Assembly (NCBI GenBank): GCA_030041135.1
Contig: JASHOL010000528.1
Location: 6,720 to 70,719, forward strand
Length of the DNA stretch: 64,000 nt
DNA from: Streptosporangiaceae bacterium
GTDB taxonomy: Bacteria; Actinomycetota; Actinomycetes; Streptosporangiales; Streptosporangiaceae
Reading direction: 5' to 3'
Positions 1 through 64,000 of the stretch are shown here, piece after piece. Each line of letters opens with the position of its first letter. Positions within the stretch are counted from its first letter, which is position 1. The notes beneath the pieces are model-generated. The model was given only the letters and a program-made list of their open reading frames with translations, had not been told where the DNA came from and made no database searches. The translations under genes and the position numbers were made by a program.

Positions 1-2
1 AC

Positions 3-392
3 GAGTCGTTCGCGGCGACCAACGAGCGCGAAGGATCAGAGATCGGCCGCCAGGTCGTGGGCGCACTACTCGAAGCCGACATCAGGGTCTACTTCGTCAC
101 CCACCAGTTCGACTTCGCCGACAGCTTCCATCGCCAGCGACCCGACTCGGCCCTGTTCCTGCGGGCGCCACGGCAGCCTGACGGCCAGCGCACGTTCAAG
201 CTGATGGTGGCCGAGCCGCTTCCGACCAGCTTCGGGCGGGACATCTACGATCGCATCGGCGGCTGGCTTACCGAGCATCCGCCGGGCCAGTCGCCGGGCC
301 AGTCGCCGGGCCAGCCGCCGGGCCAGCCGGCGGCGCAGTCGGTGGCGCAGTCGGTGGCGCAGTCGGTGGCCGGACCAGAGCAGCCGGGCTGA
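3..392 (+). CDS. MutS-family (domain V-like) ATPase, C-terminal fragment entering from the left edge, with a repetitive tail
   Basis: The frame is open from the window edge: ESFAATNEREGSEIGRQVVGALLEADIRVYFVTHQFDFADSF... The TNErEG and fvTH motifs are typical of the end of the MutS ABC-ATPase core. Stop codon at 390-392. Confidence 0.55.
   Translation, partial: ESFAATNEREGSEIGRQVVGALLEADIRVYFVTHQFDFADSFHRQRPDSALFLRAPRQPDGQRTFKLMVAEPLPTSFGRDIYDRIGGWLTEHPPGQSPGQSPGQPPGQPAAQSVAQSVAQSVAGPEQPG
282..368 (+). repeat. In-frame 12-bp tandem repeats: ccgggccag(t/c)cg x4 (282-329), then gcgcagtcggtg x3 (333-368)
   Basis: Read directly from the sequence. The repeats encode PGQS PGQS PGQP PGQP ... AQSV AQSV AQSV at the C-terminus of the MutS-like ORF. 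Confidence 0.9.
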
Positions 393-402
393 GGGACGCG
401 AC

Positions 403-735
403 ATGGCAGCATCGGCATCGCGGCCACTGCGGCAGCCGGAACGTTTCGGGCGTCTGTGGTGGCTCCCCGGCGATGGCGAGGGCAACGGCCTTGACGACAC
501 CGGCTGGGCTCCCCTCGCCGTCGGCGACATCGCGGTCATCCGCGCCTTGATCGCGGAACTAGCAAGCGCGGGCGTGCCGGCTTTCGCCGCCCCCGTGACA
601 CGCCGTCCGCCCCGGCGCGGGAAACGTTCTGGCGCGGGTCGTTTCCAGCTGTGGGTCGGCACGAGCCGGTACAGCCGCGCCGAGGATGTCCTGCGCGTCA
701 AGCTCCCGGCGCTGCTGAGAACCCCGAGGTCATAG
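403..735 (+). CDS. Hypothetical protein (110 aa)
   Basis: ATG ORF with fairly high third-position G+C. No recognisable motif. Its 3-prime end overlaps the convergent HyfB-like gene by 6 nt. Confidence 0.3.
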   Translation: MAASASRPLRQPERFGRLWWLPGDGEGNGLDDTGWAPLAVGDIAVIRALIAELASAGVPAFAAPVTRRPPRRGKRSGAGRFQLWVGTSRYSRAEDVLRVKLPALLRTPRS

Positions 736-2748
736 GGCGACGATCAGATACGCGAGCAGCACGGCCACGAAGACGTACAGCAGGTACAGGTTGACGTCGC
801 CCGACTGGAGCGGGCGGACGAAGTCGGCCAGCCACTCGACCGAAGCGACCACGGGCCGGTACAGATACCGCTCGAACACGGGCGTGGCCTGCGACTCGTA
901 GTGCACGGGCCCGGACCGGCCCGCCGGGTCATCGGAGGCTCGCTCCAGCGAGACCGACGGCCGGTACAGCGCATCGAAGGTGACCCTGGTCGGCGCCGAG
1001 AACGTCATCGCCGAGTACTGCATGCGCGGCCTGAACGCGAGCATCCCGCCGTCCCACACCGGCACCACGGTCGAGCTGGCCCGCGGCCGGCCTGCCAGGT
1101 AGATAAGAGCGGGCACGACGAGGACGGCGAGCAAGAACACCGTGAGATAGGTCGGCGAGAAGCCGGAGAAGTTCGTGTGCGCCGGGATCACGGTCAGCTT
1201 GCCCGGCAGCAGGACGGGCCGCAGCGCGACTCCGGTCGCCGTGCGGATCGCCGTGGCCAGCCCCACGAGCACGACCGGCGCGCCCACGGCCAGGGCCACG
1301 CACGCGACGGCCAGCAACGCCGGCCCGGCGACCGGCTGGTCCGCCTCAGTGGCCGACGCGGCCTGCCGGGTACGCGGCATGCCGAGGTAGGGGATCCCGT
1401 ATCCGCGGACAAAGGCGTAGATCGCCAGCCCCCCGGTCAGCCCCAGCGTGGCGGCGGCGACCACGATCAGGATGGCCACCAGGTCACTGTGCGTGCGAAA
1501 GCCCTGGAAGAGGCCCTGGAAGATCAGCCACTCACTGACGAAGCCGTTCAGCGGCGGGAGCGCGGCGATGCCAAGTGTGCCGACGAACGCGATCACCCCG
1601 GCCCTCGGCATCGTCCGCGCCAGCCCGCCGAGCCGGTCCATGTCCCTGGTCCCGGTCGCGTGCTCGGTCACGCCGGCCTCCAGGAACAGCAGCGTCTTGT
1701 AGCAGCCATGGTTGAGCACGTGGTACAGCCCGGCCAGCAGCAGGAACGCCCACAGTGCGCGCTGGGAGTAAGCGAGGAAGGTCATCGCGGCACCGAACGC
1801 GGTCACGATGATGCCGATGTTCTCGATCGTCGAGAACGCGAGGAATCGCTTGATGTCCCGTTCCGCCATGGCGTACAAGATCCCGATGGCCGCCGTGAAC
1901 GCGCCCAGCCCCATCGTGACAATCCCGCGCCAGGCCGGGCCGTCGGGCAGCAGCCGGAACGCGAACAGCGCGATCCCGTAGACGCCAAGCTTGACGATCA
2001 GGCCGGACAGGAACGCCGAGCCGTCGGCCGGAGCGACCGGGTGCGCGGCAGGCAGCCACACGTGCAGCGGGACCAGGCCGGCCTTGAACCCGAACCCGGC
2101 CAGCGCAAGCAGGTAGGCGGTGTCGCGCCAGTCGGCGGGGACCCGGTGGGCGCGCGCGGCGATCACGTCGAGCGAAAGAGACCCGGTCTTGGCGGCCAGG
2201 ATGACGAAGGCAGCCACGATCAGCACGAATCCGGTCTCCGACAGAGCCAGGAACCAGAACGCCCCGCTGGCGACCTCACGGCTGCGCGGCTTGTGCAGGA
2301 TCAGCAGATAGCACAGCAGCGCCATTGACTCCCACGAGACCAGGAACGTCGTCACGCCGCCGGCCGCAAGCACGGCGATGCTGGCGATCAGCGCAAGATT
2401 GTAGGCGGCAAGGTACAGGTTTGCCTGCGCCGAAGTTTCCTTGCGGGAACGAGGTGTGTACAGCGCAATCGCCACCGCCACGATGCCGAGCAACGTGGCG
2501 AACACGCCGGCCAGGCTCGTGGCCTGCAGCTGCAGCGAGCCGACCACGGTCGATCCACCCGGCGATACGACCCTGGAGTTGCCGGCCAGCAGCGCGGCGA
2601 TCCCGCCAGCAAGAACGGCGATCCCGCCGATGGCCGACAGTCCGCAACTGCATCGCATCGCGGCGCTGACAGTGCCGGACAAGCCAGCCACGATCGCCGC
2701 GGCCGCCCAGGCGGCCGCGGCGGCACCGAACAGGATCAGGGCGGTCAT
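730..2748 (-). CDS. Ehr1 antiporter-like subunit, HyfB/NuoL family (proton-conducting membrane transporter)
   Basis: The internal ATG at 2748 (MTALILFGAAAAAW...) forms an ATGA overlap with the stop of the upstream small-subunit gene. Polytopic protein with NuoL/HyfB-like blocks (WESMALLCYLLI, GFKAGLVPLHVWLPAAH, FSTIENIGII). The ORF track extends to 2862, but the extra residues are Arg/Gly-rich and unlikely to be coding. Confidence 0.85.
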   Translation of the reverse strand: MTALILFGAAAAAWAAAAIVAGLSGTVSAAMRCSCGLSAIGGIAVLAGGIAALLAGNSRVVSPGGSTVVGSLQLQATSLAGVFATLLGIVAVAIALYTPRSRKETSAQANLYLAAYNLALIASIAVLAAGGVTTFLVSWESMALLCYLLILHKPRSREVASGAFWFLALSETGFVLIVAAFVILAAKTGSLSLDVIAARAHRVPADWRDTAYLLALAGFGFKAGLVPLHVWLPAAHPVAPADGSAFLSGLIVKLGVYGIALFAFRLLPDGPAWRGIVTMGLGAFTAAIGILYAMAERDIKRFLAFSTIENIGIIVTAFGAAMTFLAYSQRALWAFLLLAGLYHVLNHGCYKTLLFLEAGVTEHATGTRDMDRLGGLARTMPRAGVIAFVGTLGIAALPPLNGFVSEWLIFQGLFQGFRTHSDLVAILIVVAAATLGLTGGLAIYAFVRGYGIPYLGMPRTRQAASATEADQPVAGPALLAVACVALAVGAPVVLVGLATAIRTATGVALRPVLLPGKLTVIPAHTNFSGFSPTYLTVFLLAVLVVPALIYLAGRPRASSTVVPVWDGGMLAFRPRMQYSAMTFSAPTRVTFDALYRPSVSLERASDDPAGRSGPVHYESQATPVFERYLYRPVVASVEWLADFVRPLQSGDVNLYLLYVFVAVLLAYLIVAL

Positions 2749-3353
2749 GCCGGGCCGCCGGCGGTAAAGCTGAGGCTCGGTACCTTCTCGGCCAGCCGGT
2801 CCACGGCCACCAGCAGCCCGTGCAGCAGCGCCAGCGGGCTGGGCGGGCAGCCCGGAATCCACACGTCGACCGGCAGCACCTCTTCGGCCGACCCGTGACA
2901 GAAGGCGTCCGGCTGGTACACGCCGCCCAGCGCGCAGGCACCGGTCGCCACGACGATCTTGGGCGCCGGCATCGCGTCGTACGCCTTGCGGGCGGCAGCG
3001 GCGAAGGCCCGGAGCATGGGCCCGGTGACCAGCAGGAGGTCGGCATGCCGTGGCGCCGGCGTAAAGAAGAACCCGAGCCGGTGCAGGTCATAGTGCGGCG
3101 CCGCCAGCAGCCGGATCTCCTGCTCGCATGCCGCACACGAGCCGGTGTCCAGCGTCCGGATATGCAGGCTGCGGCGGAACTGGCTAGCGACGCGGCGGCG
3201 CAGCTCCTCGGCGGCAGCATCCGCACCGCGGCCCGGCGGCTCGCTCACCGTGTCTCCCGCTCGCCTCCGGGCCGCCTCAAGGCGGCGCCTTCCCTCGTCG
3301 CTCGTCCCTCGCTCCTCAGTCCAGGCGCCACCGCGGCCCGGCGGCTCGCTCAC
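2745..3353 (-). CDS. Ehr1 small subunit, HycG/NuoB family, with all four [4Fe-4S] Cys ligands retained
   Basis: Motifs GSCAACEQEI, TGACALGG and IPGCPPSP are present. The GTG start at 3353 overlaps the stop of the upstream gene (GTGA). An identical alternative GTG start context lies at 3248. Confidence 0.85.
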   Translation of the reverse strand: MSEPPGRGGAWTEERGTSDEGRRRLEAARRRAGDTVSEPPGRGADAAAEELRRRVASQFRRSLHIRTLDTGSCAACEQEIRLLAAPHYDLHRLGFFFTPAPRHADLLLVTGPMLRAFAAAARKAYDAMPAPKIVVATGACALGGVYQPDAFCHGSAEEVLPVDVWIPGCPPSPLALLHGLLVAVDRLAEKVPSLSFTAGGPA

Positions 3354-3697
3354 GGGCCAGCCTCCGGATCGTCGATGAGCGGTATCCGCTTGAGCAGCGC
3401 CTGCCTTGTCGTCGTGGCCAGCTCGAACTCGCTGCCCGGCGCGACGGCCTCGGGCGAGTGCTCACGGCACCAGCCGGCGACCGTGCACGCGCCAGCGTCG
3501 AAGACCAGCACGTCTTCCGATCGCGTGAGCGCCCGGCTCGGGCAGACTTGCACCAGGGCATCGGCGGCATGGCGGCTCAGCGCACCGGCGCGGAACGCCG
3601 GCGGGCCCGGCAGGTCGCGTGCGGATGGCTCAGGGCGGGCCGGGTACCGGGTAGTGACCACCCCCCGGCGCAGCCCCCGGATGAACCACTGCGGCAT
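3350..3697 (-). CDS. Ehr1 HycF/NuoI-like ferredoxin-fold subunit, Cys-depleted (3 of the canonical 8 Cys)
   Basis: The N-terminus GLRRGVVTTRYP resembles the HycF N-terminus. VCPSRAL keeps only the last Cys of the first motif. CTVAGWCREHSP replaces CxxCxxCxxxCP. A GAGAAGGGAG Shine-Dalgarno sequence precedes the ATG at 3697. Confidence 0.7.
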   Translation of the reverse strand: MPQWFIRGLRRGVVTTRYPARPEPSARDLPGPPAFRAGALSRHAADALVQVCPSRALTRSEDVLVFDAGACTVAGWCREHSPEAVAPGSEFELATTTRQALLKRIPLIDDPEAGP

Positions 3698-3728
3698 TGC
3701 TGGCGGCTCCCTTCTCTCGTACCTTCGC

Positions 3729-5306
3729 CTAGCGCGCCGTCCCGGCGACGGTCAGCCAGAAGCTGGCCTCGATGATCGGGATGTCGGTGAACACGTTCTG
3801 GGACCGGCACGCGTCGTCGAACCCGCGCCAGTTCCTGACGGCGGCCGGCCGCAGCCGGGCCCGGCTGATCCGGCCGGCCGCATCCAGCTCGACCCAGGCC
3901 AGGGACTCGCCACGCGAGGACTCGGCCCAGCCCAGGCCACAGCGGTGCTGGCCGTCGTCCGACCCGGCACAAACGCCCCCCGTGTCCGCGCTCTCTTTCG
4001 ATCGCACGTCCGCCGGCAACCGGTCACGGCCGCCGGATGCCGCGAGCGCGTCGATGAGTCGGACGGACTCGTCGGCCTCGGCCAGCATCACGCGCATGCG
4101 GGCGAGCGCGTCGCCTGCCGCCTGACTTGCGGCAACGGTCGGCAGCCCGATGTAGGCGCCGGAGGGATGGTCGGCGCGGGCATCGGCGCAGACTCCGCTC
4201 GCCCGCGCGACCGGGCCGACCAGGCCCAGGCGACCTGCTTCCTCGAAGGTCACGGTGCCGGTGGCCTCCAGCCGGTCGAGGAACGAGTTCGTGCTCAGCA
4301 GGGCGTCGCATGCCCGGCGCAGCTCGCCATATGCGGTCGGCAGGCCCTCGCGAAGCCGGACCAGGTCAGGAGTGGTGCGCGCGCCGCCAATCTCGACGAC
4401 TCCGAACAGGTACCGGTGGCCTAGAACCGCCGCGTTGAGCCGCAGCAACTGCTCAAGTGCGATCTCCGCGGCGGCGCGGCCGACGGCCAGGCCGCAGGCC
4501 TGGCACATGGCGGCGATGGCCGCCGCGTGGTTGTACAGACGCTCGAGCTCGAGCGCGATCGCCCTGGTCACCAGGGCCTCCGGCGCAGGTTCTGATCCCA
4601 GCGCGGCTTCGGCGGCGGCGGCGAACGCGCAGCTGTTGCCGACCGCGCCGAGTCCTTCGGCGCGCTCGATGTGAAACAGCGCCTGGTGCGGAGTCTTGCC
4701 CTGTGCCCGCCACTCGACGCCGCGGTGCTTGTGCCAGGTGAACAAGTACAGGTCGACGAGTTCCTCACCGCTGGTCACCAGGCCGTAGTACAGCGATTCG
4801 ACGCCGACCTGGCGGACCGGGCCGAACGGGAACTCGAACGCCTGCCCGCCGACGAGGTGCGGAGCGTGCACGTCCTGCGGCGGCTCCACCGGAGCCCGGC
4901 CCAGCCTGGGCAGCTCGATGTCGGATTGCGGCGGCGTCGCGACCCGGTTCAGCGGCTTGCCGCCAGTCGGCCTGATGCCGAACTGCTCGTAGATCTCGCA
5001 CTCCTCGGCGAAGGCAGCGGGCGCGATGTCCGACAGCGCCGGGTACCAGGGTCCGTCGACCTCAGTCTCGGTAATCAGGTACTGCTGGTCGTGGTCCAGC
5101 GCCCACACCATCCGCAGGATCACCGGGTCGGTGCCGGCCGCGAACAGGTCGGCGAGGCGGGCACCGGGGTGCTGCGCCAGTTCCGCGGTCACCACTTCCA
5201 GTTCGGCCGCGGCTACATCGGTGACCGCGACCGGTCCGGTGTCGATGTCCGCCCGGGTCATGACGGCGGCCCGCGGGCCCGCCGTATCCGGCCTGAGCGC
5301 GGTCAT
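3729..5306 (-). CDS. Ehr1 large subunit, HycE/NuoC-NuoD fusion type, lacking the Ni-Fe Cys ligands
   Basis: The N-terminal NuoC-like part contains ...ECEIYEQFGIRP. The NuoD/HycE-like body contains FPFGPVRQVGVES and WHKHRGVE. ERAEGLGAVGNSCAF occupies the place of the ER.CG.C...H motif. The C-terminus IIEASFWLTVAGTAR occupies the place of DPCxxCxxR. ATGA overlap with the upstream gene. Confidence 0.85.
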   Translation of the reverse strand: MTALRPDTAGPRAAVMTRADIDTGPVAVTDVAAAELEVVTAELAQHPGARLADLFAAGTDPVILRMVWALDHDQQYLITETEVDGPWYPALSDIAPAAFAEECEIYEQFGIRPTGGKPLNRVATPPQSDIELPRLGRAPVEPPQDVHAPHLVGGQAFEFPFGPVRQVGVESLYYGLVTSGEELVDLYLFTWHKHRGVEWRAQGKTPHQALFHIERAEGLGAVGNSCAFAAAAEAALGSEPAPEALVTRAIALELERLYNHAAAIAAMCQACGLAVGRAAAEIALEQLLRLNAAVLGHRYLFGVVEIGGARTTPDLVRLREGLPTAYGELRRACDALLSTNSFLDRLEATGTVTFEEAGRLGLVGPVARASGVCADARADHPSGAYIGLPTVAASQAAGDALARMRVMLAEADESVRLIDALAASGGRDRLPADVRSKESADTGGVCAGSDDGQHRCGLGWAESSRGESLAWVELDAAGRISRARLRPAAVRNWRGFDDACRSQNVFTDIPIIEASFWLTVAGTAR

Positions 5307-6796
5307 CCGAGTACCCCGATCGAGTGCGTGATCACGGTGCTCAGGCCGGCTGGTATCCAGAGGCCGAGCACGAGGAGGGCAGCCAGACCGACGGTGACAG
5401 GGGCTACAGCCGTCAGGCTGGCTGCCCGGCCCTGGTACGGACTGGCCCGGCCCGCTCCGGCCAGCCCGGCCACCGGCTCGCCGGTGGCCATGCCAGTGGT
5501 GGTCCTCGCGAACGCGATGAACGCGACCGCCAGCAGGAACAGGAGCAGCAGCGGCAGCACCGGGCTAGCGCCCGCGAACCCTGCCCTGACGATCGTGAGC
5601 TCGGACAGGAACAGGCCGAACGGCGGCGATCCCAGCACGGCGAAAGAGCCGAGCAGCAATGCTCCGCCGGTCAGCGGAACGGCGGCCAGCAGGCCGCGCA
5701 CCCCCGCCGCCTCCCTGGTGCCGGAGCGCAAGGCGATGTCGCCGCTGGACAAGAACAGCACGGCCTTGGCGATCGCGTGGTTCAGCGTGTGCAGCAGCGC
5801 CCCGTACAGGCCGAGCACGCCGCCGAAGCCGAGCGCCACCGCGATGATGCCCATGTGCTCGACCGAGGAGTAAGCGAAAAGCCTCTTGAAGTTGCCCCTC
5901 CGCACCATGAACAGCACGCCGATCACGATTGACAGGAAGCCGAACACCAGCAGCACGAGGCGGGGAAACTCGGGACCGAGGCCGGCCTTCGCGATCGCCA
6001 GGAACCGGATGATCGCGTACATGCCGGTGTTCAGCAGCGCTGCGGACAGCATCGCGCTGGCCGGGCTCGGCGCCTCCGCGTGCGCGTCCGGCAGCCAGGT
6101 ATGCATCGGTGCCAGCCCGACCTTCGTTCCGTACCCAACGACCGCGAGCAGGAACGCCAGCCGCAGGCTCGCGGGCGCCAGCGAGCGGGCATGCGCGAAC
6201 AGGAACGGCCAGGTCAGCCGCAGGTCAGGCGCGAGGTGGAGGGCGCTGGCGGAGTAGAACAAGAACAGCGTGCCGGCCAGCGCGATCGTCACGCCGAGCG
6301 AGCTGATGATCACGTACTTCCACGCTGCTTCCAGCGAGCTGGCCTTGCCCTCCAGGCCGACAAGCGCGGCGCTGGCCAGCGTGCTGGCCTCGATGAGCAC
6401 GAACAGGAGGCCAAGGTTCCCTGTCTCCAGCGAGGCCAGCATCAGGGCCGCGAACAGCCCGAAGAAGATGAAGTACAGCCGGACCTGGAAGCTCGTCAGC
6501 CGGCCGGCCGCCTCCTCGGCCGACAGGTAGCCGACCGACCCGACGGCGGCCAGCAGGGTCACGGCCGAGACCGTGAACAGGAAGAAGCAGCTGAGCGAAT
6601 CCACGTAGAGGTAGCCGCCGAGACCGCGCACCGGCACGCGGTGCAGCTGAGCCACGAGCAGCCAGACCGCGGCCGCCAGGGTCAGGCTCGCGCCCGCGGC
6701 ACCGCTCCAGCCCGCCACCCGGCCGCGAGCACCGGACGCCGCCGCTACCGTGCCTGCCAGCGGGCCGGCGATGATGATGAACGCCAGGACTGTCAT
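5303..6796 (-). CDS. Ehr1 antiporter-like subunit, HyfF/HycQ/NuoN-M family
   Basis: The internal ATG at 6796 (MTVLAFIIIAG...) forms an ATGA overlap with the HyfE-like stop. NuoN/M-like blocks GTKVGLAPMHTWLPDAHAEAP and YSSVEHMGII are present. The upstream part of the 694-aa track ORF is Arg-rich and likely spurious. Confidence 0.85.
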   Translation of the reverse strand: MTVLAFIIIAGPLAGTVAAASGARGRVAGWSGAAGASLTLAAAVWLLVAQLHRVPVRGLGGYLYVDSLSCFFLFTVSAVTLLAAVGSVGYLSAEEAAGRLTSFQVRLYFIFFGLFAALMLASLETGNLGLLFVLIEASTLASAALVGLEGKASSLEAAWKYVIISSLGVTIALAGTLFLFYSASALHLAPDLRLTWPFLFAHARSLAPASLRLAFLLAVVGYGTKVGLAPMHTWLPDAHAEAPSPASAMLSAALLNTGMYAIIRFLAIAKAGLGPEFPRLVLLVFGFLSIVIGVLFMVRRGNFKRLFAYSSVEHMGIIAVALGFGGVLGLYGALLHTLNHAIAKAVLFLSSGDIALRSGTREAAGVRGLLAAVPLTGGALLLGSFAVLGSPPFGLFLSELTIVRAGFAGASPVLPLLLLFLLAVAFIAFARTTTGMATGEPVAGLAGAGRASPYQGRAASLTAVAPVTVGLAALLVLGLWIPAGLSTVITHSIGVLG

Positions 6797-7467
6797 CCCT
6801 GCAGCTCCCTCAGCTCGGACGAGCTCGCGCTGGCGAGCTGGCGGGTCAGGCCCGAGACGAACACGAGCATGATCAGGACGCCGGCCACGACGTCGAGGAA
6901 GATCCCGGCCTCGACGATGAAGGGGAACGTGGCGACCAGGGTGATCGCGCCGAGGAACACCCCGTTCTCCACGATGAGCCAGCCGATCAGCTGCGCGACC
7001 GTGTGCCGGCGGACCACCATGGCGAGGGCGCCGAGGAGTATCACCGCGGTCGACAGTGGCACGATCGCCGCGGCGACCAGGCCGTGAGGCAGGAGCTGCG
7101 GCCTGGTCACCAGATAGGCGAACGCGGTCAGGCCTCCGCCGGCGATCAGCGAGGTGGACAGGCCGGTGGAGAGCGCGGCATCGCGCTTGAGATCGAGTCG
7201 GCGGATCAGGAGCCTGCGCGCGGCGACCGGAATCGCGATGCCCTTGATCGCGAGCGTCGCCACGGCGAGTATCCAAAGCTCCGCGCGGCCGAACGCGTAA
7301 GCGGCGACGCCGGCGGCGAAGGCCAGCACGACGGACTGAGCGCCGTAGTAGGCGACGTACCGGTTGAACAGCTTGGAGCCCAGGCACGCAAACGCCAGCA
7401 GGAGGATGACCACGCCTGACAGGTCGAGCAGGACGCCGACCGTGCTGGTTGCGGACAGGCTCTGCAC
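6793..7467 (-). CDS. Ehr1 HyfE/HycP-like (NuoK-type) membrane subunit
   Basis: 224-aa polytopic protein in the position and of the size of hydrogenase-4 component E. GTG start lies 3 nt after the HycD-like stop. Confidence 0.8.
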   Translation of the reverse strand: MQSLSATSTVGVLLDLSGVVILLLAFACLGSKLFNRYVAYYGAQSVVLAFAAGVAAYAFGRAELWILAVATLAIKGIAIPVAARRLLIRRLDLKRDAALSTGLSTSLIAGGGLTAFAYLVTRPQLLPHGLVAAAIVPLSTAVILLGALAMVVRRHTVAQLIGWLIVENGVFLGAITLVATFPFIVEAGIFLDVVAGVLIMLVFVSGLTRQLASASSSELRELQG

Positions 7468-7470
7468 GGC

Positions 7471-8424
7471 TCAGGCGCCAATCACGTAGGACGTCGCCAC
7501 GCCGACCAGAGCGAGCAGGAAGGCGGCACCGAGAAACTCAGCGATCCGGAAGAAACGAAGCTTGGCGAACGACGTGTCGATCACGACGATCGCCAGTCCG
7601 CAGAGGGCCAGCTTCCCGGCGAGTGCCGGGATCGCGAGGACGGCACTGGCGAGGTCGGCGCCGTTGCCGAGTCCCCAGGGCAGGACGAACACGTTCATGA
7701 AGATCGAGGACAGCAGGAAGAACTTCATCCAGCTGCCCCACTTCATCAGCGCGTAGGCGCGGCCCGAGTACTCGAGCACGCGGCTCTCCTCGATCATGGA
7801 GATCTCGGTAGTCCCGCCATGGCTGTCGATCGGGATCCGTCCGTTCTCGACCAGCACGATCATGAAGAACGCCAGCAGGCCGAGCACGTGGGTCGGGAGC
7901 ACCAGCGCGTACGGCGAGGCGGATATCGCGTGGTTCATCAGGTACGGGTTGTCCGACGCCGATACCGCGCCCACGGTGAAGAACACGAGGATCAGGGCGG
8001 GCTCGGCCATGCTGCCGATCCAGCTGGCCCGGCTGGCGCCAAGGCCGCCGTAAGGGCTGGCGGTGTCCAGGCCGGCCAGCGAGGTCATAAAGCTGGCGAG
8101 CGCCAGCACGAACGCCCCGCCGATCAGGTCGGCGAGGAACGCCAGCGGCAGCGGGGTGTTGGTGATCACCGGGACGATGACCGAGACCGTCAGGTAGCAG
8201 GCGAACGTGACGAACGGCGTGATCGCAAAGACCCACGACGCCTGGTCGCTGGTGGCGCTGCCCTTGCGCAGGAGCTTGGCCAGGTCGCGGTAGGGTTGCA
8301 GCACGCTCGGGCCGCGCTTGGACTCGACGATCGCCTGCGCCCTGGCCAGCCCGCCGGCATACAGCGGCGCAGCCAGCAACACCACCAGGCTCTGCAGGAC
8401 CTGGGCGACGACAGCAGACAGCAA
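7471..8424 (-). CDS. Ehr1 HycD/HyfC/NuoH-like membrane subunit
   Basis: Contains RGPSVLQPYRDLAKLLRKG and ...IPIDSHGGTTEISMIEES..EYSG, typical of formate hydrogenlyase subunit 4 and NuoH. TTG start at 8424 is preceded by GGAGG with a 5-nt spacer. Confidence 0.85.
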   Translation of the reverse strand: MLSAVVAQVLQSLVVLLAAPLYAGGLARAQAIVESKRGPSVLQPYRDLAKLLRKGSATSDQASWVFAITPFVTFACYLTVSVIVPVITNTPLPLAFLADLIGGAFVLALASFMTSLAGLDTASPYGGLGASRASWIGSMAEPALILVFFTVGAVSASDNPYLMNHAISASPYALVLPTHVLGLLAFFMIVLVENGRIPIDSHGGTTEISMIEESRVLEYSGRAYALMKWGSWMKFFLLSSIFMNVFVLPWGLGNGADLASAVLAIPALAGKLALCGLAIVVIDTSFAKLRFFRIAEFLGAAFLLALVGVATSYVIGA

Positions 8425-8458
8425 AAGACCTCCACCTGGGCGGATCGTCCGTGCAGGT

Positions 8459-8505
8459 AGAGGCCATCAGCCGGGACTCCCCCGGCGTTACGCGAGCCTC
8501 ATCGC
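8459..8505 (-). promoter_or_regulatory. Conserved element copy a: AGAGGCCATCAGC-N20-GCGAGCCTCATCGC (plus-strand reading), 34 nt upstream of the Ehr1 operon start
   Basis: The two boxes are identical in all three copies (8459-8505, 9098-9143, 21615-21662). A TATGCT -10-like hexamer on the minus strand (8518-8523) lies 12 nt upstream of the element. Confidence 0.7.
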
Positions 8506-8568
8506 GTGATCTTCTTCAGCATACACAGCGCTAGGTCAGCGCGGAAGCCGCTATGCCTGGCAGGCCGG

Positions 8569-9045
8569 TTACTGACTGCTTAGCAACAGCACCGGCACCG
8601 GACAACTCTGGACAGCGCAATCGGCCACCTGACCGAGCCGGGACTTGCGGCGCCGTCCGTCGCCGTGCCGGCCCAGCACCAGCACGTCGAAGCCGTGCTC
8701 GGCTGCATACCGGGTCACGACCTGAGCGGGGGTATCGCGATCGGCGTAGACGACCTGGGCGCTCATCCTGACCGCGTTGCCCGTCGGCAGGTCGCGGCGC
8801 AATTCGCCGAACACGATCTCCGCGAGCTCCGCGAGGTGCCTGCCCTCGCCATCCTCGTCGGTGTCGCCGTCAGCTCGCGGCGCGCGCCGGATGACCGAAA
8901 GCGCCACCACGTGCCCCCCGTCGCTGGCTACGATCGCCGCCGCCGCCCTGATCGCGTCGGCCCCGTCCGGCGACCCGTCGAAGCCCGCGAGGACACGCCG
9001 GAACGGCCCGACCGACTTCACCCGAGCCACCCGCCGGTAACGCAT
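8569..9045 (-). CDS. Universal stress protein (UspA family)
   Basis: Contains RRVLAGFDGSPDGADAIRAAA... and the C-terminal VLVLGRHG....SRLGQVADCAVQSCPVPVLLL USP signature. The start is uncertain: ATG at 9045 is chosen, the ORF is open to a TTG at 9087, and GTGs at 9030 and 9021 are also possible. Confidence 0.8.
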   Translation of the reverse strand: MRYRRVARVKSVGPFRRVLAGFDGSPDGADAIRAAAAIVASDGGHVVALSVIRRAPRADGDTDEDGEGRHLAELAEIVFGELRRDLPTGNAVRMSAQVVYADRDTPAQVVTRYAAEHGFDVLVLGRHGDGRRRKSRLGQVADCAVQSCPVPVLLLSSQ

Positions 9046-9097
9046 GTCGCCCGACTCAACGACAGCCTCCAGACTCCCGGCAACCAAAGGACTGCGC

Positions 9098-9143
9098 AGA
9101 GGCCATCAGCGACATTCTTCGCGGTTACGGCGAGCCTCATCGC
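9098..9143 (-). promoter_or_regulatory. Conserved element copy b: AGAGGCCATCAGC-N19-GCGAGCCTCATCGC, upstream of the USP gene
   Basis: Boxes identical to copies a and c. A GACAAT -10-like hexamer on the minus strand (9152-9157) lies 8 nt upstream of the element. Confidence 0.7.
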
Positions 9144-9637
9144 CTGTGGTCATTGTCACGACCTGATCGCCGCCTCACAAGGGTCTCCCGCTATTACCCG
9201 TCTGACGAGCGGACCAGGGTCGGCCTTGACCCGCCCCGCTCCCCATTGCCACACTGCTCGGTGGCGATGGGGCTCGCCTGCAAGCGCGGCGTCCGCCGCT
9301 GACAGTCCCTGTACCAGCCAACTGGTGGTCAGGGTGAGGCATGTCCAGGGTGAGCGAAGACGAGGTCCTACTCCTGTGGCGAGCGCTACGCGGGTTTCGG
9401 TCAGGCCGGCGGCCGGCCTGCTCTGCCCGTGGCAGTCCGCCGACCAGCCCGTGCCCGCTGCATGACCGCTGCCCGCGATGGCAGGGTGAGCCCGACGACT
9501 GGCTGGCCAGCCTGGAGGAGACGTCTGGTCAGACCGAGCGCAGGCGCTCAGCGTGGCCGTGCAGCAGGCTGCTGGAACTGCTGTCACCCGACCTGACGAG
9601 GATCGGCCCGTGACGGCGTGCGGGCGGGGCGGCTAGC

Positions 9638-10867
9638 ATGCCGGCTGCCACCCCGCTCCCCCACGGGCCAACGGTCCTGACCCTGTACGGCGCCGAGGAC
9701 CTGCTGACCGCTCCCGGCTGTCCCGTGTGCCGGTATGCCGGGGAGGCCAGCGACCGTTACTTCGGCTGGTTCGCGCTCGAAGGGCACGCCCAGCCCGGAA
9801 TGATCGCGACACTGGCTGGATCGCTGGGCATGTGCGCCGCGCACAGCCGCAGGCTCATCGGTCAGCCGGGCGCAGCGGTGCGCCTTACCGCCGTCTACCG
9901 GTACGTCGTGACCGCAGCACGGGACCGGCTGGCGGGCAGCACCGCTCCGGTCGCGCCCTGCCCGGCCTGCGAGCACGACGACGCGGCCGCCGGGCGCGCG
10001 CTCGAGACACTGGTGGACGGGCTCGACGACGGGTCGGTCGCAGATCGCTGCCGCGATCTCGGTGGCCTGTGCCTCCCGCATCTGTCGGTTGCCTCCGGCG
10101 GCGCCCGGCGACGGGTAGTTGCCTGGCTGGGTGAGACCGTGCGGGCAACCCTCGCCGCCGGCCAGGACCGGATCGGTTGGCTGGCCGGAGTCGACCATGA
10201 CGCCGGGGCCAGGGCCGCGCTGCGGGCTTCGATCCCCGCCGCCGACACGCCCGCGCCCTGCGCGTGCCCGGCCTGCCTGGCGGCGCTGCGGGCGGAGCGC
10301 GACAGCCTCGCTGTGCTTCCAGCCGGCCCAGGCAGGACGCTAGATTACCCGAATACCGCGCCGGCGCTGTGTCCCGGCCACCTCGCAGATGCGGCCGCCG
10401 CGGCGGCGACGGCGGGCGGATTGCGTGCGCTGCTGGCGTCGCAGGCTGCGGTCCGCGTCGACGGAAACCGGCCGGACGCCGGCCGGTCCCGCTGGCGCCC
10501 AGCCGCTCTCCACCGGGACCGTTCTCCCCGCTGTCCCGTCTGCCGGGCACGCGGCGAGGCCGAACAGCGAGCCCTCACGGGCATTATCAGTGCACTCCGG
10601 AGTTCGCCGCCAGAAGCAGGCCAGAGGGTGCCACTGTGCGCCCGGCACCACCTGGGCGTACGCGCCGCCGCTGGGCGGGCCAGTGAGCCGCTGGCCCGCC
10701 AGGCTGCCGCGACTGCGGACCAGCTCGCCCGCGATCTGGCGGCGGAATTCGACGGCACCACCTGGGCTCGGCGCCAGGGTGCCCCCGCGCCTGAACCCGT
10801 CGCCTGGCGCCGGGCGGCAGAGTTCCTCGACGGAACTGTTTTCGGTGCCAGTCGCCCATCCAGGTAG
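9638..10867 (+). CDS. Cys-rich protein with four CPxC...CxxH modules (putative 4x zinc-ribbon-like; function unknown)
   Basis: The four modules are GCPVCRY...GMCAAH, PCPACEH...GLCLPH, CPACLAAL...ALCPGH and RCPVCRARG...PLCARH. Transcribed divergently from the USP gene. Confidence 0.7.
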   Translation: MPAATPLPHGPTVLTLYGAEDLLTAPGCPVCRYAGEASDRYFGWFALEGHAQPGMIATLAGSLGMCAAHSRRLIGQPGAAVRLTAVYRYVVTAARDRLAGSTAPVAPCPACEHDDAAAGRALETLVDGLDDGSVADRCRDLGGLCLPHLSVASGGARRRVVAWLGETVRATLAAGQDRIGWLAGVDHDAGARAALRASIPAADTPAPCACPACLAALRAERDSLAVLPAGPGRTLDYPNTAPALCPGHLADAAAAAATAGGLRALLASQAAVRVDGNRPDAGRSRWRPAALHRDRSPRCPVCRARGEAEQRALTGIISALRSSPPEAGQRVPLCARHHLGVRAAAGRASEPLARQAAATADQLARDLAAEFDGTTWARRQGAPAPEPVAWRRAAEFLDGTVFGASRPSR

Positions 10868-10920
10868 GACGGCCACCCGCCAGGAGGCAGCGGGTCGCGG
10901 CCAAGGCTGGACCAGCGTGC

Positions 10921-11502
10921 CTAGCCCTGAGCGCCGTCGGGCGAATCGTCCATATCGCGAGGCGTCACAAAACTGGCCAGTAGTGCGCGACCGTGCTCTA
11001 GTTCGGACCACGGCAGCCTGAATTCCAGGACTGCGACTGCCGCAGTCGGGAACTTCGCCGCCATCCGGCCGAGCGCCGTGTCCGGAGTCCGGGGCGCTGG
11101 CTGACCGCCGTGAGCGTAGTCCTGGCCGGCCAGTGCGAGCGCTAGCTCCGGCAGTGCAGGGTCGTGGCCGATGACCATGACGGTTCGCGCCGCGGCTGGA
11201 CGTCCGCGGACAAGTTCGAGCAGGCGGCGCTCGGATGCTTTATAAACCCGCCGGTCGAACGCGGCGGGTGGCTCGACGCCGAGTTCCGGTTGCACGAGCT
11301 GCCACGTCTCGCGGGCGCGGCGAGCCGTTGAACACAGGACGTGGTCTGGAATGTACCCCTCCCGGCGCAGCCACCGTCCCGCGGCCGGAGCGGCTCGGCG
11401 GCCGCGGCCAGCCAGCGGCCGGTCGTGATCTGGGACGTTGCCAGGCCACGCCGACTTGGCATGCCGCAGGAGGACCAGCGTGCGTGCCGAATTCGCCTCC
11501 AT
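10921..11502 (-). CDS. Histidine phosphatase family protein (SixA/PGAM-like)
   Basis: Contains LVLLRHAKSAW (RHG-type motif), ...RPLAGRGRR..., LCSTARRARET and VIGHDPALPEL. Confidence 0.8.
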   Translation of the reverse strand: MEANSARTLVLLRHAKSAWPGNVPDHDRPLAGRGRRAAPAAGRWLRREGYIPDHVLCSTARRARETWQLVQPELGVEPPAAFDRRVYKASERRLLELVRGRPAAARTVMVIGHDPALPELALALAGQDYAHGGQPAPRTPDTALGRMAAKFPTAAVAVLEFRLPWSELEHGRALLASFVTPRDMDDSPDGAQG

Positions 11503-11591
11503 GGCAAGAGCATCTCAGGTCGGCGGGTTGCGAACGGCGGGTGCCCGGCCGGCGTGGCGGAGCAGGCCACGACTAAGTACGGCCCTGGTAG

Positions 11592-11876
11592 TTATCGTTC
11601 GCCGACCAGGCGCGCGCAGACACCGAACAGGTGCAGGTCGGCCGAGACCTCGGCCTGACGGCAGAATGCAGGGATGTCCCCTGTAGCCAGGGATTCCCAG
11701 CACAGGCTGTCGGCCAGCGCGATCGCTCGCTCGGCCGCCGGGGCAAGTGCGGTCAGCGACCCGGCTTCGACCTCGTGGCGCAGGCACACCACATCACGAG
11801 CCGTGTCTGTCGTGGCGACTGCCTGCAATTGCTCGAGACGTACCGACAGCTCGCCGACGAGGTACTCATGCGTCAT
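11592..11876 (-). CDS. Hypothetical protein (94 aa), translationally coupled to the upstream PAP2 gene
   Basis: ATG at 11876 overlaps the PAP2 stop at 11873 (ATGA). No recognisable motif. Confidence 0.45.
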   Translation of the reverse strand: MTHEYLVGELSVRLEQLQAVATTDTARDVVCLRHEVEAGSLTALAPAAERAIALADSLCWESLATGDIPAFCRQAEVSADLHLFGVCARLVGER

Positions 11877-12679
11877 CGCGAATCACCGCGCCTGAGGCGG
11901 AACGGTGCACGCTGCCGCCGCCGGGGGCGCGGGTCAGCCGTTGCCAGTTCGGCCAGGGCCAGCCAGCCCGCGGCGAACAACCAGGCGGCCAGGACGTCGG
12001 TCGCCCAGTGCACGCCGAGGCAGATCCGGCTTCCGCCTACGGCCGCGCCCGCAGTGATGGCTGCGCCGTTGCTGAGTAGAGGCCCGGCACCCACCGCGTT
12101 AGCGCAGGCTCCGGCCGTCAGCACGGCCAGGCTTGTGTGTTTAGAGGGCAGGCTGAACCCCTCCGGCTCGGCCATCCAGATCGTCTCCGGCGGTCGCGGC
12201 CGGGCCACGACTTGCGCAAGCCTCCGGCGTGCAGCCATTCCCGTTATCACTGTAAGGCCGGGCACCCAGCTCGACCGGCGGTCACCCTGGAGCAGCCCGG
12301 CCACCGCGCAGACGGCGATCGGGAGGAAAGCCACCGCTGGCTCAGCCGCGGCGCTGACCCTGCGCGCCGCGCGGATCGCCGCGGGGCTCCGCCTGCTCAC
12401 CACGAGGTTGCTGATGGTCTGATCCAGCTGGTCACGCCAGCTGTCCTGAGCCTGAGCCGCGAGTACGCCGCACCCTATGAAGGCCAGCGCGCATCTGGCG
12501 GCAAGCGGCCATCGCTGTGGCTGACGCGACGTCGGCCGCGACGCGGCAATGCCGACAAAGTCATCAATAGCCGACAAGAGGTAGGCCATGCGTGCGACCC
12601 TCCAGTTCAGGACGCAGGACCCATCGGCCATCAGGCATACAAGCTCGCGCAGGCCGTACGCGGCTTCGGCGGGGTCCAC
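11873..12679 (-). CDS. PAP2-family (phosphatidic acid phosphatase type 2) membrane phosphatase
   Basis: C1-like RRRLAQVVARPRP, C2 PSKH (variant of PSGH) and C3 SRICLGVHWATD are present. The start is uncertain; an internal ATG near 12589 is possible. Confidence 0.7.
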   Translation of the reverse strand: MDPAEAAYGLRELVCLMADGSCVLNWRVARMAYLLSAIDDFVGIAASRPTSRQPQRWPLAARCALAFIGCGVLAAQAQDSWRDQLDQTISNLVVSRRSPAAIRAARRVSAAAEPAVAFLPIAVCAVAGLLQGDRRSSWVPGLTVITGMAARRRLAQVVARPRPPETIWMAEPEGFSLPSKHTSLAVLTAGACANAVGAGPLLSNGAAITAGAAVGGSRICLGVHWATDVLAAWLFAAGWLALAELATADPRPRRRQRAPFRLRRGDSR

Positions 12680-12968
12680 CGCCGAGTGGGCTCACCACTG
12701 CTGCCAGCATAAGCCCGCGCGAGTCAGCAGTCACACGCGGCGAGCCGGGGCTGGCGGTAGCGGGGCGGACGAGGACATGACCGCGGTCGTACGTCAGGCC
12801 GAGCGCATCATCTACGAGGTCCCGCGCCGTCAGCCGATATCACAATCGCCGGTGGCGCTCTGGGCACGGGCCGTCGTTCCACGTAACCTTGAGACGTCGG
12901 CGGAGGGGCCCGCCGTCAAACGCGGACGCGCCGCCAACGGTCCCTGCTGAAGGCAGGAGGCCGTTGTT

Positions 12969-13856
12969 GTGCGTCCGGATGATGTATGTGCCTGTCCGAC
13001 CGCCCCGACCGAGGTTCCAGAAGGCCAGTCAGCAACGGGCCTGCCCGATGCCGACTTGCGGCAACTGATCACGCATCTGTACGTGTGCAGGGGCCAGTCG
13101 ACGTACAGGATCGGCGAGCTCACGGGCATCGGAAGGCAGCGTGTCGGCCGGATGCTCTCCCGCGCCGGAGTCCCGGTCAAGCCGCGAGGCGAGGGCAGGC
13201 CTCGATCGCGTGACGACCAGAGGGTGACGCTCGACCAGCTCATGACCAGGCTTTACGTCGAGGCTCGCCTGTCCTCGGTGCAGATTTCAGCGCTGACCGG
13301 TGTGCCGCACCGCACTGTACGCGCCAGGCTCCGGGCCGCTGGCGTGCGGATGCGCACCAGGGGCGGGCTCAACCGCGAAGATCGCACCGCGGTCCCCGTT
13401 GACGCGCTGATGCGGCTGTACGTCGGGGCGGGCCTGTCGGCAGCCGATGCGGGACGGTTGCTGGGAGTTTCCAGGCAGGTCGTGCTGCGTACGGCGCACG
13501 ACGAGGGTGTCCCGGTGCGGATAGGAGGGCCGCAGCCCAGTCACGGCCCTACCGAGATCGAGCTTGTCAAGGCACTGTACGACGATCCGCTGGTGCGTTC
13601 CGCGCTAGCACGCCACGGTGTTGCCTCCCGGCCTGCGGGAGGCCCGATTTGGCGGCGATTCCCGGTGCCCCTGCCGGTCAGCTCAGAACTGGCGGCGGAG
13701 CTTTACGTTGAGTGCGGACTGGCGGTGCGCCACATCGAGTTGGTCACCGGGCAGGCGGCCCAAACGGTACTGAGGAAGTTGCACGCCAACGGGATCACGC
13801 CCAGGCCACCAGGTGGACGGTCACCCTTTATGCGCAGGTGGCGCACTCCGATGTGA
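12969..13856 (+). CDS. Tandem-HTH repeat protein (four LY..HTH..G(V/I).(V/P).R modules plus one degenerate module)
   Basis: The repeats are LITHLYVCRGQSTYRIGELTGIGRQRVGRMLSRAGVPVKPRG, LMTRLYVEARLSSVQISALTGVPHRTVRARLRAAGVRMRTRG, LMRLYVGAGLSAADAGRLLGVSRQVVLRTAHDEGVPVRIGG and AAELYVECGLAVRHIELVTGQAAQTVLRKLHANGITPRPPG. An AGGAGG Shine-Dalgarno sequence precedes the GTG at 12969. Confidence 0.75.
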   Translation: MRPDDVCACPTAPTEVPEGQSATGLPDADLRQLITHLYVCRGQSTYRIGELTGIGRQRVGRMLSRAGVPVKPRGEGRPRSRDDQRVTLDQLMTRLYVEARLSSVQISALTGVPHRTVRARLRAAGVRMRTRGGLNREDRTAVPVDALMRLYVGAGLSAADAGRLLGVSRQVVLRTAHDEGVPVRIGGPQPSHGPTEIELVKALYDDPLVRSALARHGVASRPAGGPIWRRFPVPLPVSSELAAELYVECGLAVRHIELVTGQAAQTVLRKLHANGITPRPPGGRSPFMRRWRTPM

Positions 13857-13859
13857 GTC

Positions 13860-15938
13860 TTAGTGCAGGCCAGTGACCAGCGCCAGGACGGCAATGAGCG
13901 CGATCAGCATGTAGGCCAGGTACGCGTCGAGGCGGCCCGACTGCAACCGCTGCGCTTGCCGCACCGCGAGCGCGAACGGCCGCCGGAAGGGCCGGTAGAA
14001 GTACTCCTCCGTGACCTCGATGACGTCGGAGCTGTACTCGACATGGGCTGCGGCCGCGCCGGCGTCCGGGTCCCTGGCATCATCACTGACCTCGAGCCTG
14101 GTGACCTCGGCTCGGGTGTGCAGGATGGCGGCGAGCACCCGCCGCGCGGGATTCGCGAAGGCGAAGGCGGTGTAGCTCGCACGTCCGGAGACGCCCGCGG
14201 TGGCTGAGCGCCAGGCCGGGACGCGGCGGACTCGCAGCAGGCGCCCCCCCGATGCGAGCCAGGCCAGCACGGCGACCACCGCGAACAGCGTCGGCATGAC
14301 GATCCAGAGCCACGAAGGCGACAGGATCGAGAAGCCGGCGTACACCGGTTGCAGCACCCAGGGCGACTTCAGCGCCGCTGTCACCGCGGCGGACGGCAGC
14401 ACCGGGACGAGCCCGGCACCGATCATCCTGATCTCGAGCGGTGCCAGCGCGGCCAGCGCCAGGCACGCAGCGGCGAGCGCGACGATGCCTGCCCGGCCGG
14501 CGAGACCGGGATCACCGTCGCCGCTGGCCGCCGCGCTTCGAGGCGAGCCGAGCACGACCAGGCCGACCAGCCGCACGAAGGTCACGCCCGCGAAGCCCGC
14601 GGTCAGCGCCACCGCCGCGCCGGTCACGGCCAGCACCAGCCGGTCAGCCAGCCCCGGCACCCGGAACTGCTGCATGAGCGCCTCGAGCAGGAACCACTCG
14701 GAGACGAAGCCTGCCGTCGGCGGCAGCCCGGCCAGCGTCAGGCTGCCGATCGCGAGTCCGGTGCCGCTCCAGGGCGTCCGCCGCACCGACCCGCGCAGGT
14801 CGTCCAGGTCATCCCGTCCCGCTGCGGCTTCGATTCCTGGGCTGGAGACAAACAGCAGCGATTTCGCCGCGGTGTGGGCGATGACCTGGAGAGTTGCGGC
14901 CAGCAGCCCCGCCGCCGTGAGGGCACGGCTGCCGGTAGCGGCGCCGACCAGGGCCACGCCGAATCCGGCCAGGATGAGGCCGGTGTTCTCCACGCTGGAA
15001 TACGCGATGACGCGCTGCAGGCTGCCCTGCACCGCGGCGTGGGCGATGCCGAGGACGGCGGTCATGCTGGCGAGCAGCAGCAGGACGTCGCTCACCGCAG
15101 CAGGGGGTGGGCCGAGCACGGCCAGCGTGCGCCACAGGCCGTAGAAGCCCACATTGACCGCAACTCCGGCCATGATCGCGCGCGCAGGTCCGGTCGCGGC
15201 GGCGTAACCGCGCGGCAGCCAGACCTGGAACGGGACCAGCCCGACCTTGACCGCGAAGCCCGCCAGCAAGAGCACGCAGGCGGTGGATCGCAGTGGTCCG
15301 TGGGCCACGTGGGCCAGGCCGGCCAGCGTCAGCGATTCTGACCTGGTGACCAGCAGGAGCAGGCCAGCGAGCAGAAACGCGCCACTTATGCGGCCGAATG
15401 CGAGCGTGACTAGCGCGGCCGCCGGACGGCCATGCGTGACCCGGCGGTAACCCGACAGCACCCAGAAGGCCAGCGTCAGCGACTCCCACGCAAACAGCAG
15501 CGTGAACGCGTCCCTCGCGGTGAGCACGACCGCGACCGAGCCGAGGGCGAGTGCGTACCCGGCGCCCAGGCCGCGGCGTCCTGGCCCGCTGGGGCCGATA
15601 GACCACGAGGCGAACGCGAGCGACACAGCCGCCGCCGCGGTGAAGGCGATCACGAGGAACAGGCCGGAGAGCCGGTCTGCGGCGAGTCCCGGAATCACGG
15701 AGAAGCCCGGCCGCGCGCCGATCGCCACGACTCCGAGCAACCCGCCGGACCTGAGCGCCACCGCCCGGCCCGCCAGGGCGGCGGCGCCGGCGACGGCCAG
15801 GCTCACCGAGCCGACGGTGCCTACCAGGTACGGTGCGGCCCGCCACGCCCGCCCCCGCGGCCCGGCTCCCAGGTCAGCCGCGGCCGCAAGGGCGAGCAGG
15901 ATCAAGCCGACGGCCAGCGCGACTCCGAACCCCGTCAT
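13860..15938 (-). CDS. Ehr2 antiporter-like subunit, HyfB/NuoL family
   Basis: ATGA overlap with the upstream gene. Contains WESLTLAFWVL, GFAVKVGLVPFQVWLPRGY and YSSVENTGLI blocks. Syntenic with 730-2748. Confidence 0.85.
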   Translation of the reverse strand: MTGFGVALAVGLILLALAAAADLGAGPRGRAWRAAPYLVGTVGSVSLAVAGAAALAGRAVALRSGGLLGVVAIGARPGFSVIPGLAADRLSGLFLVIAFTAAAAVSLAFASWSIGPSGPGRRGLGAGYALALGSVAVVLTARDAFTLLFAWESLTLAFWVLSGYRRVTHGRPAAALVTLAFGRISGAFLLAGLLLLVTRSESLTLAGLAHVAHGPLRSTACVLLLAGFAVKVGLVPFQVWLPRGYAAATGPARAIMAGVAVNVGFYGLWRTLAVLGPPPAAVSDVLLLLASMTAVLGIAHAAVQGSLQRVIAYSSVENTGLILAGFGVALVGAATGSRALTAAGLLAATLQVIAHTAAKSLLFVSSPGIEAAAGRDDLDDLRGSVRRTPWSGTGLAIGSLTLAGLPPTAGFVSEWFLLEALMQQFRVPGLADRLVLAVTGAAVALTAGFAGVTFVRLVGLVVLGSPRSAAASGDGDPGLAGRAGIVALAAACLALAALAPLEIRMIGAGLVPVLPSAAVTAALKSPWVLQPVYAGFSILSPSWLWIVMPTLFAVVAVLAWLASGGRLLRVRRVPAWRSATAGVSGRASYTAFAFANPARRVLAAILHTRAEVTRLEVSDDARDPDAGAAAAHVEYSSDVIEVTEEYFYRPFRRPFALAVRQAQRLQSGRLDAYLAYMLIALIAVLALVTGLH

Positions 15939-16750
15939 CGCGCGTCACCAGCCGCCGCTGACGTCAGCGGTCCGGCGCTTGCAGGAATCCGGCCCACCGC
16001 CGTCAGGAGCGCCGACAGAATCGCGAACGGGCTAGGCGGCGAGCCTGGCAGCCACACATCGACCGGCACGATGTCACCTACGCCGCCGCTAACGGCGTAG
16101 GACGGGCTGACGATGCCGCCGCCCACCGCGTCCGTCCCGACCGCGATGACCACCTTCGGATCGGGCATCGCGTCGTAAGTCTCGCGTAGCGGCCCGGCCA
16201 TGCCGCGCGCGCCCGCCCCGGTGACCAGCAGGATGTCGGCGTGCCGCGGGCTGGCCGTGAAGAACAGGCCAAGCCGGTGAATGTCGTACACCGGGTTGAG
16301 GAGCGCCATGATCTCCCACTCCTCGCTGCCGTCGGATCCAGCGTCGACGTGACGCAGGTGCACCGAACGGCGCAGGGCCCTCGTGCGGACGCGGAGCCGG
16401 TCGCTCACCTCACGGAGCGCGTCCGGGCTCTCGGCAGCCGGTACCACCAACTCCGGCCGGGTGAGCGTCGCGCGATGCGGGTCGGCCGACCAGGCGAAGA
16501 CGTCCGGCCGGGCGGCGACGCAGCGGCCGCAGAGGATGCACTTGCCCTGGTCGACGCGGATGCCACCATCCTGATCCGCGCTGATCGCATCGACCGGGCA
16601 CAGTCGCGCCGCCTCAGCCGCCGGGAGCGCGGCAGCGGCCGGGCCCGGCTTGACTGTTGCCGGTCCGCGCGTCGCGTTCGCGTAAACGTCCGGTCGTCCC
16701 GGCCATCCGGTCGTCAGGACGCCGTTGCGCAGTCCGCGCAAGACCCACAT
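15935..16750 (-). CDS. Ehr2 fused HycF-like ferredoxin domain plus HycG/NuoB-like small subunit; all NuoB-type Cys ligands are substituted
   Basis: The N-terminal part has GLRNGVLTTGWP, LCPVDAI and CILCGRCVAARP. The C-terminal part aligns to the Ehr1 small subunit but reads GSDGSEEWEI, VGTDAVGG and LPGSPPSP in place of GSCAACEQEI, TGACALGG and IPGCPPSP. Confidence 0.85.
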   Translation of the reverse strand: MWVLRGLRNGVLTTGWPGRPDVYANATRGPATVKPGPAAAALPAAEAARLCPVDAISADQDGGIRVDQGKCILCGRCVAARPDVFAWSADPHRATLTRPELVVPAAESPDALREVSDRLRVRTRALRRSVHLRHVDAGSDGSEEWEIMALLNPVYDIHRLGLFFTASPRHADILLVTGAGARGMAGPLRETYDAMPDPKVVIAVGTDAVGGGIVSPSYAVSGGVGDIVPVDVWLPGSPPSPFAILSALLTAVGRIPASAGPLTSAAAGDAR

Positions 16751-16765
16751 CTAATGCCTCGCCAT

Positions 16766-18253
16766 CTACCGGGCCGCCCCGGCCACGGGCAGCCCGAAGC
16801 TCGCCTCGATGAACGGGAAGTCGGTCAGGATGTCACCGGCGAATACCTCGTGCATCAGCACCAGGTTGTGGAACGCCGCCGGCCGCACCCGGCAGCGAGT
16901 GATCACGCCGCCCTCGATGCGCACGTCATACAGGAGCTCCCCCTGCGGTGCTTCAGCCCACCCGGTTGCACGTCCGTCCGCCTGGCCCAGGTCGGCGCGC
17001 AGCGGACCCGACCCGGCGTCGGCCAGCTCGTCGGCGGCCTGGCGGAGCAGGTGGACTGAACCGCCGATCTCGTCGACTCTGACTTCCAGCCGGGCCAGCG
17101 CATCGCCGTCCGAGCGCGAGCTAGTCGTCATGCCCAGCAATCCGTACGCCGCATAAGGCCTGGACTGCCGAATGTCCTCGCCAGCGCCCGACGCGCGCCC
17201 GATCGGACCGAGCGCGCGGTGCTCGGCTGCCCTGGCCGGGGCCAAGGGTCCGGTGCGGCGCAGGCGATCAAGGAATGACGCGGTGCCCATCAGCAGGTCG
17301 AGATCGGGTGTGATGCGCCGGTCCAGGTCGCCAATCGCGCCCAGCAGGTCAGGCGGCCCAAGCAGCGGCGGACCGCTGACGCCGCCCGGTACGACCAGGC
17401 CGCGGCCGAACCTGCTGCCCGACAGCTCGCCCGCTAGCCGCAGGACCCGCTCCTTGTGCCAGCCGAACCTGGCGGTCGCCACGGCCAGCCCGGCCCCGTC
17501 GGCCAGCCGGACGATGATGTCCAGATGACATGCCAGCCGCTCCAGCTCGGCCTGCGCGACCCGGATCAGCGACGCTCGCCAGGGCACATCCAGGCCCGCG
17601 ATCCGCTCGACCGCCTCGCAGAACGCGATCGCATTGGCGACCGACGCGACGCCCTCGGTCCGCTCGGCCAGCAGTACCCCGTCGGCCGGGCTCAGGCCCT
17701 CGAAGCGCTTCTCGATCCCGCGATGCTTGTAGAAGATCCGCATGTTCAGGTGCGGGATGTCCTCGCCCGGCGTCTCGACCAGGTACTCGATCGACTCGGT
17801 CACTCCCGACCGCACCGGCCCGTGCGGGATCGTGAACAGCCCCGGCCCGGCGGCATGGCGCGGCAGCACACCGGGATCGGGATCGATCGCAGCCGGGGCC
17901 GCGCCGCCTCCCGGCATCGGCAGATCCGTGCTACTGGTCGGCAGGACCAGCGGCTCTAGCCGCGGATGACCCTCAGGCACGACGCCGAACAGGTCGTGAA
18001 TCTCGCGCTCGTACCAGAACGCCGGCGCTACCTGAGGGGTAAGTGCCGGGTAGCGCACTTGATCGGACGGCAGCAACGCCTCGAGGCTGGTGATGGTTGC
18101 CCGGTCGGCCAGTTGAGCGGTGAGCACCAGCCCGTCGGGATGAGCGGTGGCGAACAGGTCAGCCAGCCGGCTGCCGGCCTCGATCTGGCGGACGACCAGG
18201 TGCCACAGCGCAGGGACGCTCGCGGCCAGCCCGGGCTCAGTGGCGGCAGTCAT
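16766..18253 (-). CDS. Ehr2 large subunit, HycE/NuoCD type, lacking the Ni-Fe Cys ligands
   Basis: The internal ATG at 18253 (MTAATEPGL...) forms an ATGA overlap with the HyfF-like stop. ERTEGVASVANAIAF and the C-terminal FIEASFGLPVAGAAR replace the two CxxC motifs. Contains FYKHRGIEKRFEG. Confidence 0.85.
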   Translation of the reverse strand: MTAATEPGLAASVPALWHLVVRQIEAGSRLADLFATAHPDGLVLTAQLADRATITSLEALLPSDQVRYPALTPQVAPAFWYEREIHDLFGVVPEGHPRLEPLVLPTSSTDLPMPGGGAAPAAIDPDPGVLPRHAAGPGLFTIPHGPVRSGVTESIEYLVETPGEDIPHLNMRIFYKHRGIEKRFEGLSPADGVLLAERTEGVASVANAIAFCEAVERIAGLDVPWRASLIRVAQAELERLACHLDIIVRLADGAGLAVATARFGWHKERVLRLAGELSGSRFGRGLVVPGGVSGPPLLGPPDLLGAIGDLDRRITPDLDLLMGTASFLDRLRRTGPLAPARAAEHRALGPIGRASGAGEDIRQSRPYAAYGLLGMTTSSRSDGDALARLEVRVDEIGGSVHLLRQAADELADAGSGPLRADLGQADGRATGWAEAPQGELLYDVRIEGGVITRCRVRPAAFHNLVLMHEVFAGDILTDFPFIEASFGLPVAGAAR

Positions 18254-19809
18254 GACGCCCGCCCGCTGAGGATCTCGACGGCCCGCAAGAACAGGTCGGT
18301 GAGCTCGGCTGGCGGATGCAGGCCGAGTACCAGCAGGGCCAGCACGCCCAGCGCGACCGGCACCACCATCCATGCGCTCGGTTCGCCGCGAGCCAGCGTC
18401 GGCGCGGCAGCACCAGACGCGGGAGCACTAGGACGGTCAGCCGCGGCCGTCGCGCTACCCGCCGTCACCAGCTGTCTAACGGGCCGATCGGATGGCCGTG
18501 CGGCGGGCAGCATTAGCATGCGCGTTGTCGAGGCGGCCAGGCCGAAGAATGCCACCGTGACCGCGATGATGAGAAATGCGGCGGTCGCGTAGCTACCCGA
18601 GCTCAGGCCGCCGGCAACGATCTCGAACTCGCTCCGGAACACGCCGAAGGGCGGCATTGCGCCGAGCGCGAAGATGGCGAGCAGGAACAGCGGCCCGCTC
18701 GACGGCAGCAGATCCAGGCCACCGCGGATGGAGTCGATCCGCTTCGTCCCGAACTTGCGCACGAACACGCCCGCACCCATGAACGCGTTGGCCTTAGCCG
18801 CGGCGTGCCCGAGCACATGCAGCAGGACGCCGGCCAGGGCGGCGGGGGCGCCAAAGCTGACCCCGATGGCCAGGATGCCCATGTGCTCCACGCTCGAGTA
18901 CGCGAGCAGCCTCTTGATATCGCGCTGACCGAACAGGTACAAGGCCGCGAGCAGCAAGGATGCGATCCCGAACGCAAGCAGCACCCCGCGCGGGAACGCC
19001 GGGCCGAGCGTTGCCGCCGCCACCTGGTAGAACCGGAGGATCGCGTAAAAGCTCACCGCCAGCAGCGACCCGGACAGCAGGGCCGACACCGGCGTCGGTG
19101 CTTCGGAGTGGGCGTCCGGCAGCCAGGTATGCAAGGGCACCAGGCCCATCTTCGTGCCGTAACCAACCACGGCCAGCACGAATGCCAGCTGCACCGCAGC
19201 GTGCGGCAGGCGCCGGGCGGCGGCCAGGAGCTGGGTGAAGCCGAGATCGTAGGACTGGCCGAGGACGTGCGCGCCCGCATAGTAGGCGAAGATCGTGGCC
19301 AGCAGCGCGAGGCCCAGCCCGGCCGACGCGAGCAGCACGTATTTCCATGCCGCCTCTGCTGCGCCGTCGGTGTCCTCGATCGCGACCAGCAGCGCCGAGA
19401 TCACGGTGGTGACCTCGATCGCGACCCACAGCAGCGCGAGGTTGCTCATCATCGGCGCGACCAGCATCGCCCAGGCGAACAGGTTCAGGCCCGCCCAGAA
19501 CTGGCGCGCCCGCCGGCCCTCCCGGCCCTCGTGCGCGGCGCCGCCCGCGTAGCCGACCGAGTAGATCGCCACGGTCGCGTAAAGGAACGAGGTGGCCAGC
19601 AGAAAGACCGCGCTGACCGCGTCGACCCGCAGCGCCCGCAGGTACTCAAGGTCGCCGTGCGCCGCCGTCGGCGTCAGCGCGATCACCAGCCCGAAGCATG
19701 CGATGCCGCACGCCGGGGTGAGCATCTTCGCGGCCCGGAGCGGTGCGCGCAGGCAGGCCAGGGCGGTCGCCAGCGGCAGCGCCAGCAGCAACAGCATCAC
19801 GGCGTGCAC
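18250..19809 (-). CDS. Ehr2 antiporter-like subunit, HyfF/HycQ/NuoN-M family
   Basis: Contains GTKMGLVPLHTWLPDAHSEAP and YSSVEHMGIL. GTG start at 19809; an ATG at 19797 is an alternative. Confidence 0.85.
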   Translation of the reverse strand: MHAVMLLLLALPLATALACLRAPLRAAKMLTPACGIACFGLVIALTPTAAHGDLEYLRALRVDAVSAVFLLATSFLYATVAIYSVGYAGGAAHEGREGRRARQFWAGLNLFAWAMLVAPMMSNLALLWVAIEVTTVISALLVAIEDTDGAAEAAWKYVLLASAGLGLALLATIFAYYAGAHVLGQSYDLGFTQLLAAARRLPHAAVQLAFVLAVVGYGTKMGLVPLHTWLPDAHSEAPTPVSALLSGSLLAVSFYAILRFYQVAAATLGPAFPRGVLLAFGIASLLLAALYLFGQRDIKRLLAYSSVEHMGILAIGVSFGAPAALAGVLLHVLGHAAAKANAFMGAGVFVRKFGTKRIDSIRGGLDLLPSSGPLFLLAIFALGAMPPFGVFRSEFEIVAGGLSSGSYATAAFLIIAVTVAFFGLAASTTRMLMLPAARPSDRPVRQLVTAGSATAAADRPSAPASGAAAPTLARGEPSAWMVVPVALGVLALLVLGLHPPAELTDLFLRAVEILSGRAS

Positions 19810-19812
19810 CGG

Positions 19813-20523
19813 CTATCCCCGCAGTCTGGTCAGGTCGGCGGTGGACATGGACTCGGCGCGGCCGTGATGCACGCGGATCAGCAGGCCGAACACGACGACC
19901 GCGACCAGCAGGTCGAATAGGAAGGCCACCTCCAGGATCAGCGGAAGCCCGGCCGCCACGACCAGCGCGGTGAGCGAGACGCCGTTTTCCAGCGACAGGA
20001 ACCCGATGGCCTGGGACACGACGTCCCGGCGGACGATCATGAGCACGAACGCGACCAGGATGACGGCCACCGAGACCGACAGCGCCGTCGCCGGAAGCAC
20101 CGGGCTGGTGATGCCGAGGGCTGCGACGGTGAAGAAGCCGAAGGCCGCCACCGCGATCGCGACCAGCACCGCGTTCGCCACGCTGAGCGCATGGCTGCCC
20201 GCGATGTCGCCCCAGCGCGGGTCGCCGCCGATCGCACCGATGCCGCGCAACAGCCTGCGCAGCACGACCGGCACGATCACGGCCTTGAGCGCGAACGACA
20301 GCGCCGCCAGGGCGTACAGATCCGGGAGGTGGCGGGTCGCGGCGACGACCACAGCCAGGACCGAGATCAGCGCCGACTGGGCCGCGTACAAGCGGACCTG
20401 ATCGCGCAGCAGTGCCTGCCTGAACATGCCGAACTCGGCCAGCAGCACGCCCACCGCGATGACGTTGGCACCACCGGACAGCGCGCTCGGCGCCGCCACC
20501 GTGGCCGCGATGACTCCCGACAT
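19813..20523 (-). CDS. Ehr2 HyfE/HycP-like (NuoK-type) membrane subunit
   Basis: The internal ATG at 20523 (MSGVIAATVAA...) overlaps the HycD-like stop (TGATG). Paralogous to 6793-7467. The upstream part of the track ORF is unlikely to be coding. Confidence 0.8.
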   Translation of the reverse strand: MSGVIAATVAAPSALSGGANVIAVGVLLAEFGMFRQALLRDQVRLYAAQSALISVLAVVVAATRHLPDLYALAALSFALKAVIVPVVLRRLLRGIGAIGGDPRWGDIAGSHALSVANAVLVAIAVAAFGFFTVAALGITSPVLPATALSVSVAVILVAFVLMIVRRDVVSQAIGFLSLENGVSLTALVVAAGLPLILEVAFLFDLLVAVVVFGLLIRVHHGRAESMSTADLTRLRG

Positions 20524-21485
20524 CACCCGCCACCCAGGTAGAGCGTGAACACCCCGAGCACCGCGAGCAGGAACGCGCCCGCGGCGAACTCGGTGATCTT
20601 GAACAGTCGCAGCTTGGCGAACGAGTTGTCGATCACTGCGATCACGACGCCGAGCAGGGCGGCCTTGCCGACAAGCGCCGCGATCGCCAGCAGCACGGGG
20701 ACCAGACCCGGGGTCGAGGCCAGGCCCCATGGCGCGACGAACACGTTGAGCAGGATCGTGAACAGGATCAGCTGCTTCATGGCCGAGCCCCACTTCAGCA
20801 GCGCGAAGTACGGCCCAGAGTGCTCGAACGGCCGGGCCTCCTCGATCATCCCGAACTCGTTGGTGCCCGTGTGGGTCTCGACCGGGATACGGGCCGTCTC
20901 GTAGAGAATCACCATGAACAGCGCCGCGGCGGCGAGCAGGTGAGCGGGCCGGATGATCTGCCCGGCGGAGGAGCGCACCGTGGCGGCCAGGGCGTAGGGC
21001 AGGTCGGTTCCCGTGACCAGCGCGACCGTGAACACGACGAACAGCACGACCGGCTCGGTGATCGCGCCGAATGTCTTAGCCCGGCTCGCGCCTAGCTGGG
21101 CGTACGGGCTGCCGGTCTCCAGGGCGGCCACGGCGACCAGGAAGCTGGCCAGCGAGAGGATGAAACCTCCGCCGAGGATGTCTCCCATGTAGCCAAGCGG
21201 CAGGCCGAATGTGGTGAGCACCGGGATCAGCAGCGGCACCGTCAGGTAGCAGGCCATAGCGCCCAGCGGCACGGCCAGGAACACCCAGCTGGAGCCCTCG
21301 GGGGCTAGCGCCTCCTTGCGGAAGAGCTTGGCCAGGTCGTAGTACGGCTGCAGGACGCGCGGCCCGGTCCTCCCCTGCAGCCGTGCCTCGACCCGGCTGA
21401 TCACGCCCGAGACACCAGGGGCAGCCGCCGCGATCGTCACGACCTGGAGCAGCTGGACGACGGGTATTGGCAGCGCCGGACTCAC
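20523..21485 (-). CDS. Ehr2 HycD/HyfC/NuoH-like membrane subunit
   Basis: Contains GRTGPRVLQPYYDLAKLFRKE and IPVETHTGTNEFGMIEEARPFEHSG. By-eye alignment puts it at roughly 45% identity to 7471-8424. Confidence 0.85.
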   Translation of the reverse strand: MSPALPIPVVQLLQVVTIAAAAPGVSGVISRVEARLQGRTGPRVLQPYYDLAKLFRKEALAPEGSSWVFLAVPLGAMACYLTVPLLIPVLTTFGLPLGYMGDILGGGFILSLASFLVAVAALETGSPYAQLGASRAKTFGAITEPVVLFVVFTVALVTGTDLPYALAATVRSSAGQIIRPAHLLAAAALFMVILYETARIPVETHTGTNEFGMIEEARPFEHSGPYFALLKWGSAMKQLILFTILLNVFVAPWGLASTPGLVPVLLAIAALVGKAALLGVVIAVIDNSFAKLRLFKITEFAAGAFLLAVLGVFTLYLGGG

Positions 21486-21574
21486 CGTAGTACTCGTCGC
21501 GGGCGGGTCCCTGCGCTGCGAGCCGGGCCGCCCGTCGTATCTTCGCCGGGCGGCTCGTTAGTTTCGCTGACCAC
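21482..21574 (-). CDS. Candidate 30-aa upstream ORF (leader peptide?) in the Ehr2 leader
   Basis: GTG at 21574 is preceded by GGGAGGAG plus a 6-nt spacer. Its TGA stop (21484-21482) overlaps the GTG start of the HycD-like gene. Third-position G+C is only about 67% by hand count, so coding status is doubtful. Confidence 0.2.
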   Translation of the reverse strand: MVSETNEPPGEDTTGGPARSAGTRPRRVLR

Positions 21575-21614
21575 TGATGTCTCCTCCCACGCCGGGTTGG
21601 CGGCAGTGCGTGGT

Positions 21615-21662
21615 AGAGGCCATCAGCGAAACTGATCCGCGGTTCTTGGCGAGCCTCATCGC
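21615..21662 (-). promoter_or_regulatory. Conserved element copy c: AGAGGCCATCAGC-N21-GCGAGCCTCATCGC, 130 nt upstream of the Ehr2 operon start
   Basis: Boxes identical to copies a and b. A TACGAT -10-like hexamer on the minus strand (21678-21683) lies 15 nt upstream of the element. Confidence 0.7.
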
Positions 21663-21746
21663 CAGTCGCTCCTTTGTATCGTACGCTCCGCGGCGACTGC
21701 AATTCACATAGGTCACTTCCGTCACACAGCTTGGACGCCGGTCTGG

Positions 21747-23483
21747 CTAGACGCCGACTGCCGCGGTCCCGGATTCGCCGGGAATCCGGCCGAGGGCCGC
21801 GCGGATGCTGCGGTCGCGCTCGTCAAGCTCAGCCAGCTGGCGGTCACGCTCCTGGCCGGCTTGGGCCCTTATCAGGCTCGCATGGTCCAGGGCCGCGGTC
21901 AGCCGCTGGGCCGAGATCGCGTAGCGACGGCGTACGTCGGCGATGACCTGCCTGGCCGCCTCGGCCAGCCGGTACTGCAGGTCACCCCGCGCGCGTCCGA
22001 TCTGGCTGCTGACCAGCTGGTCGACCTGGTCGAGCACCGCCCTGCGGGCCAGGCGCCGGCCGTAGTCACCGGGTACCCGGCGCCGGATCGCGCCGGCCAC
22101 CAGTTCGGCCTGGTCCACATGCTCGTCCAGCGTGTAGAAGAAGCTGCGGCTGTCGGGCAGCCGTTCGTCAGACGCCGGCAGCGTGAGTTCGAGGCCGAGC
22201 AGATCAGCAGCCGCAGTGCGCACGGCGGCTAGCTCCGCCTCCAGGTCGGACAGCAGCCTCTGGCCGAGGGTGCGCAGCCCGTCCTGCAGCCGGCCGGTCT
22301 GCTCCTGACGCCAGTCCTCGGCCGCCGCGGCGACCATGCCCGTCAGCTGCGCCCGGCCCGAGCGCTCGATCTCGGATACCGGGACTGCGGCCAAGTCCCG
22401 GTCCAGCACCGCGGCCATGCGCTCGGCGGTCTCCGCCGACAACCGCGGCCGCGCGTCGGCGGCAGCGGCGTTGAGAGCCTCAAGCAGCCGCCTGGATTGC
22501 GCGGTCGCCCGGTCCTCGGCATCGACCCGGCCACTGGACATGGCGGCCAGCCGGGCGCGGAACGCCGCGACCTGGGCTCCGGCGTCCTCGCCGGGCAGTC
22601 GCGCGGCGCGCTGAGCCAGCGCCACCTCGTCCAGAAGCTGCCGCCCGATCCGGCGTGCATGCCGAGCCACGGAACGCTCCAGCCCGGCGATCCGGCCGGC
22701 ATCGAGATAGCCGGTGAAGTCCTGGGCGAAGGCGGTGAAGCCGGCATCACCGGCCGGGGTCAGCGCGGTCCGCGCGGACAGCGGGTACACCCGCTCGGCC
22801 CGGCCGGTCACGTCGCTGACGACCCGCGCGGTGAACTCCCGTGCCTCCGACAGCGACTGCTCGTCCAGGTAGTCGGCCTTGTTCAGGACGACGAACAGCG
22901 CCACCGACAGGCCCGCGACCCGGCCGAGCAGGTCCCGTTCGCTGGCCGATACCGGCGGGTCAGCCGTGAGCACGAAGATGGCCGCGTCCATCGACGGCAG
23001 GGCCGCGTCCGCGGCGGCGGTGTTGTCCGCGTGCACCGAGCCGGTGCCCGGCGTATCGACGATCTCCGCGCCTCTGGCCAGGATCTGCGCGTCAGCCCGG
23101 ACCGTGATTCCCGATACGTTGCGGCAGTTCCCCGGGTTACCCCGTTCCGTGCCGTAATCAGCGAGCGCAGAGAGTGGCTGGCGTTCGGTCCGGCCGTCGC
23201 CGAAAGTAACCTCGATGTCCTCGCCGTCAGCCTGCACCACCGTGGTCGCGACCGCTGTCAGGGGCGTCACGCCAACAGGCAGAATCTCCCGGCCCAGCAG
23301 GGCGTTCACCAGTGTGCTCTTGCCGCGCTTGGCCTCCCCCGCGACCAGCACTCGCAGCCGCGCCGAGTCCAGCCGGTCAGCCAGCGCGGCCAGCGCCTCC
23401 CGATCGGCGTCGTCGGCCAGCGCGGCGAGGCTCTCCAGAGCCGCGCCGATGGCCGTCATGCCAGCTGTGCGCACGTTCGTCAC
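21747..23483 (-). CDS. Dynamin-family GTPase (bacterial dynamin-like protein)
   Basis: G1 GEAKRGKST, G3 DTPGTG and G4 LNKAD motifs are followed by a long helical Ala/Arg/Leu-rich stalk-like C-terminus. Confidence 0.8.
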   Translation of the reverse strand: MTNVRTAGMTAIGAALESLAALADDADREALAALADRLDSARLRVLVAGEAKRGKSTLVNALLGREILPVGVTPLTAVATTVVQADGEDIEVTFGDGRTERQPLSALADYGTERGNPGNCRNVSGITVRADAQILARGAEIVDTPGTGSVHADNTAAADAALPSMDAAIFVLTADPPVSASERDLLGRVAGLSVALFVVLNKADYLDEQSLSEAREFTARVVSDVTGRAERVYPLSARTALTPAGDAGFTAFAQDFTGYLDAGRIAGLERSVARHARRIGRQLLDEVALAQRAARLPGEDAGAQVAAFRARLAAMSSGRVDAEDRATAQSRRLLEALNAAAADARPRLSAETAERMAAVLDRDLAAVPVSEIERSGRAQLTGMVAAAAEDWRQEQTGRLQDGLRTLGQRLLSDLEAELAAVRTAAADLLGLELTLPASDERLPDSRSFFYTLDEHVDQAELVAGAIRRRVPGDYGRRLARRAVLDQVDQLVSSQIGRARGDLQYRLAEAARQVIADVRRRYAISAQRLTAALDHASLIRAQAGQERDRQLAELDERDRSIRAALGRIPGESGTAAVGV

Positions 23484-23709
23484 CTACCTATGCCAGGTAG
23501 GGACCGTTGGCGGCGGCGCCGCATTTCGATGGCGGGCCCCTCCGCCCGTTCGGTGCCTGCCAGGCTAGCCGCTCACCGCCAGGCCAGCGCAATCGCGCCT
23601 GGCTCAGCGTGGCGGCTGGGTTCTTGCCATGTGCGCAGAAGCTGGCGGCCACAAGGGATAGCCCGGCGCAGCGCCACGGGCCTACCATGCGCTGGTGGCC
23701 CAGGGTTTC

Positions 23710-26040
23710 ATGACGGTCAAGCGACTTCTCGTCGGCAGGCCGATGCAAAGCGAGCGACTTGGCCACACGCTCTTGCCGAAGAAGATCGCGCTCCCGGTGT
23801 TCGCCAGCGATGCCCTGTCATCAGTTGCCTACGCGACACAGGAGATCCTGCTCGTTCTCGCCGCGGGCGGCCTTGCGCTCCTGGCGTACACGCCGTGGAT
23901 CGCGCTGGCCGTCGCCCTGCTGATGCTCGTCGTGGTCGCCTCCTACCGGCAGAACGTGCACGCCTACCCGTCGGGCGGCGGCGACTATGAGGTCACCACG
24001 ACTAACTTCAGCGCGCGCGTGGGGATGACGGTCGCCAGCGCGCTCATGGTCGACTACACGCTCACCGTCGCGGTCTCAGTATCTTCCGGAGTCGCCAACC
24101 TGGCGTCGGCCTTCCCGGCCCTCAACTCCCACGTGACGATCATCGCGGCCCTGACCGTGGCGGCCATCGCGGTGATGAACCTGCGGGGCGTGCGCGAGTC
24201 CGGTACTGGCTTCGCGATCCCGACCTACTGCTTTATCGGCATCGTCATGCTGATGATTGTCTGCGGCGGGATCAGGCTGGCCACGGGCCAGCACCTGCAC
24301 GCGGAGACGGCCGGCTACGCGATCAAGTCCACCGGGACGTTCGCCGGCCTGGCGCTGATGTTCCTGATCCTGCGGGCGTTCTCGTCTGGCTGCACCGCGC
24401 TGACTGGGGTCGAGGCGATCAGCAACGGCGTGCCGGCGTTCAAGCAGCCCAAGAGCAAGAACGCCGCGACCACGCTGGCGCTGCTCGGAGGCATCGCGGT
24501 CACGATGTTCGGCGGCGTCACCGCCCTGGCCCTGATCAGCCACGTCCACATCGGCAACCTGGTAGGCGCGCCCAGGGGATACGTCCAGCCGACCGTCATC
24601 GCCCAGGTCGGCAAGGCGGTCTTCGGGAACTCCTCGCCGCTTTTCTACATCCTGCAGCTGTTCACGGCGCTGATCCTGGTGCTGGCCGCGAACACCGCGT
24701 TCAACGGCTTCCCGGTGCTGGCCTCGATCCTGGCCAGGGACGGATACCTGCCGCGCCAGCTGCACACTCGCGGTGACCGGCTGGCTTTCAGCAACGGCAT
24801 CTTGCTGCTGTCTGGCTTCGCGATCGTGCTGATCGTGGCCTTCAATGCCTCTCCGACCCGGTTGATTCAGCTCTACATCGTCGGCGTGTTCGTCTCGTTT
24901 ACCTGCAGCCAGACCGGAATGATCCGGCACTGGAACCGGCTGCTGCGGACGACCACGGAGTCCTCCGAGCGGCTGCGCATGATCAGGTCGCGGACGATCA
25001 ACACGATCGGCGCCTGCGTTACCGGAACTGTCCTCGTCATCGTGGTGATCAGCAAATTCCTCGACGGCGCGTGGATCGCGGTCGCCGCCATGATCGTGCT
25101 CTGGTTCACGATGCGCGGGGTCCGTCAGCATTACCAGAGCGTCGCACTGGAACTGACGCCGGACGAGGAAGCCGTGCTCACGCTGCCGTCCGCCAATATC
25201 GCGATTGTCTTGGTCTCGAAGCTGCACCTGCCGACGCTGCGCGCGGTCGCCTACGCCAAGGCCGCCAGGCCCGCCCGGATCGAGGCGCTCACCGTCGACG
25301 TGGACGACGCGGAGACCAGGCGGCTGAAGGCGGAATGGGATCGGTATGCGATGCCGATCCCGCTGACCGTGCTGTCCTCGCCGTACCGGGAGATCACCCG
25401 GCCGGTCGTCGCTTACGTGCGGCGGCTCCGCCGGGAGAGCCCTCGTGACATCGTCACGGTATACGTCCCCGAGTACGTACTCGGGCACTGGTGGGAGCAG
25501 GCACTGCACAACCAGAGCGCGCTCCGGCTCAAGGCCCGCCTTTTGCTGGAACGAGGTGTAGTCGTGGCGAGCGTTCCCTACCAGCTCCACTCGGCCGCGC
25601 GTGTGGCCAGGTCGCCGGATCCGCTCATGGGCGGGCGGCTGATGCCCGGCAGGCTCGATGCCGTCCGTCCGTCCGTCCGGCCGTTCGCCGACCGCGAGAA
25701 GCAGCATGCGGGCGAGATCCGCGAGGAGGTCAGCTCGCTGACCGGCCCCGGCGGCCGGATAGTCACGCGCATAGCCGAAAGCCAGCCGCGGGAGCGGGTC
25801 GAGCTGGCCGGGACACTGCGGGCCGTCACCATGCGCCCGAGCGGCGGGGGCCTGAGCATGGAGGCCGAACTATGGGATGGCACCGGCCAGGTCACCCTGG
25901 TCTGGCTGGGTCGGCGCAACATCCCCGGGATACAGCCTGGCCGGCGGATCGTCGTTCACGGCCGGCTGACCAGCCGCAAGGGCGAGGCGACCATCTTCAA
26001 CCCGACCTACGAGCTGCAGCCCGCGGCCGGCAAGCACTAG
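23710..26040 (+). CDS. APC-family permease fused to a C-terminal OB-fold domain
   Basis: N-terminus KRLLVGRPMQSERLGHTLLPKKIALPVFASDALSSVAYATQEIL, followed by about 12 TM segments. The C-terminal part, about 115 aa (RVELAGTLRAVTMRP...GQVTLVWLGRRNIPGIQPGRRIVVHGRLTSRKGEATIFNPTYEL), looks like the small OB-fold proteins of actinobacteria. The ORF is also open from a GTG at 23695. Confidence 0.8.
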   Translation: MTVKRLLVGRPMQSERLGHTLLPKKIALPVFASDALSSVAYATQEILLVLAAGGLALLAYTPWIALAVALLMLVVVASYRQNVHAYPSGGGDYEVTTTNFSARVGMTVASALMVDYTLTVAVSVSSGVANLASAFPALNSHVTIIAALTVAAIAVMNLRGVRESGTGFAIPTYCFIGIVMLMIVCGGIRLATGQHLHAETAGYAIKSTGTFAGLALMFLILRAFSSGCTALTGVEAISNGVPAFKQPKSKNAATTLALLGGIAVTMFGGVTALALISHVHIGNLVGAPRGYVQPTVIAQVGKAVFGNSSPLFYILQLFTALILVLAANTAFNGFPVLASILARDGYLPRQLHTRGDRLAFSNGILLLSGFAIVLIVAFNASPTRLIQLYIVGVFVSFTCSQTGMIRHWNRLLRTTTESSERLRMIRSRTINTIGACVTGTVLVIVVISKFLDGAWIAVAAMIVLWFTMRGVRQHYQSVALELTPDEEAVLTLPSANIAIVLVSKLHLPTLRAVAYAKAARPARIEALTVDVDDAETRRLKAEWDRYAMPIPLTVLSSPYREITRPVVAYVRRLRRESPRDIVTVYVPEYVLGHWWEQALHNQSALRLKARLLLERGVVVASVPYQLHSAARVARSPDPLMGGRLMPGRLDAVRPSVRPFADREKQHAGEIREEVSSLTGPGGRIVTRIAESQPRERVELAGTLRAVTMRPSGGGLSMEAELWDGTGQVTLVWLGRRNIPGIQPGRRIVVHGRLTSRKGEATIFNPTYELQPAAGKH

Positions 26041-26058
26041 CCTGCGATTTGCCGCCGG

Positions 26059-26733
26059 CTAGGTACGGAAGCGGTAGCCTCGGCCCAGCTCGGTAAGCAG
26101 GTAACGAGGCGCGGACGGGTCAGGCTCTAGCTTGCGGCGCAAGTTGGCCATGTAGACCCGCAGGTAGTTGGCCTCGTTCTGGTAGCCGGGCCCCCAGACC
26201 TCCTGCAGCAATTGGCGCTGAGTGACGAGCTTGTCGGCATTGCGGGCCAGCACCTCAAGCATCTGCCACTCCGTTGGCGTCAGCCGGACGTCTGCTCCCG
26301 CCCTCGTAACTCGCTTGCTGCCCAGGTCCACGGTGAACTCCGCCGTCGTGATGACCGGCTCGTCCGGCGCCGGCGAGGCCCGCCGGACCGCCGCCCGCAA
26401 CCGCGCGAGAAGCTCGTCCATGCCGAAGGGCTTCGTCACGTAGTCGTCGGCTCCCGCGTCAAGCGCAGCCACCTTCTGGCTCTCCTGGCCCCAGGCCGAC
26501 AGCACGATGATCGGTGTCGAGGTCCACCCGCGCACCCCCCTGATCACGTCAGTACCCTCCATGTCCGGCAGCCCGAGGTCGAGGATCAGCACGTCGGGCC
26601 GCTCGCGAGCCATCGCGGCGAGCCCTGAGGCCCCGTCGGCCGCGGTACTGACCTCGTACTTGCGCGCGGTCAGGTTGATTTTGAGCGCGCGCAGGATCGG
26701 GGCCTCGTCATCGATGACCAGAACCTTGGTCAT
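26059..26733 (-). CDS. kdpE: OmpR-family response regulator, KdpE-like
   Basis: Receiver domain VLVIDDEAPILRAL...DVLILDLGLPDMEG...DDYVTKPFGMDELLARLRA, followed by a winged-helix C-terminus. ATGA overlap with the kinase gene. Confidence 0.75.
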   Translation of the reverse strand: MTKVLVIDDEAPILRALKINLTARKYEVSTAADGASGLAAMARERPDVLILDLGLPDMEGTDVIRGVRGWTSTPIIVLSAWGQESQKVAALDAGADDYVTKPFGMDELLARLRAAVRRASPAPDEPVITTAEFTVDLGSKRVTRAGADVRLTPTEWQMLEVLARNADKLVTQRQLLQEVWGPGYQNEANYLRVYMANLRRKLEPDPSAPRYLLTELGRGYRFRT

Positions 26734-28805
26734 GAGCCGGCGCGCGCGCTGGCAGAGCTAGCCGCGGCTGCGGCGCACGGCAGCAGTACGCGCATCGTGA
26801 GCCCGCCGCCCGGCGTGTCGGTCGCCTGGACTGTGCCGCCCATCGTGTCGAGGAAGCCCTTGACCACCGCCAGGCCTAGGCCAACACCGGTGCCGCCGGA
26901 TGGATCAGCCCCGCGCTCGTCCAGCCGCTGGAACGGCTCGAACATGCGCTCCTTCAGCTCGTCGGGAACGCCGCGACCGTGGTCGACGATCTCCAGCAGT
27001 ACGCTGCCGTCTGACTGGCAGGCTCGCAGCTGCGGGTACCGGCCTGGCGGCGAGTAGGCAAGCGCGTTGGCGAACAGGTTCGCCAGCACGCGCTCGAGCA
27101 GGCCAGGATCGGTCAGCACCAGCGGGAGCCCGTCCGGCACCGACATGTCCAGTGCGCCACCGCCATCGAGCCCGCGCAGTGCCACCGGTGCTACCTCGTC
27201 GATGGCGGTTGCCCGGAGGAACGGCTGGAGCGAGCCGGTTGTCAGCCGGCTCATGTCAAGCAGGTTGCCGATGAGGGCGTCGAGCCGGTCCGCCGACTTC
27301 TCAATGGTGGCCAGCAGCGCAGCCTCGTCGGCCTCGGTCCACTCCACATCGGTCTGCCGCAGCGTGCTGACACTCGCCTTGATCGAGGCCAGCGGAGTGC
27401 GCAGGTCATGACTCACCGCAGCCAGCAAGGCCGTCCGCATGCGATTGCCCTCAGCCAGCGCCTCGGCCTGGGCGGCCTGGGTGCGCAGCCGATCGCGGTC
27501 AAGCGCCGCGGCCAGTTGCGCGGCCACGCCGTCCAGCAGCCGCGGGGTCAGCGGCCGGTGCTGTCCGGACACTTCGAGCACCAGGTCGTCGCGTGCTACC
27601 GCGTGCATGACCGGGTCGTCGGGTCCGGCCACGCCGCTCGCCGCGACCGTGATCCATTGCTCGCCAGCTCGTTCTAGCAGGCCGGCTCGCCCGCCGCGAC
27701 TGGCGGTCAGGTGGCCGAGGACCGCCGCCGGAGTGTCGTCGCCGCCCAGGACCGTCTGCGCCAGCGCCAGTAGGTCCTGGGCCTCTTCGGTGCTTCTGGC
27801 CGCCTGCCGGGCCCGCAGCGCCGCCAGGTGCACGACGCTGCTGACAGTCACCGCGACGGTGACAAACAGCAGCAGGGCGAGCAGGCTCTTGCCGTCGGCG
27901 ATCGTCAGCGTGTGCACCGGCGGGGTGAAGTACCAGTTCACCAGCAGGCTGGCGATGACAGCTGCCAGGACCGCAGGCCAGAACCCGCCAACAACGGCGA
28001 CAGCGACGACGGCGACGAGGTAGACGAGAAGGTCGTCGCCGAGATCCAGGTGGAGCCACCTGGCCGACAGGCCGAGCGTCAGCAGCGGCAGTCCGCCTGC
28101 TGCCAGCAGCACGCCGGTGAGGACGCGACGCACCCCGATGCCGCCGGACAAGTCGGTGATCCGGCGCTGGCGCCGGGCCGCCTGGCTTGCGGACTCATCT
28201 CCCCCAGGCTGGTCGCCTGCGGGTCGGCTCGCCGAGACATCCACAATCCACAGTGTGAACGATGACGCCAGGTGCCGCATCATCGCGCCCGAGGCGGCTC
28301 CGGCGGCGGTGCATAGCGCGATGACCACTGCGGCCCGGCCGGCGACCGCCCCGGTCAGGTGCAGCTGCGCGTAGGGAGCGCGGGAAAACCCGGCCACGGT
28401 CAGCCACCCGATCGCGCCGAGCACCGGCGCGACGGTTGGCTCGGCAACGGCGGACCCGGTGGCCACGATCGCTGCAGCGAGGACAAGAACCCAGCCCGCG
28501 GACAGTCCGCCGTGGCTGGCCGCCGCGGCGGCTCCAACCACGAGCAGGCCGGCGAAGCCGGCTGGCAGTGCCAGCGGGGCCGCCAGGCCGCGCCTGCGCT
28601 GGCCCTGACCGCGAGCCGGAGCCTGCCATTCGAGATCTCCCAGATCCGCCCCCATCCGCTGGGCATACCCCGGCTGGCCAGGGTCGGCAACGCCGGACGG
28701 ATCCCGCTCAGGCTGCATCTCGTCCATCGATGCCAGTTGACATCCCGACCGGGCGAATTCAGATGATCTTGATGGCTTCTTAACGCCCGCAGCGCCGGTC
28801 TTCAC
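26730..28805 (-). CDS. Sensor histidine kinase with DUF4118-type membrane domain (like the C-terminal half of KdpD; lacks the N-terminal KdpD/Usp sensor domains)
   Basis: Contains VAVVGGFWPAVLAAVIASLLVNWYFTPPVHTL (DUF4118-like), the H-box SHDLRTPLASIKAS, and HATPase N/G boxes (FANALAYSP, DHGRGVP, GTGVGLGLAVVKG). The start is uncertain; ATG at 28727 is an alternative. Confidence 0.8.
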   Translation of the reverse strand: MKTGAAGVKKPSRSSEFARSGCQLASMDEMQPERDPSGVADPGQPGYAQRMGADLGDLEWQAPARGQGQRRRGLAAPLALPAGFAGLLVVGAAAAASHGGLSAGWVLVLAAAIVATGSAVAEPTVAPVLGAIGWLTVAGFSRAPYAQLHLTGAVAGRAAVVIALCTAAGAASGAMMRHLASSFTLWIVDVSASRPAGDQPGGDESASQAARRQRRITDLSGGIGVRRVLTGVLLAAGGLPLLTLGLSARWLHLDLGDDLLVYLVAVVAVAVVGGFWPAVLAAVIASLLVNWYFTPPVHTLTIADGKSLLALLLFVTVAVTVSSVVHLAALRARQAARSTEEAQDLLALAQTVLGGDDTPAAVLGHLTASRGGRAGLLERAGEQWITVAASGVAGPDDPVMHAVARDDLVLEVSGQHRPLTPRLLDGVAAQLAAALDRDRLRTQAAQAEALAEGNRMRTALLAAVSHDLRTPLASIKASVSTLRQTDVEWTEADEAALLATIEKSADRLDALIGNLLDMSRLTTGSLQPFLRATAIDEVAPVALRGLDGGGALDMSVPDGLPLVLTDPGLLERVLANLFANALAYSPPGRYPQLRACQSDGSVLLEIVDHGRGVPDELKERMFEPFQRLDERGADPSGGTGVGLGLAVVKGFLDTMGGTVQATDTPGGGLTMRVLLPCAAAAASSASARAGS

Positions 28806-28861
28806 GCGTTCTTCGCGCCGCGTCGCCTGAGCGACCGGTAAAAGGCAACTAAACTGCCCTG

Positions 28862-29473
28862 ATGCCTACTCGCGCCGAAATCGTGGCTTTTGACGACTCT
28901 CCGCCTCCCCCCGGTGCCAGCGCCTGGGTAGCGGGCGCGGCGCCGGGCACCGGCATTGAGGTGTCCGATCCCGACCCGGATTGGCCGAGGCGGTACGAGG
29001 ATCTGGCGGGTCGCATCAGGGCCGCGCTTGGCTGGCGGGCGCTGCAAGTCGAGCACGTGGGCTCCACGTCCGTGCCCGGGTTGCCCGCCAAGCCCATCAT
29101 CGACATCGACCTGACGGTCGCCGACCCGGACCGGGAGGAGCATTACGTGCCGGCCCTGGAGGCGATCGGATTCGGGCTGCAGATCCGGGAGCCCTGGTGG
29201 GAAGGCCACCGGGTCCTGAAAACGGAGTCGCCGAACAGCAATCTGCATGTCTTCGGGCCCGACAGTCCCGAGCTGGTGAAGCACCGCATCTTCCGCGACT
29301 GGCTGCGAGGCAACCCCGGCGACCGGGACCTTTACGCCGCCGCGAAGCGCCAGGCGGCGGCCGAGGCCAACGCCGGCGGAGAGCACGTCATGCAGTACAA
29401 CGCCCGCAAGGAACAGGTCATCAGGGAGATCTACCACCGGGCGTTCGTTGCCGCGGGACTGCTCGACCAATGA
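28862..29473 (+). CDS. GrpB-family protein (UPF0157)
   Basis: Contains DPDWPRRYEDL...VEHVGSTSVPGLPAKPIIDIDL...FRDWLRGNPGDRDLY. Confidence 0.8.
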   Translation: MPTRAEIVAFDDSPPPPGASAWVAGAAPGTGIEVSDPDPDWPRRYEDLAGRIRAALGWRALQVEHVGSTSVPGLPAKPIIDIDLTVADPDREEHYVPALEAIGFGLQIREPWWEGHRVLKTESPNSNLHVFGPDSPELVKHRIFRDWLRGNPGDRDLYAAAKRQAAAEANAGGEHVMQYNARKEQVIREIYHRAFVAAGLLDQ

Positions 29474-29634
29474 GTCGGCTCGGGGTCAGCGTCTTCCAGG
29501 CAGAGACCCATCCAGCCGCGTTCCCGCCTTTTGTTGCGCATTAGCCCGCTAGGTGAGAAGCTGTGGCGTGCTTCGCACACGACTAACGGCAGCCCGGCAT
29601 ACGCAAGACCATCATCCCGACCGCACTGACTACT

Positions 29635-30855
29635 ATGCGCCCAATTTCCCGAGACTTTTCCCTGCAACTCTTGCTGGATGCCCTTGCAGAAAGACTTCCC
29701 GGCGTCCTCATCGCGTCATACACCGGTGAATCCGCGGGGCCGCGCGAGTCACATGCGGTGATCTCGATAAACTCGCCGGGCGCCTTCATCCAGCTCATCC
29801 GAGCCCCGAGGGGACTGGGCCTGGCGCGAGCATGGGTCACGGGAACTATCGACATAACGGGCGACCTCCACGAGATAGTGCGGCGCGAGAGCCAGCTCCG
29901 GGATCCCAAACTATACGCTCTTATCCTCGCAACAGCCGTCCGGCTTACACCCTCATTTCGTTTTCACCACATTCGCGGGAGCGGAGCAACTCGAATTGAA
30001 TACCGCTACCCCAGGCCAGGGCGCCACTCCATATCTCGCGACATTATTGAGACCGAATATCACTACGGACGGTCACTCGAATTCTATCGGAATCTCCTCG
30101 GGGCATCTCTCGCATATTCCTGCGCCATATTCAGTTCGTCATCACAGACGCTGGACGCAGCGCAAGCCAATAAACATGAACTAATATGCCAGAAGCTCAA
30201 TGTCAGTAACGAGTCGACTATACTCGACATCGGATGCGGGTGGGGATCATTGCTCAGATATGCGATTCAGCATTACTCATGCAAAGCTAGGGGCATAACA
30301 GCGTCGCGCGAGCAGTACATGGCGCTACGCTCAGACCCAGAGCTAGTTAGGACCGAACTGGAGATAGTCCATGGAGACTATCGCCAGTGCTTGCCTGCTC
30401 GCGGCGTGACCACGGCTGCCAGCGTGGGCGTTTACGAGCACGTCGGAGCTAAACATTCCCAGCAGTTCTTTTCCCTCATCCGAGCTTCTCTGCAACCCGG
30501 CGCGCGCTACCTGAATCAGTGCATCGTCCGGACCGAAGACGGCCCAAAGCACTTTCGACGGAATAGTTTCACGCAGCGATATATCTTCCCTAATGCGCAA
30601 CTTCTCCCATTGTCCGTTCAGATACGCGATCTGGAGCGAACCGGGTTTCAAGTTCTGTCAGTAACCCTTCACGGCCAGAGCTACGAGCAAACGCTTCGAT
30701 GCTGGATCGACAATCTCACTGCGAAGTGGGGCGCCTGCGTCGACCTCGAGGGCGAGCAGAGCGTCCGCGCGTGGTACATGTACCTCACCGGCGCACTTAC
30801 GCGCTTCGAGTCTCGCGCCATTGACGTCGCCCAGGTCTTGGCTCAGGCCCGGTGA
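29635..30855 (+). CDS. Cyclopropane-fatty-acyl-phospholipid synthase family SAM-dependent methyltransferase
   Basis: Contains HYGRSLEFYRNLLGASLAYSCAIF, ILDIGCGWGSL (SAM motif I) and SVGVYEHVG. Long form with an N-terminal domain. Confidence 0.8.
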   Translation: MRPISRDFSLQLLLDALAERLPGVLIASYTGESAGPRESHAVISINSPGAFIQLIRAPRGLGLARAWVTGTIDITGDLHEIVRRESQLRDPKLYALILATAVRLTPSFRFHHIRGSGATRIEYRYPRPGRHSISRDIIETEYHYGRSLEFYRNLLGASLAYSCAIFSSSSQTLDAAQANKHELICQKLNVSNESTILDIGCGWGSLLRYAIQHYSCKARGITASREQYMALRSDPELVRTELEIVHGDYRQCLPARGVTTAASVGVYEHVGAKHSQQFFSLIRASLQPGARYLNQCIVRTEDGPKHFRRNSFTQRYIFPNAQLLPLSVQIRDLERTGFQVLSVTLHGQSYEQTLRCWIDNLTAKWGACVDLEGEQSVRAWYMYLTGALTRFESRAIDVAQVLAQAR

Positions 30856-30861
30856 CGGGGC

Positions 30862-32034
30862 GTGGACAGCCTGGTCCTCGACCCGTTAGAGCCCGAGTTG
30901 ATCGGGGGGCTGTTCGGGCGCAGACCGTCGGTAGCAGAGTCGTCGTCTCTCGCCAAGCTTCGGCCGAGAACGCGCTTCATCTTGCTCGCGCTCGCGGGCG
31001 TCTGCATCGTGATTTCTGTAGCGGCAGTTGATCACGCGCTAACTAACCCTTCAGGAGTACAGACGGCGCTTGCGCTCTTCACGGGACAGTCGGAGAGACC
31101 AAGACGGATCGGACTGCCGCTATCGCAGGACCCGGTCGGCTTGATTGCAATAGCGATGACGCTAGCCGGGCCGATCTTCTGCTGTGAACAGGTTAGGGCC
31201 ATCCGCGGCTTTAATGCGATGAATGAACGCAATATGGCTTACCGAATGAAGACACTCGATGTCGTGGCTATAAATTCGCAGACGGCGCGAACTAACCGTC
31301 ATTTCAAGGCAGTAGGAAATCGTGCAACGTCCATCCTGCTATTCCTGGTGAGCGGAGCCGCTTCCCTGGGCACAGATTACCTGATTAGACGCTGGGGACT
31401 GTTTGGCAGCTGGAACTATACGTTGCTATCACGCACCACGTGGCGCCGAGAGGTGTACGCGGGCTGGTGGGCGAACCCGCACAGCCACTTTCCCCTCGCC
31501 ATCGTGCTTTGGTGCGTGGGTGTCTTTTTCTTCTACTTCCTCATCAAGCAGCTACTGATGGGCGGCATCTTCGCGCTGTTCGTGCACCGGGTGATGGCGC
31601 TGGATTTCGGTGTGACGCCTAACATGGCCGCAAATACCGACGGATATTGGGGCCTTCGGCCCCTGCGCCGGTTCATGGAAGTGACGTATTCATCAACGCT
31701 TGGCCATTTTATCATGATAATGGGTATTCTAGTGGTCTGGCTCCCGTTCGGAGCCTTCACGATACTTATGCTACTCACCGTCATGGTTATCAATATATTG
31801 GTGGTTATATACCCATCCCAGGTGGCTCTGACCGGCGCAGTGAGCGAAAAGATCCACTTCGTGGCCCATATCACCGGGTCGCGGCGAGCCCGGTCAGAGC
31901 GGGAGGCAGTGATCGAGAGAGTCTGGAGCACGCCCAATCTTCCCTTCCGGTTCCGGAGCACCCTGACCGCGGCGACAATCTACTTCCTGGTCCCCGTACT
32001 GCTGGCGCTAGTATCATCATTGCTTGGGAGATAG
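30862..32034 (+). CDS. Hypothetical polytopic membrane protein (390 aa)
   Basis: The GTG ORF starts 6 nt after the CFA-synthase-like stop. Several hydrophobic segments are present (FILLALAGVCIVISVAAV, ILLFLVSGAASLG, LAIVLWCVGVFFFYFLI, IMIMGILVVWLPFGAFTILMLLTVMVINILVV, IYFLVPVLLALVSSLL). No motif recognised. Confidence 0.6.
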   Translation: MDSLVLDPLEPELIGGLFGRRPSVAESSSLAKLRPRTRFILLALAGVCIVISVAAVDHALTNPSGVQTALALFTGQSERPRRIGLPLSQDPVGLIAIAMTLAGPIFCCEQVRAIRGFNAMNERNMAYRMKTLDVVAINSQTARTNRHFKAVGNRATSILLFLVSGAASLGTDYLIRRWGLFGSWNYTLLSRTTWRREVYAGWWANPHSHFPLAIVLWCVGVFFFYFLIKQLLMGGIFALFVHRVMALDFGVTPNMAANTDGYWGLRPLRRFMEVTYSSTLGHFIMIMGILVVWLPFGAFTILMLLTVMVINILVVIYPSQVALTGAVSEKIHFVAHITGSRRARSEREAVIERVWSTPNLPFRFRSTLTAATIYFLVPVLLALVSSLLGR

Positions 32035-32074
32035 TTGTTGACCTGCTAGTACCTTCTAGCTGCGCGGAGCCGCC

Positions 32075-32941
32075 GTGGCTGAGAATTCAATGCCGAGCGT
32101 GATTTTGCCCGCCAGCGGCGCTTCGCGCTTTGCGCCCCTGGTGCTCTTTTTGCCAGGACTGACGGGTAATATGAAGCAGTGGGACCTCGTCTTGCCGCTG
32201 CTTCTCGATATGCCAGCGGATCTCGCTTACGGTGCTCCAATTCTTCCGCATCCGGCGCTGGAGGGCGAGAAGCCGACTGTGACAGCGCTCGCCAGGGCGC
32301 TTGCGGAAGAGATCGAACGCCAAAAACGGCTTGAGGTGGTCGTAGTCGCCCACTCTGTCGGCACGTTCGTAGCGTTGGGCGTTGCCCGCCTGGTTCCAGA
32401 TCTGGTCAAGGAGGTTATTGTCGTCAATGGCGGCCTTACAAGCGTTGCAAGGTTCTTGGACCACCCTTTGCGCGAGTTGATGTCCAGGCCGAGGACGTGT
32501 CTCAACGCGCTACGCCTATTCGTACTCTTGGCCACTCCGGCGCCTTCGGTCGTTCGACAGGCAATCGTTAAGAGTGAAAAGTCGAGCCGCGTGCTACTTT
32601 CCGGTCTAGTTTCCGACGCCGCGCTCAACTCGGAGGAACAGAGACGGAACCTGATGGAGACGGCTGCGAAGCCGGAGATTCTGCGCGCGCTATGGGACAA
32701 CAGGCACCACTGGCCGGAGTTCCTCGCCTATGCCGGGGAAGTCGAGCCGGACGTGCTTTTCCTGGTTGGTGAGCAGGATCCGATGAGCGGAGAGCTCGAC
32801 ACGCGTTCGATGGCCGCGCTGTTGCCCCATGCGGATGTCCGGATTCTCCCTGGGGTCGGACATGCGGCCCCGCTGGAAATGGCAGGCGCCGTCGCAAGCG
32901 CAATACGCGAGTCTTTGTCGACGTCACTGCCTGAACACTAG
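32075..32941 (+). CDS. Alpha/beta-fold hydrolase
   Basis: Nucleophile elbow VVAHSVGT. The acid and His regions are LVGEQDPMS and PGVGHAAPLE. Confidence 0.7.
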   Translation: MAENSMPSVILPASGASRFAPLVLFLPGLTGNMKQWDLVLPLLLDMPADLAYGAPILPHPALEGEKPTVTALARALAEEIERQKRLEVVVVAHSVGTFVALGVARLVPDLVKEVIVVNGGLTSVARFLDHPLRELMSRPRTCLNALRLFVLLATPAPSVVRQAIVKSEKSSRVLLSGLVSDAALNSEEQRRNLMETAAKPEILRALWDNRHHWPEFLAYAGEVEPDVLFLVGEQDPMSGELDTRSMAALLPHADVRILPGVGHAAPLEMAGAVASAIRESLSTSLPEH

Positions 32942-33011
32942 CTTATTGCGTGTCCAGCGTTTGAGGTTAGTTGTAGCTGGAAATCTCGTTAAGCGGCGTC
33001 AGCCGGGAAAG

Positions 33012-33938
33012 GTGACTGTCTTGGCCGCCACTGATTTACTTGCCGCCAACCAACGTAAGCCGGTGCGCGAGCAGATCGCGCTCTTTGTCGCTGTTACTGT
33101 TCCGTTTCTCGCTGTGGTGTCCGCCGCACCAATGTGGAGTGCGTGGAAGCTTTCGTGGGGTATCGCGGTCCTGACGATCAGCTTCTATGCGATCAGCATG
33201 CTTGGCATAACTGTCGGATTTCATCGTCTGTTCACTCACCGAGCGTTTCGGGCTAACCGGGCGCTTAAGATCTGCCTCGCGGTCGCCGGCAGCCTGGCGA
33301 TCCAGGGGCCGCTCCAACGTTGGGTCGCCGATCACCGGCGGCACCACGCTTTTGCCGATCGCGAAGGGGACCCGCATTCGCCATGGCGGTTTGGGAACGG
33401 GATGTTTGCGGTGCTGAAGGGCATGGGCTTTGCTCACCTTGGCTGGCTGTTTGATCGGTCGGAGACCAACAGTGACGTATTCGCCGCCGATGTTGCCGCT
33501 GACGGCGACCTCGTAATCATCAGTAGGCTGTTCGGCCTTTTTGTGGTAGCTAGCGTTGCTCTACCGCCGTCGATCGAGCTCGCACTCGGCGCGTCAGCCA
33601 GTCATGTTCTCGCCGCGCTCTTCTGGGCTAGTTTAGTCAGGATATTCATGGTTCATCATGTTACATGGTCTATTAACTCTATATGCCATGTTATTGGAGA
33701 TCGGCCGTTTTCGACCCGCGACCGGGCGACCAACTTCTGGCCTCTCGCGATACTTTCGATGGGCGAAGCGTGGCATAACGGCCACCACGCATCCCCAGGC
33801 TGCGCGCGCCACGGAGTGGAACGAGGGCAGATCGATGCATCTGCTTGGCTCATTCGTGCTTTCGAGCGACTGGGCTGGGCGACGAACGTCAAATGGCCAG
33901 AACGCTATCGTTACACGCTTAGGGAGTCCGGGGCATGA
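33012..33938 (+). CDS. Membrane acyl-CoA (delta-9 type) fatty acid desaturase
   Basis: Three His boxes: HRLFTH, HRRHH and HNGHH. Start is uncertain: GTG at 33012 is chosen, an in-frame TTG lies at 32961, and the track ORF begins at 32829 inside the preceding gene. Confidence 0.8.
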   Translation: MTVLAATDLLAANQRKPVREQIALFVAVTVPFLAVVSAAPMWSAWKLSWGIAVLTISFYAISMLGITVGFHRLFTHRAFRANRALKICLAVAGSLAIQGPLQRWVADHRRHHAFADREGDPHSPWRFGNGMFAVLKGMGFAHLGWLFDRSETNSDVFAADVAADGDLVIISRLFGLFVVASVALPPSIELALGASASHVLAALFWASLVRIFMVHHVTWSINSICHVIGDRPFSTRDRATNFWPLAILSMGEAWHNGHHASPGCARHGVERGQIDASAWLIRAFERLGWATNVKWPERYRYTLRESGA

Positions 33939-34177
33939 CAGGCACTGACTCGCCATCGCGGCCCGGCCCCGGCGACCGGCGCTTCGGCATGCGAGCCGGT
34001 CGGCGGAGACAGCGATCCGAGTGGCGCGCAGGATCACGAAACTCGCTCTTGGGATGCTGACACGTGCTGCGCGAACGGTTATCGTGAGGACAGCAAAGTT
34101 TCCTGATTTGTCCGTCCGCAAGGTCGCAGAGTGATCTCGTCGCACGCCCTCCGGTTTCACCGGCAGCTACAGGCGCC

Positions 34178-35071
34178 GTGATGAAGGGGATGACACGGGG
34201 CGTGCGCCCGGTCAGCCGAGCTGACCGGACTCACTGGCTTGCTCTGGGGGCTGTGGCAGGTCCGTTCACATTCGTGGCTGCCTGGCTTGCTCTGGGGTTC
34301 GTTCGTCCAGGTTACTCAATTGTGCGGCAATCGGTCAGCGTCCTCGGTGTCGGCCATGACGGCGACCTCATGAACGTCGCATTTGTGCTCGGCGCATTAC
34401 TTCTATTCATTGGTGTTGCAGGCATTATTCACGTGCTTCGCGAGTCCATTGCCCTCAAGCCAAGTCTGATCTGTGCAGCTTTGCTTGCCCTCCCAGCCGT
34501 CGGGATGCTATGGGCCGGAATCTTCAACATGGATCATCGTCTCCTTCATGGGCTCGGCGCCGGCCTAGCCTTTGGCGCTCCGATACTTGGATTTGCGGTC
34601 GTTGGCCGCACCATACGCAGAGCAGGTGCATGGCGAATTGTCGGCAACTGGCTCCTGTTCGCGAGTCCCCTGACTCTCGTGGTTCTTATCGGATTTCTGA
34701 CGAGTGCTCCGCTATCCGTAATTCAATCTGTTCGTGGCGGCGGAGTCCTCGGGCTCTGGGAACGAGCATTGATCATCGAAGTATTTGCGTGGTACTCGAT
34801 TCTCGGCTGGCGTGCAGTAAGGGCGGCTTCAAGCAGCTCCGGCCGGCGCGCTGGCGGATGCCGTCACAACGCATCCAGGATGGCTGGCATCAGCGGGGAA
34901 GCTCTCAAGACGCAGCCGGGCAGGCCGATACGTGCCTCGTCGTCTGTTCCGGATCACCAGCGTGAAAAAACCCGTGCGCCGCGAGGCCGGCCGCGCCGTA
35001 ACCTCAGCGGGTGGCAAGTTCTGCGAGCGTTGACGGACTCGCGCGTGCATCCGCGGTCATCGGCGACCTGA
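34178..35071 (+). CDS. DUF998-like membrane protein with an atypical basic C-terminal tail of about 80 aa
   Basis: Six hydrophobic segments in the first 215 aa or so. The tail (SSSSGRRAGGCRHN...RGRPRRNL...) runs across the island boundary into high-G+C DNA and overlaps the next ORF. Confidence 0.55.
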   Translation: MMKGMTRGVRPVSRADRTHWLALGAVAGPFTFVAAWLALGFVRPGYSIVRQSVSVLGVGHDGDLMNVAFVLGALLLFIGVAGIIHVLRESIALKPSLICAALLALPAVGMLWAGIFNMDHRLLHGLGAGLAFGAPILGFAVVGRTIRRAGAWRIVGNWLLFASPLTLVVLIGFLTSAPLSVIQSVRGGGVLGLWERALIIEVFAWYSILGWRAVRAASSSSGRRAGGCRHNASRMAGISGEALKTQPGRPIRASSSVPDHQREKTRAPRGRPRRNLSGWQVLRALTDSRVHPRSSAT

Positions 35072-35229
35072 TCGACCGAATTCCTGCCGACCAGTGGACC
35101 GCCCCGACCCCCTGCGCGGAGTGGAGCGTGCGAGAAGTCGTCGGTCATCTCGTCGGGACGAACCTCGTGATGCTGGCGATGTTCGATGAGGGCCCGATGC
35201 CCGGACGTGACATTCCGTGGACGCCATGA
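35011..35229 (+). pseudogene. Truncated N-terminal fragment (72 aa) of a DinB_2 / mycothiol-dependent-isomerase-N-domain (TIGR03086-like) protein
   Basis: Contains DRIPADQWTAPTPCAEWSVREVVGHLVG, the characteristic N-terminal motif of a family that is normally about 190 aa. The ORF stops after 72 codons, 33 nt before the convergent gene. Confidence 0.5.
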
Positions 35230-35262
35230 GCTTTCAGCTGACCCGAGCGGCGGAGCAGGCAG

Positions 35263-35685
35263 TCAGGCGGGGGGCGCGTTCAGCCCCAGCCGCCGCTGCT
35301 CGATAGCCAGGCAGCGGTCTTCGACGTAGAGCAGGCCAGCGCCCTCGGCGATGCGGCGCGCCTGCGCTGAGGCGATGCCGAGCTGCAGCCACAGCGCCGT
35401 AGCGCCAGCCGCGACGGCCTGCCGGGCGAACTCAGCCGTCTGCGCAGATGGCCGGAACACGTCGACCAGCCCCACTTGCTCGGGTACGTCGGCCAGCGTC
35501 CGGTAAGCCGGCTCGCCGAGGATCAGGTCGGCATGAGGGTTCACGGGAATGATGCGCCAGCCGTGTCGCTGCATGTGCGCCGGCACCGAATGCGCCGCCT
35601 TGGCGGCCACGGAACTGGCGCCGACCACCGTGATCGTGCCATAGGAGGTCAGGATCTGCTCGACGATCGCATCAGTCTCGGTCAC
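35263..35685 (-). CDS. CoA-binding domain protein (YccU-like)
   Basis: Contains ITVVGASS...WRIIPVNP....AYRTLADVPEQVGLVDVFRP. Confidence 0.8.
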   Translation of the reverse strand: MTETDAIVEQILTSYGTITVVGASSVAAKAAHSVPAHMQRHGWRIIPVNPHADLILGEPAYRTLADVPEQVGLVDVFRPSAQTAEFARQAVAAGATALWLQLGIASAQARRIAEGAGLLYVEDRCLAIEQRRLGLNAPPA

Positions 35686-35707
35686 GTAGTCACCGTAGCC
35701 TGGGGCG

Positions 35708-36133
35708 ATGGAGGATCCCTACGACCTGGAGCGCTTCGTGGCTGCCCAGGATGCCGGCGGCAGCTACCAGCACGCAGTCGAGGAGCTCGCCCGCGGGCGC
35801 AAAACCAGCCACTGGATGTGGTTCGTATTCCCGCAGATAGCCGGCCTGGGACAAAGCCCGACGTCGAAGCTCTATGCGATCAGCTCGCTTGCGGAGGCGC
35901 GGGCCTACCTGGATCATCCCGTGCTGGGCGGGCGGCTCAGGCAGTGCGCCGGCCTGCTCACCGCCCAGCACGGACGGACCGCCGAGCAGATCTTCGGCGG
36001 AATAGACGCGATGAAGCTCAGGTCCTCCATGACGCTATTCATGCACGCCGCGCCAGAGGAGCCGGTGTTCCGGCAGGTCATCGAGCAGCTCTGCGGCGGC
36101 GTTCCCGACCCCGCCACCGAGCAGCGCCTCTGA
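35708..36133 (+). CDS. DUF1810 family protein
   Basis: Contains LERFVAAQD...Y..A..EL..G.K.SHWMWFVFPQ..GLG.S.....Y. Confidence 0.75.
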   Translation: MEDPYDLERFVAAQDAGGSYQHAVEELARGRKTSHWMWFVFPQIAGLGQSPTSKLYAISSLAEARAYLDHPVLGGRLRQCAGLLTAQHGRTAEQIFGGIDAMKLRSSMTLFMHAAPEEPVFRQVIEQLCGGVPDPATEQRL

Positions 36134-36139
36134 TGCGCG

Positions 36140-36652
36140 TCAGACCGGCGGCGCTAGGCCCTGCCCGAGGACCTGGCCCAGGCCGGAGAAGGTGAACGCG
36201 GCGGCGTCCGCCTCCAGGGCGGTCGTCAGCAGCCGGATCGTGACCGGGCCGATGACCGGCAGCGCGTCGAGACCATGCCAGGCGACTTCGACCAGCTCAC
36301 CGTCGTGGACGCGGGCTTCGCCGCCCGTGAGCCGGCAGCGGAAGCAGTACTCCAGGTACTGGACCTGATCACCGTTGGGGTAGGTGATCGGCGGGGAAAC
36401 GCTGATCGTCGTGAGTACCTCGGGGACGGCGACCACGCCGGTTTCCTCGTAGATCTCCCGGCAGGCCGCGTCCGCGGGCTGCTCGCCGGGGTCGATGATG
36501 CCGCCTGGCAGCGTCCAGTTGCCGGTGTCGTTGCGCCGGCCCAGCAGGACCCGGCGACGGTCGTCCAGTACGACGCCCATGGCGGTCGACAGCCAGAGCC
36601 GATCACGGCCGACCTTCTGACGCAGGTCGAGAACAAACTGAGGAGTCGGCAT
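36140..36652 (-). CDS. NUDIX hydrolase
   Basis: Nudix box GGIIDPGEQPADAACREIYEETGV. Confidence 0.85.
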   Translation of the reverse strand: MPTPQFVLDLRQKVGRDRLWLSTAMGVVLDDRRRVLLGRRNDTGNWTLPGGIIDPGEQPADAACREIYEETGVVAVPEVLTTISVSPPITYPNGDQVQYLEYCFRCRLTGGEARVHDGELVEVAWHGLDALPVIGPVTIRLLTTALEADAAAFTFSGLGQVLGQGLAPPV

Positions 36653-36695
36653 ATGTCCATTGTCCTGGTCGGCCCGCAGACGGCTGGTGGCGGGT

Positions 36696-37661
36696 TCAGC
36701 CCGTCGGCCTGGCCCGGCGGACGATCTCCTCGGCGGCGGCCACGAGGTCTGATGGCAGCGGCCGGAAGTGCGGGATGATCCTGGCCTCGGCCGGCGAGCG
36801 GGCGCCGACGATGGCCCTTGCTCCCTTGGCGAGCACCCAGCCGACGGCGAGGCCAGCCATCGTCATCTGGCCCTGGCTGGCGAGCTCGCTCAGCTCCCGG
36901 CGCAGCTGGGCCAGGTCCAGCCGGCCCGCATCGGCCCAGGGCAGGTTCCGGCGGAAGTCGCCGGCCTCAAGTGCGTCCAGATCGAAGTCGTCGGCCAGGA
37001 AGCCTGACGCCAGCGGCGACCAGGCCAGGAAGGCGGCGCCGTGACTCGCGCACCAGTCCAGCACTCCGGTCGTCTCAGGCTCGCGGTGCAGCAGCGACAA
37101 CTGGTGCTGTACAACGCTGACCGGGCCGATCGCGGCGGCGCGGTCCATCAGCTCGACCGGGTGATTGGACAGGCCGCCTGCTCGCGCCTTGCCCTCCGCG
37201 ACCAGGCCGCAGACGGTCTCCCACGCTCGTTCCACCGGCGTGTCAGGGTCCGGGTCGTGCAACTGCAGCACGCCTACGGACGACACGCGAAGACGGCTAA
37301 GACTCGCGGCAACGTCGGCGCGGATGGCGTCAGTGCCGTGATCCTCATGCGAGCTGCCGTCGGGCCGCCGGAACGTCCCGCATTTGGTCAGCAGCACTGG
37401 CCTTGTCTTCTCGTCCGCCAGCGCGGCGCCGGTGATCGTTTCCGCTCGCCCCCAGCCGTAGAACGGCGCGGTGTCGATCCAGGTCACGCCTGCCCTGGCG
37501 GCAGCTTGGACGGTGGCCACGGCATCGTCCCGGCCGGCCGGGCCCCAGTCGAGATACCAGCCAGGCCCGGAGCCCAGCGGGGCGGTGCCGAGCCCGGCCA
37601 GACCCGGTAGTTCCACGGCGTCGGTCACGGCGCCATCCTCGCCGCTTGTGCGCGGTGACAC
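36696..37661 (-). CDS. Aldo/keto reductase
   Basis: Contains GLGTAPLG.....WG, IDTAPFYGWG and QLHDPD blocks. Confidence 0.8.
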   Translation of the reverse strand: MSPRTSGEDGAVTDAVELPGLAGLGTAPLGSGPGWYLDWGPAGRDDAVATVQAAARAGVTWIDTAPFYGWGRAETITGAALADEKTRPVLLTKCGTFRRPDGSSHEDHGTDAIRADVAASLSRLRVSSVGVLQLHDPDPDTPVERAWETVCGLVAEGKARAGGLSNHPVELMDRAAAIGPVSVVQHQLSLLHREPETTGVLDWCASHGAAFLAWSPLASGFLADDFDLDALEAGDFRRNLPWADAGRLDLAQLRRELSELASQGQMTMAGLAVGWVLAKGARAIVGARSPAEARIIPHFRPLPSDLVAAAEEIVRRARPTG

Positions 37662-37719
37662 CAGTCCGTGGCCACCCGCGACGAAGATCGCGTGCAGCGC
37701 CCGGCGGTACCCTGGCGTT

Positions 37720-39501
37720 GTGCGGGAGCCGATCTCGAACCATCGTCCGGACGGCTTCCTGGCGCAGCCGGCAGGCCCCGATCGCTACAAATGGATAGTC
37801 CTGTCGAATACCACGCTCGGCGTGACGATGGCGACCATCGACATCTCGATCATGCTGATCGCGCTGCCGGACATCTTCCGCGGCATCCACATCGACCCGC
37901 TCGCCCCCGGCAACAGCTTCTACCTGCTCTGGCTGATCCTTAGCTTTATGGTCGTCACCAGCGTGCTGGTGGTCAGCCTCGGCCGGCTGGGCGACATGTA
38001 CGGCCGGGTTCGCATGTACAACCTCGGTTTCGTCGTGTACACGCTGTTCTCGCTGGTGCTCACCGTCACCTGGTTCAGCGGTACCGCGGCGGCGATCTAC
38101 CTGGTGGTCATGCGGGTGTTCCAGGGCGTAGGTGCCGCCCTGCTGCTGGCGAACTCGACTGCAATCCTGACCGACGCGTTCCCCGAGGATCAGCGCGGCA
38201 TGGCGATCGGCATCAACCAGGTTGCCGCGATCAGCGGGTCATTCCTGGGCCTGGTGCTCGGCGGCGTGCTCGCGCCCATCCAGTGGCGGCTGATCTTCCT
38301 GGTCTCGGTGCCGTTCGGGCTGTTCGGCACGGTGTGGGCATACCTGAAGCTCCGGGAGGTGCCCCGGCGCGGCACCGCGACAGTCGACTGGCCGGGAAAC
38401 ATCACCTTCGCGCTCGGCCTCATCGGGATCATGATCGGGATCACTTACGGCATCCAGCCGTACGGCCACTCGACGATGGGCTGGATGAGCCCACTCGTGC
38501 TCGGCTGCCTGGCCGGAGGCGTGGCCCTGCTTACCGCGTTCGCAGTGATCGAGACCAAGGTCGCCGACCCGATGTTCCGGCTGCCGTTGTTCAAGATCAG
38601 GGCGTTTACCGCGGGCAGCCTGTCGTCCCTGCTCGCCGCCATGGGGCGGGGCGGGCTGATGTTCATGCTCATCATCTGGCTGCAGGGGATATGGCTTCCG
38701 CGGCACGGCTACAGCTTCAGCCAGACGCCGCTGTGGGCTGGCATTTACATGCTGCCGCTCACGGCGGGCTTCCTGCTTGCGGGCCCGGTCTCCGGCTTCC
38801 TGTCGGACAAATTCGGGTCGCGGCCATTCGCCACGGGCGGCATGGTCGTGGCGGCGGGATCGTTCCTGCTGCTGGAGATGCTCCCGATCAACTTCTCCTA
38901 CTGGGCGTTCGGGCTGATCCTGCTGCTGAACGGCCTGGCCATGGGGGCGTTCGCGGCGCCGAACCGGGCCGGCGTCATGAACAGCCTGCCGCCGCAGCAC
39001 CGCGGCGTGGGCTCGGGGATGAACTCCACGTTCCAGAACAGCGCCCAGGTCCTCTCGATCGGCGTGTTCTTCACGTTGATGATCCTTGGACTGTCGGCCA
39101 CTTTGCCTGGCACGCTTTACCACGGGCTCGTCGCGCACGGCGTGCCGGTACGGGTCGCAGCCGCGGCGGCACACCTGCCGCCGGTCTCGACGCTGTTCGC
39201 TGCGTTCCTCGGCTACAGCCCGGTCCAGCACCTGGTGGGCCAGTCGGTCCTGGCCAGGCTGCCCGCGCATCAGGCTGCCACGCTGACCGGGCGCAGCTTC
39301 TTTCCCACGCTGATCTCCGGCCCGTTCGCCAGCGGACTGGGCGAGGCCTTTGACTTCGCCATCGCGGCATGCCTGGCGGCGGCCGCGATGTCCTGGCTGC
39401 GCGGCGGCAAGTACCACTATCAGGAGCCCGCTGCCGCGGCCGAGCCCGCGGCGTCTCTCGCCGACGGAGAGCATGGGGCGTCGCTGGCTCAAGGCCAGTA
39501 A
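37720..39501 (+). CDS. MFS transporter, 14-TMS DHA2 (EmrB/QacA) type
   Basis: Contains LGVTMATIDISIMLIALPDI and GRLGDMYGRVRMY (motif A-like). The internal GTG at 37720 is chosen because upstream track-ORF residues overlap the divergent AKR gene. Confidence 0.8.
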   Translation: MREPISNHRPDGFLAQPAGPDRYKWIVLSNTTLGVTMATIDISIMLIALPDIFRGIHIDPLAPGNSFYLLWLILSFMVVTSVLVVSLGRLGDMYGRVRMYNLGFVVYTLFSLVLTVTWFSGTAAAIYLVVMRVFQGVGAALLLANSTAILTDAFPEDQRGMAIGINQVAAISGSFLGLVLGGVLAPIQWRLIFLVSVPFGLFGTVWAYLKLREVPRRGTATVDWPGNITFALGLIGIMIGITYGIQPYGHSTMGWMSPLVLGCLAGGVALLTAFAVIETKVADPMFRLPLFKIRAFTAGSLSSLLAAMGRGGLMFMLIIWLQGIWLPRHGYSFSQTPLWAGIYMLPLTAGFLLAGPVSGFLSDKFGSRPFATGGMVVAAGSFLLLEMLPINFSYWAFGLILLLNGLAMGAFAAPNRAGVMNSLPPQHRGVGSGMNSTFQNSAQVLSIGVFFTLMILGLSATLPGTLYHGLVAHGVPVRVAAAAAHLPPVSTLFAAFLGYSPVQHLVGQSVLARLPAHQAATLTGRSFFPTLISGPFASGLGEAFDFAIAACLAAAAMSWLRGGKYHYQEPAAAAEPAASLADGEHGASLAQGQ

Positions 39502-39598
39502 GCGTGTCAGGGATGCATGCTCCCAGCCGGCTCGGGAGCACCGGGAAGCAACGCCAGCCCAGCCAGCACGGCCCGACCGGGGGTATAGCTTCGTTCCC

Positions 39599-40270
39599 AT
39601 GCCAATCGCGCAATTCAAGGATCTCTGTATCGATGCGAGCGACTCAGCCCGGCTTGGCCCTTTCTGGGCCGCAGTCCTCGGTCGCGAATGGGAAGCCAAA
39701 GGTGACGGCGACGGACTGCTGACCGGCCCGACGAGGAACCACACGATCTGGGTCAACGGGGTTCCGGAGGGCAAGACGGTCAAGAACCGGATTCACCTGG
39801 ACATCTACGCGAGGGACCTGGCGGAGCTGGAGGCGCTCGGCGCGACGATCGTCGAGCCGCAGGGCACGCGACGCTGGACGGTCATGGCCGATCCCGAAGG
39901 CAGCGAGTTCTGCGCGTTCCTGCGCGCCGAACTCCCGGCCGAGAGGCTGCACGGCCTGGTCGTGGACAGCGCCGACGCCGGGGCGCAGGCCCAGTGGTGG
40001 GCCGGCGTGTACGGGGTCGGTGTCACCAAGAACGACGGCTGGTTCGCGCTTGAGAGCGTCGTCCCCGGCATGCCGATGCTCACGATGGACTTCGTCGCGG
40101 TGCCCGAGCCCAAGACCGTGAAGAATCGCGTGCACTGGGACGTCACCGTAGACAGCGTGATCCCGCTCGTGGAAGCCGGGGCCACGCACCTGCGCGAGCC
40201 AGGGGGCGACATCTCCTGGCATGTCCTGGCCGACCCGGAGGGCAACGAGTTCTGCGCCTTCACCGAATGA
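39599..40270 (+). CDS. VOC-family (glyoxalase-like domain) protein, two tandem domains
   Basis: Two repeats each end in KNRIHLDI...W.VMADPEGSEFC / KNRVHWDV...WHVLADPEGNEFC. ATG at 39599. Confidence 0.75.
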   Translation: MPIAQFKDLCIDASDSARLGPFWAAVLGREWEAKGDGDGLLTGPTRNHTIWVNGVPEGKTVKNRIHLDIYARDLAELEALGATIVEPQGTRRWTVMADPEGSEFCAFLRAELPAERLHGLVVDSADAGAQAQWWAGVYGVGVTKNDGWFALESVVPGMPMLTMDFVAVPEPKTVKNRVHWDVTVDSVIPLVEAGATHLREPGGDISWHVLADPEGNEFCAFTE

Positions 40271-40277
40271 CCATGGC

Positions 40278-40325
40278 GGCCTATGCCGGACTCCGCCCGG
40301 CCTATGCCGGACTCCGCCCGGCCTG
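40278..40325. repeat. 21-bp tandem direct repeat ggcctatgccggactccgccc, 2.3 copies, in a convergent intergenic region
   Basis: Read directly from the sequence: 40278-40298 and 40299-40319 are identical, with a partial third copy. Confidence 0.9.
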
Positions 40326-40366
40326 GCCGCCACGTCCGTGCCCGGCTGCGCCTGGCCCTGCGCGGC

Positions 40367-42994
40367 TCACCTTTGCCAGCGGATCGCCGCCAGGCGCTTT
40401 GTTGTCACGTACCCGTTGTCGGCGAACCACCGGGCCGAGTCCTCGATGGCCAGCCGGGCCGGCCGGGACTTGTGCCCGATCTCCGCGCGTGCCCGGTTGT
40501 CATTGAAGATCATCTTCGTGGTGGACATCCGCGCGGCCTCCAGCGGCACGTGCGGCTCCCGGCGCAGCAGGCGGCCTTCCACCAACCCCGATGCGAGGGC
40601 GGTCGGCAGCACCACGGCGCGCGGAACCTCCAGCCGTGGCACCGGCAGGCCCGAGCAGTCGGCCAGTGTTTTCAAGATCTCGCGCATGGACAGGTTCTCA
40701 CCGCCCAGGATGTAGCTGCGGCCTTGCCGGCCGTGCTCCAGCGCCGCGACGTGCCCGAGCGCGAGGTCGTCGACGTGGCAGACGTTCAGGGCGGTGTCCA
40801 CGTAGGCCGGCATCCTCCCGTTGAGGAAGTCGAGCACGAGCTTGCCTGACGGCGTCGGCGCCCGGTCGCCGGGACCGAGCGGGAACGTCGGCAGCGCGAG
40901 GCTGACGTCGAGCCCTTCCGCCGCTGCCCGCAGCACCTCATGCTCGGCGGCGAACTTCGTCCGTTTGTAGTGGCCGAACAGGTGCGCCACGTCAGCGTAC
41001 GACGTCTCGTCGGCAGGCCGTCCGTCCCGCGTGCCGCGCAGTCCGAGCACCCCGACGGTAGAGGTGTAGACCATCCGCTGGCAGCCGGCGGCCTGGACTG
41101 CCTCCATCACGTTGAGCGTGCCGCCGACGTTGACCTCGTGGAAGATACGCGGATCCTTGGCCCAGAAGCGGTAGATCGCCGCCAAATGGAAGACATACCT
41201 GGCGCCGACGCAGATCGACCGCAGCGCCGTCGCATGGCGGATGTCGGCGGTGACCTGCTCGACGTCGAGGCCGGCCAGGTTCGCGGCGTCCGCGCCCGGT
41301 TCGATGACCGCGACGACCTTCGCGCCCTTGGCCAGCACGGCCCGCACGACGGCCGATCCGATGAAGCCGGACGCACCGGTGATCACGACCCGGTCGCCGG
41401 GATCGATCGACGCCGCCTCCGGCACCGCGCTGACGGCGCTGGGATGGCTGGCCCAGCTGGCCGCGCCGACCGAACTGGCCTCGGAGGCCGCGACGGCCGT
41501 GCCTGCCGAACTGGCCGCGGTGGCGGCGGTGGCGGTGGCGGCGGTGGCGGCGGCGGGCTCCTCCGTGTCGCCGGACCCGGCCGCGACGCCGGAGCCCGCC
41601 GTGCGGTGCTGCGACTTACGGCCCAAGGCGCCGCGCGCCATAGTGCGGCCGAACTCGATCGCAAGCCCTGAGCCGCGGTGCGCGTCTGCCATGACATCGT
41701 CCAGCGCGGCGATGAAGTAGTCGACCTCCTCCTGCCCGCTGATCAGCGGCGGCAGCAGCTTCACGATGTTGACATTGTCCGCGGCCACCTGGGTCAAGAT
41801 CCGGTGCCGGTGGAACAGCGGGACGACCACCATCTGCGAGAACAGTGCGGTCCGCAGCCGCTCGACCGCCCGGAACCGGCGGCCGGCCGCCTTCCCCTGC
41901 GGCTCGCCGAACTCGATTCCGACCATCAGGCCGAGCCCGCGCACGTCGTGGATCAGCTCGTACCGCTCGGCGAGGGCGCGAAGCCCGGACTGGAGGGCCA
42001 GGCCGGTAGCCTGCGCCCTGGCGATGATGTCCTCGTCGTCGAAGGCCGCCAGTGTCGCGAGACCGGCCACCATCGCCAGCTGGTTGCGGCCGAACGTGGT
42101 CGAGTGCTTAAGCGCGTCTTCCATGGAGTCGTACACGCTCGCGAAGATTTTCTCGGTGGTCAGCATGGCGCCGACCGGCACATAGCCCCCGGAGAGGGCC
42201 TTGGAGATCGTGATGATGTCCGGCTCGAGGCCCCAGTGCTCGTGACAGAAGAACCGTCCCGTCCGGCCGAGCCCGGTCTGCACCTCGTCGATGACCAGCA
42301 GGGTTCCATGTCGTCGGCACAGTTCCTGGACGGCCCGCCAGTACTCAGGCGTCGCGCAGTAGACCCCCTTGCCCTGGATCGGCTCGACGATGAAGGCCGC
42401 CGCGTCCCTTCCGGCCAGCTGGCGCTCGAGGGCGCCAAGGTCCCCGAACGGAACGGGAGCGGTCTCGGGAAGCAGCGCCCCGAACCCTGACCGGAACTCC
42501 TTGCCTCCGTTCAGGGCCAGGCTCCCGGTGGTCAGCCCGTGGAAGGCATGCTCGGCATAGAGGACCTTGGGCCGTTGCGTGGAGTGCCGGGCGAACTTGA
42601 TCGCCGCCTCGATCGACTCGGCCCCGGAGTTGCAAAAGAAGACCCGGTTGATGCCGGCGTGGGACCTGGCGACCAGCTGCTCGGCGAGCAGTCCTGGCAG
42701 CAACGCGCAGTCGAGCTGGATCATGTTGGGCAGGTCCAGGTCCAGCGCCTGGTGGAGGGCAGCCTTCACGCCGGGGTGGCTGCGGCCCAGCGCGTAGACC
42801 CCGAATCCGGACAGGAAGTCGAGGTACTTGTTCCCGGCGTCGTCGTAGAGGTAGCAGCCCTCTCCCCTGACGTAGGTGCGATCGAACCCCAGAGTCTTCA
42901 GCGTCCTGGCGAGCTGACGGTTCATGTACTGCTCGTGCAGGGCGAAGTTCTCCCCGGAACGTTCTGCGAACGCGCGGGCTACATCGAAGGGCAT
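40367..42994 (-). CDS. Fusion protein: class-III (ornithine/acetylornithine/GABA-type) PLP aminotransferase plus HpnA-like NAD-dependent epimerase/dehydratase
   Basis: The N-terminal half has LDFLSGFGVYALGRSHP, FFCNSGAESIEAAIKFAR, DEVQTGLGRTGR and ISKALSGG. An Ala/Thr/Ser linker follows. The C-terminal half has VVITGASGFIGSAVV, YKRTKFAAE and PTPSGKLVLDFLNGRMPAYVDTALNVCHVDD, as in hopanoid-associated sugar epimerases. Confidence 0.85.
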   Translation of the reverse strand: MPFDVARAFAERSGENFALHEQYMNRQLARTLKTLGFDRTYVRGEGCYLYDDAGNKYLDFLSGFGVYALGRSHPGVKAALHQALDLDLPNMIQLDCALLPGLLAEQLVARSHAGINRVFFCNSGAESIEAAIKFARHSTQRPKVLYAEHAFHGLTTGSLALNGGKEFRSGFGALLPETAPVPFGDLGALERQLAGRDAAAFIVEPIQGKGVYCATPEYWRAVQELCRRHGTLLVIDEVQTGLGRTGRFFCHEHWGLEPDIITISKALSGGYVPVGAMLTTEKIFASVYDSMEDALKHSTTFGRNQLAMVAGLATLAAFDDEDIIARAQATGLALQSGLRALAERYELIHDVRGLGLMVGIEFGEPQGKAAGRRFRAVERLRTALFSQMVVVPLFHRHRILTQVAADNVNIVKLLPPLISGQEEVDYFIAALDDVMADAHRGSGLAIEFGRTMARGALGRKSQHRTAGSGVAAGSGDTEEPAAATAATATAATAASSAGTAVAASEASSVGAASWASHPSAVSAVPEAASIDPGDRVVITGASGFIGSAVVRAVLAKGAKVVAVIEPGADAANLAGLDVEQVTADIRHATALRSICVGARYVFHLAAIYRFWAKDPRIFHEVNVGGTLNVMEAVQAAGCQRMVYTSTVGVLGLRGTRDGRPADETSYADVAHLFGHYKRTKFAAEHEVLRAAAEGLDVSLALPTFPLGPGDRAPTPSGKLVLDFLNGRMPAYVDTALNVCHVDDLALGHVAALEHGRQGRSYILGGENLSMREILKTLADCSGLPVPRLEVPRAVVLPTALASGLVEGRLLRREPHVPLEAARMSTTKMIFNDNRARAEIGHKSRPARLAIEDSARWFADNGYVTTKRLAAIRWQR

Positions 42995-43442
42995 GCTTCT
43001 CCTTGCGCTGTGCTACCTGTTAGCGGCCATCAGCAGGTGCGCCGATGCCGGCCTCCGGGCCCGGCGCCGGGGTGGCGGCCGGCCGGGCAGCGCTGTCATC
43101 CGCCTGGCTGCCCTAAGAGGCCTGAGTCGGCGGCAGGGGTAATCTGCCTCCGGCGTCCGGCCGGAGTCGCCATCCCGGCGGTGCGCTCGGGTGGCCTCCG
43201 GCAGACAACTTCCTTGCCATCCGACCATCTTGGCGCGCCGACATGCAAATCGCCCGGACTTCGCGGGGTCATCTGCGGGAAAGTCGGGGTCAGGCCTGCC
43301 GCCGGGCCCCACGCGCGGCCCGCCCGGCCTTCGGCCTGCACCCGGTTCCGTTGGCCGCCTTGGGCTGGACTCTGACAGGCCTGCCCAGAACCTGGACACG
43401 GCATGTGGTTATGCCCAAGACTGCACGTGGAGGAGGGGGGCC

Positions 43443-45011
43443 ATGGCTCTTCAGTTCCGGTGGAGTGACGCGCCGGCCGGGGGCGCTGAGGAACAGGTGT
43501 CGGCTGACTGGTCCACGTTCACCGCCATCTTCAGGGAGTACGCGGAATACGTCTTCGAGTACTGCACCAGCCTGCTGAGCGATGAGAGGGAGGCTGCGGG
43601 CGCCACCACCGTCACGTTCATTACCGCTCAGGCCCTGCTTGGCTACCTGGAGGAACACGACCGGCTTGAGGCGTGGCTGTACGCGCTCGCCCGGCGGGAG
43701 TGCACCAGCAAGCATCCGGCGCGGTGGGAGAAGCTGCCGGAAGGCGCCGGCGGCGACGGTGCCAGCGCCGGGACGGCCCAAGCGCAGCCTGCAGACGACG
43801 GCAGCGGGGCCGCGGCAAGTCCGTTGGCGCGGAACGACGACCGCAGCGACCACCGCAGCGACGACCGCGACGACCAAGGCAGCGACGACCGCGGCGATGG
43901 CCGGAGCGACGCCCAGGGCCGGAGCGCCGTGGACGAGGACACCGACCAGATGCACGCGATCACTCGCGGATCCGCGAGGAGGATGGCCGCGCGTCAGGCG
44001 CTGTCGGCGTTCAGCCGCCTGCCCGAGGAAGACCGCGAGGTACTGGCGGCGTTCAGCGCACTGTCACCGCGTGACCGCGAGGTGCTCGACCTCGTGTACT
44101 GGCACGGGCTGTCGGCCGTGGAACTGCCCGCGATCCTCGACATCCCGCCGCAGCGGGCCCAGACCCTCCTCGCCGCGGCAGCGCGCCGGTTCAGGGACGC
44201 GGCTGAGGACGTCCAGGCCGCCGGGGAGCCGGGCCAGGAGGCCGAGGGATCCGCGGATAAGCTGGCCGCCGCAATGCCGCTCGCGAGAATGCCCGCGGCG
44301 GTGTGGCGCCGCGCGTCCAGGGCCGCGTTCGACCCGGAACTGCGCGCTTACCGTAGCGCTGTCGTCGCTCACGCCGGTCGGCTCAGGCCCGACGGCTTCC
44401 CGGCCCAGCCGGCCGCCCGCGCGCAGACGTTGAAGGTAAGCGCCGCCGTGCTGGTGCCGGCTGCGGTCGGCCTTGCTCTGCTCGTGTACCTTGCCGGGTC
44501 GTCGTCGGGCTCACCGAGCGGTCAGCTCGCGCTGGCGCCAGACGGCCACTCGGCGGCTGGAGCGCATAGCCCGGCAGGCTCTGGGCACGGCCGGGCAACG
44601 GCCCGCCACGGTGCGCTGCCGGTCGCGTCCTTGTTCCCCGGCCACGTCACCCAGGGGATTCTGCCGGTGCCAACGCCCAGCCCCACCGGCACTAACGGTT
44701 TTACTCCGGTGCCGAGCACGTCCGCCCCGGCCCCGTCGTCATCGCAGCCGAGTTCGATCTCGCAGCCGCCGCCGTCGAAGTCGGCCAAACCAACCCCTTC
44801 GCCGAGTAGCGCGTCGCCGACGCCGACGGTGTCAGCCCCGTCGCCGACGCCCACCTCAACCGGGTCGACCTCTCCGACTGCGACGTCCACCTCCTCGCCC
44901 CAGGCGAGTACCTCGACTCAGGCGAGCACCTCGTCGGACGCGCCGACCTCCGTCGCCGGGGCGGTCCCGCGGTTCGCCCCTTTGGGCACGATCGAGCGCC
45001 TCCTCACCTGA
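43443..45011 (+). CDS. ECF-sigma-like protein with a long acidic insert, one predicted TM helix and a Pro/Ser/Thr-rich C-terminal tail
   Basis: Sigma-2-like FREYAEYVFEYCTSLL...RLEAWLYALARRE; sigma-4-like LSPRDREVLDLVYWHGLSAVELPAILDIPPQRAQTLL; TM VSAAVLVPAAVGLALLVYLAG. GGAGGAGGGGGG precedes the ATG at 43443. Confidence 0.65.
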   Translation: MALQFRWSDAPAGGAEEQVSADWSTFTAIFREYAEYVFEYCTSLLSDEREAAGATTVTFITAQALLGYLEEHDRLEAWLYALARRECTSKHPARWEKLPEGAGGDGASAGTAQAQPADDGSGAAASPLARNDDRSDHRSDDRDDQGSDDRGDGRSDAQGRSAVDEDTDQMHAITRGSARRMAARQALSAFSRLPEEDREVLAAFSALSPRDREVLDLVYWHGLSAVELPAILDIPPQRAQTLLAAAARRFRDAAEDVQAAGEPGQEAEGSADKLAAAMPLARMPAAVWRRASRAAFDPELRAYRSAVVAHAGRLRPDGFPAQPAARAQTLKVSAAVLVPAAVGLALLVYLAGSSSGSPSGQLALAPDGHSAAGAHSPAGSGHGRATARHGALPVASLFPGHVTQGILPVPTPSPTGTNGFTPVPSTSAPAPSSSQPSSISQPPPSKSAKPTPSPSSASPTPTVSAPSPTPTSTGSTSPTATSTSSPQASTSTQASTSSDAPTSVAGAVPRFAPLGTIERLLT

Positions 45012-45029
45012 CGCGCAGGCAGCCCCGCG

Positions 45030-46235
45030 TCAGGCGGCCTCAAAGACTGCCGCGACGCCCTGGCCGCCACCGACGCACATCGTCTCAAGGAGGTAACGTC
45101 CCTCGCGGCGCCTCAGTTCGCGCAGCCCGGTGGCGAGCATGCGGGCCCCGGTGGCCCCGATGGGGTGGCCGAGCGAGATGCCGGAACCGTTCACGTTGAG
45201 CTTGTCGGGGTCGTTCCAGCCCCAGCCCGCCAGCACGGCGAGCACCTGCGCCGCGAACGCCTCGTTCAGCTCCACCAGGTCCATCTCGTCCCAGCCGAGC
45301 CCGGTGCGGGCGAAGACCTTGGCTACCGCGGGTACCGGCCCGATTCCCATCGTGGCTGGCTCGCAGCCGGCCGCCGCCCAGCCGGCCAGGTATCCGAGCG
45401 GCTCGAGGCCGAGCGCCTCGAGCCGGTCCTCGGCCACGACCAGGCACGCGGCGGCCGCGTCGTTCTGCTGGCTCGCGTTCCCGGCCGTGACCGTGCCTCC
45501 CGGCATGATCGTGCGCAGCTTGCCCAGCGACTCGGGCGTGGAGTCCGGCCGCACTCCTTCGTCCCGGCTGACCACGATGGGCTCGCCCCGGCGCTGCGGG
45601 ACCTCGACCGCAACGACCTCGTCGTCGAACTTCCCCCCATCCCACGCCGCGGCCGCGCGCTGGTGACTGCGGGCAGCGTACGCGTCGGCCTCGTCTCTGG
45701 TGATGCCGTACTCCCTGGCCAGGTTCTCGGCCGTCTCGATCATCCCGGAGATCTTGCCGAACCGCCATTCCGGCTGCGACCGCTCCCGGCCGCGGTCGAT
45801 CCGGTCGTACAGGAACTGACTCCCCGACCTCGCGCCCCAGCGCATCGACGTCGTGTAGTGCTCGGCGTTGCTCATGCTCTCAACGCCACCGGCCACCACC
45901 GCGTCTGCCGCACCGGTCTGCACCATCATCGCCGCGGTCACGATCGCCTGGAGCCCGCCGCCACAGCGCCGGTCCAGCTGGAAGCCCGGTACCTCGACTG
46001 GCAGTCCGGCCTGCAGCGCCGCCCACCGGCCCACGCACGGCGTCTCCCCGTTCACATAAGACTGCGCGAAGGCGACGTCATCTATCCGCTGCGGATCAAT
46101 ACCGGAACGGGCCACGACCTCCTTGATCACGACCGCCGCGAGCTCCTCGACCGGCGCGTCGCGCAAGCTGCCCCCGAAGGTACCGACGGGGGTGCGTACG
46201 GGCGCGACGATGGCGGCCCTGCGAGTGGTGGTCAT
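45030..46235 (-). CDS. Acetyl-CoA C-acyltransferase (thiolase)
   Basis: Contains LDRRCGGGLQAI (nucleophile Cys) and the C-terminal TMCVGGGQGVAAVFE. Confidence 0.9.
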   Translation of the reverse strand: MTTTRRAAIVAPVRTPVGTFGGSLRDAPVEELAAVVIKEVVARSGIDPQRIDDVAFAQSYVNGETPCVGRWAALQAGLPVEVPGFQLDRRCGGGLQAIVTAAMMVQTGAADAVVAGGVESMSNAEHYTTSMRWGARSGSQFLYDRIDRGRERSQPEWRFGKISGMIETAENLAREYGITRDEADAYAARSHQRAAAAWDGGKFDDEVVAVEVPQRRGEPIVVSRDEGVRPDSTPESLGKLRTIMPGGTVTAGNASQQNDAAAACLVVAEDRLEALGLEPLGYLAGWAAAGCEPATMGIGPVPAVAKVFARTGLGWDEMDLVELNEAFAAQVLAVLAGWGWNDPDKLNVNGSGISLGHPIGATGARMLATGLRELRRREGRYLLETMCVGGGQGVAAVFEAA

Positions 46236-46344
46236 GGCGTGCTCCTCCGGTGAGAACCTGGCGATTCCCGACTCTAACCGCCCGCGTCACGGCCGAGTAC
46301 CCGCCCGTAACGAGGCAGGCTGCGCCGCCCGGCATCCTGGATCG

Positions 46345-47340
46345 TCACGCGATGACGGCCACGTACCGCCAGTCGAGCACCTCCCGCGGCTCGGGGGCGT
46401 CGGCCTGGACCTGCGAGCGCAGATGAACCAGGCCACCGCCGTTCCCCAGCGAGTCGACCTGCTCCACCGTGATCGTGCTGCGCAGGATGTTGCCCTCATG
46501 GACAGGACCGAGATGGTCGCAGCCGTGCCAGCCCGCCACGGTGGCAATCGACGGCAGGGTCCGGGTCGCCTGAGCCAGGGCCAGGCCGATGACGTGCCCG
46601 CCATAGACCAGCCGCTCGCCGCCGGCCGCCTCGGCATCGTGGTGAACCGCGGCGATGTTGAGGGTGAGTCGGGCCAGTTCGGGCGCGCTGGTGACGACAT
46701 CGCCGCCCGCAACCGGCCAGGTCTGCCCGACCCGCAGGTCCGCCAGCCGCGGTCCGGCCACCTGCCGGGCGAAGGTATACAGCCGCCAGTCGCCGACCAG
46801 CTGGCCGAGGTCCTGGGCCCGGATCGGCTCGCCGACTACGGCCAGGTCATCGGCATGCCCGGTCTGTGCCTCGGGATCGCGCAGCGGCAGCATCGCGCAC
46901 CGCCAGAAGTCCAGCACCGGCCGGTCGTCCTGGTCGGTCGTCGTGATCCGAAGCACGGCGAGGCCGGTCGGCCAGCGCCCCTCGCGCGGCCGGTTCTGCC
47001 GCAGCGCCTCGATCCGGGTGCGGGTGTGCAGGGTGTCCATGTAACGCGGGGTCCGGCGGAACGCGAGGCCGCGGTAGAACAGGTTGGCCTTGGCGTGCTG
47101 GGTCACGACGGTGGACTGCCCGATCGCAATGTCCCAGACCAGGCTGGGAGAGGCCAGCGCCGCGCCGCCGGTCACCTGCCGGCAGAGCGGGCCGTCCAGG
47201 GTTAGCGCCAGCCGCTCCCCCGTGATCGACTGGTGCGCGGCGGCCAGCCCCGGCCAGAGCGTGACGCCGGGCGCACCCGCGAACTCCTGCCCGACGGCCA
47301 GGTCGTCGAAGAAGGGGCCCTCAACTGCGGGAGACGGCAC
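46345..47340 (-). CDS. MaoC-family (double hot-dog) acyl dehydratase
   Basis: Two hot-dog-like halves. The call rests on general similarity and the beta-oxidation gene context. Confidence 0.6.
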   Translation of the reverse strand: MPSPAVEGPFFDDLAVGQEFAGAPGVTLWPGLAAAHQSITGERLALTLDGPLCRQVTGGAALASPSLVWDIAIGQSTVVTQHAKANLFYRGLAFRRTPRYMDTLHTRTRIEALRQNRPREGRWPTGLAVLRITTTDQDDRPVLDFWRCAMLPLRDPEAQTGHADDLAVVGEPIRAQDLGQLVGDWRLYTFARQVAGPRLADLRVGQTWPVAGGDVVTSAPELARLTLNIAAVHHDAEAAGGERLVYGGHVIGLALAQATRTLPSIATVAGWHGCDHLGPVHEGNILRSTITVEQVDSLGNGGGLVHLRSQVQADAPEPREVLDWRYVAVIA

Positions 47341-47434
47341 CGGCGGCCCTCCTGCGGCCGAAGAGTTCCAGGTCAGCGCGTTTTAACTAACATTAAACCG
47401 GAACGGGCTGTGTCCCGCCGGAAGGAGCAACGTC

Positions 47435-48595
47435 GTGACGGGTCTTTCGGCCGAGGAGCAGGACGTCGTCGCCACGGTCGCGGACTTTGTCGACCGAGAC
47501 GTCCGGCCCGTGGCACGGGAGCTCGAGCACGCCAACGAGTATCCGGAGAAGCTGGTCGCCCAGATGAAGGCCCTGGGAATATTCGGGCTGGCGATTCCGG
47601 CGCCCTACGGCGAGGCGCCGGTCTCGACGCCGTGCTATGCGGAGGTCACGGCCGAGCTCGCCCGCGGCTGGATGAGCCTGGCCGGGGCCATGGGCGGCCA
47701 CACCGTGGTATCCAAGCTGCTACTCCAGTTCGGCACCGGCGAGCAGAAGCAGCTGTACCTGCCGCGGATGGCGACGGGCGAGATCCGGGCGACGATGGCG
47801 CTGACCGAGCCGGCCGGCGGATCTGACCTGCAGGCGATGACCACGACCGCGCGGCCCCGGCCGGACGGCGGCTATCTGGTGAACGGCGCGAAGATGTGGA
47901 TCACCAACGCCCGCCGCTCCCAGCTGATAGCGCTGCTGTGCAAGACCGACCCTGATGCCAGGCCCCGGCACCGGGGCATCAGCATCCTGCTGATCGAGCC
48001 GGGTGATGGGCTGGTGGTCTCGCGTGACCTGCCGAAGCTCGGCTACAAGGGCGTGGAAAGCTGCGAGCTGTCCTTCACCGACTACGTCGCGCCGCCGGAA
48101 TCGCTGCTCGGCGGCGTGCCGGGCCGCGGGTTCGCCCAGATGATGAAGGGCCTGGAGATCGGACGCATCCAGGTGGCCTCACGTGCGGTCGGAGTCGCGC
48201 AAGCGGCCTTCGACGACGCGCTTAGGTACGCCCAGCAGCGCGAGACCTTCGGCGTCCCAATCTGGAAGCACCAGCAGATCGGCGGTTACCTGGCCGACAT
48301 GGCCACGAAGCTCACCGCCGCGCGCCAGCTGGTCCGGTTCGCGGCCGAGCGGTACGACGCGGGCGAGCGCTGCGACATGGAGGCGGGAATGGCGAAGCTG
48401 TTCGCGTCCGAGGCGGCGATGGAGATCGCGCTGAACGCGGTCAGGATCCACGGCGGCTACGGCTACTCGACCGAGTTTGACGTCGAGCGCTACTTCAGGG
48501 ACGCGCCGCTGATGATCGTGGGCGAGGGCACAAACGAGATCCAGCGGAACGTCATCGCGGCGCAGCTGGTCTCGCGCGGCGGCCTGGACCGCTGA
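47435..48595 (+). CDS. Acyl-CoA dehydrogenase
   Basis: Contains ALTEPAGGSDL and IHGGYGYSTEFDVERYFRDA..MIVGEGTNEIQR. Confidence 0.9.
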   Translation: MTGLSAEEQDVVATVADFVDRDVRPVARELEHANEYPEKLVAQMKALGIFGLAIPAPYGEAPVSTPCYAEVTAELARGWMSLAGAMGGHTVVSKLLLQFGTGEQKQLYLPRMATGEIRATMALTEPAGGSDLQAMTTTARPRPDGGYLVNGAKMWITNARRSQLIALLCKTDPDARPRHRGISILLIEPGDGLVVSRDLPKLGYKGVESCELSFTDYVAPPESLLGGVPGRGFAQMMKGLEIGRIQVASRAVGVAQAAFDDALRYAQQRETFGVPIWKHQQIGGYLADMATKLTAARQLVRFAAERYDAGERCDMEAGMAKLFASEAAMEIALNAVRIHGGYGYSTEFDVERYFRDAPLMIVGEGTNEIQRNVIAAQLVSRGGLDR

Positions 48596-48604
48596 GCCCT
48601 GCCG

Positions 48605-48865
48605 CTAGCCGGCCTGGTGTGGCTGCCGTTGCTCGTGGGTCTGCATCTGCGGCAGCGGGTGCAGGAACCGGTAGAACGACACGCCGCCGAGGACGCACTC
48701 GGCTAGCAAGATCACGAACTCAAACGTCAGCAATCCCTGTACGTAGGACGGCACCACGCCGAAGATGTTGGTCGCCGACATGCCGGAAACGGCCAGGACA
48801 ATGCCGAGAATGGCGAGGCCTGCCATGAACCACAGCCTCACTTGCTGTGCGGGATTGAGCTTCAT
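48605..48865 (-). CDS. Small membrane protein (86 aa), hypothetical
   Basis: GGAGG plus a 6-nt spacer precedes the ATG. Two or three hydrophobic segments. Local G+C is lower than the surroundings. Confidence 0.55.
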   Translation of the reverse strand: MKLNPAQQVRLWFMAGLAILGIVLAVSGMSATNIFGVVPSYVQGLLTFEFVILLAECVLGGVSFYRFLHPLPQMQTHEQRQPHQAG

Positions 48866-49281
48866 TCCTAACCTCCGAAGATGGCAGGGCGCGCCTGCCC
48901 AGCGTCGGTCAGAGCCTAAGCCGGAGGTGTTGCAGGAAATTGCCGGGAAACTTACGCAAGAGTGACGCTCATGACCTGCCTACTCTGCGGCGACTAGTGC
49001 GGCGTCGCCGTGCGCGGACTGCAGGGTGAGGACCTGGGTGATCTCCCGGTGGAGGGTGGACATCTCTACTGCCGCGCCGGTGAGGAACGCGGCAACCGCT
49101 TCGCCCAGGTCCGGGAACTGCTCCTCCGCCGCCGACGCGTTACATGCCTAGCGTGGCCACGCACCTATCTGCACCGGCGCGGCGCGCATTACCTGTTTAG
49201 GTCGAGCATGGCTTCGAGCTCGCGGCGCTGGAGCGGCGCAGGGCGTGGAGCCAGAATCGGCACTTGTCGTGGGCCGGTCTG

Positions 49282-50187
49282 TCACGCGGCCGACGCGAAA
49301 AGCCTCATGGTGCCGGTGCCGACGATCGCCGCGCTTCCGCTCACGGCGACCTCGGTGACCTCGCCGCCTTCCTTGCGCGCCGTCGCCGCCAGCTCGCTGG
49401 GGCGGCCCATCAGCACGCCCTGATCGACCTGGATCTGGTAGGTACCGTCAAGTTCCCCGGACCGGTAGGCCAGGCTGGCGGCGAGCGCGGCGCTGGCCGA
49501 GCCGGTCGCGGGATCCTCGTCGACACCGGCCGCGGGCGCGAAGAACCGGGCATAGAGTCGCGCGCCGTCACGCGATTGAGCGGCAGAACAGTCACCGGCG
49601 AAGCAGTACAGCTGCGATGACCAGCCGGCGGCGACATCGGCCGCCCATGCGGTCTTGTCCAGCGCAATCCGGTCGACCAGCTCAGGGCTGAGCAGACGGA
49701 CGAAGCAGAACCTCAGCCCGACGCCGGCGTACCAGGTGTCGGCGATCGCGTCCGTTGGCAGCGCCAGGACCCTGGCGATCGCGGCGGCGGGCGGTATCTC
49801 ATCGGTGGTCTCGAACTGGGGCGGGCGGAGCCGGAACCGAATGGCCGGGCCGTCGACCGTGACCGCTACGGGCCCGATTCCCTCCTCGAAGATGAACCGG
49901 CCTACGCCGGGTCGGGCGCCATCGGCGCTGGCCAGGACGGCTGCAGTGCCGATGGTGGGATGACCGGCGAACGGCAGTTCCTGGCTCGGCGTGAAGATCC
50001 GGACCCGGTGGGTACAAGCGGGATCGTCCGCCGGGAGGACGAACGTGGTCTCGGAGAAGTTGAACTCGCGCGCCAGCCGCTGCATGTCGGCGTCTGCGAT
50101 GCCGGCCGCCTCGGGGAACACCGCCAGCTGATTGCCGCCGAAGGGCTTGTCGCTGAACACGTCGGCCAGGGTGAAGTCAAGGCTCAT
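49282..50187 (-). CDS. PhzF-family isomerase
   Basis: Contains [15 protein letters not shown]...ETTFV...[19 protein letters not shown]. Confidence 0.85.
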
Positions 50188-50190
50188 GGC

Positions 50191-50568
50191 TCAGGCCACC
50201 ACCACGTCCATCTCGACCGAGGCGCCTAGCGGCAGGGCGGCGACGCCGAGCGCAGTCCTGGCCGGGAACGGTTCGCTGAAGTGCTGGCGGTACGCCTCGT
50301 TCATCGGACCGAAGTCGGCCATGTCCGTCAAGTAGACGCCAACGCGGACCACGTCGCCCAGGTCCTTGCCGGCCGCCTCGAGGACCGTGGCCAGGTTGCG
50401 CAGGACCTGGTGAGTCTGGCTGGTGATGTCTCCGTCGATCAGCTTCCCGGTCGCCGGGTCCTGTGCTACCTGCCCGCTGAGGAACAGCAGCGCTCCGCCT
50501 CGCACGCCCGGCGAGAACGGCCCGACCGGTGGTGCCAGCGTGTCACTGCTGAGAGCGGCTCGCGTCAT
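50191..50568 (-). CDS. RidA/YjgF-family reactive-intermediate deaminase
   Basis: Contains GPFSPGV..G.LLFLSGQVAQDPATGKL....I..QT.QVL.NL..VLEAAG. Confidence 0.85.
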   Translation of the reverse strand: MTRAALSSDTLAPPVGPFSPGVRGGALLFLSGQVAQDPATGKLIDGDITSQTHQVLRNLATVLEAAGKDLGDVVRVGVYLTDMADFGPMNEAYRQHFSEPFPARTALGVAALPLGASVEMDVVVA

Positions 50569-51725
50569 CGTCGATACGTCCTTTCAGTTCTTTCCCCTCC
50601 GGCCCCGTCGGCACTGTCCTGCAGCGCGGTGCCGATCACCGCCAGTGCCTTCTCCAGCACGTCCGGCGGTTCGTAGGCGATGCCGAGCCGGACGATGCTC
50701 GCCGCGTCCGCGAACCACGGGCCCTGGGCGACGAGTATCCGCTCCTGCGCGAGGCGGCCGTAGAAGCGGTCAAGCTCGGCCGGCCCGAAGAGGCCCGGAT
50801 CGAGCCGAACGCTGCAGAAAGCTCCGGCCTCCGGCCGTAGCCAGCGGAGCATGGCCCCGTGTGCCCGCGCCCAGCGAGCGGTGATGTCCCTGGCTGCGGC
50901 CATGATCGCGCCGCGGGCCGCGAGCACCTGGTCGGCCCGTTCCAGCACCCTGGCGGCCACGAATTCGTCAACGGATCCGCAGGCGACTGAGGAGTTGAAC
51001 TTCGCCAGCCGGAGCTGGTCATGAACCCAGGGATCGGAAGCGGTCAGCCAGCCGATGCGCAGTCCGGGCACGCCGTAGGCCTTGGACAGCGAGGCGCAGG
51101 TGACCAGCCGCGGATCGCGGCCGCCGAAGCTGGCGGCCGGGCGAGCATCGCCGTAGCTGGCCTCCCTGAACGTCTCGTCAATAAGCAGCACGGCCTCGGG
51201 GCACGTGCGCGACATCGCGGCGAGCATCTGCTCGACCTCGGCCTCGGTCAGCGAGACGGCGGAGGGATTCTGCGGCGACGCGAACATGGCCAGCCGGGTC
51301 CGGGCGGTCAGCTTGGCCCTGAATGCCTCCAGGTCGAGGCGATATCCGTCCTCGAACCTCGAGCGTACGGTCTCGACGCGGGTGCCCATTCCGCGCAGCG
51401 CGTCGAGCACGGGCGGGAAGCAGGGCACCCCGACGACGATCTCGCCGTCGCCGTAGACCAGCCCGAGAAGGAACAGGGCGCCCGCGGCGCCGCTGGTGAC
51501 CAGCACCTGATCGGCCGGGACCCCGTGCCGCGCGGCGACCAGCAAGCGCAGCCGCTCCTGGCCGGCGGACGGGCCGTAGCCCAGGGCCAGCCGGCCCAGC
51601 TCCGCGAGCGTCTCGGGATCAAGGACATCGGCCACGGTGAGGTCCGGGCCCACGCTCTCGCCCAGGTTGTACATCGGCTTCTCGTCGATCACGGCCGTGA
51701 TCGGGCTGGCCGGGAACTCCCGCAT
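50565..51725 (-). CDS. PLP-dependent aminotransferase, class I/II
   Basis: Contains SLSKAYGVPGLRIGW (PLP Lys). ATGA-type overlap with the RidA gene. Confidence 0.8.
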   Translation of the reverse strand: MREFPASPITAVIDEKPMYNLGESVGPDLTVADVLDPETLAELGRLALGYGPSAGQERLRLLVAARHGVPADQVLVTSGAAGALFLLGLVYGDGEIVVGVPCFPPVLDALRGMGTRVETVRSRFEDGYRLDLEAFRAKLTARTRLAMFASPQNPSAVSLTEAEVEQMLAAMSRTCPEAVLLIDETFREASYGDARPAASFGGRDPRLVTCASLSKAYGVPGLRIGWLTASDPWVHDQLRLAKFNSSVACGSVDEFVAARVLERADQVLAARGAIMAAARDITARWARAHGAMLRWLRPEAGAFCSVRLDPGLFGPAELDRFYGRLAQERILVAQGPWFADAASIVRLGIAYEPPDVLEKALAVIGTALQDSADGAGGERTERTYRR

Positions 51726-51816
51726 CGGCGCGATCCCCCTTCTGGTGACGAACGGTTACCTGGCCATGCTCACCGGCTAAAGGTGGCGATCCCAGAGCCA
51801 ATGCGGCAGAATTGGT

Positions 51817-53247
51817 TTGCAGATGAATCCAATTGAGCTGAGCGACCGCCTGGGCCGCTGGTCGTCGGGCCGGGGTCCGCTGCCTGCGCTGCTCGCGGCC
51901 CGACTGCGGCGTCTCATTGACGAGGGCGAGTTGCCGCCCGGCGAAGTGCTACCGCCCGACCGCGCGCTCGCCTCGGCCCTGGCGGTCGGGCGGACGACCG
52001 TCGTGGCTGCCTATGACCTGCTGCGCCAGGATGGCCGGCTTGTGCGCCGGCAAGGCAGCGGGACGCGCGTCGCCGGGCCCGAATCGGCCGGGCCGCGGCC
52101 GACGACCAGCGCCCCGCTCTTCCTGCACCTGCTCGAGCCGCAAGACGGAGTGATCCCGCTCGCGTGTGCGGCCCCGGATACGCCGCCGCCCGAGCTCGCC
52201 GAGGCATTCGCCGGCATCGTTCCCGTGCTCGCTGCCACTACGGGCGACATCGGCTACTACCCGGCCGGCCACCCCGCTCTGCTCGGCGCGATCGCCGACC
52301 ACTATGAGCACCGAGGCATTCGCACCCGGCCAGAGCAGCTCCTTGTCACCAACGGCGGCCAGCAAGCACTGTCGGTACTCGCCAGTGCCCTACTGGCGCC
52401 CGGCGACCAGGTGATCGTAGAAGGGCCAACGTATCCGGGTGCGCTGGAGGTCTTCCGGGAGCAGGCGGCAATGCTCCGCTGCCTGCCGGTCGGGCTTCCC
52501 GGCCTGGCCGCGGCCGCCCGCAGGCACCGGATCGCGCTGGCCTACGTGGTCTCAACGTTCCACAATCCGACCGGCGCCGTGCTCCCCGCGGTCGCGCGCC
52601 GCGAGCTGGCGCAGGCCGCTTCGGCGGCCGGCGTCCCGCTCATCGACGACGAGGTGCCGAGCGACCTCGCGTTCCCTGACGTGGCGGTGCCGCCGCCGAT
52701 TGCCGCCTACTCGAGCGACGTGATTTCAGTCGGCTCACTGAGCAAGAGCGTCTGGGGCGGCTGGCGAATCGGCTGGGTGCGGGGCCCCGAGCCGCTGATC
52801 GCCCGGCTGGCCCGGCTGCTGGCCGTGCATGATCTTGGCGGCAACGCTGTCGCCCAGATGGCGGCGGCTGACCTGCTGCCGCGGCTTGGCGACATCGTTA
52901 GTCGTCAGGCCGGAACCAGGCAGGCGCGACACGACCACCTGCGCCGGGACCTGGCTCGTTACCTGCCTGACTGGGATGTTCCGCCGGTTCCCGGCGGGCA
53001 GACCCTGTGGGTGCGGCTGCCGCGTGGAGATGGAACTTCGTTCGCGCAGGCGGCTCTGCGCCACGGCGTTGCCGTGCTGCCGGGAAGCGGGCTGGATATC
53101 TCCGGGGCGAGCCAGGCCTGCGTGCGGTTGCACTTCCTCGCCCCGCCGGAAGTCCTGACCGAGGCCGTCCGGCGGCTTGCCGACGCCTGGCGCTCCTACT
53201 GGCCGCCCCGCGTTCCGGCGACCGCACCGCCGGCGATGTCGGTGTGA
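51817..53247 (+). CDS. MocR/PdxR-type GntR-family regulator (wHTH plus aminotransferase-like domain)
   Basis: N-terminal GntR-like LP..R.LA..L.V.R.TV..AY..L, then an aminotransferase fold with SLSKSVWGGWRIGW. Divergent from the aminotransferase operon. Confidence 0.8.
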   Translation: MQMNPIELSDRLGRWSSGRGPLPALLAARLRRLIDEGELPPGEVLPPDRALASALAVGRTTVVAAYDLLRQDGRLVRRQGSGTRVAGPESAGPRPTTSAPLFLHLLEPQDGVIPLACAAPDTPPPELAEAFAGIVPVLAATTGDIGYYPAGHPALLGAIADHYEHRGIRTRPEQLLVTNGGQQALSVLASALLAPGDQVIVEGPTYPGALEVFREQAAMLRCLPVGLPGLAAAARRHRIALAYVVSTFHNPTGAVLPAVARRELAQAASAAGVPLIDDEVPSDLAFPDVAVPPPIAAYSSDVISVGSLSKSVWGGWRIGWVRGPEPLIARLARLLAVHDLGGNAVAQMAAADLLPRLGDIVSRQAGTRQARHDHLRRDLARYLPDWDVPPVPGGQTLWVRLPRGDGTSFAQAALRHGVAVLPGSGLDISGASQACVRLHFLAPPEVLTEAVRRLADAWRSYWPPRVPATAPPAMSV

Positions 53248-53270
53248 GCCAGGCCGCCGGGCTCGCGGCT

Positions 53271-53867
53271 TTACAGCTGGCTGAGCACTCCCAGCAGCGG
53301 AGCGGGCATCCGGCTCAGGTCGAGCGCGCTGACAAGCAGCCGGGCGTACCGGCTCTTGCCGCCCGAGCGCGCGCCGACGAAGCGGCGGAGCTGGCGCTCA
53401 GGATCCCGGCCCTGCTGCGCCGGCTGCAGCTGGAATGTGCGCAGTGACCCGAGGTCGCCTGCGGCCTTGACCACCTGCTCGACCGACGGGACGCCGAGCG
53501 CCCGGATGAGCTCGTCCTCAAGGTCAACGTGGCAGGCGTAGAACCCGAGCGATTCCATCGCCGGGCCGGATAGGCCAGAGCCGAATCCGCCGCGCTCGAG
53601 CGCGCGCCGGAAGTGTCGCTCCTCGGCCGCGTCGTAGAGCCCCGCGAGCCGGACTCCTAGCCCGTGCGGTCCGAGCCTGTCCACGAACCTGGCCGCGTTC
53701 GTCGCCCCGCCCATCGCGACAATCGAGACGCCTTCCTCGGTCAGCGGCCGGCCGAGGCGGTCCGCCAGCGTCTCAAGCGCAGTCCGGTCGCTCATCCCCT
53801 CGACGAGCACCACTGTCCGCGCCTTGACGGCGGCAAGGTGCGGGCTCTCCGGCGCTGATAGCACCAT
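53271..53867 (-). CDS. TOPRIM-domain protein (OLD-nuclease-like TOPRIM without an ATPase domain)
   Basis: Contains TVVLVEGMSDRTALE (Toprim Glu), ...SIVAMGGATN... and HVDLEDELI (DxD-like). ATG at 53867 has GGAAAGG upstream. The ORF is open to 53945. Confidence 0.6.
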   Translation of the reverse strand: MVLSAPESPHLAAVKARTVVLVEGMSDRTALETLADRLGRPLTEEGVSIVAMGGATNAARFVDRLGPHGLGVRLAGLYDAAEERHFRRALERGGFGSGLSGPAMESLGFYACHVDLEDELIRALGVPSVEQVVKAAGDLGSLRTFQLQPAQQGRDPERQLRRFVGARSGGKSRYARLLVSALDLSRMPAPLLGVLSQL

Positions 53868-54051
53868 CGACGTGACTACCTTTCCGAGGTCATCCGACAG
53901 CGGCAAGTATCCCGCGCACGCTGCTGGAGCGCGAAGGGCTCTCACCTCTCCCTAAGCGACGCAAGGGGGTCTTGCTGTTACGCTCTGCCTCCACAGTCAT
54001 CCGCCCGTGAGCTGCCGTTAGCGGCTGATCCATCCTGTGAGCGAGGATCAG

Positions 54052-54933
54052 TCAGCGCTTGCGGCCTACTCCGCCCCAGAGGGCTGAGCGGCTCTTGGCC
54101 TCGGCCTGGGTATCCGGCCGCCACTCGGGTATCCGCACGAGCCCAGGCTCGACCATCTCCAGACCGGTGAAGAACGACGCGACTTCGTCACGGCTCCGCA
54201 GCGTCTGCTTCTCGTGCATGAGATGCCGGAGCCGGTCGTGTGCCTCGGACCGGGCAGCAGACGCCTCGATGTCGGAGGACAGGTGAGAAATAGCCAGGCA
54301 GCTGCCCGGCGGGACGGCGTCGACCAGCGTCGTTACCGCACGGTGCGGATCGGCGTCGTCGCCGACCAGGTGCAGGATCGCTATCAGCATGATCGCTACG
54401 GGTTGGGAGAAGTCCAGGGTCTGGCCGGCACCCGCGAGGATGTCGTCGGCAGCGCGGAAGTCAGCGTCGAGGTAGGCCGTGGCGCCCTCGGGGCTGGTGG
54501 TTAGCAGGGCACGTGCATGGGCGAGCACGATCGGGTCGTTGTCGACATAGACGACTCGGCAATCGGGCGCAATGGCCTGAGCGACCTCGTGGGTGTTATT
54601 GGCCGTCGGGATGCCGGTGCCGATGTCCAGGAACTGCCGTATGCCCGCCTCACCGGCCAGGTACCGCACGACTCGGGCCAGGAACGCCCGGTTGGCCCGG
54701 ACGCCAGCGGCGATGTAGGGATAAGCCTGGAGTGCCGCGTCGCCAGCCTTGCGATCGGCGGCGTAGTTGTCCTTGCCGCCTAGCCAGTAGTCGTACACCC
54801 TGGCGATGTGGGCCACGCTCGTGTCGAAGGTCGGTCTTTCCTCCTGGACGCCCTTGCTAGTCGAGTGCTGGGCCGTTGCCGACGTCTCGTCCGTTGTCAC
54901 TGGCGTGCCCTTTCCTGCGGGGATGGCGGGCAA
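54052..54933 (-). CDS. SAM-dependent methyltransferase, DUF574 (Methyltransf_19) family
   Basis: Contains ARVYDYWLGGKDNYAADR and IRQFLDIGTGIPT....H....P..RVVYVDNDP. Confidence 0.8.
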   Translation of the reverse strand: MPAIPAGKGTPVTTDETSATAQHSTSKGVQEERPTFDTSVAHIARVYDYWLGGKDNYAADRKAGDAALQAYPYIAAGVRANRAFLARVVRYLAGEAGIRQFLDIGTGIPTANNTHEVAQAIAPDCRVVYVDNDPIVLAHARALLTTSPEGATAYLDADFRAADDILAGAGQTLDFSQPVAIMLIAILHLVGDDADPHRAVTTLVDAVPPGSCLAISHLSSDIEASAARSEAHDRLRHLMHEKQTLRSRDEVASFFTGLEMVEPGLVRIPEWRPDTQAEAKSRSALWGGVGRKR

Positions 54934-55212
54934 TGGCTGCCAATCCCAGGCAATTAGCGCTCAATACTGCAGACTCTAAGTGCTAACGGCACCGCCGCCC
55001 AGGCAACCGCAATATCGGCGACCGCGGGGGTGCCAGCGCAACCTGGGTGCTGGGAGTCGTTTCGCGCCCAGGCTGGAGGAGATGCTCAATGCCACCGGCC
55101 AAGCGAACTTCCGGCATCGTGGTCATCCAGCCAGTCACGGCCGCCGGCGGGCTACCGCGCAGCCTGTAGATGTCGCGTAACGAAGCGCAACGAGCAGTGT
55201 CAGCAGCGCGCG

Positions 55213-56319
55213 TCAGCCAATGGCCCGGACGGCCGGAGCCACCTCCGCGCCGAACCTGGATAGCGACGAGCGGGCCTCGGCGTAGCTGAGCGAGCCGAAG
55301 GCGAACGCACCGGCGAAGTGGTTCGCGCCGGAGGTCCGCAGCATCTCGGTCAGCTGCGCCCGCACTGTGCCGGCCGAGCCCGCGATAACCAGGCCCTGGT
55401 CGATGGCGCGGGCGAAATCCTGAGGCGTACCGAACCGGTCATCGCCGTGACGGCGCCACACCGCGGTGAACTGCTGGTAGAAGACCTCCATGGCCTCGAG
55501 CGCGCGCTCGCGGGCCGTGGCGTCCGACTCTCCCACGTAGATGTTGCGCATGATCCCGAAGCGCGGGGTGGACGCGCCAGCGCCTCCCGCCGGAGCTCCT
55601 GGCGGAATGTCGACCACGCCCGCGAAGTACTCGTCCCTCCGGCGCCGGGTCTCCTCCACGGTGGGAGACCTGAAGCTGAAGCCGAGGATCGTGTTGATCC
55701 CCTTCTTGCCAAGCTGCGGGATGCTCTCGGGATTGCTGCTCGGATACCAGACCGGCGGATGCGGGGTCTGAATCACCCTGACCGGGATCTCGGCGGTGAC
55801 ATCGGCGCCGCGGGCCACCACCCCGCTGGTCAGCGTGCACATGACCGCGTCGAAGTTCTCGTCGTACAGGCGCTGGGCGTCCGCCCGCTCGATCCCGTAG
55901 GCGAGCAGCTCATACGGGTTGCCGCCCTTGCCGAACCCGATTTCGAGGCGGCCGCCGCTGAGCTGATCGAGCATGGCGATCTCCTCGGCCAGCCGCGTCG
56001 GCTGGTAGAGGGGAAGCACGTACACCAGCGGGCACAGCCGGATTCGCGTGGTCTGCATCGCCGCCGCGGCCAGGAAAACGCTCGGCGACGGAGCCAGGCC
56101 CAGCGGAGTGCCGTGGTGCTCGGCCAGATGGTAGATATCGAACCCCTGGTCTTCGGCGTCGGCGAGCAGGTTAAGCCGCTCCCGGTACAGCTGGGCAGGA
56201 TCACGGACGCCGTCCGCGTCGATCCAGTCGAACAACCCGATCGTGACCGCGGGTTGTGCCGTGGGCTGGCTCACCGCCCCAACGTAGATGCCGCGCCATA
56301 CCGCGTCCAGTCTCGCCAA
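55213..56319 (-). CDS. LLM-class (luciferase-like) flavin-dependent oxidoreductase
   Basis: Contains FDIYHLAEHHGTPLG and GRLEIGFGKG. The start is uncertain; GTG at 56274 is an alternative. Confidence 0.75.
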   Translation of the reverse strand: MARLDAVWRGIYVGAVSQPTAQPAVTIGLFDWIDADGVRDPAQLYRERLNLLADAEDQGFDIYHLAEHHGTPLGLAPSPSVFLAAAAMQTTRIRLCPLVYVLPLYQPTRLAEEIAMLDQLSGGRLEIGFGKGGNPYELLAYGIERADAQRLYDENFDAVMCTLTSGVVARGADVTAEIPVRVIQTPHPPVWYPSSNPESIPQLGKKGINTILGFSFRSPTVEETRRRRDEYFAGVVDIPPGAPAGGAGASTPRFGIMRNIYVGESDATARERALEAMEVFYQQFTAVWRRHGDDRFGTPQDFARAIDQGLVIAGSAGTVRAQLTEMLRTSGANHFAGAFAFGSLSYAEARSSLSRFGAEVAPAVRAIG

Positions 56320-56570
56320 AGCGCCACGCGGGCGGTAGACGAAGCCCCATCGGCACGCTGACCGGGAGCAACAGTGCCAGACGGTCTCGATTCGGCAAAT
56401 TCACGTTCTGACTTCTTGTTGATGCTTCCCCTTTAGGGAAAGCCGGGACTACCCTTCGGGCAATCCCGGGGGGGACATCCGGGACAGCCTGAGCCCCAGC
56501 CGGCGGGGCATGCGCAAATAGGCCGGCGGTCCTTCGGGCGGCCCAGGCCGCCCCCGCAGAGGAGGTATCC

Positions 56571-57686
56571 GTGAGAGGCATATTGAGGGCCGTCGTCGCA
56601 GTGAGCGCGGTCGCTCTGCTGGCGGCGGCATGTAGTAGCGCGCCGAAGAGCCCGTCGGGCAGTTCGACGAAGACGTCGACCGCCAGCGCTAAGTTCCTTG
56701 GCTGCATGGTCACCGACACCGGCGGCATCGATGACAAGTCGTTTAACCAGTCGTCGTGGGAGGGCATGCATGCCGCCCAGGCCGCCGAGCCGTCCAAGAT
56801 CCAGATCACTTACCTGCCGTCCACGACCTCGGCGGACTACGCCTCCAACATCAGCACGTTCATCGGCCGCAAGTGCGGAATCATCGTCACCGTCGGCTAC
56901 CTGATGGCGGACGCCACCGAAGCCGCCGCCAAGGCGAACCCGAACCAGAAGTTCGCGATCGTCGACTGCTCCTACGCCTCTGAATGCCTGCCCTCCCCGA
57001 AGCTAGGCAACATCGACCAGCTGGTCTTCAATACAGTCCAGGACGGTTTCCTCGGCGGCTACCTCGCGGCCGGCATGACCAGGACCGGCATCGTCGCCAC
57101 CTACGGGGGTGAGGACTTCGGAACGGTCACCATCTACGAGGACGGCTTCTGGGACGGCGTCGAGTACTACAACGCCCACCACCACACCAACGTGAAGGTG
57201 CTCGGCTGGAGCGAGAAGTCCCAGAGGGGCAGCTTCATCGGAAACTTCACCGACCTCGCGGCCGGCCAGGCTCTCACCAACACGTTCATCGGCGAGGGCG
57301 CTGACATCATCTTCCCGGTCGCCGGCGGCGTCGGCCTGGGCACCGCGAAGGCGATCCAGATCGCGGACTCGTCCGGCAAGCACGTGCTGATGGAGTGGGT
57401 CGACACCGACGGCTGCATCAGCGCCGCGCAGTACTGCAAGTACATGCTCACCAGCGTGACCAAGGGCATTGTCGCGGCCGTGAAGAACGCGGTCCTGTCG
57501 GCCGCGAACAACACCTGGGTCGCCGGTAACACCTACATCGGGACCCTGGCCAACGGTGGCGCCGTGATGTCCCCGTACCACGACCTCGCGTCGCAGGTCC
57601 CGGCTGCGCTGAAGGCAGAGATCTTGACGCTGGAGTCGGAGATCGAAAGCGGGAAGATCAGCCCGGCCACGAAGAGCCCGGTCTGA
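56571..57686 (+). CDS. BMP-family (PnrA/Med-like) nucleoside-binding ABC substrate-binding lipoprotein
   Basis: Lipobox LLAAAC. Contains DTGGIDDKSFNQSSWEG. GGAGG precedes the GTG start. Confidence 0.85.
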   Translation: MRGILRAVVAVSAVALLAAACSSAPKSPSGSSTKTSTASAKFLGCMVTDTGGIDDKSFNQSSWEGMHAAQAAEPSKIQITYLPSTTSADYASNISTFIGRKCGIIVTVGYLMADATEAAAKANPNQKFAIVDCSYASECLPSPKLGNIDQLVFNTVQDGFLGGYLAAGMTRTGIVATYGGEDFGTVTIYEDGFWDGVEYYNAHHHTNVKVLGWSEKSQRGSFIGNFTDLAAGQALTNTFIGEGADIIFPVAGGVGLGTAKAIQIADSSGKHVLMEWVDTDGCISAAQYCKYMLTSVTKGIVAAVKNAVLSAANNTWVAGNTYIGTLANGGAVMSPYHDLASQVPAALKAEILTLESEIESGKISPATKSPV

Positions 57687-57781
57687 TCCTGATCTAGAGT
57701 CCGTAGAAGTCAGGAAAAAGCCGTCCGGCTGCCCGGTCCTGACCGGGCAGCCGGACGGCCGGGCGTATATGGAGACGGCCG

Positions 57782-59470
57782 GTGAAGCTTGAACTGCGCG
57801 GTATCACCAAGCGATTCGGCAGTCTCGTCGCCAACGACCACATCGACCTGGTCGTGCAGCCGGGCGAGATCCGGGCGCTGCTTGGTGAGAACGGCGCCGG
57901 CAAGACGACGCTGATGAACGTCCTGTACGGGCTGTACCAGCCGGACGACGGCGAGATTCTCATCGACGACCAGCCGGTGCGGATCCGGTCGCCGAAGGAC
58001 GCGATCAGCGCCGGAATCGGCATGGTGCATCAGCACTTCATGCTGGTCCCGGTGTTCACCGTGGCCGAGAACGTGACGCTCGGGGCCGAGCCGGTGCGGC
58101 GGCTCACTCTCCCCGCGCTGAACATCGGCGCACTGCACATCCCGCGGCTCAGCGTGCCGTCGTTCGGGCTGCTCGACCGGCGCCGAGCCCGCGCCTCCGT
58201 TCGCGAGCTATCAGAGCGCTTCGGGCTGAGGGTCGATCCCGACGCCCGCGTCGAGGACCTGCCGGTCGGCGTGCAGCAGCGCGTCGAGATCATCAAGGCC
58301 CTCCTCCGGGATGCCAGCGTCCTGGTCCTGGACGAGCCGACGGCGGTGCTAACCCCAGGCGAAACCGAGGACCTGTTCCAGATCATGCGCCAGCTTCGCG
58401 AGAGCGGACGGTCGATCATCTTCATCTCGCACAAGCTGCGCGAGGTCCAGGCCATCGCCGACAACATCACCGTCATCCGCCGCGGCAAGGTCGTGGCCGA
58501 GCGCCCGCCGTCCACCAGCGATGCGGAGCTGGCGGCGCTCATGGTCGGCCGGTCGGTGCAGCTGCGGGTGAGCAAGGAGGCGGCCAGGCCGGCCGGCGTC
58601 GTGCTCGACGTGCGCGACCTCAGCGTGCCGGCCGAGCACGGCGGCCTGGCGGTCGACTCGGTTTCCTTCGACGTGCGCGGCGGCGAGATCCTCGGGATCG
58701 CGGGGGTACAGGGCAACGGGCAGACCGAGCTGTGCGAGGCGCTGATGGGACTGCGCCCGTCTACCGGGTCGGTGGTGCTGGACGGCGAGGACATCGGCGG
58801 CGCAAGCACCCACGAGCGGCTTAGCGCAGGCATCGGCTACATCCCGGAGGACCGGCAGGAAGACGGCCTGGTCGGTGCCTTCCCGGTGGCGGACAACCTG
58901 ATCCTGGACGTTTACGACCGGCCGCCTTACGCACGCCGCCTCGCCATGGATCCGGACGCGATCAGGAAGTCCGCGCAGCACCTGGTCGAGGAATATGACG
59001 TGCGTACGTCTTCGGTGATGACGAGGGCGGGGACGCTGTCCGGCGGCAACCAGCAGAAAGTTGTCGTCGCCAGGGAGCTAAGCAGGCCGAACAAGCTGCT
59101 GCTGGGCAGTCAGCCAACTCGCGGCCTGGACGTCGGCTCGATCGAGTTCGTGCACTCCGAGATCGTTCAGCAGCGCGACCAGGGTGTCGCGGTAGTCATT
59201 GTCTCCTCCGAGCTGGACGAGATCTACGCCCTGTCTGACCGGATCGCGGTCATGTACGAAGGCAAGATCGTCGGCATCCGCGCGCCGGACGTCCCGGAGC
59301 AGGAACTCGGCCTGCTGATGGCCGGTGCCGCCGGAGACGGCCGCCAGGCGGGCGATGGGCAGGCGGCAGTCGGCGCCATGTCCGGCCCGCTCGACGCCGA
59401 CCAGGCTCTGGAGCTGCCCCAGGCGACGGCCGGCCAGGCCGATCCGCTTACCAAGGAGAGTGAGGCGTGA
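57782..59470 (+). CDS. ABC transporter ATP-binding protein with two fused ATPase domains (sugar/nucleoside type)
   Basis: Walker A GENGAGKTT, signature LSGGNQQK and Walker B VLVLDEPT. Confidence 0.9.
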   Translation: MKLELRGITKRFGSLVANDHIDLVVQPGEIRALLGENGAGKTTLMNVLYGLYQPDDGEILIDDQPVRIRSPKDAISAGIGMVHQHFMLVPVFTVAENVTLGAEPVRRLTLPALNIGALHIPRLSVPSFGLLDRRRARASVRELSERFGLRVDPDARVEDLPVGVQQRVEIIKALLRDASVLVLDEPTAVLTPGETEDLFQIMRQLRESGRSIIFISHKLREVQAIADNITVIRRGKVVAERPPSTSDAELAALMVGRSVQLRVSKEAARPAGVVLDVRDLSVPAEHGGLAVDSVSFDVRGGEILGIAGVQGNGQTELCEALMGLRPSTGSVVLDGEDIGGASTHERLSAGIGYIPEDRQEDGLVGAFPVADNLILDVYDRPPYARRLAMDPDAIRKSAQHLVEEYDVRTSSVMTRAGTLSGGNQQKVVVARELSRPNKLLLGSQPTRGLDVGSIEFVHSEIVQQRDQGVAVVIVSSELDEIYALSDRIAVMYEGKIVGIRAPDVPEQELGLLMAGAAGDGRQAGDGQAAVGAMSGPLDADQALELPQATAGQADPLTKESEA

Positions 59471-60801
59471 GCGAGATCCCGGCCACCGGGCCCGACCCGG
59501 CTGCCGCCACGACCGGGGCGGTCGCCGCCGAGCCAGGGGCACCGGGCGAGTCGGCCGGCCCGCGCCGGCCGCGGGGCTGGCTGACCGTGGGCGTGCTCAT
59601 CCAGGCCATTACGCAGGGCAGCTCCGCCGTGGTCACGATCCTCGCCATCTTCCTGGCGCTCGTAGTTGGCGGCGTGCTGATCGTCTTCAGCGATCCAGTC
59701 GTCACCCGCGCCTGGAGCTCGCTTTTCGTTGATCCCGGATACACGTTCGGACAGACCTGGGACTCGTTGTCCTTCGCGTACTCACAGATGTTCGAGGGCG
59801 CGATCCTGAACCCGTCCACGGTGAGCGCAGCGTTTCACGGCGGCTCGATCGCGGCGATCTTTTATCCGCTGTCGTCGACCTGTGCCCAGGCCACGCCGCT
59901 CATCCTCACCGGCCTTTCGGTCGCGATCGCGTTCAGGTGCGGGCTGTTCAACATCGGCGCCGCCGGCCAGTGGGTGGGCGGCGCGGTCGTGGCGACCTGG
60001 CTTGGCTTCGGCGTGAGCCTGCCGCCCGTGATCCACGTCATCGTCTGCGTGGCCGGAGGCTTCGTCGGCGGCGCGGTGATCGGCTGGTTTGTCGGCCTGC
60101 TCAAGGCCAAGACGGGCGCGCACGAGGTCATCGTCACGATCATGCTGAACTACGTCATGTATGACTTGCTCTCCTACCTGCTGTCGCATCCGGCGATGCT
60201 CCAGCAGCCGGGGCAGACCAACGAGATCGCGCCGTTCGTCGACAACAACGCCAACCTGCCCCACGTCGGCGGGCCGCCGCCGCAGGTCGGAGTCGGCTTC
60301 CTGATTGGCGTGGCGGCCGCGATCGCGGTCGCGTGGCTGCTATCGCGGACGACCACGGGCTTCCAGTTCCGCACGGTCGGCGCCAGCCCGAGTGCCGCCC
60401 GCACCGCGGGCATCAGCGTCGAGCGGTCCTGGATCCTGGTGATGCTGCTGGCCGGAGGCTTGGCCGGGCTGTCGGCGGCGGCCATCGTCCTCGGGACCAA
60501 CACGCAGCTGACGTACAACAGCTACGGCACCTATGGCTCCGACGGCATCACGGTCGCGCTGCTCGGCCGGGCCAGGCCGATCGGCGTGGTCTGGGCCGGG
60601 CTGCTGTTTGGCGCCCTGCACGTCGGCGGGACCTACGTCGAGGCGGCCACGCTTGGTAACGTCCCGGCCGACATCGTCCAGGTGCTCGAGGGACTAATCG
60701 TCCTGTTCGTGGCCGCGCCCGCGCTGATCCGGGCCGTGTTCCGGCTGCGGTCCACGTCGGGTACCGGCATGGAGGCCGTCGCGAAGGGATGGAACGGGTG
60801 A
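59467..60801 (+). CDS. ABC transporter permease (nucleoside/simple-sugar type)
   Basis: The GTG start overlaps the ATPase stop. Polytopic. Gene order matches a BMP-linked transporter. Confidence 0.85.
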   Translation: MSEIPATGPDPAAATTGAVAAEPGAPGESAGPRRPRGWLTVGVLIQAITQGSSAVVTILAIFLALVVGGVLIVFSDPVVTRAWSSLFVDPGYTFGQTWDSLSFAYSQMFEGAILNPSTVSAAFHGGSIAAIFYPLSSTCAQATPLILTGLSVAIAFRCGLFNIGAAGQWVGGAVVATWLGFGVSLPPVIHVIVCVAGGFVGGAVIGWFVGLLKAKTGAHEVIVTIMLNYVMYDLLSYLLSHPAMLQQPGQTNEIAPFVDNNANLPHVGGPPPQVGVGFLIGVAAAIAVAWLLSRTTTGFQFRTVGASPSAARTAGISVERSWILVMLLAGGLAGLSAAAIVLGTNTQLTYNSYGTYGSDGITVALLGRARPIGVVWAGLLFGALHVGGTYVEAATLGNVPADIVQVLEGLIVLFVAAPALIRAVFRLRSTSGTGMEAVAKGWNG

Positions 60802-62066
60802 CCACCACGCTGGCTGCCGCGGTACGCGCGCCGCTGACCACCGAACGCCGGCATGTCGCAGCGGTCACCTTCGTCGCGCTCGGGCTTATCAACATCCTGG
60901 TATTCGGCCTGCTCGCGCACCACGGCGATGCGGGCTTCGAACTTTCGCAGTCAGGACTCGGGATCAAGATCCCGGTCATCCGGGTGCCGGCGGCGCCGGC
61001 CTGCTATGTGCTCGGCGCGGTATGCCTCGGCCTCGGGGTTGGCCGGGCCACGGTGCCGTTCAGCGTTCGCGGCAAGCGCATCGCGATCGCCGTCGTGCTG
61101 CTGTGCTTCCTGCTGGCGCTGCTGTGCTGGGCCGATGCCGGCGCTATACCGCTCAACGTGATCATCATCGCGCAGGGCACCTGGGTCGCCTCCATCCCGC
61201 TGATCCTGGGCGCGCTGTCTGGCTGCCTGTGCGAGCGGTCCGGCGTAATCAACATCGCGATCGAGGGCCAGTTGCTGTTCGGCGCGTTCAGCGCCGCGAT
61301 CGTGGCCAGCGCGTTCGGCGGCGTGTGGGCGGGCCTGGTTGCCGGGTCGCTGACCGGCGGCCTGGTCGGCCTGCTGCTCGCGGTGTTCGCGATCACGTTC
61401 CTGATGGACCAGATCATCCTGGGAGTCGTGCTCAACGTGCTCGCGCTCGGGATGACCGACTATTTCTTCGACCGGCTGATGTCGACGAACCCGAACTACA
61501 ACACCGGGAACACGTTCGGCACTCTCAAGATCCCCGGGCTGGCCGAGATCCCGGTGATCGGGCCGATCTTCTTCGATTCGAACGTCTTCCTGTACATCAC
61601 CTACGCCGCGATCATCGTGATCCAGATCGCGCTGTTCAGTAGCCGGTGGGGACTGCGGGTGCGGGCGGTCGGCGAGCACCCGACCGCCGCCGACACGGTC
61701 GGTATCCCGGTGCTGTGGACCCGCTACCGCAACGTGATCATCGGCGGGCTGGTCGCCGGCATCGGCGGCGCCTTTCTGACGGTCGGCTCGGTCGGCAGCT
61801 TCAGCCCGGATATGAGCTCGGGATTCGGCTACATCGCGCTGGCGGCGCTTATCTTCGGCCGATGGACGCCGCTTGGCTCGCTCGCCGCCGCGCTGCTGTT
61901 CGGCTTTGCCCTTGAACTGTCGCTGGTGCTGCCTACGGTGAACCCTGTGCTCCCGGCGCCGATCATGAACATGGCCCCGTACGTGGCCACGATCATCGCG
62001 GTGGCCGGCCTGGTCGGTAAGGTCCGCGCACCCAAGGCCGACGGCCAGGCGTACGTCAAGGCGTGA
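60789..62066 (+). CDS. ABC transporter permease (second subunit)
   Basis: Polytopic; contains ERSGVINIAIEGQLL. GTG at 60798 is an alternative start. Confidence 0.85.
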   Translation: MERVTTTLAAAVRAPLTTERRHVAAVTFVALGLINILVFGLLAHHGDAGFELSQSGLGIKIPVIRVPAAPACYVLGAVCLGLGVGRATVPFSVRGKRIAIAVVLLCFLLALLCWADAGAIPLNVIIIAQGTWVASIPLILGALSGCLCERSGVINIAIEGQLLFGAFSAAIVASAFGGVWAGLVAGSLTGGLVGLLLAVFAITFLMDQIILGVVLNVLALGMTDYFFDRLMSTNPNYNTGNTFGTLKIPGLAEIPVIGPIFFDSNVFLYITYAAIIVIQIALFSSRWGLRVRAVGEHPTAADTVGIPVLWTRYRNVIIGGLVAGIGGAFLTVGSVGSFSPDMSSGFGYIALAALIFGRWTPLGSLAAALLFGFALELSLVLPTVNPVLPAPIMNMAPYVATIIAVAGLVGKVRAPKADGQAYVKA

Positions 62067-62530
62067 CCGGGGGCCGCGTGATGGACTTCGACTGGGCGTC
62101 CCTGCGGGCCGCGGCGACGGCAGTGGCCGCCCGCGCACACGCGCCGTACTCGGGCCTGAGCGTCGGCGCGGCCGGACAAGACAGCGAGGGGAAGGTTGTG
62201 ACCGGCTGCAACGTCGAGAACGCCTCCTACGGACTGACCCTGTGCGCGGAGTGCGGGCTCGTCAGCGCCCAGCGCGCGGCCGGCCTCGGCCCGCTGGTCG
62301 CGGTGAGCGTGGTGGCCGGTGATGGCGCGCCCATCGTCCCCTGCGGGCGCTGCCGTCAGCTGCTGCTCGAGGCGGGCGGGCCCGGGCTGCTGCTGGACGC
62401 CGACGGCGGCCCGGTCCGCCTCGGCGACCTGCTGCCCGGTGCGTTCACCGCCGATGACCTGGCGGCCCGGTCGGCGGGGGGTCTCGGGGGGTCGTCCCCC
62501 CGAGAAAGCACGGACGGCCCGCGTGCCTGA
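62063..62530 (+). CDS. cdd: Cytidine deaminase
   Basis: Contains APYSGLSVGAA.......G.NVENASYGLTLCAECG....PCGRCRQ. ATG at 62081 and GTG at 62078 are alternative starts. Confidence 0.85.
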   Translation: MTGGRVMDFDWASLRAAATAVAARAHAPYSGLSVGAAGQDSEGKVVTGCNVENASYGLTLCAECGLVSAQRAAGLGPLVAVSVVAGDGAPIVPCGRCRQLLLEAGGPGLLLDADGGPVRLGDLLPGAFTADDLAARSAGGLGGSSPRESTDGPRA

Positions 62531-63824
62531 CGCAGTCGAGCTGATCCGGGCCAAGCGGGATGGCGGGCGGCTCTCAGACAGTGATATCGGCTGGCTGATC
62601 GCCGCCTACACGGGCGGGGAGATCGCTGACGAGCAGATGTCGGCGCTGCTGATGGCGATCTACTTCAGGGGTCTGGATCCAGGCGAACTGCAGGCGTGGA
62701 CCGACGCGATGATCAGCAGCGGCGAACGGCTTGACCTGGCCGGGCTCAGCGCGCCCACGACCGACAAGCACTCGACCGGCGGAGTCGGCGACAAGGTTTC
62801 GCTCGTGCTGGCCCCGCTGGTGGCCAGCTGCGGGGCTGCGGTGCCGCAGCTGTCGGGCCGGGGCCTCGGCCACACCGGCGGGACGCTGGACAAGCTGGAG
62901 TCGATACCCGGCTGGCGCGCGCGGCTATCGAACGACGAGATCGTGACGGTGCTGCGCACGGCCGGCTGCGTGATCTGCGCCGCCGGAGACGGCCTGGCGC
63001 CCGCAGACCGCAAGCTCTACGCCCTGCGGGATGTCACCGGCACGGTGGAGTCGATCCCGCTGATCGCTAGCTCGATCATGTCCAAGAAAATCGCCGAGGG
63101 CACGAGCTCGCTGGTGCTCGACGTCAAGGTCGGCAGCGGCGCGTTCATGCCCGACCTTGCTTCCGCCCGCGCGCTGGCCGAAACGATGGTGAAGCTCGGG
63201 AACGGACACGCCGTGCGGACCAGCGCGCTGCTCACCCGGATGGACACGCCGCTCGGCCGCGCGGTCGGCAACGCCGTCGAGGTCGAGGAGGCGGTGGCCA
63301 CGCTGCGCGGCCACGGCCCCGCGGACCTCATTGCGGTCACGCTGGCGCTGGCGACCGAGATGCTGCGGATGGCCGGGATCGCCGCCGATCCGGCCGCCGC
63401 GCTCGCCGATGGCCGAGCACTGGGCACATACCGCGCCATGATCAGAGCACAGGGAGGTGACCCCGACGCGCCGCTTCCCGCTGCCCTGCATACCGAGGTG
63501 ATGACGGCCGAGCAGGACGGCTGGATGACAGTGCTGGACGCCAGGGCGGTCGGCGTCGCGGCCTGGCGGCTCGGTGCCGGGCGGGCCAGGAAGGAAGACC
63601 CGGTATCAGCCTCCGCCGGTGTCCTCTGCCTGGTCAAGCCGGGCGAGCCGGTCAAGGCGGGCCAGCCGGTGCTCGAACTGCGCGCCGACGACCCCGCCAG
63701 GTTCGAGCGGGCGCGGGCTGCACTGGCCGGAGCCATCGGGATCGGGCCGCAGCCGCCGGAGCCCGCCGACCCGATCCTTGAGCGTGTCCCGGCCGGCCCG
63801 CCTGGGCTAGAGCTGCCCAGTTAG
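62523..63824 (+). CDS. deoA: Thymidine (pyrimidine-nucleoside) phosphorylase
   Basis: Contains DKHSTGGVGDKVSLVLAP and SGRGLGHTGGTLDKLESIPG. The GTG at 62523 overlaps the cdd end. The upstream part of the track ORF lies in the cdd region. Confidence 0.9.
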   Translation: MPDAVELIRAKRDGGRLSDSDIGWLIAAYTGGEIADEQMSALLMAIYFRGLDPGELQAWTDAMISSGERLDLAGLSAPTTDKHSTGGVGDKVSLVLAPLVASCGAAVPQLSGRGLGHTGGTLDKLESIPGWRARLSNDEIVTVLRTAGCVICAAGDGLAPADRKLYALRDVTGTVESIPLIASSIMSKKIAEGTSSLVLDVKVGSGAFMPDLASARALAETMVKLGNGHAVRTSALLTRMDTPLGRAVGNAVEVEEAVATLRGHGPADLIAVTLALATEMLRMAGIAADPAAALADGRALGTYRAMIRAQGGDPDAPLPAALHTEVMTAEQDGWMTVLDARAVGVAAWRLGAGRARKEDPVSASAGVLCLVKPGEPVKAGQPVLELRADDPARFERARAALAGAIGIGPQPPEPADPILERVPAGPPGLELPS

Positions 63825-63844
63825 CGCAAGGTAACGTCGGGACA

Positions 63845-64000
63845 ATGGGGATCGAGTCGCTTGACCGGCTTGCGCCAGGCCGCGCCGAATTCGACGTCGC
63901 CGAGGTCGCGACATCCGATGCGGGGCTACGCCAGGTCCTGCACGGTCTCCCTGGCGTGGACCAGGTTGGCGTGCAGGAACGAGTCGCCGGGCTGGCCACT
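63845..64000 (+). CDS. 5-prime fragment of a gene running off the right edge, possibly a long-form actinobacterial deoxyribose-phosphate aldolase
   Basis: ATG at 63845. MGIESLDRLAPGRAEFDVAEVATSDAGLRQVLHGLPGVDQVGVQERVAGLAT resembles the LHGLPGVD.VG.E.RAA.L N-terminal extension that I associate with actinobacterial DeoC. The salvage-operon context fits. Confidence 0.4.
   Translation, partial: MGIESLDRLAPGRAEFDVAEVATSDAGLRQVLHGLPGVDQVGVQERVAGLAT

Follow-up and report, generated by a model that had tools for sequence, protein, structure and literature searches.

Two complex-I-like operons without Ni-Fe ligands downstream of predicted fluoride riboswitches in a Streptosporangiaceae bacterium

Layout and conservation of the two operons

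The 64-kb stretch of DNA analysed here (hereafter the window) contains two minus-strand operons (operon 1, 730-8424; operon 2, 13860-21485) for which Pfam and NCBIfam searches give a common gene order: HycD-, HyfE-, HyfF-, HycE-, HycF-, HycG- and HyfB-like (Table 1). The searches agree with the gene content and order proposed in the first-pass annotation. Its view that the two copies are syntenic holds for the order, but not for the architecture: operon 2 has a single fused ORF for the HycF- and HycG-like parts, whereas operon 1 encodes them in two genes, I1 and B1, which overlap and are read in different frames in 74 of 74 orthologous loci. The statement that nearly every junction is translationally coupled was slightly generous: seven of the 11 junctions overlap (ATGA, GTGA or TGATG), and four have gaps of 3, 3, 15 and 31 nt. 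The paralogues are 48% (H), 31% (K), 44% (N), 36% (CD), 48% (B) and 33% (L) identical, the first of these values having been estimated by eye at about 45%.

Table 1. Positions of the features discussed in the text.
Feature	Position	Strand	Remarks
MutS-domain-V-like ATPase, C-terminus, convergent with operon 1	3..392	+	64% identity to L053 representative
L1: HyfB/NuoL-like antiporter-like subunit	730..2748	-	NCBIfam 'hydrogenase 4 subunit B', 529 bits, residues 5-670
B1: HycG/NuoB-like small subunit	2745..3353	-	Pfam Oxidored_q6, 1.2e-22
I1: truncated HycF-like subunit	3350..3697	-	NCBIfam FHL iron-sulfur subunit, 5.4e-08
CD1: HycE/NuoCD-like large subunit without Ni-Fe ligands	3729..5306	-	ERAEGLGAVGN ... 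FWLTVAGTAR
N1: HyfF/NuoN-like antiporter-like subunit	5303..6796	-	NCBIfam 'hydrogenase 4 subunit F', 391 bits
K1: HyfE/NuoK-like membrane subunit	6793..7467	-	NCBIfam 'hydrogenase 4 membrane subunit', 9.9e-16 over 14-224
H1: HycD/NuoH-like membrane subunit, operon 1	7471..8424	-	Pfam NADHdh, 8.3e-31
Variant fluoride riboswitch aptamer, directly 5' of H1	8451..8515	-	RF01734, 32.8 bits, local E 1.9e-07
Universal stress protein (USP) gene, immediately 5' of operon 1	8569..9021	-	Pfam Usp, 5.1e-19
Fluoride riboswitch aptamer, USP gene leader	9090..9153	-	Rfam RF01734, 46.9 bits
L2: HyfB/NuoL-like antiporter-like subunit	13860..15938	-	NCBIfam 'hydrogenase 4 subunit B', 357 bits, full length
IB2: HycF-like + HycG/NuoB-like fusion, 271 aa	15935..16750	-	
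CD2: HycE/NuoCD-like large subunit without Ni-Fe ligands	16766..18253	-	ERTEGVASVAN ... FGLPVAGAAR
N2: HyfF/NuoN-like antiporter-like subunit	18250..19809	-	Pfam Proton_antipo_M, 1.9e-48
K2: HyfE/NuoK-like membrane subunit, conserved transmembrane Glu pair	19813..20523	-	31% identity to K1
H2: HycD/NuoH-like membrane subunit, operon 2	20523..21485	-	Pfam NADHdh, 2.7e-31
30-codon leader ORF (MVSETNEPPGEDTT...), operon 2	21482..21574	-	Stop overlaps H2 start (GTGA)
Fluoride riboswitch aptamer, operon 2 leader	21607..21672	-	Rfam RF01734, 41.6 bits

Judged by sequence, both complexes descend from a formate hydrogenlyase of the hydrogenase-4 (Hyf) type, the best NCBIfam matches being HyfB, HyfF, HyfE and the FHL iron-sulfur subunit. 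All of these matches score under their own curated cut-offs (667 for 'hydrogenase 4 subunit B', matched by L1 and L2; 610 for 'hydrogenase 4 subunit F', matched by N1). A complex-I-like core is kept, consisting of a NuoH-like, a NuoK-like and two antiporter-like subunits and a NuoCD/NuoI/NuoB-like cap, whereas the Ni-Fe site, the distal HycF cluster and the formate dehydrogenase/HycB input module of formate hydrogenlyase are all gone. In the membrane arm, the acidic loop of the NuoH-like and the Glu pair of the NuoK-like subunit (..LENG.. and ..LILE.. in K2) are conserved, and each of the four antiporter-like subunits retains the Glu of TM5, the Lys of TM7 and the Glu of TM12. L1 alone keeps the TM8 Lys, whose position is occupied by Ala in N2; its loss from three of the four subunits may alter or reduce proton transfer.

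All 13 genes are under purifying selection (dN/dS 0.04-0.36), the most constrained being H and K (0.04-0.11; H2 0.04-0.09, H1 0.04-0.06), and in about 80 loci of each operon type the frames are intact and the gene order and translational coupling are kept. These values bear out the earlier proposal that both paralogues are maintained by selection.

Metal ligands of the large and iron-sulfur subunits

CD1 and CD2 had been reported to lack all four Cys ligands of the Ni-Fe site. The quoted motifs are present in the translations, and HMMER alignments to E. coli HycE (7z0s_E; E-values 8.5e-44 and 6.5e-36), the top PDB hit for each large subunit, agree: RVCGICG of HycE aligns with ERTEGVAS in CD2 and ERAEGLGA in CD1, and its C-terminal DPCYSC with GLPVAG and WLTVAG, respectively. 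The four Cys are also missing in 81-85 orthologues of each large-subunit type. A sequencing error, which had been considered as a possible cause, is ruled out because the Glu replacing the first Cys is invariant in 81/81 CD2-type (E200) and 83/83 CD1-type orthologues. Since all four Cys are absent, the complexes, as far as their sequences tell, cannot be [NiFe]-hydrogenases and belong to the Ehr class, as the first-pass annotation held. The quinone ligands of NuoD are not kept either, His38 and Tyr87 aligning with Thr and Gly in CD2. In agreement with the reported lack of maturation, endopeptidase and formate dehydrogenase genes, Pfam scans of the approximately 57 ORFs of the window found no hyp, hycI, fdh, crcB or CLC genes.

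The two copies differ in their iron-sulfur subunits. B1 has all four Cys of the proximal [4Fe-4S] cluster, which are invariant (76/76). In IB2 they are replaced by D140 (conserved in 75/75), E143 (68/75, the other seven having Asp), D207 (72/75) and S237 (69/75), and this D[ED]D[S] pattern is common to about 55 of the 150 nearest 50%-identity clusters. IB2 has one CP + CxxCxxC set, whose four Cys are invariant in 75/75. The I1 family has the same type of set, in which this lineage has Ala for the middle Cys (CTVAGWC, C74A), a substitution that recurs in an independent metagenome-assembled genome. The distal HycF cluster is lost in both operons. Replacement of the proximal cluster in operon 2 implies that electrons would not be transferred to the former Ni-Fe pocket, and the earlier description of both complexes as ion-translocating redox modules can therefore not be assumed for the two alike. 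Given the missing Cys of I1 and the Asn of CD2 where 80 of 81 relatives have His (H207N), the window's own copies may be atypical.

Predicted fluoride riboswitches and neighbouring genes

Operon 1, operon 2 and the USP gene are each preceded by a match to the fluoride riboswitch family RF01734, that of operon 1 scoring slightly under the Rfam gathering score of 34. A riboswitch-like element lies 5' of the first gene in 65 of 66 operon-2-type and 44 of 44 operon-1-type loci (109 of the 110 testable), and at the latter it is always situated 29-45 nt from the start codon (44/44). The gathering score is passed at eight of the nine operon-2 loci tested, including those of the cultured Micromonospora solifontis and Actinoallomurus acaciae. 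Covariation is seen in P1, P3 and the pseudoknot of the operon-2-type aptamer, and in P3 across 46 distinct copies of the operon-1 type. In the aptamer alignment, 96.2% of cells are paired, versus 91.0% after shuffling (none of 500 shuffles was as high) and 39-60% in slid controls; the pseudoknot is 99.8% paired, with five double changes. At the level of these comparisons, each operon is shown to be under a fluoride riboswitch.

The leaders suggest how such control would operate. The operon-1 aptamer is followed by a 10-12 bp helix, conserved in 46 copies, that hides the Shine-Dalgarno (SD) sequence (GGAGG at 8433); in the minimum-free-energy fold, GGCCUCUACCUG is paired with CAGGUGGAGGUC (z = -3.3). 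In operon 2, the SD and start codon of the leader ORF pair in the fold with the 3' part of the aptamer. Leader ORFs of 15-70 codons are present in 56 of 66 operon-2-type loci; the majority of them contain EPPG[KN]D and terminate with a GTGA/ATGA overlap. When fluoride is absent, the aptamer 3' strand (GGCCUCU...) would pair with the ribosome-binding site; binding of fluoride, as a Mg2+-fluoride complex (PMC11139923), would lock this strand into the pseudoknot and free the site, which in operon 2 would be that of the leader ORF, translationally coupled to the first gene. As read from the sequence, a 13-codon leader ORF (9018-9059) ends in an overlap with the probable GTG start of the USP gene (9021).

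USP genes lie behind a riboswitch-like element in 15 places, the window copy included. The MutS-domain-V-like gene, whose L053 representative matches Pfam MutS_V, is found at 24 operon-2 loci and behind such an element in 10 places. Together with pyrophosphatase, enolase, NUDIX and CrcB+DUF190 genes, which likewise lie behind an aptamer or adjoin the operons, they are typical genes of a fluoride regulon or fluoride response; CrcB adjoins the operon in 13 related loci. No electron donor or acceptor gene was found to be conserved beside the operons in the neighbourhoods of related loci. A 44% GC relative (L167/L168), probably non-actinobacterial, has the same gene order, lacks the Ni-Fe Cys and is preceded by tandem RF01734 matches (55 and 40 bits); no aptamer was seen for L163/L164, and L165 has weak aptamers only. 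The earlier statement that no function has been shown for Ehr complexes can be narrowed considerably, since the operons and the USP gene lie behind riboswitches conserved in 109 of 110 related loci; and rather than to hypoxia or general stress, which had been named as conditions to try, the sequence points to fluoride.

Possible roles under fluoride stress

The genes most often associated with fluoride riboswitches include Na+/H+ antiporters and 'formate hydrogen lyase', and fluoride stress has been linked to acidification of the cytoplasm and dissipation of the proton-motive force (PMC11139923, PMC2864571). Operons 1 and 2 are what has long appeared as 'formate hydrogen lyase' in lists of genes with these riboswitches. 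We lean towards the view that both operons encode fluoride-induced ion translocators guarding cytoplasmic pH and membrane potential, operon 1 being perhaps redox-driven and operon 2 probably not. At low external pH, HF would enter by diffusion and release H+ and F- inside; export of F- would turn HF entry into a proton-importing cycle, acidifying the cytoplasm and draining the membrane potential. The two complexes would be made on demand as extra ion translocators that expel protons and restore the potential. In operon 1, the N6b-like cluster of I1 and the N2-like cluster of B1 would form a two-cluster wire, so that a soluble donor of low potential could drive the complex, an acceptor sitting in the former Ni-Fe pocket. 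The complex of operon 2 is more likely a non-redox, Mrp-like cation/proton translocator, or a regulated variant.

The strict association of both operons with fluoride riboswitches would also fit direct handling of fluoride, in which the cofactor-less cap and the membrane arm bind or move F-, HF or a Mg-F complex, and the Asp/Glu/Asp/Ser set of operon 2 and the invariant Glu of the former Ni-Fe site form a hard-metal or anion site. The replacements are conserved acidic residues, not random loss, the Asp/Glu/Asp/Ser pattern is shared by many neighbouring clusters, and the riboswitch itself binds fluoride via Mg2+ (PMC11139923). We nevertheless consider this unlikely: fluoride-binding motifs of any known kind are absent; Fe-S ligands are retained in operon 1 and in the L167 relative, both under the same switch, so cluster loss is unnecessary for the link to fluoride; where CrcB adjoins the operon, a dedicated exporter is already there; and a carrier of HF or F- without energy input would bring no net benefit.

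A little less likely again is a reading near that of the first-pass annotation, in which general redox-driven ion pumps of the Ehr type act in energy metabolism, for instance in hypoxia or redox balancing, as has been proposed for Rv0082-Rv0087 of M. tuberculosis, and fluoride is just one inducing signal among several. The Ehr class fits, as do a USP gene upstream, as in stress and dormancy regulons, the proximal (N2-like) ligands kept in operon 1, those of the second cluster kept in the I1 family, and the control of the M. tuberculosis homologues by Rv0081 (PMC6728331). However, a search for DosR-type boxes gave two one-mismatch matches versus 5.3 expected by chance, none of them near the operons, and no regulatory feature other than the riboswitch is conserved. 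Furthermore, the proximal cluster is missing in operon 2, and a partner dehydrogenase is not conserved nearby.

The fluoride literature assumes a genuine formate hydrogenlyase or hydrogenase and a fermentative shift (PMC2864571, PMC11139923), and the database names 'formate hydrogenlyase subunit 5' and 'Ni,Fe-hydrogenase III large subunit' agree with it; this is highly improbable, the sub-threshold NCBIfam scores and the lack of FdhF, HycB, Hyp and HycI genes in the operons or the window speaking against it, and it is refuted at the sequence level by the absence of the Ni-Fe Cys throughout the orthologues examined. Equally, there is hardly any chance that the operons are decaying, functionless hydrogenase relics, as the lost cofactor ligands and the window-specific C74A of I1 and H207N of CD2 might suggest, given the purifying selection on all 13 genes, the intact frames, kept order and coupling, and the conserved replacement residues and riboswitches.

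Going by regulation and gene neighbourhood only, the role of these complexes is most likely in fluoride survival, and not in hydrogen production.

The two Ehr-type operons do not encode hydrogenases

The two operons contain 13 genes, all located on the minus strand, which were identified by Pfam and NCBIfam searches. Their positions are listed below, together with those of the aptamers and leader ORFs that precede them.

Genes and leader elements of operons 1 and 2 (gene names combine the gene type with the operon number; USP, universal stress protein gene directly upstream of operon 1)
Feature	Position	Strand	Setting	Description
L1	730-2748	-	operon 1	HyfB-like
B1	2745-3353	-	operon 1	NuoB/HycG-like
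I1	3350-3697	-	operon 1	HycF-like
CD1	3729-5306	-	operon 1	NuoC+NuoD/HycE-like
N1	5303-6796	-	operon 1	HyfF-like
K1	6793-7467	-	operon 1	HyfE/NuoK-like
H1	7471-8424	-	operon 1	NuoH/HycD-like
RF01734 aptamer	8451-8515	-	27 nt upstream of H1	32.8 bits, local E 1.9e-07
USP leader ORF	9018-9059	-	after USP riboswitch	13 codons
RF01734 aptamer	9090-9153	-	upstream of the USP gene preceding operon 1	46.9 bits
L2	13860-15938	-	operon 2	HyfB-like
IB2	15935-16750	-	operon 2	HycF-like fused to HycG-like
CD2	16766-18253	-	operon 2	NuoC+NuoD/HycE-like
N2	18250-19809	-	operon 2	HyfF-like
K2	19813-20523	-	operon 2	HyfE/NuoK-like
H2	20523-21485	-	operon 2	NuoH/HycD-like
Operon-2 leader ORF	21482-21574	-	operon 2	window copy
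RF01734 aptamer	21607-21672	-	122 nt upstream of H2	41.6 bits

The arrangement of both operons resembles that of the Escherichia coli hydrogenase-4 operon (hyfABCDEFGHIJ) in that the order hyfC-E-F-G-H-I is preserved, with hyfB shifted to the end. Also as in hydrogenase-4 and formate hydrogenlyase-1 (FHL-1, Hyc; PDB 7Z0S), there are full-length HyfB-, HyfF- and HyfE-like matches, and HycE is the best match for both CD1 and CD2. However, all scores lie under the NCBIfam cut-offs: 529 and 357 bits for HyfB (curated cut-off, 667), 391 bits for HyfF (610), 58 bits for HyfE (136) and 33 bits for the FHL iron-sulfur subunit (204). Furthermore, unlike the E. coli systems, the operons lack HyfA/HycB, HyfD and FdhF; no HycB-, HyfA- or FdhF-like ORF was found in either operon or in the 64-kb window. 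Maturation genes are also missing from the window: Pfam scans of its ORFs identified no hyp, hycI, fdh, crcB or CLC genes, in agreement with the first-pass annotation, which had noted the lack of hyp, endopeptidase and formate dehydrogenase genes. The window contains no tRNA genes either. It has a GC content of about 70%, and its nearest relatives are metagenome-assembled genomes (MAGs) of Streptosporangiaceae from soil and peat, including an independent MAG (GCA_030045055.1) that shares 98.9% identity with the window over 6.3 kb.

The paralogues of the two operons are 31-48% identical. Adjacent genes overlap at seven of the 11 junctions and are separated by gaps of 3-31 nt at the other four. 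The HycF- and HycG-like parts form one ORF in operon 2, whereas operon 1 encodes them as two genes that do not share a frame, as is the case in 74/74 related loci. The dN/dS values of 0.04-0.36 across all 13 genes, with the strongest constraint on the membrane subunits H and K, show that both operons are maintained by purifying selection. The earlier proposal that both paralogues are selected for is thus upheld, and the selection speaks against the alternative that either operon is a decaying relic, which we disfavor.

The large subunits were compared by HMMER with solved structures and with an orthologue set of 160 loci (80 genomes and 80 metagenome contigs). For both large subunits, E. coli HycE (7z0s_E) was the top structure match (E values of 8.5e-44 for CD2 and 6.5e-36 for CD1), outranking MbhL, NuoD and MbsL. 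The group-4 [NiFe] ligand motifs tested were RxCGxCxxxH (L1) and DPCxxCxxR (L2). In the alignment, RVCGICG of HycE lies opposite ERTEGVAS in CD2 and ERAEGLGA in CD1, and its C-terminal DPCYSC lies opposite GLPVAG and WLTVAG, respectively, so that no cysteine occupies an L1 or L2 position. The position of the first Ni-Fe cysteine is an invariant glutamate in 81/81 CD2-type and 83/83 CD1-type orthologues, and the second, third and fourth are replaced by Ala/Gly/Ser, Ser/Pro/Thr and Gly, respectively. The former motif regions are conserved, without cysteines, among the orthologues of both types. These results bear out the by-eye reading of two operons with Cys-less large subunits, and the idea that either copy is a true hydrogenase is excluded at the sequence level. 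The quinone pocket was inspected as well. Alignment of CD2 with Aquifex NuoCD (7q5y_B) placed THG opposite VTE and DRMDY opposite ERTEG, which means that both NuoD quinone ligands are replaced (His38 by Thr, Tyr87 by Gly); CD1 has ERAEG at the position of the DY motif. Lacking both the Ni-Fe cysteines and the NuoD quinone ligands, CD1 and CD2 would be neither a usual hydrogenase nor a usual quinone reductase. Residue 207 of CD2 (17633-17635) is Asn in the window and His in 80 of 81 relatives.

The residues expected of an ion-translocating membrane arm are largely present. Each of the four antiporter-like subunits (N1, N2, L1 and L2) has the TM5 Glu, the TM7 Lys and the TM12 Glu, and the TM11 His/Lys is likewise conserved; L1 alone has the TM8 Lys, which is replaced by Ala in N2 and by Asn in both N1 and L2. 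The membrane Glu pair is present in K1 and K2, as is the acidic loop before E(Y/H)SG in H1 and H2. The complexes therefore resemble complex I and Mrp in their NuoH-, NuoK-, NuoL/M/N-, NuoB-, NuoCD- and NuoI-like subunits and in the key residues of the antiporter-like subunits. They differ from complex I in lacking NuoEFG, the NADH-oxidizing module (no NuoE, NuoF or NuoG in either operon or in the window), and the quinone His38/Tyr87 and, in operon 2, the N2 ligands. The difference from Mrp is that the Mrp-related subunits are limited to MrpA/D-like (Proton_antipo_M) and MrpC/NuoK-like ones, combined with a NuoB/CD/I-like cap; Pfam detected no MrpB, MrpE, MrpF or MrpG subunits in either operon.

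Reportedly, Ehr (energy-converting hydrogenase-related) complexes were described by Marreiros et al. in 2013, with Rv0082-Rv0087 of Mycobacterium tuberculosis as an example. Later papers describe them as group-4 hydrogenase relatives with antiporter-like subunits and without the Ni-Fe motif (PMC6349859, PMC10432482, PMC6728331). Both operons fit this definition as given in PMC6349859 and PMC10432482, with group-4-like large and small subunits, NuoH-like and antiporter-like partners and no Ni-Fe motifs. The Ehr assignment made at first reading was therefore right, and judged from these sequences the complexes are Hyf-derived and of the Ehr type, and are not hydrogenases.

The two copies differ in Fe-S content

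In operon 1, the small subunit B1 keeps the four cysteines of the proximal (N2-type) [4Fe-4S] cluster, which are invariant in 76/76 sequences. In operon 2, the corresponding positions of IB2 are D140 (75/75), E143 (68/75, the other seven being Asp), D207 (72/75) and S237 (69/75). Thus, the two copies differ in their Fe-S content, operon 2 lacking the proximal cluster that hydrogenase-4 and FHL-1 have. The small-subunit domain of IB2 was searched against 1.84 billion representatives, which gave 147 clusters at E < 1e-30. Among the best 150 clusters, 69 have the four cysteines and about 55 show a pattern of the D[ED]D[S] type, indicating that the cluster-less form is a diversified family.

The HycF-like parts of I1 and IB2 contain only a CP and a CxxCxxC motif, the second cluster motif of E. 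coli HycF being absent, and the distal HycF cluster is predicted to be lost in both operons. Going by the known ligation pattern of 2x[4Fe-4S] ferredoxin folds, as in Nqo9, we take the remaining motifs to bind the N6b-type cluster beside N2. At residue 74 of I1 (3476-3478) the middle Cys is replaced by Ala (CTVAGWC, consensus CTACGRC). This Cys is present in 77 of 79 family members, and just one of the 78 others shares the loss; the substitution recurs in the independent MAG and is therefore considered real.

Fluoride riboswitches and the surrounding genes

Reading of the leaders revealed a common element, GCGATGAGGCTCGC...AACCGC...GCTGATGGCCTCT, which corresponds to the fluoride riboswitch in Rfam (RF01734). 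The aptamers upstream of the USP gene and of operon 2 pass the gathering score of 34 bits; that of operon 1, a variant in which the linker is shortened, falls below it when scored on its own. With an nhmmer profile built from the three window copies, and considering loci with enough upstream sequence, the element was found on the same strand within 450 nt upstream of the operon in 65/66 operon-2-type and 44/44 operon-1-type loci. The Rfam model itself scored above threshold in eight of nine operon-2 loci tested, including those of the cultured Micromonospora solifontis and Actinoallomurus acaciae. The structure is also conserved: in 81 aptamers, 96.2% of the cells of P1, P3 and the pseudoknot are paired, as compared with 91.0% in shuffled sets (0/500 as high) and 39-60% in slid controls, and 83 double-change cells were observed versus 16.5 expected. 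The pseudoknot is 99.8% paired, with GAGGC/GCCUC changed to GAAGC/GCUUC in five sequences, and P3 covariation is also seen among 46 operon-1 copies. Together, the aptamer sequence, the P1/P3/pseudoknot structure and the position in the 5' leader are those of the known fluoride riboswitch regulon and show that both operons are under predicted fluoride riboswitches. A DosR-type box (GGGACNNNNGTCCC, one mismatch) was considered as a regulator and rejected, its two matches (5.3 expected by chance) not being near the operons.

In operon 1, the 3' strand of the aptamer runs on as CCUCUACCUG, whose complement, CAGGUGGAGG, lies at the ribosome-binding site. This pairing is conserved in 46 distinct copies, one of them with a compensatory change, and the helix that sequesters the Shine-Dalgarno (SD) sequence is the minimum-free-energy fold (z = -3.3). 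In operon 2, the 3' strand of the aptamer pairs with the SD sequence and start codon of a leader ORF. Such an ORF, of 15-70 codons, separates the riboswitch from the HycD-like gene in 56/66 operon-2-type loci; in most cases it contains an EPPG[KN]D motif, and its stop overlaps the start of H2 as GTGA or ATGA. Since the operon-2 leader fold is no more stable than its shuffles (z = -0.4), this platform is based on conserved pairing seen by eye and on the leader ORF, and not on energy. PPG is a strong ribosome-stalling motif that depends on EF-P, and the leader ORF could be a second regulatory layer or encode a small subunit. The USP gene has the same coupled layout as operon 2: the stop (TGA) of its leader ORF overlaps a GTG at 9021, which is likely the true USP start. 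Given that the aptamer 3' strands pair with the ribosome-binding sites, fluoride binding should free these sites and switch on translation.

Other genes follow riboswitch-like elements in the related loci that were fetched: USP in 15 places (one being the window's own), MutS-domain-V-like genes in 10, DUF3040-like genes in about nine (named by eye; one tested had no Pfam family), inorganic pyrophosphatase in four, NUDIX in two and enolase in one. Recurrent neighbors of operon 2 are MutS-like genes (24 loci), a dynamin-like GTPase (22), enolase (19), USP (13) and CrcB+DUF190 (13). In the window, the C-terminus of a MutS-domain-V-like protein is encoded at the very start (3-392, plus strand), and a dynamin-like GTPase gene (21747-23483, minus strand) lies just upstream of the operon-2 riboswitch. 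These data show that both operons belong to a fluoride gene neighborhood. Clustering of the flanking ORFs of 80 loci, in which several apparent families were antisense high-GC3 artefacts and were disregarded, revealed no shared dehydrogenase or ferredoxin beside the operons.

More distant relatives, reached via small-subunit representatives, keep the order H-K-N-CD-IB-L and lack the Ni-Fe cysteines. In a relative with a GC content of 44% (L167/L168), two RF01734 aptamers in tandem, scoring 55 and 40 bits and separated by about 40 nt, lie directly upstream of a Cys-less hyf-like operon in which all three Fe-S motifs are kept, and a third aptamer precedes small ORFs and DUF190 and CBS genes (aptamer regions L167:2411-4392 and L168:280-437). 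Locus L165 (GC 56%) has only sub-threshold aptamers (31.9 and 23.4 bits) and a small subunit of the DIDD type. In L163/L164 (GC 44.5%) no aptamer was found; the neighbors there are USP, dynamin-like and two MutS_V genes. Dynamin-like and MutS-domain-V-like families also occur beside distant operons (L163, L164 and L167).

Several further features of the region were observed. Between the operons lies a 409-aa ORF without Pfam match and with several CPxC/CxxC motifs (9638-10867, plus strand), a homologue of which directly follows a riboswitch-like element in two related loci. Immediately past the end of operon 2, on the other strand, an ORF of 295 aa (12969-13856, plus strand) has about four helix-turn-helix repeats (LYV...GLS...). 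The segment 23695-28865 encodes a transporter of the amino-acid-permease family that has an OB-fold domain at its C-terminus, beside a sensor kinase (DUF4118, HisKA and HATPase) and a response regulator that we read as KdpD/KdpE-like. The segment 29600-35100 has a markedly lower GC content than the window average (57-65%, as compared with about 70%) and may be a horizontally acquired lipid-modification island; its products are a methyltransferase resembling cyclopropane fatty acid synthase, an alpha/beta hydrolase, a fatty acid desaturase and a DUF998 protein. Finally, in one metagenome contig (L095:1-4700) an extra set of CD1-, I1-, L1- and N1-like genes, in a seemingly different order, lies upstream of an operon-1-type cluster, a hint that some genomes have a third paralogous complex.

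Possible function and significance

The first-pass annotation had left the function as unknown. This holds for the Ehr class, whose function is described as undetermined in PMC6728331, PMC6349859 and PMC10432482, but the fluoride riboswitches allow it to be narrowed here to a part of the fluoride response. When HF enters the cell at low pH, the cytoplasm becomes acidic, and the proton-motive force is needed to export fluoride (PMC11139923); extra ion translocation induced by fluoride would therefore make sense. The complex of operon 1 could be driven by a soluble low-potential donor via its two clusters. In the complex of operon 2, whose proximal cluster ligands are replaced, electrons would not be delivered to the old active-site pocket, and it is more likely a secondary, Mrp-like translocator, or a binder at the new carboxylate site. 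Less likely explanations are that the complexes handle fluoride directly and that they serve as a general redox pump. A bolder view, which we regard as rather unlikely, is that the operon-2 type represents a new functional class in the complex I superfamily: fluoride-induced and non-redox, with ion movement coupled directly to the binding of protons, Mg2+ or Mg-fluoride at the carboxylate site (Asp/Glu/Asp/Ser of the small subunit and the invariant Glu of the large subunit) that replaces the proximal cluster and the Ni-Fe site. If true, it would be the first complex-I-like assembly with an inorganic anion stress, and not an electron pair, as its substrate.

A precedent for function after loss of the Ni-Fe ligands is Mbx/Mbs of Pyrococcus furiosus (PDB 6U8Y), which is said to have lost these ligands, gained a sulfane-sulfur reductase function and kept ion translocation. 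Like it, the complexes studied here are Ni-Fe-less group-4 relatives, and 6u8y_L was matched at 1.9e-17 and 1.5e-06; however, this match is far weaker than that to HycE, and Mbs has no fluoride link. Mbs also reportedly has a larger Mrp-type membrane module and keeps three Fe-S clusters.

Complexes of this kind are already known twice, once as Ehr and once as the "formate hydrogen lyase" associated with the riboswitch. Catalogues of Ehr complexes go back more than a decade and cover actinobacteria (including M. tuberculosis), nitrifiers and candidate phyla. Since 2010, "formate hydrogen lyase" has been listed as one of the commonest targets of fluoride riboswitches, its presence being taken to mean a switch to fermentation. 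In that year, mutS and "formate hydrogen lyase" genes were reported to be preceded by the crcB motif (PMC2864571); among the members of the RF01734 regulon are crcB, enolase, pyrophosphatase, mutS-like, USP and "formate hydrogen lyase" genes (PMC2864571, PMC11139923), the last being read as a metabolic shift (PMC11139923). However, this literature takes the "FHL" to oxidize formate and produce H2, which the copies examined here cannot do. Conversely, unlike Ehr complexes as described, both window copies lie under fluoride riboswitches among fluoride-response genes, and operon 2 also exchanges the proximal cluster ligands for carboxylates. The literature searched did not connect fluoride riboswitches with Ehr, hydrogenase or NADH dehydrogenase; an earlier mention may exist elsewhere. 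What appears to be new is the recognition that the Ehr complexes and the riboswitch-linked "FHL" are one and the same; the carboxylate variant without the cluster, and the paired operons under three riboswitches, also appear to be new.

The riboswitch-linked genes examined here are of the Ehr type, with no capacity for H2, which corrects an assumption of the literature on fluoride resistance. The Ehr complexes, in turn, gain a concrete inducer and a phenotype to test, namely fluoride at acidic pH, and there are cultured carriers (Actinoallomurus acaciae, Micromonospora solifontis and Amycolatopsis species). The pair in the window would offer a natural comparison, in which the proximal Fe-S cluster is kept by one predicted complex and replaced by carboxylates in the other, both under the same signal.

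Follow-up and report, generated by a model that had tools for sequence, protein, structure and literature searches.

Genes and repeated elements of the window

The window, the whole stretch of 64,000 nucleotides analysed here, contains two operons of hydrogenase-like genes, both on the minus strand and recognized by Pfam and NCBIfam matches. The Ehr1 operon (730-8424) encodes, in gene order, a HycD/NuoH-like protein, a 4L-like protein, a HyfF-like antiporter, a fused NuoC-NuoD-like protein, a small ORF, a NuoB-like protein and a second antiporter-like protein. The Ehr2 operon (13860-21485) encodes HycD-like, HyfF-like, NuoC-NuoD-like, ferredoxin-NuoB-like and antiporter-like subunits. A gene for a universal stress protein (USP; Pfam Usp, 5.1e-19) is located at 8569-9021 on the minus strand. 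Its start is probably GTG 9021, giving a product of 150 aa; the longest ORF extends to 9087, and the N-terminus V(R/K)xxGPFRRVL, conserved in orthologues, sets the start register.

Upstream of these three transcription units the initial annotation had described a bipartite element with identical boxes at three sites. Both boxes, AGAGGCCATCAGC and GCGAGCCTCATCGC in plus-strand reading, indeed occur exactly three times in the window, at 8459, 9098 and 21615 and at 8492, 9130 and 21649, respectively, in the arrangement claimed and with spacers of 20, 19 and 21 nt as given. A two-box pattern with a gap of 15-25 nt matched exactly at 8459-8505, 9098-9143 and 21615-21662, and no match was obtained in 100 dinucleotide-preserving shuffles. 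The distances from element to start codon agree with the ORF table, being 34 nt to TTG 8424, 11 nt to TTG 9087 or 53 nt to ATG 9045 for USP, and 130 nt to GTG 21485 for HycD2. The downstream proteins, put at about 45% identity, share 48% in the comparison of HycD1 with HycD2. In addition to the sites described before, we detected three further sites of this architecture, with more divergent sequences, at 9254-9318 (+), 12890-12953 (+) and 23491-23555 (-), called aptamers d, e and f below.

Fold, family and conservation of the aptamers

From their sequences, the three sites are very probably the aptamer domains of fluoride riboswitches (crcB RNA motif, Rfam RF01734) heading three mRNAs, an identity that had been missed before. 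Family membership by covariance model, covariation of the structure, position and the architecture of the expression platforms support this assignment; fluoride binding and the direction of regulation are predicted. All three are full-length matches to the RF01734 model on the minus strand (Rfam cmscan): copy b in the USP leader (9090-9153) scores 46.9 bits (E 7.6e-10 in the whole window), copy c in the Ehr2 leader (21607-21672) 41.6 bits and copy a in the Ehr1 leader (8451-8515) 32.8 bits. Against the gathering score of 34 bits, copies b and c pass and copy a, full-length and with a local E of 5e-7, stays 1.2 bits short. Our own model R1, built from copies b, c and d only because a four-copy alignment with MAFFT misplaced helix P3 of copy a, gives copy a 32.1 bits.

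Box 2 reads GCGAUGAGGCUCGC in RNA sense and represents helix P1 plus its loop; box 1 reads GCUGAUGGCCUCU and represents the 3′ strand of P3 together with a single-stranded tail, and the variable spacer consists of the linker and the P3 hairpin. In copies a, b and c, GAGGC of the P1 loop and GCCUC of the tail form a pseudoknot. For copy a the helices are CGCG/CGCG (P1) and GCCGGG/CCCGGC (P3), next to the pseudoknot GAGGC:GCCUC; the score of this copy below the threshold is found alongside a shorter P1-P3 linker. Of the two readings proposed at first, the leader RNA is the one that stands, with transcription from the minus strand, the predicted GAGGC:GCCUC pairing as the pseudoknot and the spacer arms as the second helix, P3.

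The cores GCGAUGAGGCUCGC and GCUGAUGGCCUCUAC contain A6, U7, G8, U38, G39, A40, U41, G42 and U48 (T. petrophila numbering; numbering and roles of the pocket positions follow bioRxiv 10.1101/2022.05.19.492696), and copies a, b and c match the canonical type at every pocket and linchpin position. This speaks against the idea that the fold serves a different ligand or belongs to decayed, non-functional aptamers. Such a reading could draw on the slightly subthreshold score of copy a and on the fact that the products of the three controlled genes include neither a fluoride exporter nor any enzyme that the literature searched names as fluoride-inhibited. We nevertheless regard it as improbable, given that identical cores are kept across many genomes under purifying selection, that related loci carry this aptamer type ahead of enolase and MutS-domain-V genes, and that the gene classes are published partners of fluoride riboswitches.

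The initial annotation had suggested a covariance model and a search for compensatory changes, and helices and pseudoknot do covary in homologues. The window and 80 related actinobacterial loci supplied a sample of 150 homologous aptamers, with pairs counted over the 148 distinct ones. P1, P3, the pseudoknot and pair 6-38 are paired in 98-99.7% of cases: P1 in 99.7% and P3 in 98.0%, each with double changes at three of four pairs, and the pseudoknot, which lies outside what the search model encoded, in 99.2%, with the variants AAGC:GCUU, GGAGC:GCUCC and GGGGC:GUCCC. Overall, double changes were observed at 10 of 14 pairs. Pairing as high as observed did not arise in 500 shuffles, and slid controls were paired at 22-55%.

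These data also bear on the second of the original readings, a DNA operator with the boxes as direct-repeat half-sites GATG(A)GGC(C)TC for a transcription factor, for example the tandem-HTH protein encoded nearby (12969-13856). A core GATG-GGC-TC is indeed common to both boxes, and they overlap the region of transcription start. However, their spacing of 19-21 nt in the window widens to 13-74 nt in homologues, which is ill-suited to a fixed protein footprint, and the changes are compensatory at the RNA level, for the helices and the pseudoknot. Moreover, the element and the candidate downstream gene lie on one strand in all cases examined, there is a match to an RNA aptamer family with a solved structure, and the tandem-HTH gene itself sits behind a variant aptamer (12890-12953). 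We therefore consider an operator very unlikely.

A scan for the architecture returned 232 matches, as compared to 5 in reversed-sequence controls, and 210 of the 232 copies are followed on their own strand, at no more than 300 nt, by the start of a candidate ORF (at least 50 aa with G+C-rich third positions). A dispersed REP- or MITE-like repeat without regulatory role, as six copies in the window and as many as 10 per 15 kb in related loci might suggest, is hardly credible in view of this positional bias, the conserved promoters upstream in the leaders examined, the absence of flanking target duplications and terminal repeats, the drift of the sequence between helices while pairing stays, and the lack of any comparable match elsewhere in the window. 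There, the remaining R1 matches (13926, 35338, 2587 and others) score at most 15.2 bits and were rejected as chance. The riboswitch assignment places elements of a known kind at the three sites.

Promoters, expression platforms and proposed switching

No promoter was found by a scan with the sigma-70 consensus, and promoters were instead assigned from conservation in orthologous leaders; in the leaders examined, they are conserved 6-11 nt upstream of P1. The -10 hexamer of Ehr1, TATGCT (8518-8523, minus strand), is located 11 nt upstream of P1 and appears as TATcCT, TATGCT or TATTCT in orthologous leaders, with TGTG before it. The USP promoter (9152-9180, minus strand) comprises a -35 TTGTGA (9180-9175), a 17-nt spacer and the -10 GACAAT (9157-9152), which ends 7 nt ahead of P1, and its arrangement cTTGtg...caCAAT is conserved in 14 orthologous leaders. 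Both hexamers had been named before and are present and conserved. The third one named, TACGAT (21678-21683), is less likely, as it would leave a spacer of just 13 nt; the position conserved in orthologues is TACAAA (21678-21673). It belongs to the probable Ehr2 promoter (21673-21702, minus strand) with a -35 TTGCAG (21702-21697) and an 18-nt spacer, which aligns with TTGCAg-18-CACAAT of orthologous leaders. Behind these conserved promoters the element sits at the extreme 5′ end of the transcripts, in line with the earlier proposal that it forms the start of the mRNA. Transcription is predicted to begin near 8511, 9145 and 21666.

The expression platform of copy a (8422-8465, minus strand) was delimited by a terminator-like scan, MFE folding and conservation. 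It contains a hairpin GGCCUCUACCUG...CAGGUGGAGGUC (8465-8427) followed by UUUU, whose 5′ arm is the 3′ strand of the pseudoknot and whose 3′ arm holds the Shine-Dalgarno (SD) sequence GGAGG (8433-8429) of the start codon TTG 8424. The scan reported the inner part of the hairpin (8444-8431) with the U-rich tail, and the MFE fold gave the full hairpin. It is kept with compensatory changes in the orthologous leaders L001-L016; the Ehr1-type leaders examined (16 shown) have the short-linker form of copy a, and P3 covaries in the aligned homologues.

For copy b the platform (9018-9104, minus strand) was read from the sequence. The tail GGCCUCU (9104-9098) can pair with GGAGGCU containing the SD (9070-9066), and this anti-SD/SD pairing recurs in orthologues. 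We infer that this SD serves a leader ORF of 13 codons, from TTG 9059 to TGA 9020-9018, the stop of which probably overlaps the USP start GTG 9021. As the USP start codon is a putative one, the coupling of the two reading frames is putative as well. The platform of copy c (21482-21619, minus strand; MFE fold) is built in a similar way: the tail CCUCUACCACGC pairs with GCGUGGGAGG, which holds the SD (21587-21583), and a leader ORF of 30 codons runs from GTG 21574 to TGA 21484-21482, overlapping the HycD2 start GTG 21485. Ten of the 13 Ehr2-type leaders show such a leader ORF with the motif P-E-P-P-G-x-x-x-G-G and a GTGA/ATGA overlap. Platform hairpins overlapping the pseudoknot strand are conserved among orthologues.

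From this arrangement a switching mechanism can be proposed. The aptamers would form the first 60 nt or so of three minus-strand mRNAs, those of the Ehr1 operon, the USP gene and the Ehr2 operon. By homology with the Thermotoga petrophila aptamer, the backbone phosphates of A6, U7, G8, U41 and G42 would hold three Mg2+ ions caging one F-, and binding would lock the pseudoknot together with the linchpin pairs A40-U48 and A6-U38. When fluoride is absent, the tail (CCUCU...) would pair with the downstream G-rich segment that contains the SD sequence. The alternative hairpin of Ehr1 has a U-tract at 8426-8423 behind it and would therefore be expected to stop transcription as well as mask the SD; in USP and Ehr2 the masked SD would be that of a short leader ORF, which ends in a stop codon overlapping the main gene's start. 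Since the alternative hairpins would hide the SD or terminate transcription without fluoride, all three leaders are predicted to be fluoride-ON switches.

Divergent aptamer types

Aptamer d represents type T2 (GAUGGGGCU ... CUGACAGUCCCU) and reaches 24.2 bits with RF01734. It is transcribed divergently from copy b and located upstream of a conserved 90-aa ORF (9341-9613) and a 409-aa Cys-rich ORF (9638-10867); 10 of 12 genome loci have a T2 aptamer ahead of the orthologue of the 90-aa ORF. Aptamers e and f are of type T3 (GGCGGAGGGGCC ... CCGCCAACGGUCCCU). Aptamer e (29.9 bits with model R1) aligns end to end with RF01734, yet with just 14.3 bits; it lies upstream of the tandem-HTH protein gene, a family with T3 ahead in 14 of 15 genome loci. 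Aptamer f (18.4 bits with R1) passes the architecture scan and is found upstream of a dynamin-family GTPase gene (21747-23483), itself directly upstream of copy c; for this family, 15 of 17 genome loci have T3 ahead of the gene.

Judged by score and canonical pocket, the T3 copies e and f fall outside RF01734. In the T3 core (GGAG/CCAACG; G6, A7, G8 / C38, A39, A40, C41, G42) five pocket or linchpin positions are swapped as compared to the canonical type: A6-U38 is replaced by G6-C38, U7 by A, G39 by A and U41 by C. The fold, the pseudoknot, U48, the ON-platform logic and the association with crcB are retained, with T3 upstream of crcB in at least eight metagenome contigs, and each of the substitutions also occurs singly in otherwise canonical aptamers. 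The T3 regulon is mainly a gene set of its own (dynamin-like GTPase, ABC-F ATPase, tandem-HTH regulator). A different ligand, raised by this distinct regulon, was down-weighted in view of T3 upstream of crcB and enolase and the single occurrence of the substitutions. In sequence terms, T3 appears to work like a fluoride riboswitch, though outside Rfam's membership criteria, and is probably an uncatalogued subclass; no description of a fluoride-riboswitch variant or second class was found in the literature searched. Its ligand is most likely fluoride, because fold and ON-platform are kept and crcB lies downstream in these contigs. It is a more tentative and rather doubtful proposal that, in a distinct subclass of this kind, the rebuilt pocket gives a response unlike that of the canonical type. 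Such a shift could concern the fluoride threshold, hence a tiered response in one gene island, or, less likely, the ligand.

The finding itself is a rediscovery of a riboswitch class from 2010-2012 before already listed partner gene classes. What is unusual is the density of the cluster and its uncatalogued sequence variants: this Streptosporangiales lineage (with Trebonia and MAGs labelled "palsa" and "bog" among its relatives) carries 6-10 fluoride-type aptamers per 15-20 kb. As roughly one in four passes the Rfam threshold, the extent of the fluoride regulon in this lineage is greatly underestimated by automated annotation. In T3 and T4 the reverse Watson-Crick linchpin A6-U38 covaries to G6-C38 and other conserved pocket bases are replaceable, a natural experiment for structural studies of anion caging by RNA.

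Gene partners and comparison with known systems

Genes of classes connected to fluoride mitigation are found behind the aptamers, namely formate-hydrogenlyase-like and USP genes in the window, and MutS-domain-V, enolase and crcB genes in related loci or metagenome contigs. MutS-domain-V genes follow the same aptamer type as copies a to c in related loci, and metagenome contigs show family members ahead of enolase (T1, T3, T4) and crcB (T3). No crcB or CLC-F fluoride exporter was detected among the window ORFs scanned. Formate hydrogen lyase and mutS genes are on record with crcB motifs upstream (Weinberg et al. 2010, PMC2864571), and formate hydrogen lyase is among the commonest enzymes associated with fluoride riboswitches (PMC11139923). 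As in the published association, HycD/HyfF/HycE-like operons stand directly behind the aptamer here. However, CxxC is absent from HycE2 with its 3 Cys, HycE1 contains one internal CxxC but lacks a C-terminal DPCxxC motif, and one NuoB-like subunit in the window is without its cluster cysteines. A [NiFe] group-4 hydrogenase or formate hydrogenlyase was rejected on the missing N- and C-terminal Ni-Fe CxxC ligands of the large subunit. Because the large subunits, unlike those of true formate hydrogenlyases, have no C-terminal Ni-Fe cysteine motif and one NuoB-like subunit has no cluster cysteines, the complexes look Ehr-type, that is, hydrogenase-related and non-hydrogenase. A link between Ehr complexes and fluoride was not found in the literature searched; induction by fluoride could be a handle on Ehr function, for example proton or sodium handling under HF-driven acidification.

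A comparable connection of USP to fluoride exists in Enterobacter cloacae FRM, where uspA is part of the fluoride-riboswitch operon ppaC-uspA-eno-gpmA-crcB, with 120-fold induction by fluoride (PMC5533749). In both cases a USP gene is under control of a fluoride riboswitch, but uspA shares its operon with enolase, pyrophosphatase and crcB, whereas the USP gene studied here has a riboswitch and promoter of its own.

The co-regulation of USP and hydrogenase-like genes had initially been likened to hypoxia or dormancy regulons. This is unsupported, and the co-regulating signal is most likely fluoride. Because formate-hydrogenlyase-like and USP genes are published partners of fluoride riboswitches, the element is known in kind, being neither an operator nor part of a hypoxia regulon. 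The DosR regulon of Mycobacterium tuberculosis, which responds to hypoxia and dormancy, co-regulates hyc-like genes (Rv0082-Rv0087) and several USPs. A hydrogenase-like complex is thus co-regulated with USP in both systems; DosR, however, is a protein regulator acting on a DNA palindrome, whereas here an RNA aptamer is shared and no DosR-type palindrome is involved.

With the solved T. petrophila aptamer (PDB 4ENC) and B. cereus crcB, a transcriptional example, the copies described here have in common the fold of two helices plus pseudoknot and the location in the 5′-UTR. The core strings GAUGAGGC (P1 loop) and CUGAUGGCCUCUAC (tail), the linchpin positions A6-U38 and A40-U48, and the predicted ON-switch logic, in which a terminator or sequestrator competes for the 3′ strand of the pseudoknot, are likewise those of known fluoride riboswitches. 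Copies b and c show no essential difference from them, and in copy a the P1-P3 linker is some 3 nt shorter and P3 comprises 6 bp. In their output, two of the three leaders appear to work via coupled translation of a short leader ORF rather than by a simple terminator.

Identity of the repeated element

Both boxes of the bipartite element described in the initial annotation, AGAGGCCATCAGC and GCGAGCCTCATCGC, are present on the plus strand in exactly three copies each, and with a gap of 15-25 nt the pattern matches the window only at 8459-8505 (copy a), 9098-9143 (copy b) and 21615-21662 (copy c), with spacers of 20, 19 and 21 nt, as first noted. No match was obtained in 100 dinucleotide-preserving shuffles; the three-site element is real and strongly non-random. 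The sites lie upstream of minus-strand ORFs for HycD1 (NADHdh/HycD-like, first gene of the hydrogenase-like Ehr1 operon; 7471-8424), a universal stress protein (Usp; 8569-9087) and HycD2 (NADHdh/HycD-like, first gene of the Ehr2 operon; 20523-21485). HycD1 and HycD2 are 48% identical.

In an Rfam 15 scan of the whole window, the sole family at the gathering threshold was Fluoride (RF01734, crcB motif), matching on the minus strand copy b (9153-9090, 46.9 bits) and copy c (21672-21607, 41.6 bits). Copy a (8515-8451, minus strand, 32.8 bits) is a full-length model match which falls 1.2 bits short of the gathering score of 34 and was picked up by E-value reporting. The element is an already known one, the fluoride riboswitch, and its gene context is known as well. 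According to the RF01734 alignments, box 2 comprises helix P1 and its loop, G-GCG-AUGAGGCU-CGC-C, the spacer comprises the A-rich linker and hairpin P3, and box 1 comprises the 3′ strand of P3 and the conserved tail CUGAUGGCCUCU; the GAGGC:GCCUC pairing proposed earlier for the RNA is the riboswitch pseudoknot. The copies have the core strings of the crystallised Thermotoga petrophila aptamer. The numbering of this aptamer is consistent with A6, U7, G8, U38, A40, U41, G42 and U48 in a published study (bioRxiv 10.1101/2022.05.19.492696).

For comparison, 80 loci were retrieved from GTDB species genomes with the HycD1 and HycD2 alignment. Their labels are actinomycetotal except for one Deltaproteobacteria; metagenome-assembled genomes assigned to Streptosporangiaceae, Trebonia or unclassified Actinomycetota make up the majority, the remaining labels include Acidimicrobiales, Pseudonocardiaceae and Nocardiopsaceae, and the nearest locus is 97% identical. 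A covariance model (R1) built from copies b and c and the divergent copy d of the window, with neither the pseudoknot nor tertiary pair 6-38 encoded, gave 281 matches at E <= 1 in 1.42 Mb. The compensatory changes which the initial annotation had proposed to look for with such a model are present: among the best 150 of the 281 matches, 99.0% of the cells in P1, P3, the pseudoknot and pair 6-38 are paired and both sides have changed in 10 of the 14 pairs. None of 500 shuffles reached the observed pairing values, and sliding the 3′ partner by 1-3 columns lowers the pairing to 22-55%. An independent architecture scan, in which a match had to combine P1 and the pseudoknot with a loose core pattern, delivered 232 matches vs 5 in reversed sequences.

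Of the two readings initially offered, an operator bound by a regulator and a leader RNA, the latter is correct. The operator fails on three counts: the box spacing varies from 13 to 74 nt in homologues, the changes are compensatory at the RNA level, and each copy examined lies on the same strand as its candidate downstream gene.

Leader architecture and predicted switching

A conserved promoter is located immediately upstream of P1 in every leader, with the forms TTGtg-17-GACAAT (USP type), TGTG-TATGCT (Ehr1 type) and TTGCAG-18-TACAAA/CACAAT (Ehr2 type), which places the aptamer at the 5′ end of each mRNA. In the Ehr1 leader (copy a), the tail GGCCUCUACCUG pairs with CAGGUGGAGGUC, followed by UUUU and the TTG start at 8424; this hairpin includes the Shine-Dalgarno (SD) sequence GGAGG and is kept with compensatory changes. 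In the USP leader (copy b), GGCCUCU is able to pair with GGAGGCU, inside which the SD (9070-9066) is found. Downstream of this SD lies a leader ORF of 13 codons (9018-9059, minus strand; TTG 9059 to TGA 9020-9018), and its stop overlaps GTG 9021. This codon, probably the start of USP, is in register with the N-terminus V(R/K)xxGPFRRVL conserved among the orthologues. An equivalent leader ORF of 14 codons is present in one related locus (L001).

The tail of the Ehr2 leader (copy c) pairs with GCGUGGGAGG. Here, a leader ORF of 30 codons (21482-21574, minus strand) begins at GTG 21574 and its stop overlaps GTG 21485, the HycD2 start; 10 of 13 leaders share this ORF, with a PEPPGxxxGG motif, and it could encode a small subunit or act as a coupling device. 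In the window and in L012, L014, L060, L062, L070, L074, L075 and L077, this type of leader ORF spans 25-42 codons, with the motif (V/A)PE(P/Q)PGxxxGG and a GTGA or ATGA stop-start overlap.

By homology to characterised riboswitches, the F-/Mg2+ complex would stabilise the pseudoknot and the A40-U48 linchpin, and the stabilised aptamer would keep the tail away from the competing hairpin. Fluoride-ON control is predicted at all three leaders, acting on transcription and translation at Ehr1 and on translation via the coupled leader ORFs at USP and Ehr2. It is from this homology that we infer ligand binding as well as the direction of control.

Divergent aptamers and core types

Three more aptamers with the same fold were detected in the window: copy d (9254-9318, plus strand; CUGACAG core, Rfam 24.2 bits), copy e (12890-12953, plus strand; Rfam 14.3 bits, R1 29.9 bits) and copy f (23555-23491, minus strand; R1 18.4 bits). 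The pair e and f has the core GGCGGAGGGGCCCGCC...CCGCCAACGGUCCCU and precedes the genes of a tandem-HTH protein and a dynamin-family GTPase, respectively. Copy d and the USP riboswitch are divergently transcribed, and copy d precedes a conserved 90-aa ORF (9341-9613; MSRVSEDEVLLLWRALRGF...). Also downstream of copy d, a 409-aa Cys-rich protein (9638-10867) carries repeated CPxC...H motifs; its only DUF6062 match is weak and was obtained with an orthologue. A further R1 match (35338-35401, plus strand, 14.3 bits) is without proper P3 and tail and probably due to chance; on the opposite strand, a CoA_binding_2 gene (35263-35685, minus) is overlapped in its 5′ part.

Across all loci, the architecture scan yields four core types: T1 with the canonical CUGAUG core (132 matches), T2 with CUGACR (28; includes copy d), T3 with GGAG...CCAACG (51; includes e and f) and T4 with other G6/C38 forms, e.g. 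GGUG...CCGAUG (17). Position 6 (A or G) covaries with position 38 (U or C), 228 of the 232 matches being consistent, and the covariance-model alignment of the window and L001-L080 contains 120 AU vs 26 GC pairs. These two positions form the reverse Watson-Crick linchpin A6-U38, which is swapped to G6-C38. The same A-U/G-C exchange is known for the Levitt pair 15-48 of tRNA.

The downstream gene correlates with the aptamer type. T1 precedes HycD-like (70 of 74), MutS-domain-V (18 of 19) and USP (15 of 17) genes, T2 the conserved 90-aa ORF (10 of 12), and T3 dynamin-family GTPase (15 of 17) and tandem-HTH protein (14 of 15) genes as well as ABC-F. The exact T3 pattern matched at least 120 metagenome contigs; among the matches listed (contigs L081-L200), T3 lies upstream of crcB in at least eight contigs (Pfam CRCB, 79-92 bits), of enolase in at least one, and also of ABC-F genes. 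T4 likewise precedes enolase. Every T3 substitution was also found singly in otherwise canonical aptamers in the architecture scan. We conclude that T3 and T4 most likely represent sequence subclasses which respond to fluoride and are overlooked by the Rfam model. In six loci (L001, L004, L051, L030, L018 and L008), the Rfam gathering threshold recovers 11 of 45 architecture-detected aptamers, none of them T3 or T4, and also overlooks many canonical copies of the Ehr1 type, whose linker is short. A description of such variants was not found in the searchable literature, which is weak evidence of absence. The aptamers form islands, with six within 15.1 kb in the window and up to ten in 15 kb (L051).

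Downstream complexes and the probable fluoride regulon

Both HycE-like large subunits (3729-5306 and 16766-18373, minus strand) are without the C-terminal Ni-Fe cysteine motif, CxxC being wholly absent from HycE2. The NuoB-like subunit of Ehr2 (15935-16750, minus) has an N-terminal 4Fe-4S ferredoxin domain and no cluster Fe-S cysteines, and the antiporter-like subunits match best to hydrogenase-4 subunit F, under the curated cut-off. By these features, Ehr1 and Ehr2 look like Ehr-type complexes, not hydrogenases or true formate hydrogenlyases.

No fluoride exporter gene (crcB or CLC-F) was found among the scanned ORFs of the window. In a stretch of low G+C content (29600-35100; 57-60% vs 69% for the window), there are genes for a cyclopropane-fatty-acid-synthase-like methyltransferase, a 390-aa protein, an alpha/beta hydrolase, a fatty-acid desaturase and a DUF998 protein. 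This stretch is possibly a lipid-modification cluster gained by horizontal transfer. An amino-acid permease fused to a C-terminal OB-fold (tRNA_anti-codon) domain (23695-26040, plus) adjoins a two-component pair of KdpD-like (DUF4118-HisKA-HATPase) and OmpR type (26059-28805, minus). An OLD-like TOPRIM domain is carried by a small protein (53271-53945, minus), possibly a defence-related nuclease fragment.

Published crcB motifs precede mutS, K+/Cl- transporter and formate hydrogen lyase genes (PMC2864571), and formate hydrogen lyase is among the commonest fluoride-riboswitch-associated enzymes in a 2024 review (PMC11139923). In Enterobacter cloacae FRM, uspA, which lies within a fluoride-riboswitch operon, showed a 120-fold induction by fluoride (PMC5533749). 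Since the published partners include formate hydrogen lyase and uspA, the co-regulation of a USP with hydrogenase-like operons, at first compared to hypoxia regulons, does not hold as such a regulon and corresponds to a known fluoride regulon pattern.

Follow-up and report, generated by a model that had tools for sequence, protein, structure and literature searches.

What can a relative of complex I and the group 4 hydrogenases still do, once the cluster that should hand on its electrons has lost every ligand? In every characterised member of this superfamily, electrons reach the active-site pocket from the NuoB-type cluster, the final carrier of the chain, and the elements presumed to link chemistry with ion pumping lie near it. 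The window analysed here (the whole stretch of DNA, 64,000 nucleotides long, from a Streptosporangiaceae bacterium, GCA_030041135.1) contains two operons of this kind, Ehr1 and Ehr2 (Table 1). In Ehr2, the original prediction had seen a HycF-like ferredoxin and a HycG-like NuoB homologue joined in a single ORF, the four cluster cysteines of the latter being replaced residue for residue by Asp, Glu, Asp and Ser (D-E-D-S).

The fused small subunit of Ehr2

The single ORF is real: it encodes 271 aa from an ATG start codon, 15 nt separate it from the stop of the large-subunit gene, and its own stop shares an ATGA overlap with the start of the NuoL-like gene. Pfam returns Fer4-type matches at residues 49-92 and Oxidored_q6 (NuoB) at residues 144-249 (E=8.6e-21; PF01058 at 74.4 bits, cut-off 27). 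In all NCBIfam NuoB models the protein stays under the curated cut-off, the best of them being NF005012 (106.3 bits, cut-off 116), with TIGR01957 at 97.3 (cut-off 142.7).

The whole protein contains only four Cys, all of them in the ferredoxin half. In the NuoB half, the ligand positions were placed by HMMER alignments to HycG (7z0s_G, E=3.6e-29) and MbhJ (6cfw_J), and a BLASTP comparison with the small subunit of Ehr1 (48% identity over 156 aa, 2 gaps) gave the same four correspondences, confirming the residue-for-residue swap. The conclusion that this half can no longer hold the usual cluster is sound too, because zero Cys are left in it. Both Glu residues beside E143, E144 and E146, are invariant, and so is the SPRHAD loop (residues 167-172). 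Fe-S clusters with a single Asp, Ser, His or Glu ligand are known, for example in Pyrococcus ferredoxin and in the NB-cluster of DPOR, so a [4Fe-4S] or other Fe-S cluster might be thought to persist on Asp, Glu and Ser ligands; with no Cys in the NuoB half and none offered by the large subunit at its former metal-site positions, which read E, A, P and G, this is very improbable. We know of no natural Fe-S cluster without any Cys ligand.

Could the pattern be an artefact of sequencing, of assembly or of a frameshift, or could the ligand positions have been misaligned? The window comes from a MAG-type, high-GC assembly, and an AF2 model from a shallow alignment of 56 sequences with identities of 71% or more (pLDDT 55.7) was poor at residues 206-239 (<50). 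An identical fusion protein is nevertheless present in four independent NCBI MAG assemblies, hundreds of homologues share the pattern, and next to no gaps interrupt the three ligand motifs when the protein is aligned with HycG, MbhJ and Ehr1. Moreover, a second AF2 model, whose alignment owed its diversity to a further homologue search started from a distant member, is confident at residues 206-239 (pLDDT 88.9 and pTM 0.86 for the protein). Neither sequence error nor non-equivalence of the positions, the two objections foreseen from the start, is supported, and we consider an artefact refuted, with a negligible probability left to it. Foldseek with the deep model finds HycG (E=1.4e-13) and superimposes it on MbhJ with a TMt of 0.86 and an rmsd of 1.3 A over 129 columns, and the Cys-free domain is thus predicted to keep the canonical NuoB fold.

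Table 1. Features of the Ehr2 and Ehr1 operons in the window
Feature	Position	Strand	Basis or remark
Ehr2 NuoH/HycD-like subunit, 320 aa	20523..21485	-	Pfam NADHdh; synteny
Ehr2 HyfE-like small membrane subunit, 236 aa	19813..20523	-	NCBIfam 'hydrogenase 4 membrane subunit', E=1.2e-17
Ehr2 HyfF/NuoM-N-like antiporter-type subunit	18250..19809	-	Pfam; NdhD and MbsH alignments
Ehr2 large subunit, NuoC+NuoD/HycE-like, 495 aa	16766..18253	-	Pfam; HycE alignment; gene call
Ehr2 small subunit, 271 aa, ferredoxin and NuoB/HycG fusion	15935..16750	-	ORF, Pfam, HycG/MbhJ alignments, AF2, Foldseek
Ferredoxin (HycF/NuoI-type) domain, residues 1-108	16427..16750	-	Alignment with 8-Cys relatives, profile search
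C51	16598-16600	-	CP Cys of motif 1, aligned with 8-Cys relatives
C71	16538-16540	-	CxxCxxC of motif 2
C74	16529-16531	-	CxxCxxC of motif 2
C77	16520-16522	-	CxxCxxC of motif 2
NuoB/HycG domain, residues 128-255, zero Cys	15986..16369	-	Alignments, conservation, dN/dS
D140, first of former CxxC pair	16331-16333	-	Codon read from sequence; HycG/MbhJ/Ehr1 alignments
E143, second of former CxxC pair	16322-16324	-	Codon read from sequence; HycG/MbhJ/Ehr1 alignments
D207, third Cys position	16130-16132	-	Codon read from sequence; HycG/MbhJ/Ehr1 alignments
S237, CPP Cys position	16040-16042	-	Codon read from sequence; HycG/MbhJ/Ehr1 alignments
Ehr2 NuoL/HyfB-like antiporter-type subunit, 692 aa	13860..15938	-	Pfam Proton_antipo_M; NCBIfam
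Ehr1 operon	730..8424	-	Paralogue of Ehr2; ~5 kb between the two operons
Ehr1 NuoH-like	7471-8424	-	
Ehr1 HyfE-like	6793-7467	-	
Ehr1 HyfF-like	5303 to about 6700	-	
Ehr1 large subunit	3729-5306	-	
Ehr1 HycF-like, separate 115-aa ORF, 3 of 4 Cys	3350..3697	-	
Ehr1 small subunit, all four Cys	2745-3353	-	
Ehr1 NuoL-like	730 to about 2750	-	

The ferredoxin half lacks the two CxxCxxCxxxCP motifs (8 Cys, two clusters) of HycF and NuoI. In comparison to 8-Cys relatives, motif 1 has lost its first three Cys and motif 2 its CP Cys, where R81 now stands, while C51 (LCPVDAI) and C71, C74 and C77 (CILCGRC) remain. As had been predicted, the aligned residues make up exactly one complete [4Fe-4S] ligand set, putatively enough for one cluster. 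By the ligand scheme of Thermus Nqo9, together with parsimony, we take the retained cluster to be probably the medial one of the N6b/F type. The domain carries the N-terminal motif W..RGLR.G..TT.WP, and a profile of such N-terminal ferredoxin halves matches residues 1-110 of HycF (7z0s_F, E=5.6e-26) as well as NuoI and MbhN. The match takes in the N-terminal extension, which is typical of the complex I superfamily and has been described for HycF (PMC9474812).

The two operons had further been described as complementary, with an intact NuoB and a degraded ferredoxin in Ehr1. The first part stands; as to the second, the Ehr1 ferredoxin is a separate ORF, which retains the CP Cys and the motif C-T-V-A-G-W-C and has lost just one Cys, and Ehr1-type relatives keep all four. 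The complementarity is therefore weaker than had been described. The resulting CxxAxxC...CP motif is presumably of the kind found in [3Fe-4S] ferredoxins.

Conservation and distribution of the D-E-D-S residues

The substitutions are under strong purifying selection. Among 120 close homologues, the D-E-D-S residues are kept in 118-120 and the ferredoxin residues C51, C71, C74 and C77 in 120, 120, 120 and 119, respectively. In the 82 members with less than 60% identity, D140 is present in 82, E143 in 81, D207 in 80 and S237 in 81, and the four ferredoxin Cys in all 82, which means that D-E-D-S and the 4-Cys ferredoxin are nearly invariant down to ~45% identity. The dN/dS of the NuoB half (0.09-0.27) is below that of the ferredoxin half (0.20-0.40). 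In the wider clade, V, I, T or A can occur at position 2, while A, D, N or G can take position 4.

The homologue search that the original prediction had called for recovered a large, uncultured clade, judged by contig titles and a few source names to be mainly of Actinomycetota (Streptosporangiaceae, Trebonia, Solirubrobacteraceae), whose D-E-D-S sequences are monophyletic in a rough tree. Its proteins are labelled 'Ni,Fe-hydrogenase III small subunit/ferredoxin' or 'ferredoxin' in the source databases, and because of these names, hydrogenase- or complex-I-like redox activity may be ascribed in error to soil Actinomycetota when their metabolism is reconstructed.

Could Ehr2 be nothing but a redundant copy that is decaying into a pseudogene beside its paralogue Ehr1, with the substitutions as functionless relics? 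The two paralogous operons, ~5 kb apart within the window, the progressive loss of cofactors in the family and the split tblastn matches for several operon genes in one long-read MAG locus (L024) would be in line with such neutral decay. It is contradicted by dN/dS values of 0.09-0.34, by the six-gene operon being intact in ~20 species-level genomes with overlapping stop and start codons, by the conservation of the residues over hundreds of 90%-identity clusters, and by a relative (L011) in which Ehr1 has been deleted and Ehr2 is intact. We give it hardly any credence.

Stepwise loss of cofactors

The relatives can be arranged in a series of cofactor loss: NiFe ligands, 8-Cys ferredoxin and a NuoB part with all four Cys (CCCC) in L041, L045 and L046; 8-Cys ferredoxin and CCCC without NiFe ligands in L048, L049, L077, L111 and L112; 4-Cys ferredoxin and CCCC in L043, L044, L047 and L056; and 4-Cys ferredoxin with D-E-D-S in the Ehr2 clade. 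Because fused relatives with RCGC...CC exist (the first three of these loci), the Ehr2 lineage descends from true hydrogenases. The co-occurrence of fusion and substitution holds in one direction: all full-length members of the D-E-D-S clade carry the fused 4-Cys ferredoxin, but fused small subunits with intact Cys exist as well, even in true [NiFe] hydrogenases. On these comparisons, the fusion predates the substitution.

Most Ehr small subunits recovered here keep CCCC. Seven sequences have lost the cluster independently with Asp or Glu at ligand positions, namely P0259 (TDES), P0245 (DTDN), P0244 (SEGD), P0193 (DAAD), P0171 (SAES), P0152 (E-C-E-D) and L068 (S-C-D-D), and CCCC sister sequences were found for three of them. 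Outside the main clade, 13 of the 29 replaced ligand positions are acidic, against a background of 9.5% (p=8e-7). A change from Cys to Asp or Glu takes two or three nucleotide changes in the genetic code, and mutational drift is therefore not the reason. Judged by sequence, acidic replacement recurs in independent cluster losses and is not peculiar to the D-E-D-S clade. In P0152 and P0235, the NuoB cluster has been lost and both ferredoxin clusters have been kept.

Several residues were considered as compensating changes and set aside. For new Trp residues as cavity fillers, the evidence is weak: W145 occurs in 78 of the 82 divergent members, but Trp is also found at this position in some CCCC sequences, and W233 is Tyr in divergent members. 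Among possible new ligands, H134 (an E-to-H change) is shared beyond the D-E-D-S clade, being invariant throughout alignment A4, including its seven non-DEDS rows, six of which are CCCC, and the E-to-H change at residue 158 would lie at the far end of the sheet by predicted secondary-structure position. The Arg of the RFGRG motif in the large subunit, five residues before PGG, also accompanies intact Cys in L111 and L112, and R-x-L-R-G is present in the large subunits of many other fused CCCC loci; a search for a clade-specific compensating basic residue found none.

The operon and its partner subunits

The Ehr2 small subunit is encoded beside a NuoD/HycE-type large subunit and a NuoH-type subunit, which is the context of the NuoB family. 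The operon has the features defining an Ehr: it is group-4-hydrogenase-like, with HyfB-, HyfC-, HyfE- and HyfF-like membrane subunits, and its large subunit is without the L1/L2 CxxC NiFe ligands. The large subunit aligns to HycE (7z0s_E, E=8.5e-44), but it has R-T-E-G-V-A for the L1 motif RxCGxC and P and G in place of the L2 Cys, and the four NiFe-ligating Cys that characterise a group 4 [NiFe] hydrogenase are absent. It ends in an Arg at what is presumably the maturation-cleavage site of HycE, and has a Gly at the presumed position of the quinone-site Tyr of complex I.

The membrane subunits are better preserved. The NuoH-like protein is the most conserved of the operon, with 80-98% identity among actinobacterial relatives, 75% in L026 and 49% in the distant L025; for the large subunit, identity among the actinobacterial relatives is 56-93%, the lowest value in nearly every locus. 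The HyfF-like subunit keeps Glu, Lys, His and a second Glu at the charged positions conserved in the aligned NdhD, which are presumably those of the proton channel in TM5, TM7, TM8 and TM12. The NuoL-like subunit matches the NCBIfam model 'hydrogenase 4 subunit B' with E=2e-106, yet remains under its curated cut-off.

No redox partner gene lies within or beside the operon in any relative examined, no maturation or metal-insertion genes accompany it in the loci examined, and NuoE, NuoF and NuoG are missing from operon and flanks. Universal-stress-protein (USP) genes are recurrent neighbours of the operon in relatives, which would fit the M. tuberculosis Rv0081-Rv0087 locus, presumably a hypoxia-regulated one.

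What may have taken the place of the cluster

In FHL and NDH-1, electrons pass from F/N6a over N6b and G1/N2 to the active site (PMC9474812, PMC7021789), and in the FHL relay the clusters are less than 14 A apart (PMC9474812). From its sequence we infer that the Ehr2 complex must work differently from its relatives. The best explanation as a whole, to which we assign a probability of about one half, is that of an N2-less subunit in which the carboxylates are a selected stand-in for the cluster and the ion-translocating module is the working part. Ehr2 would then be a six-subunit relative of group 4 hydrogenases and complex I without a NiFe site, whose cofactor chain was dismantled stepwise. 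The ferredoxin cluster could not feed electrons into the pocket of the large subunit that was once the active site, and the peripheral arm would no longer be electron-conducting in the canonical sense, because the link fed by this cluster is missing. The three carboxylates and the Ser would have been selected to replace the anionic cluster and preserve charge and packing of the pocket, either through pairs with the basic residues that surround this site throughout the family or through a bound, redox-inert cation; the contact surface towards the large and the NuoH-like subunits, to which the SPRHAD loop belongs, would thereby stay intact. The work would be done by the highly conserved membrane module of one NuoH-like, one HyfE-like and two antiporter-like subunits, most likely a cation/proton translocator whose driving force is not electron transfer through NuoB. 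The ferredoxin cluster may have a structural role in the small ferredoxin fold, or it may sense redox state or oxygen and so gate the complex under stress.

A different explanation is a new metal site, in which D140, E143, D207 and S237, together with E144 and E146, would coordinate a mono- or binuclear Fe, Mn or other metal at the N2 position, taking electrons from the ferredoxin cluster or catalysing a non-redox reaction, so that the complex would still be chemically driven, by a cofactor without precedent in the superfamily. The four residues are near-invariant to ~45% identity, equal to Fe-S Cys ligands, their positions are pre-organised around a cofactor cavity in a fold predicted to be unchanged, the strictly conserved ferredoxin Cys set presumably adjoins N2 by the Thermus Nqo9 ligand scheme and parsimony, and the acidic residues of the independent losses would fit cation binding equally. 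However, no His or Cys has been gained at the site, and the variation at positions 2 and 4 is loose for a catalytic metal. The large subunit, the would-be holder of a substrate pocket, is the least conserved one in nearly every locus, and maturation or metal-insertion genes do not belong to the operon. The known all-oxygen ligand sets usually bind redox-inert Mg or Ca, which also counts against this possibility, and we regard it as rather unlikely, albeit worth keeping in mind.

Three observations sit uneasily with the preferred explanation of a selected stand-in. Asp at positions 1 and 3, Glu at 2 and Ser at 4 are kept as tightly as the ferredoxin Cys, which one would expect of residues in a ligand or catalytic site sooner than of a filler. 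The strict conservation of the ferredoxin cluster, and of both such clusters in P0152 and P0235, would be odd if electron input had become useless. Finally, the search for a basic residue that compensates for the carboxylates in this clade alone found none.

It is also conceivable, although we hold it to be improbable, that D-E-D-S, together with Glu144 and Glu146, binds a metal or another cation through oxygen ligands at the N2 position. The site could hold a redox or catalytic metal fed by the N6b-type cluster, or it could sense cations and, as a switch, drive or gate the antiporter module. If true, the complex I/hydrogenase superfamily would have a cofactor site of a new kind, and nature would offer a test of whether the coupling machinery responds to charge at N2 and not to electron transfer itself.

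Comparison with known systems

Ehr is reportedly described by Coppi 2005. The Ehr of Geobacter sulfurreducens (GSU0739-45) and the 'hyc' locus of M. tuberculosis (Rv0081-Rv0087) are hydrogenase-4-like operons of unknown function, whose large subunit lacks the NiFe-binding Cys (PMC6349859, PMC10284858, PMC7894505, PMC6728331). Ehr2 shares with both the hydrogenase-4-like operon and the absence of these Cys; in the four papers, Ehr is defined by the loss of NiFe ligands alone. No mention of Ehr small subunits without the cluster or with acidic replacements was found in the accessible full-text literature, where an earlier mention is possible.

The best sequence and fold matches of both halves are HycF and HycG of the E. 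coli FHL (7z0s) and MbhN and MbhJ of P. furiosus MBH (6cfw), and the partners, HycE-like large, HycD/NuoH-like and antiporter-like subunits, are the same as well. Ehr2 differs from them in that both proteins form a single chain, with one cluster in the ferredoxin part instead of two and none in the HycG part instead of one, and in that the large subunit is without NiFe ligands; it also has no HycB or FdhF-type electron-input module.

In complex I, NuoB (N2) and NuoI (N6a, N6b) have folds homologous to the two Ehr2 halves, and the SPRHAD loop and the NuoH partner are shared. Electrons run there from N6a over N6b and N2 to the pocket (PMC7021789), whereas Ehr2 has neither N2 nor an N6a-type cluster, and neither NuoEFG nor ferredoxin-docking subunits. 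The D-E-D-S clade keeps the whole architecture with the cluster replaced by three carboxylates, as several other lineages have done independently, and Ehr2, as a natural N2-less complex, could reveal the contribution of negative charge at the N2 site.

With the Mrp antiporters, Ehr2 shares the antiporter-like subunits, the likeness being a functional analogy only: in both systems, a complex-I-type membrane module would work without an electron-transfer chain. The Mrp set (MrpA-G) presumably has no homologues of NuoB, NuoD, NuoI and NuoH, whereas Ehr2 retains and conserves a hydrogenase-derived peripheral arm and a NuoH-like subunit. Ehr2 could show whether such machines are able to translocate ions without electron transfer through the arm, which would link Mrp antiporters to complex I.

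The fused small subunit of Ehr2

Two paralogous Ehr-type operons of six or seven genes each, both on the minus strand, are found in the window. In Ehr2, genes for NuoH/HycD-like, HyfE-like and HyfF-like subunits and for a NuoC-NuoD/HycE-like large subunit precede the 271-aa ORF, which starts 15 nt behind the large-subunit stop and whose own stop overlaps the start of the NuoL/HyfB-like gene as ATGA. Pfam places a Fer4-type domain at residues 49-92 and an Oxidored_q6 (NuoB) domain at 144-249. All four NiFe Cys are missing from the large subunit (the L1 motif RxCGxC reads R-T-E-G-V-A, and P and G occupy the L2 Cys positions), hence Ehr2 is an Ehr complex and not a hydrogenase; nor is it complex I, since a Gly stands at what we take to be the position of the quinone-site Tyr. 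The C-terminal Arg of the large subunit presumably corresponds to the HycE maturation-cleavage position, and the HyfF-like subunit keeps conserved charged residues that we assume to be the proton-channel set.

Features of the window considered in the text
Feature	Coordinates	Strand	Remarks
Ehr1 small subunit, N-terminal extension	3170-3353	-	Cys-free, low complexity
Ehr1 HycF-like ORF	3350-3697	-	115 aa, between large- and small-subunit genes; NCBIfam PRK12387, E=5e-8
Universal stress protein (Usp) gene	8569-9087	-	just downstream of Ehr2 operon
409-aa ORF	9638-10867	+	between the Ehr operons
Ehr2 operon	13860-21485	-	six genes
271-aa ORF (Ehr2 small subunit)	15935-16750	-	Fer4-type and Oxidored_q6 (NuoB) by Pfam
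Dynamin-family GTPase	21747-23483	-	578 aa, directly upstream of Ehr2
AA_permease_2 / DUF4118-HisKA kinase neighbours	23695-26040 and 26730-28805	+ and -	

The protein contains exactly four Cys, all in its N-terminal half: C51 (LCPVDAI) and C71/C74/C77 (CILCGRC). Alignment with relatives having two full CxxCxxCxxxCP motifs identifies C51 as the CP Cys of motif 1 and the other three as the CxxCxxC of motif 2, with R81 at the position of the second CP Cys, in agreement with the single complete ligand set of the original prediction. Its further claim, that Asp/Glu/Asp/Ser replace the cluster ligands of the NuoB half, was confirmed by HMMER alignments to the solved HycG (7z0s_G, E=3.6e-29) and MbhJ (6cfw_J), which assign D140 and E143 to the CxxC pair, D207 to the third ligand and S237 to the CPP Cys; the same four correspondences follow from a BLASTP comparison with the Ehr1 small subunit (48% identical over 156 residues, two gaps). 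Errors that resequencing might reveal had been named as a possible objection, but the identical protein is encoded by four independent MAG assemblies, which excludes sequencing error as the cause of the replacement and renders any artefact very unlikely.

An AF2 model from a deep alignment of 142 sequences (pLDDT 88.9, pTM 0.86), with block-mean pLDDT of 90-97 in the loops formerly wrapping the cluster, returned HycG, MbhJ and NuoB/PSST chains in a Foldseek search against the PDB (MbhJ: TMt 0.86, rmsd 1.3 Å, 129 columns). The structure prediction initially proposed as a check therefore yields a confident NuoB fold, predicted to persist without its cluster.

The ferredoxin half is of the HycF/NuoI type: E. 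coli HycF is matched over residues 1-110 (E=5.6e-26), N-terminal extension included, by a profile built on the N-terminal halves of fused relatives, which also hits NuoI and MbhN. By the Thermus Nqo9 ligand scheme, as we understand it, the retained four-Cys set would be the medial N6b-type cluster, and parsimony agrees, because relatives combining a 4-Cys ferredoxin with an intact NuoB cluster need a connected chain. Across the superfamily, to the whole of which the HycF extension is common (PMC9474812), electrons enter the relay at the distal cluster (N6a/F) and reach the pocket by way of the medial one (N6b/F) and then N2/G1 (PMC9474812, PMC7021789), every inter-cluster distance in the FHL relay being <14 Å (PMC9474812).

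The ferredoxin of Ehr1

The HycF-like ORF of Ehr1, whose stop overlaps the GTG start of the small-subunit gene as GTGA, is 34% identical to the N-terminal half of the Ehr2 protein. Of its ligands the CP Cys and C-T-V-A-G-W-C are present, the middle Cys alone being missing; the resulting CxxAxxC...CP is a pattern which we believe to be that of [3Fe-4S] ferredoxins. Two Ehr1-type relatives (L071, L090) have a full CxxCxxC (C-T-A-C-G-R-C). The proposal that the two operons complement each other, with a degraded ferredoxin in Ehr1 and a degraded NuoB in Ehr2, needs correction: Ehr1 does possess a ferredoxin, as a separate ORF short of a single Cys, and these relatives have the complete motif, so the complementarity is genome-specific and only partial. 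The Ehr1 small subunit itself begins with an extension of about 60 aa containing a duplicated SEPPGRG(G/A) segment, located where Ehr2 has its inter-domain linker; it has the appearance of inserted or duplicated sequence separating ferredoxin and NuoB parts.

Distribution, selection and history

Each of the closest 120 homologues (at least 71% identity) is a fusion of approximately 260-290 aa; D140 is present in 120, E143 and D207 in 119 each and S237 in 118, and the ferredoxin Cys residues are equally conserved. A second search with the distant member P0295 as query gave mostly new sequences (43-55% identity to P0295), 105 of 117 combining D-E-D-S with a 4-Cys ferredoxin, and of the 82 members with less than 60% identity to the window protein, 82 have D140, 81 E143, 80 D207 and 81 S237. 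The database search suggested at the outset thus delineates a clade in Actinomycetota MAGs, the carriers being, by genome contigs, Streptosporangiaceae, Trebonia (Streptosporangiales) and Solirubrobacteraceae; Candidatus Velthaea carries a D-C-A-A variant. A rough NJ tree recovers the Asp...Asp clade as monophyletic.

Synteny of the six-gene operon extends over about 20 genomes. Conservation in the complex is highest in the membrane arm: among actinobacterial relatives the NuoH-like subunit ranks first (80-98%), and the lowest value at almost all loci is that of the large subunit (56-93%). Compared with 11 relatives, the gene as a whole has a Nei-Gojobori dN/dS of 0.16-0.34; in its Cys-free NuoB half the value is 0.09-0.27, below that of the ferredoxin half. 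Neutral decay of Ehr2 is very unlikely: in L011, an uncultured Actinomycetota MAG, Ehr1 is reduced to a remnant (15954-16649) fusing NuoH-like residues 3-182 to NuoL-like 650-710, while the Ehr2 operon upstream is intact, which speaks against Ehr2 being a redundant copy in decay. In L024 (long-read MAG, 7532-10727) tblastn hits are split in two for each of three genes, those of the HyfF-like, the large and the fused small subunit; the splits may reflect frameshifts, probably assembly errors rather than true pseudogenes.

An exhaustive representative search (5590 hits) and 80 metagenome loci revealed that the fusion is older and more widespread than the Cys replacement. As to whether the two co-occur, a check proposed at the outset, D-E-D-S members are indeed fused, but fusions with an intact CCCC set exist as well. 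Thus, 8-Cys ferredoxin and CCCC accompany a true [NiFe] large subunit (RCGC...CC) in L041, L045 and L046 and a NiFe-less one in L048, L049, L077, L111 and L112; a 4-Cys ferredoxin occurs with CCCC in L043, L044, L047 and L056, and with D-E-D-S in the clade of the window protein. In this series the cofactor chain is dismantled one step at a time. Since fused small subunits stand beside complete NiFe motifs in the first three loci, the fusion arose in bona fide group-4 hydrogenases and predates metal loss in Ehr lineages.

Acidic replacement and its possible function

The NuoB cluster has also been lost independently in other lineages, whose motifs align cleanly, and there too Asp or Glu appear at ligand positions: T-D-E-S (P0259), D-T-D-N (P0245), S/N-E-G-D (P0244, P0249), S/T-C-D-D (L068, L073), and, each with a CCCC sister, D-A-A-D (P0193; sister P0207), S-A-E-S (P0171; P0189) and E-C-E-D (P0152; P0186). 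With one representative per lineage, the main D-E-D-S clade excluded and independence judged from the NJ tree, acidic residues occupy 13 of 29 replaced positions against a background of 9.5% (binomial p=8e-7). Replacing Cys with Asp or Glu takes two or three nucleotide changes, and the bias therefore points to selection rather than mutation.

Cluster ligands are absent, the predicted fold and the operon are maintained, and the replacing residues are strongly constrained. We favour, with a probability of roughly one half, a reading in which the acidic residues substitute for charge and packing and the membrane module does most of the work of the complex. In the absence of the NuoB cluster, two relay steps would separate the remaining ferredoxin cluster from the former active-site pocket, so that canonical electron transfer through the arm would be abolished. 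The net charge of a four-thiolate [4Fe-4S] cluster is -2 or -3; three carboxylates and a Ser could stand in for this anionic cofactor, preserving local charge and packing by salt bridges to family-wide conserved basic residues or by a bound redox-inert cation. The peripheral arm would then be a structural or regulatory cap, its remaining cluster being retained as a requirement of the small ferredoxin fold or as a redox sensor.

In the main alternative, the D-E-D-S residues might form a new metal site, taking electrons from the adjacent cluster or catalysing something else. Their conservation, as tight as that of true ligands, and the one or even two ferredoxin clusters kept in lineages without the NuoB cluster would suit such a site, but we consider it less likely, as the wider clade shows variation at positions 2 and 4, neither His nor Cys was gained, the large subunit is the fastest-evolving one and the operon comes without maturation genes. 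An Fe-S cluster bound at the former site without any Cys is very unlikely.

Neighbouring genes

A Usp gene also lies just downstream of Ehr2 in eight related loci (L007, L011, L012, L014, L024, L030, L033, L037), and L032 has two Usp genes and a hemerythrin gene upstream, which suggests a stress or hypoxia context; together with the homologous locus of Mtb, which we take to be hypoxia-regulated, the recurrent Usp neighbours fit a stress-related role. The dynamin-family GTPase adjoins the operon in L005, L010, L011, L021, L022 and L030 and is absent there in some relatives. The 409-aa ORF, with several CPxC-type pairs (CPVC, CPAC, CACPAC, CPVC), had no match in a Pfam search; its homologues adjoin Ehr2 in L030 (50% identity) and L011 (41%). 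An AA_permease_2 transporter that ends in an OB-fold domain adjoins a DUF4118-HisKA sensor kinase, which we read as KdpD-like and which is accompanied by its response regulator; this group is probably unrelated to the small-subunit finding.

Comparison with known systems

No NuoB model reaches its curated NCBIfam cut-off on the 271-aa protein, and the source databases label D-E-D-S proteins 'Ni,Fe-hydrogenase III small subunit/ferredoxin' or 'ferredoxin'. Ehr is reportedly also described by Coppi in 2005. The Ehr literature surveyed describes these complexes as hydrogenase-like, without NiFe ligands and of unknown function (PMC6349859, PMC10284858, PMC7894505, PMC6728331) and makes no mention of small-subunit cluster loss or carboxylate replacement; the founding analysis of Marreiros et al. 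2013 lies outside this coverage, which limits any claim of novelty for the two. The 271-aa protein is homologous to NuoB/HycG, but with the cluster ligands replaced, and to HycF/NuoI, but with one ligand set where these have two; it fails the cofactor-defining feature of both and is placed within the Ehr family.
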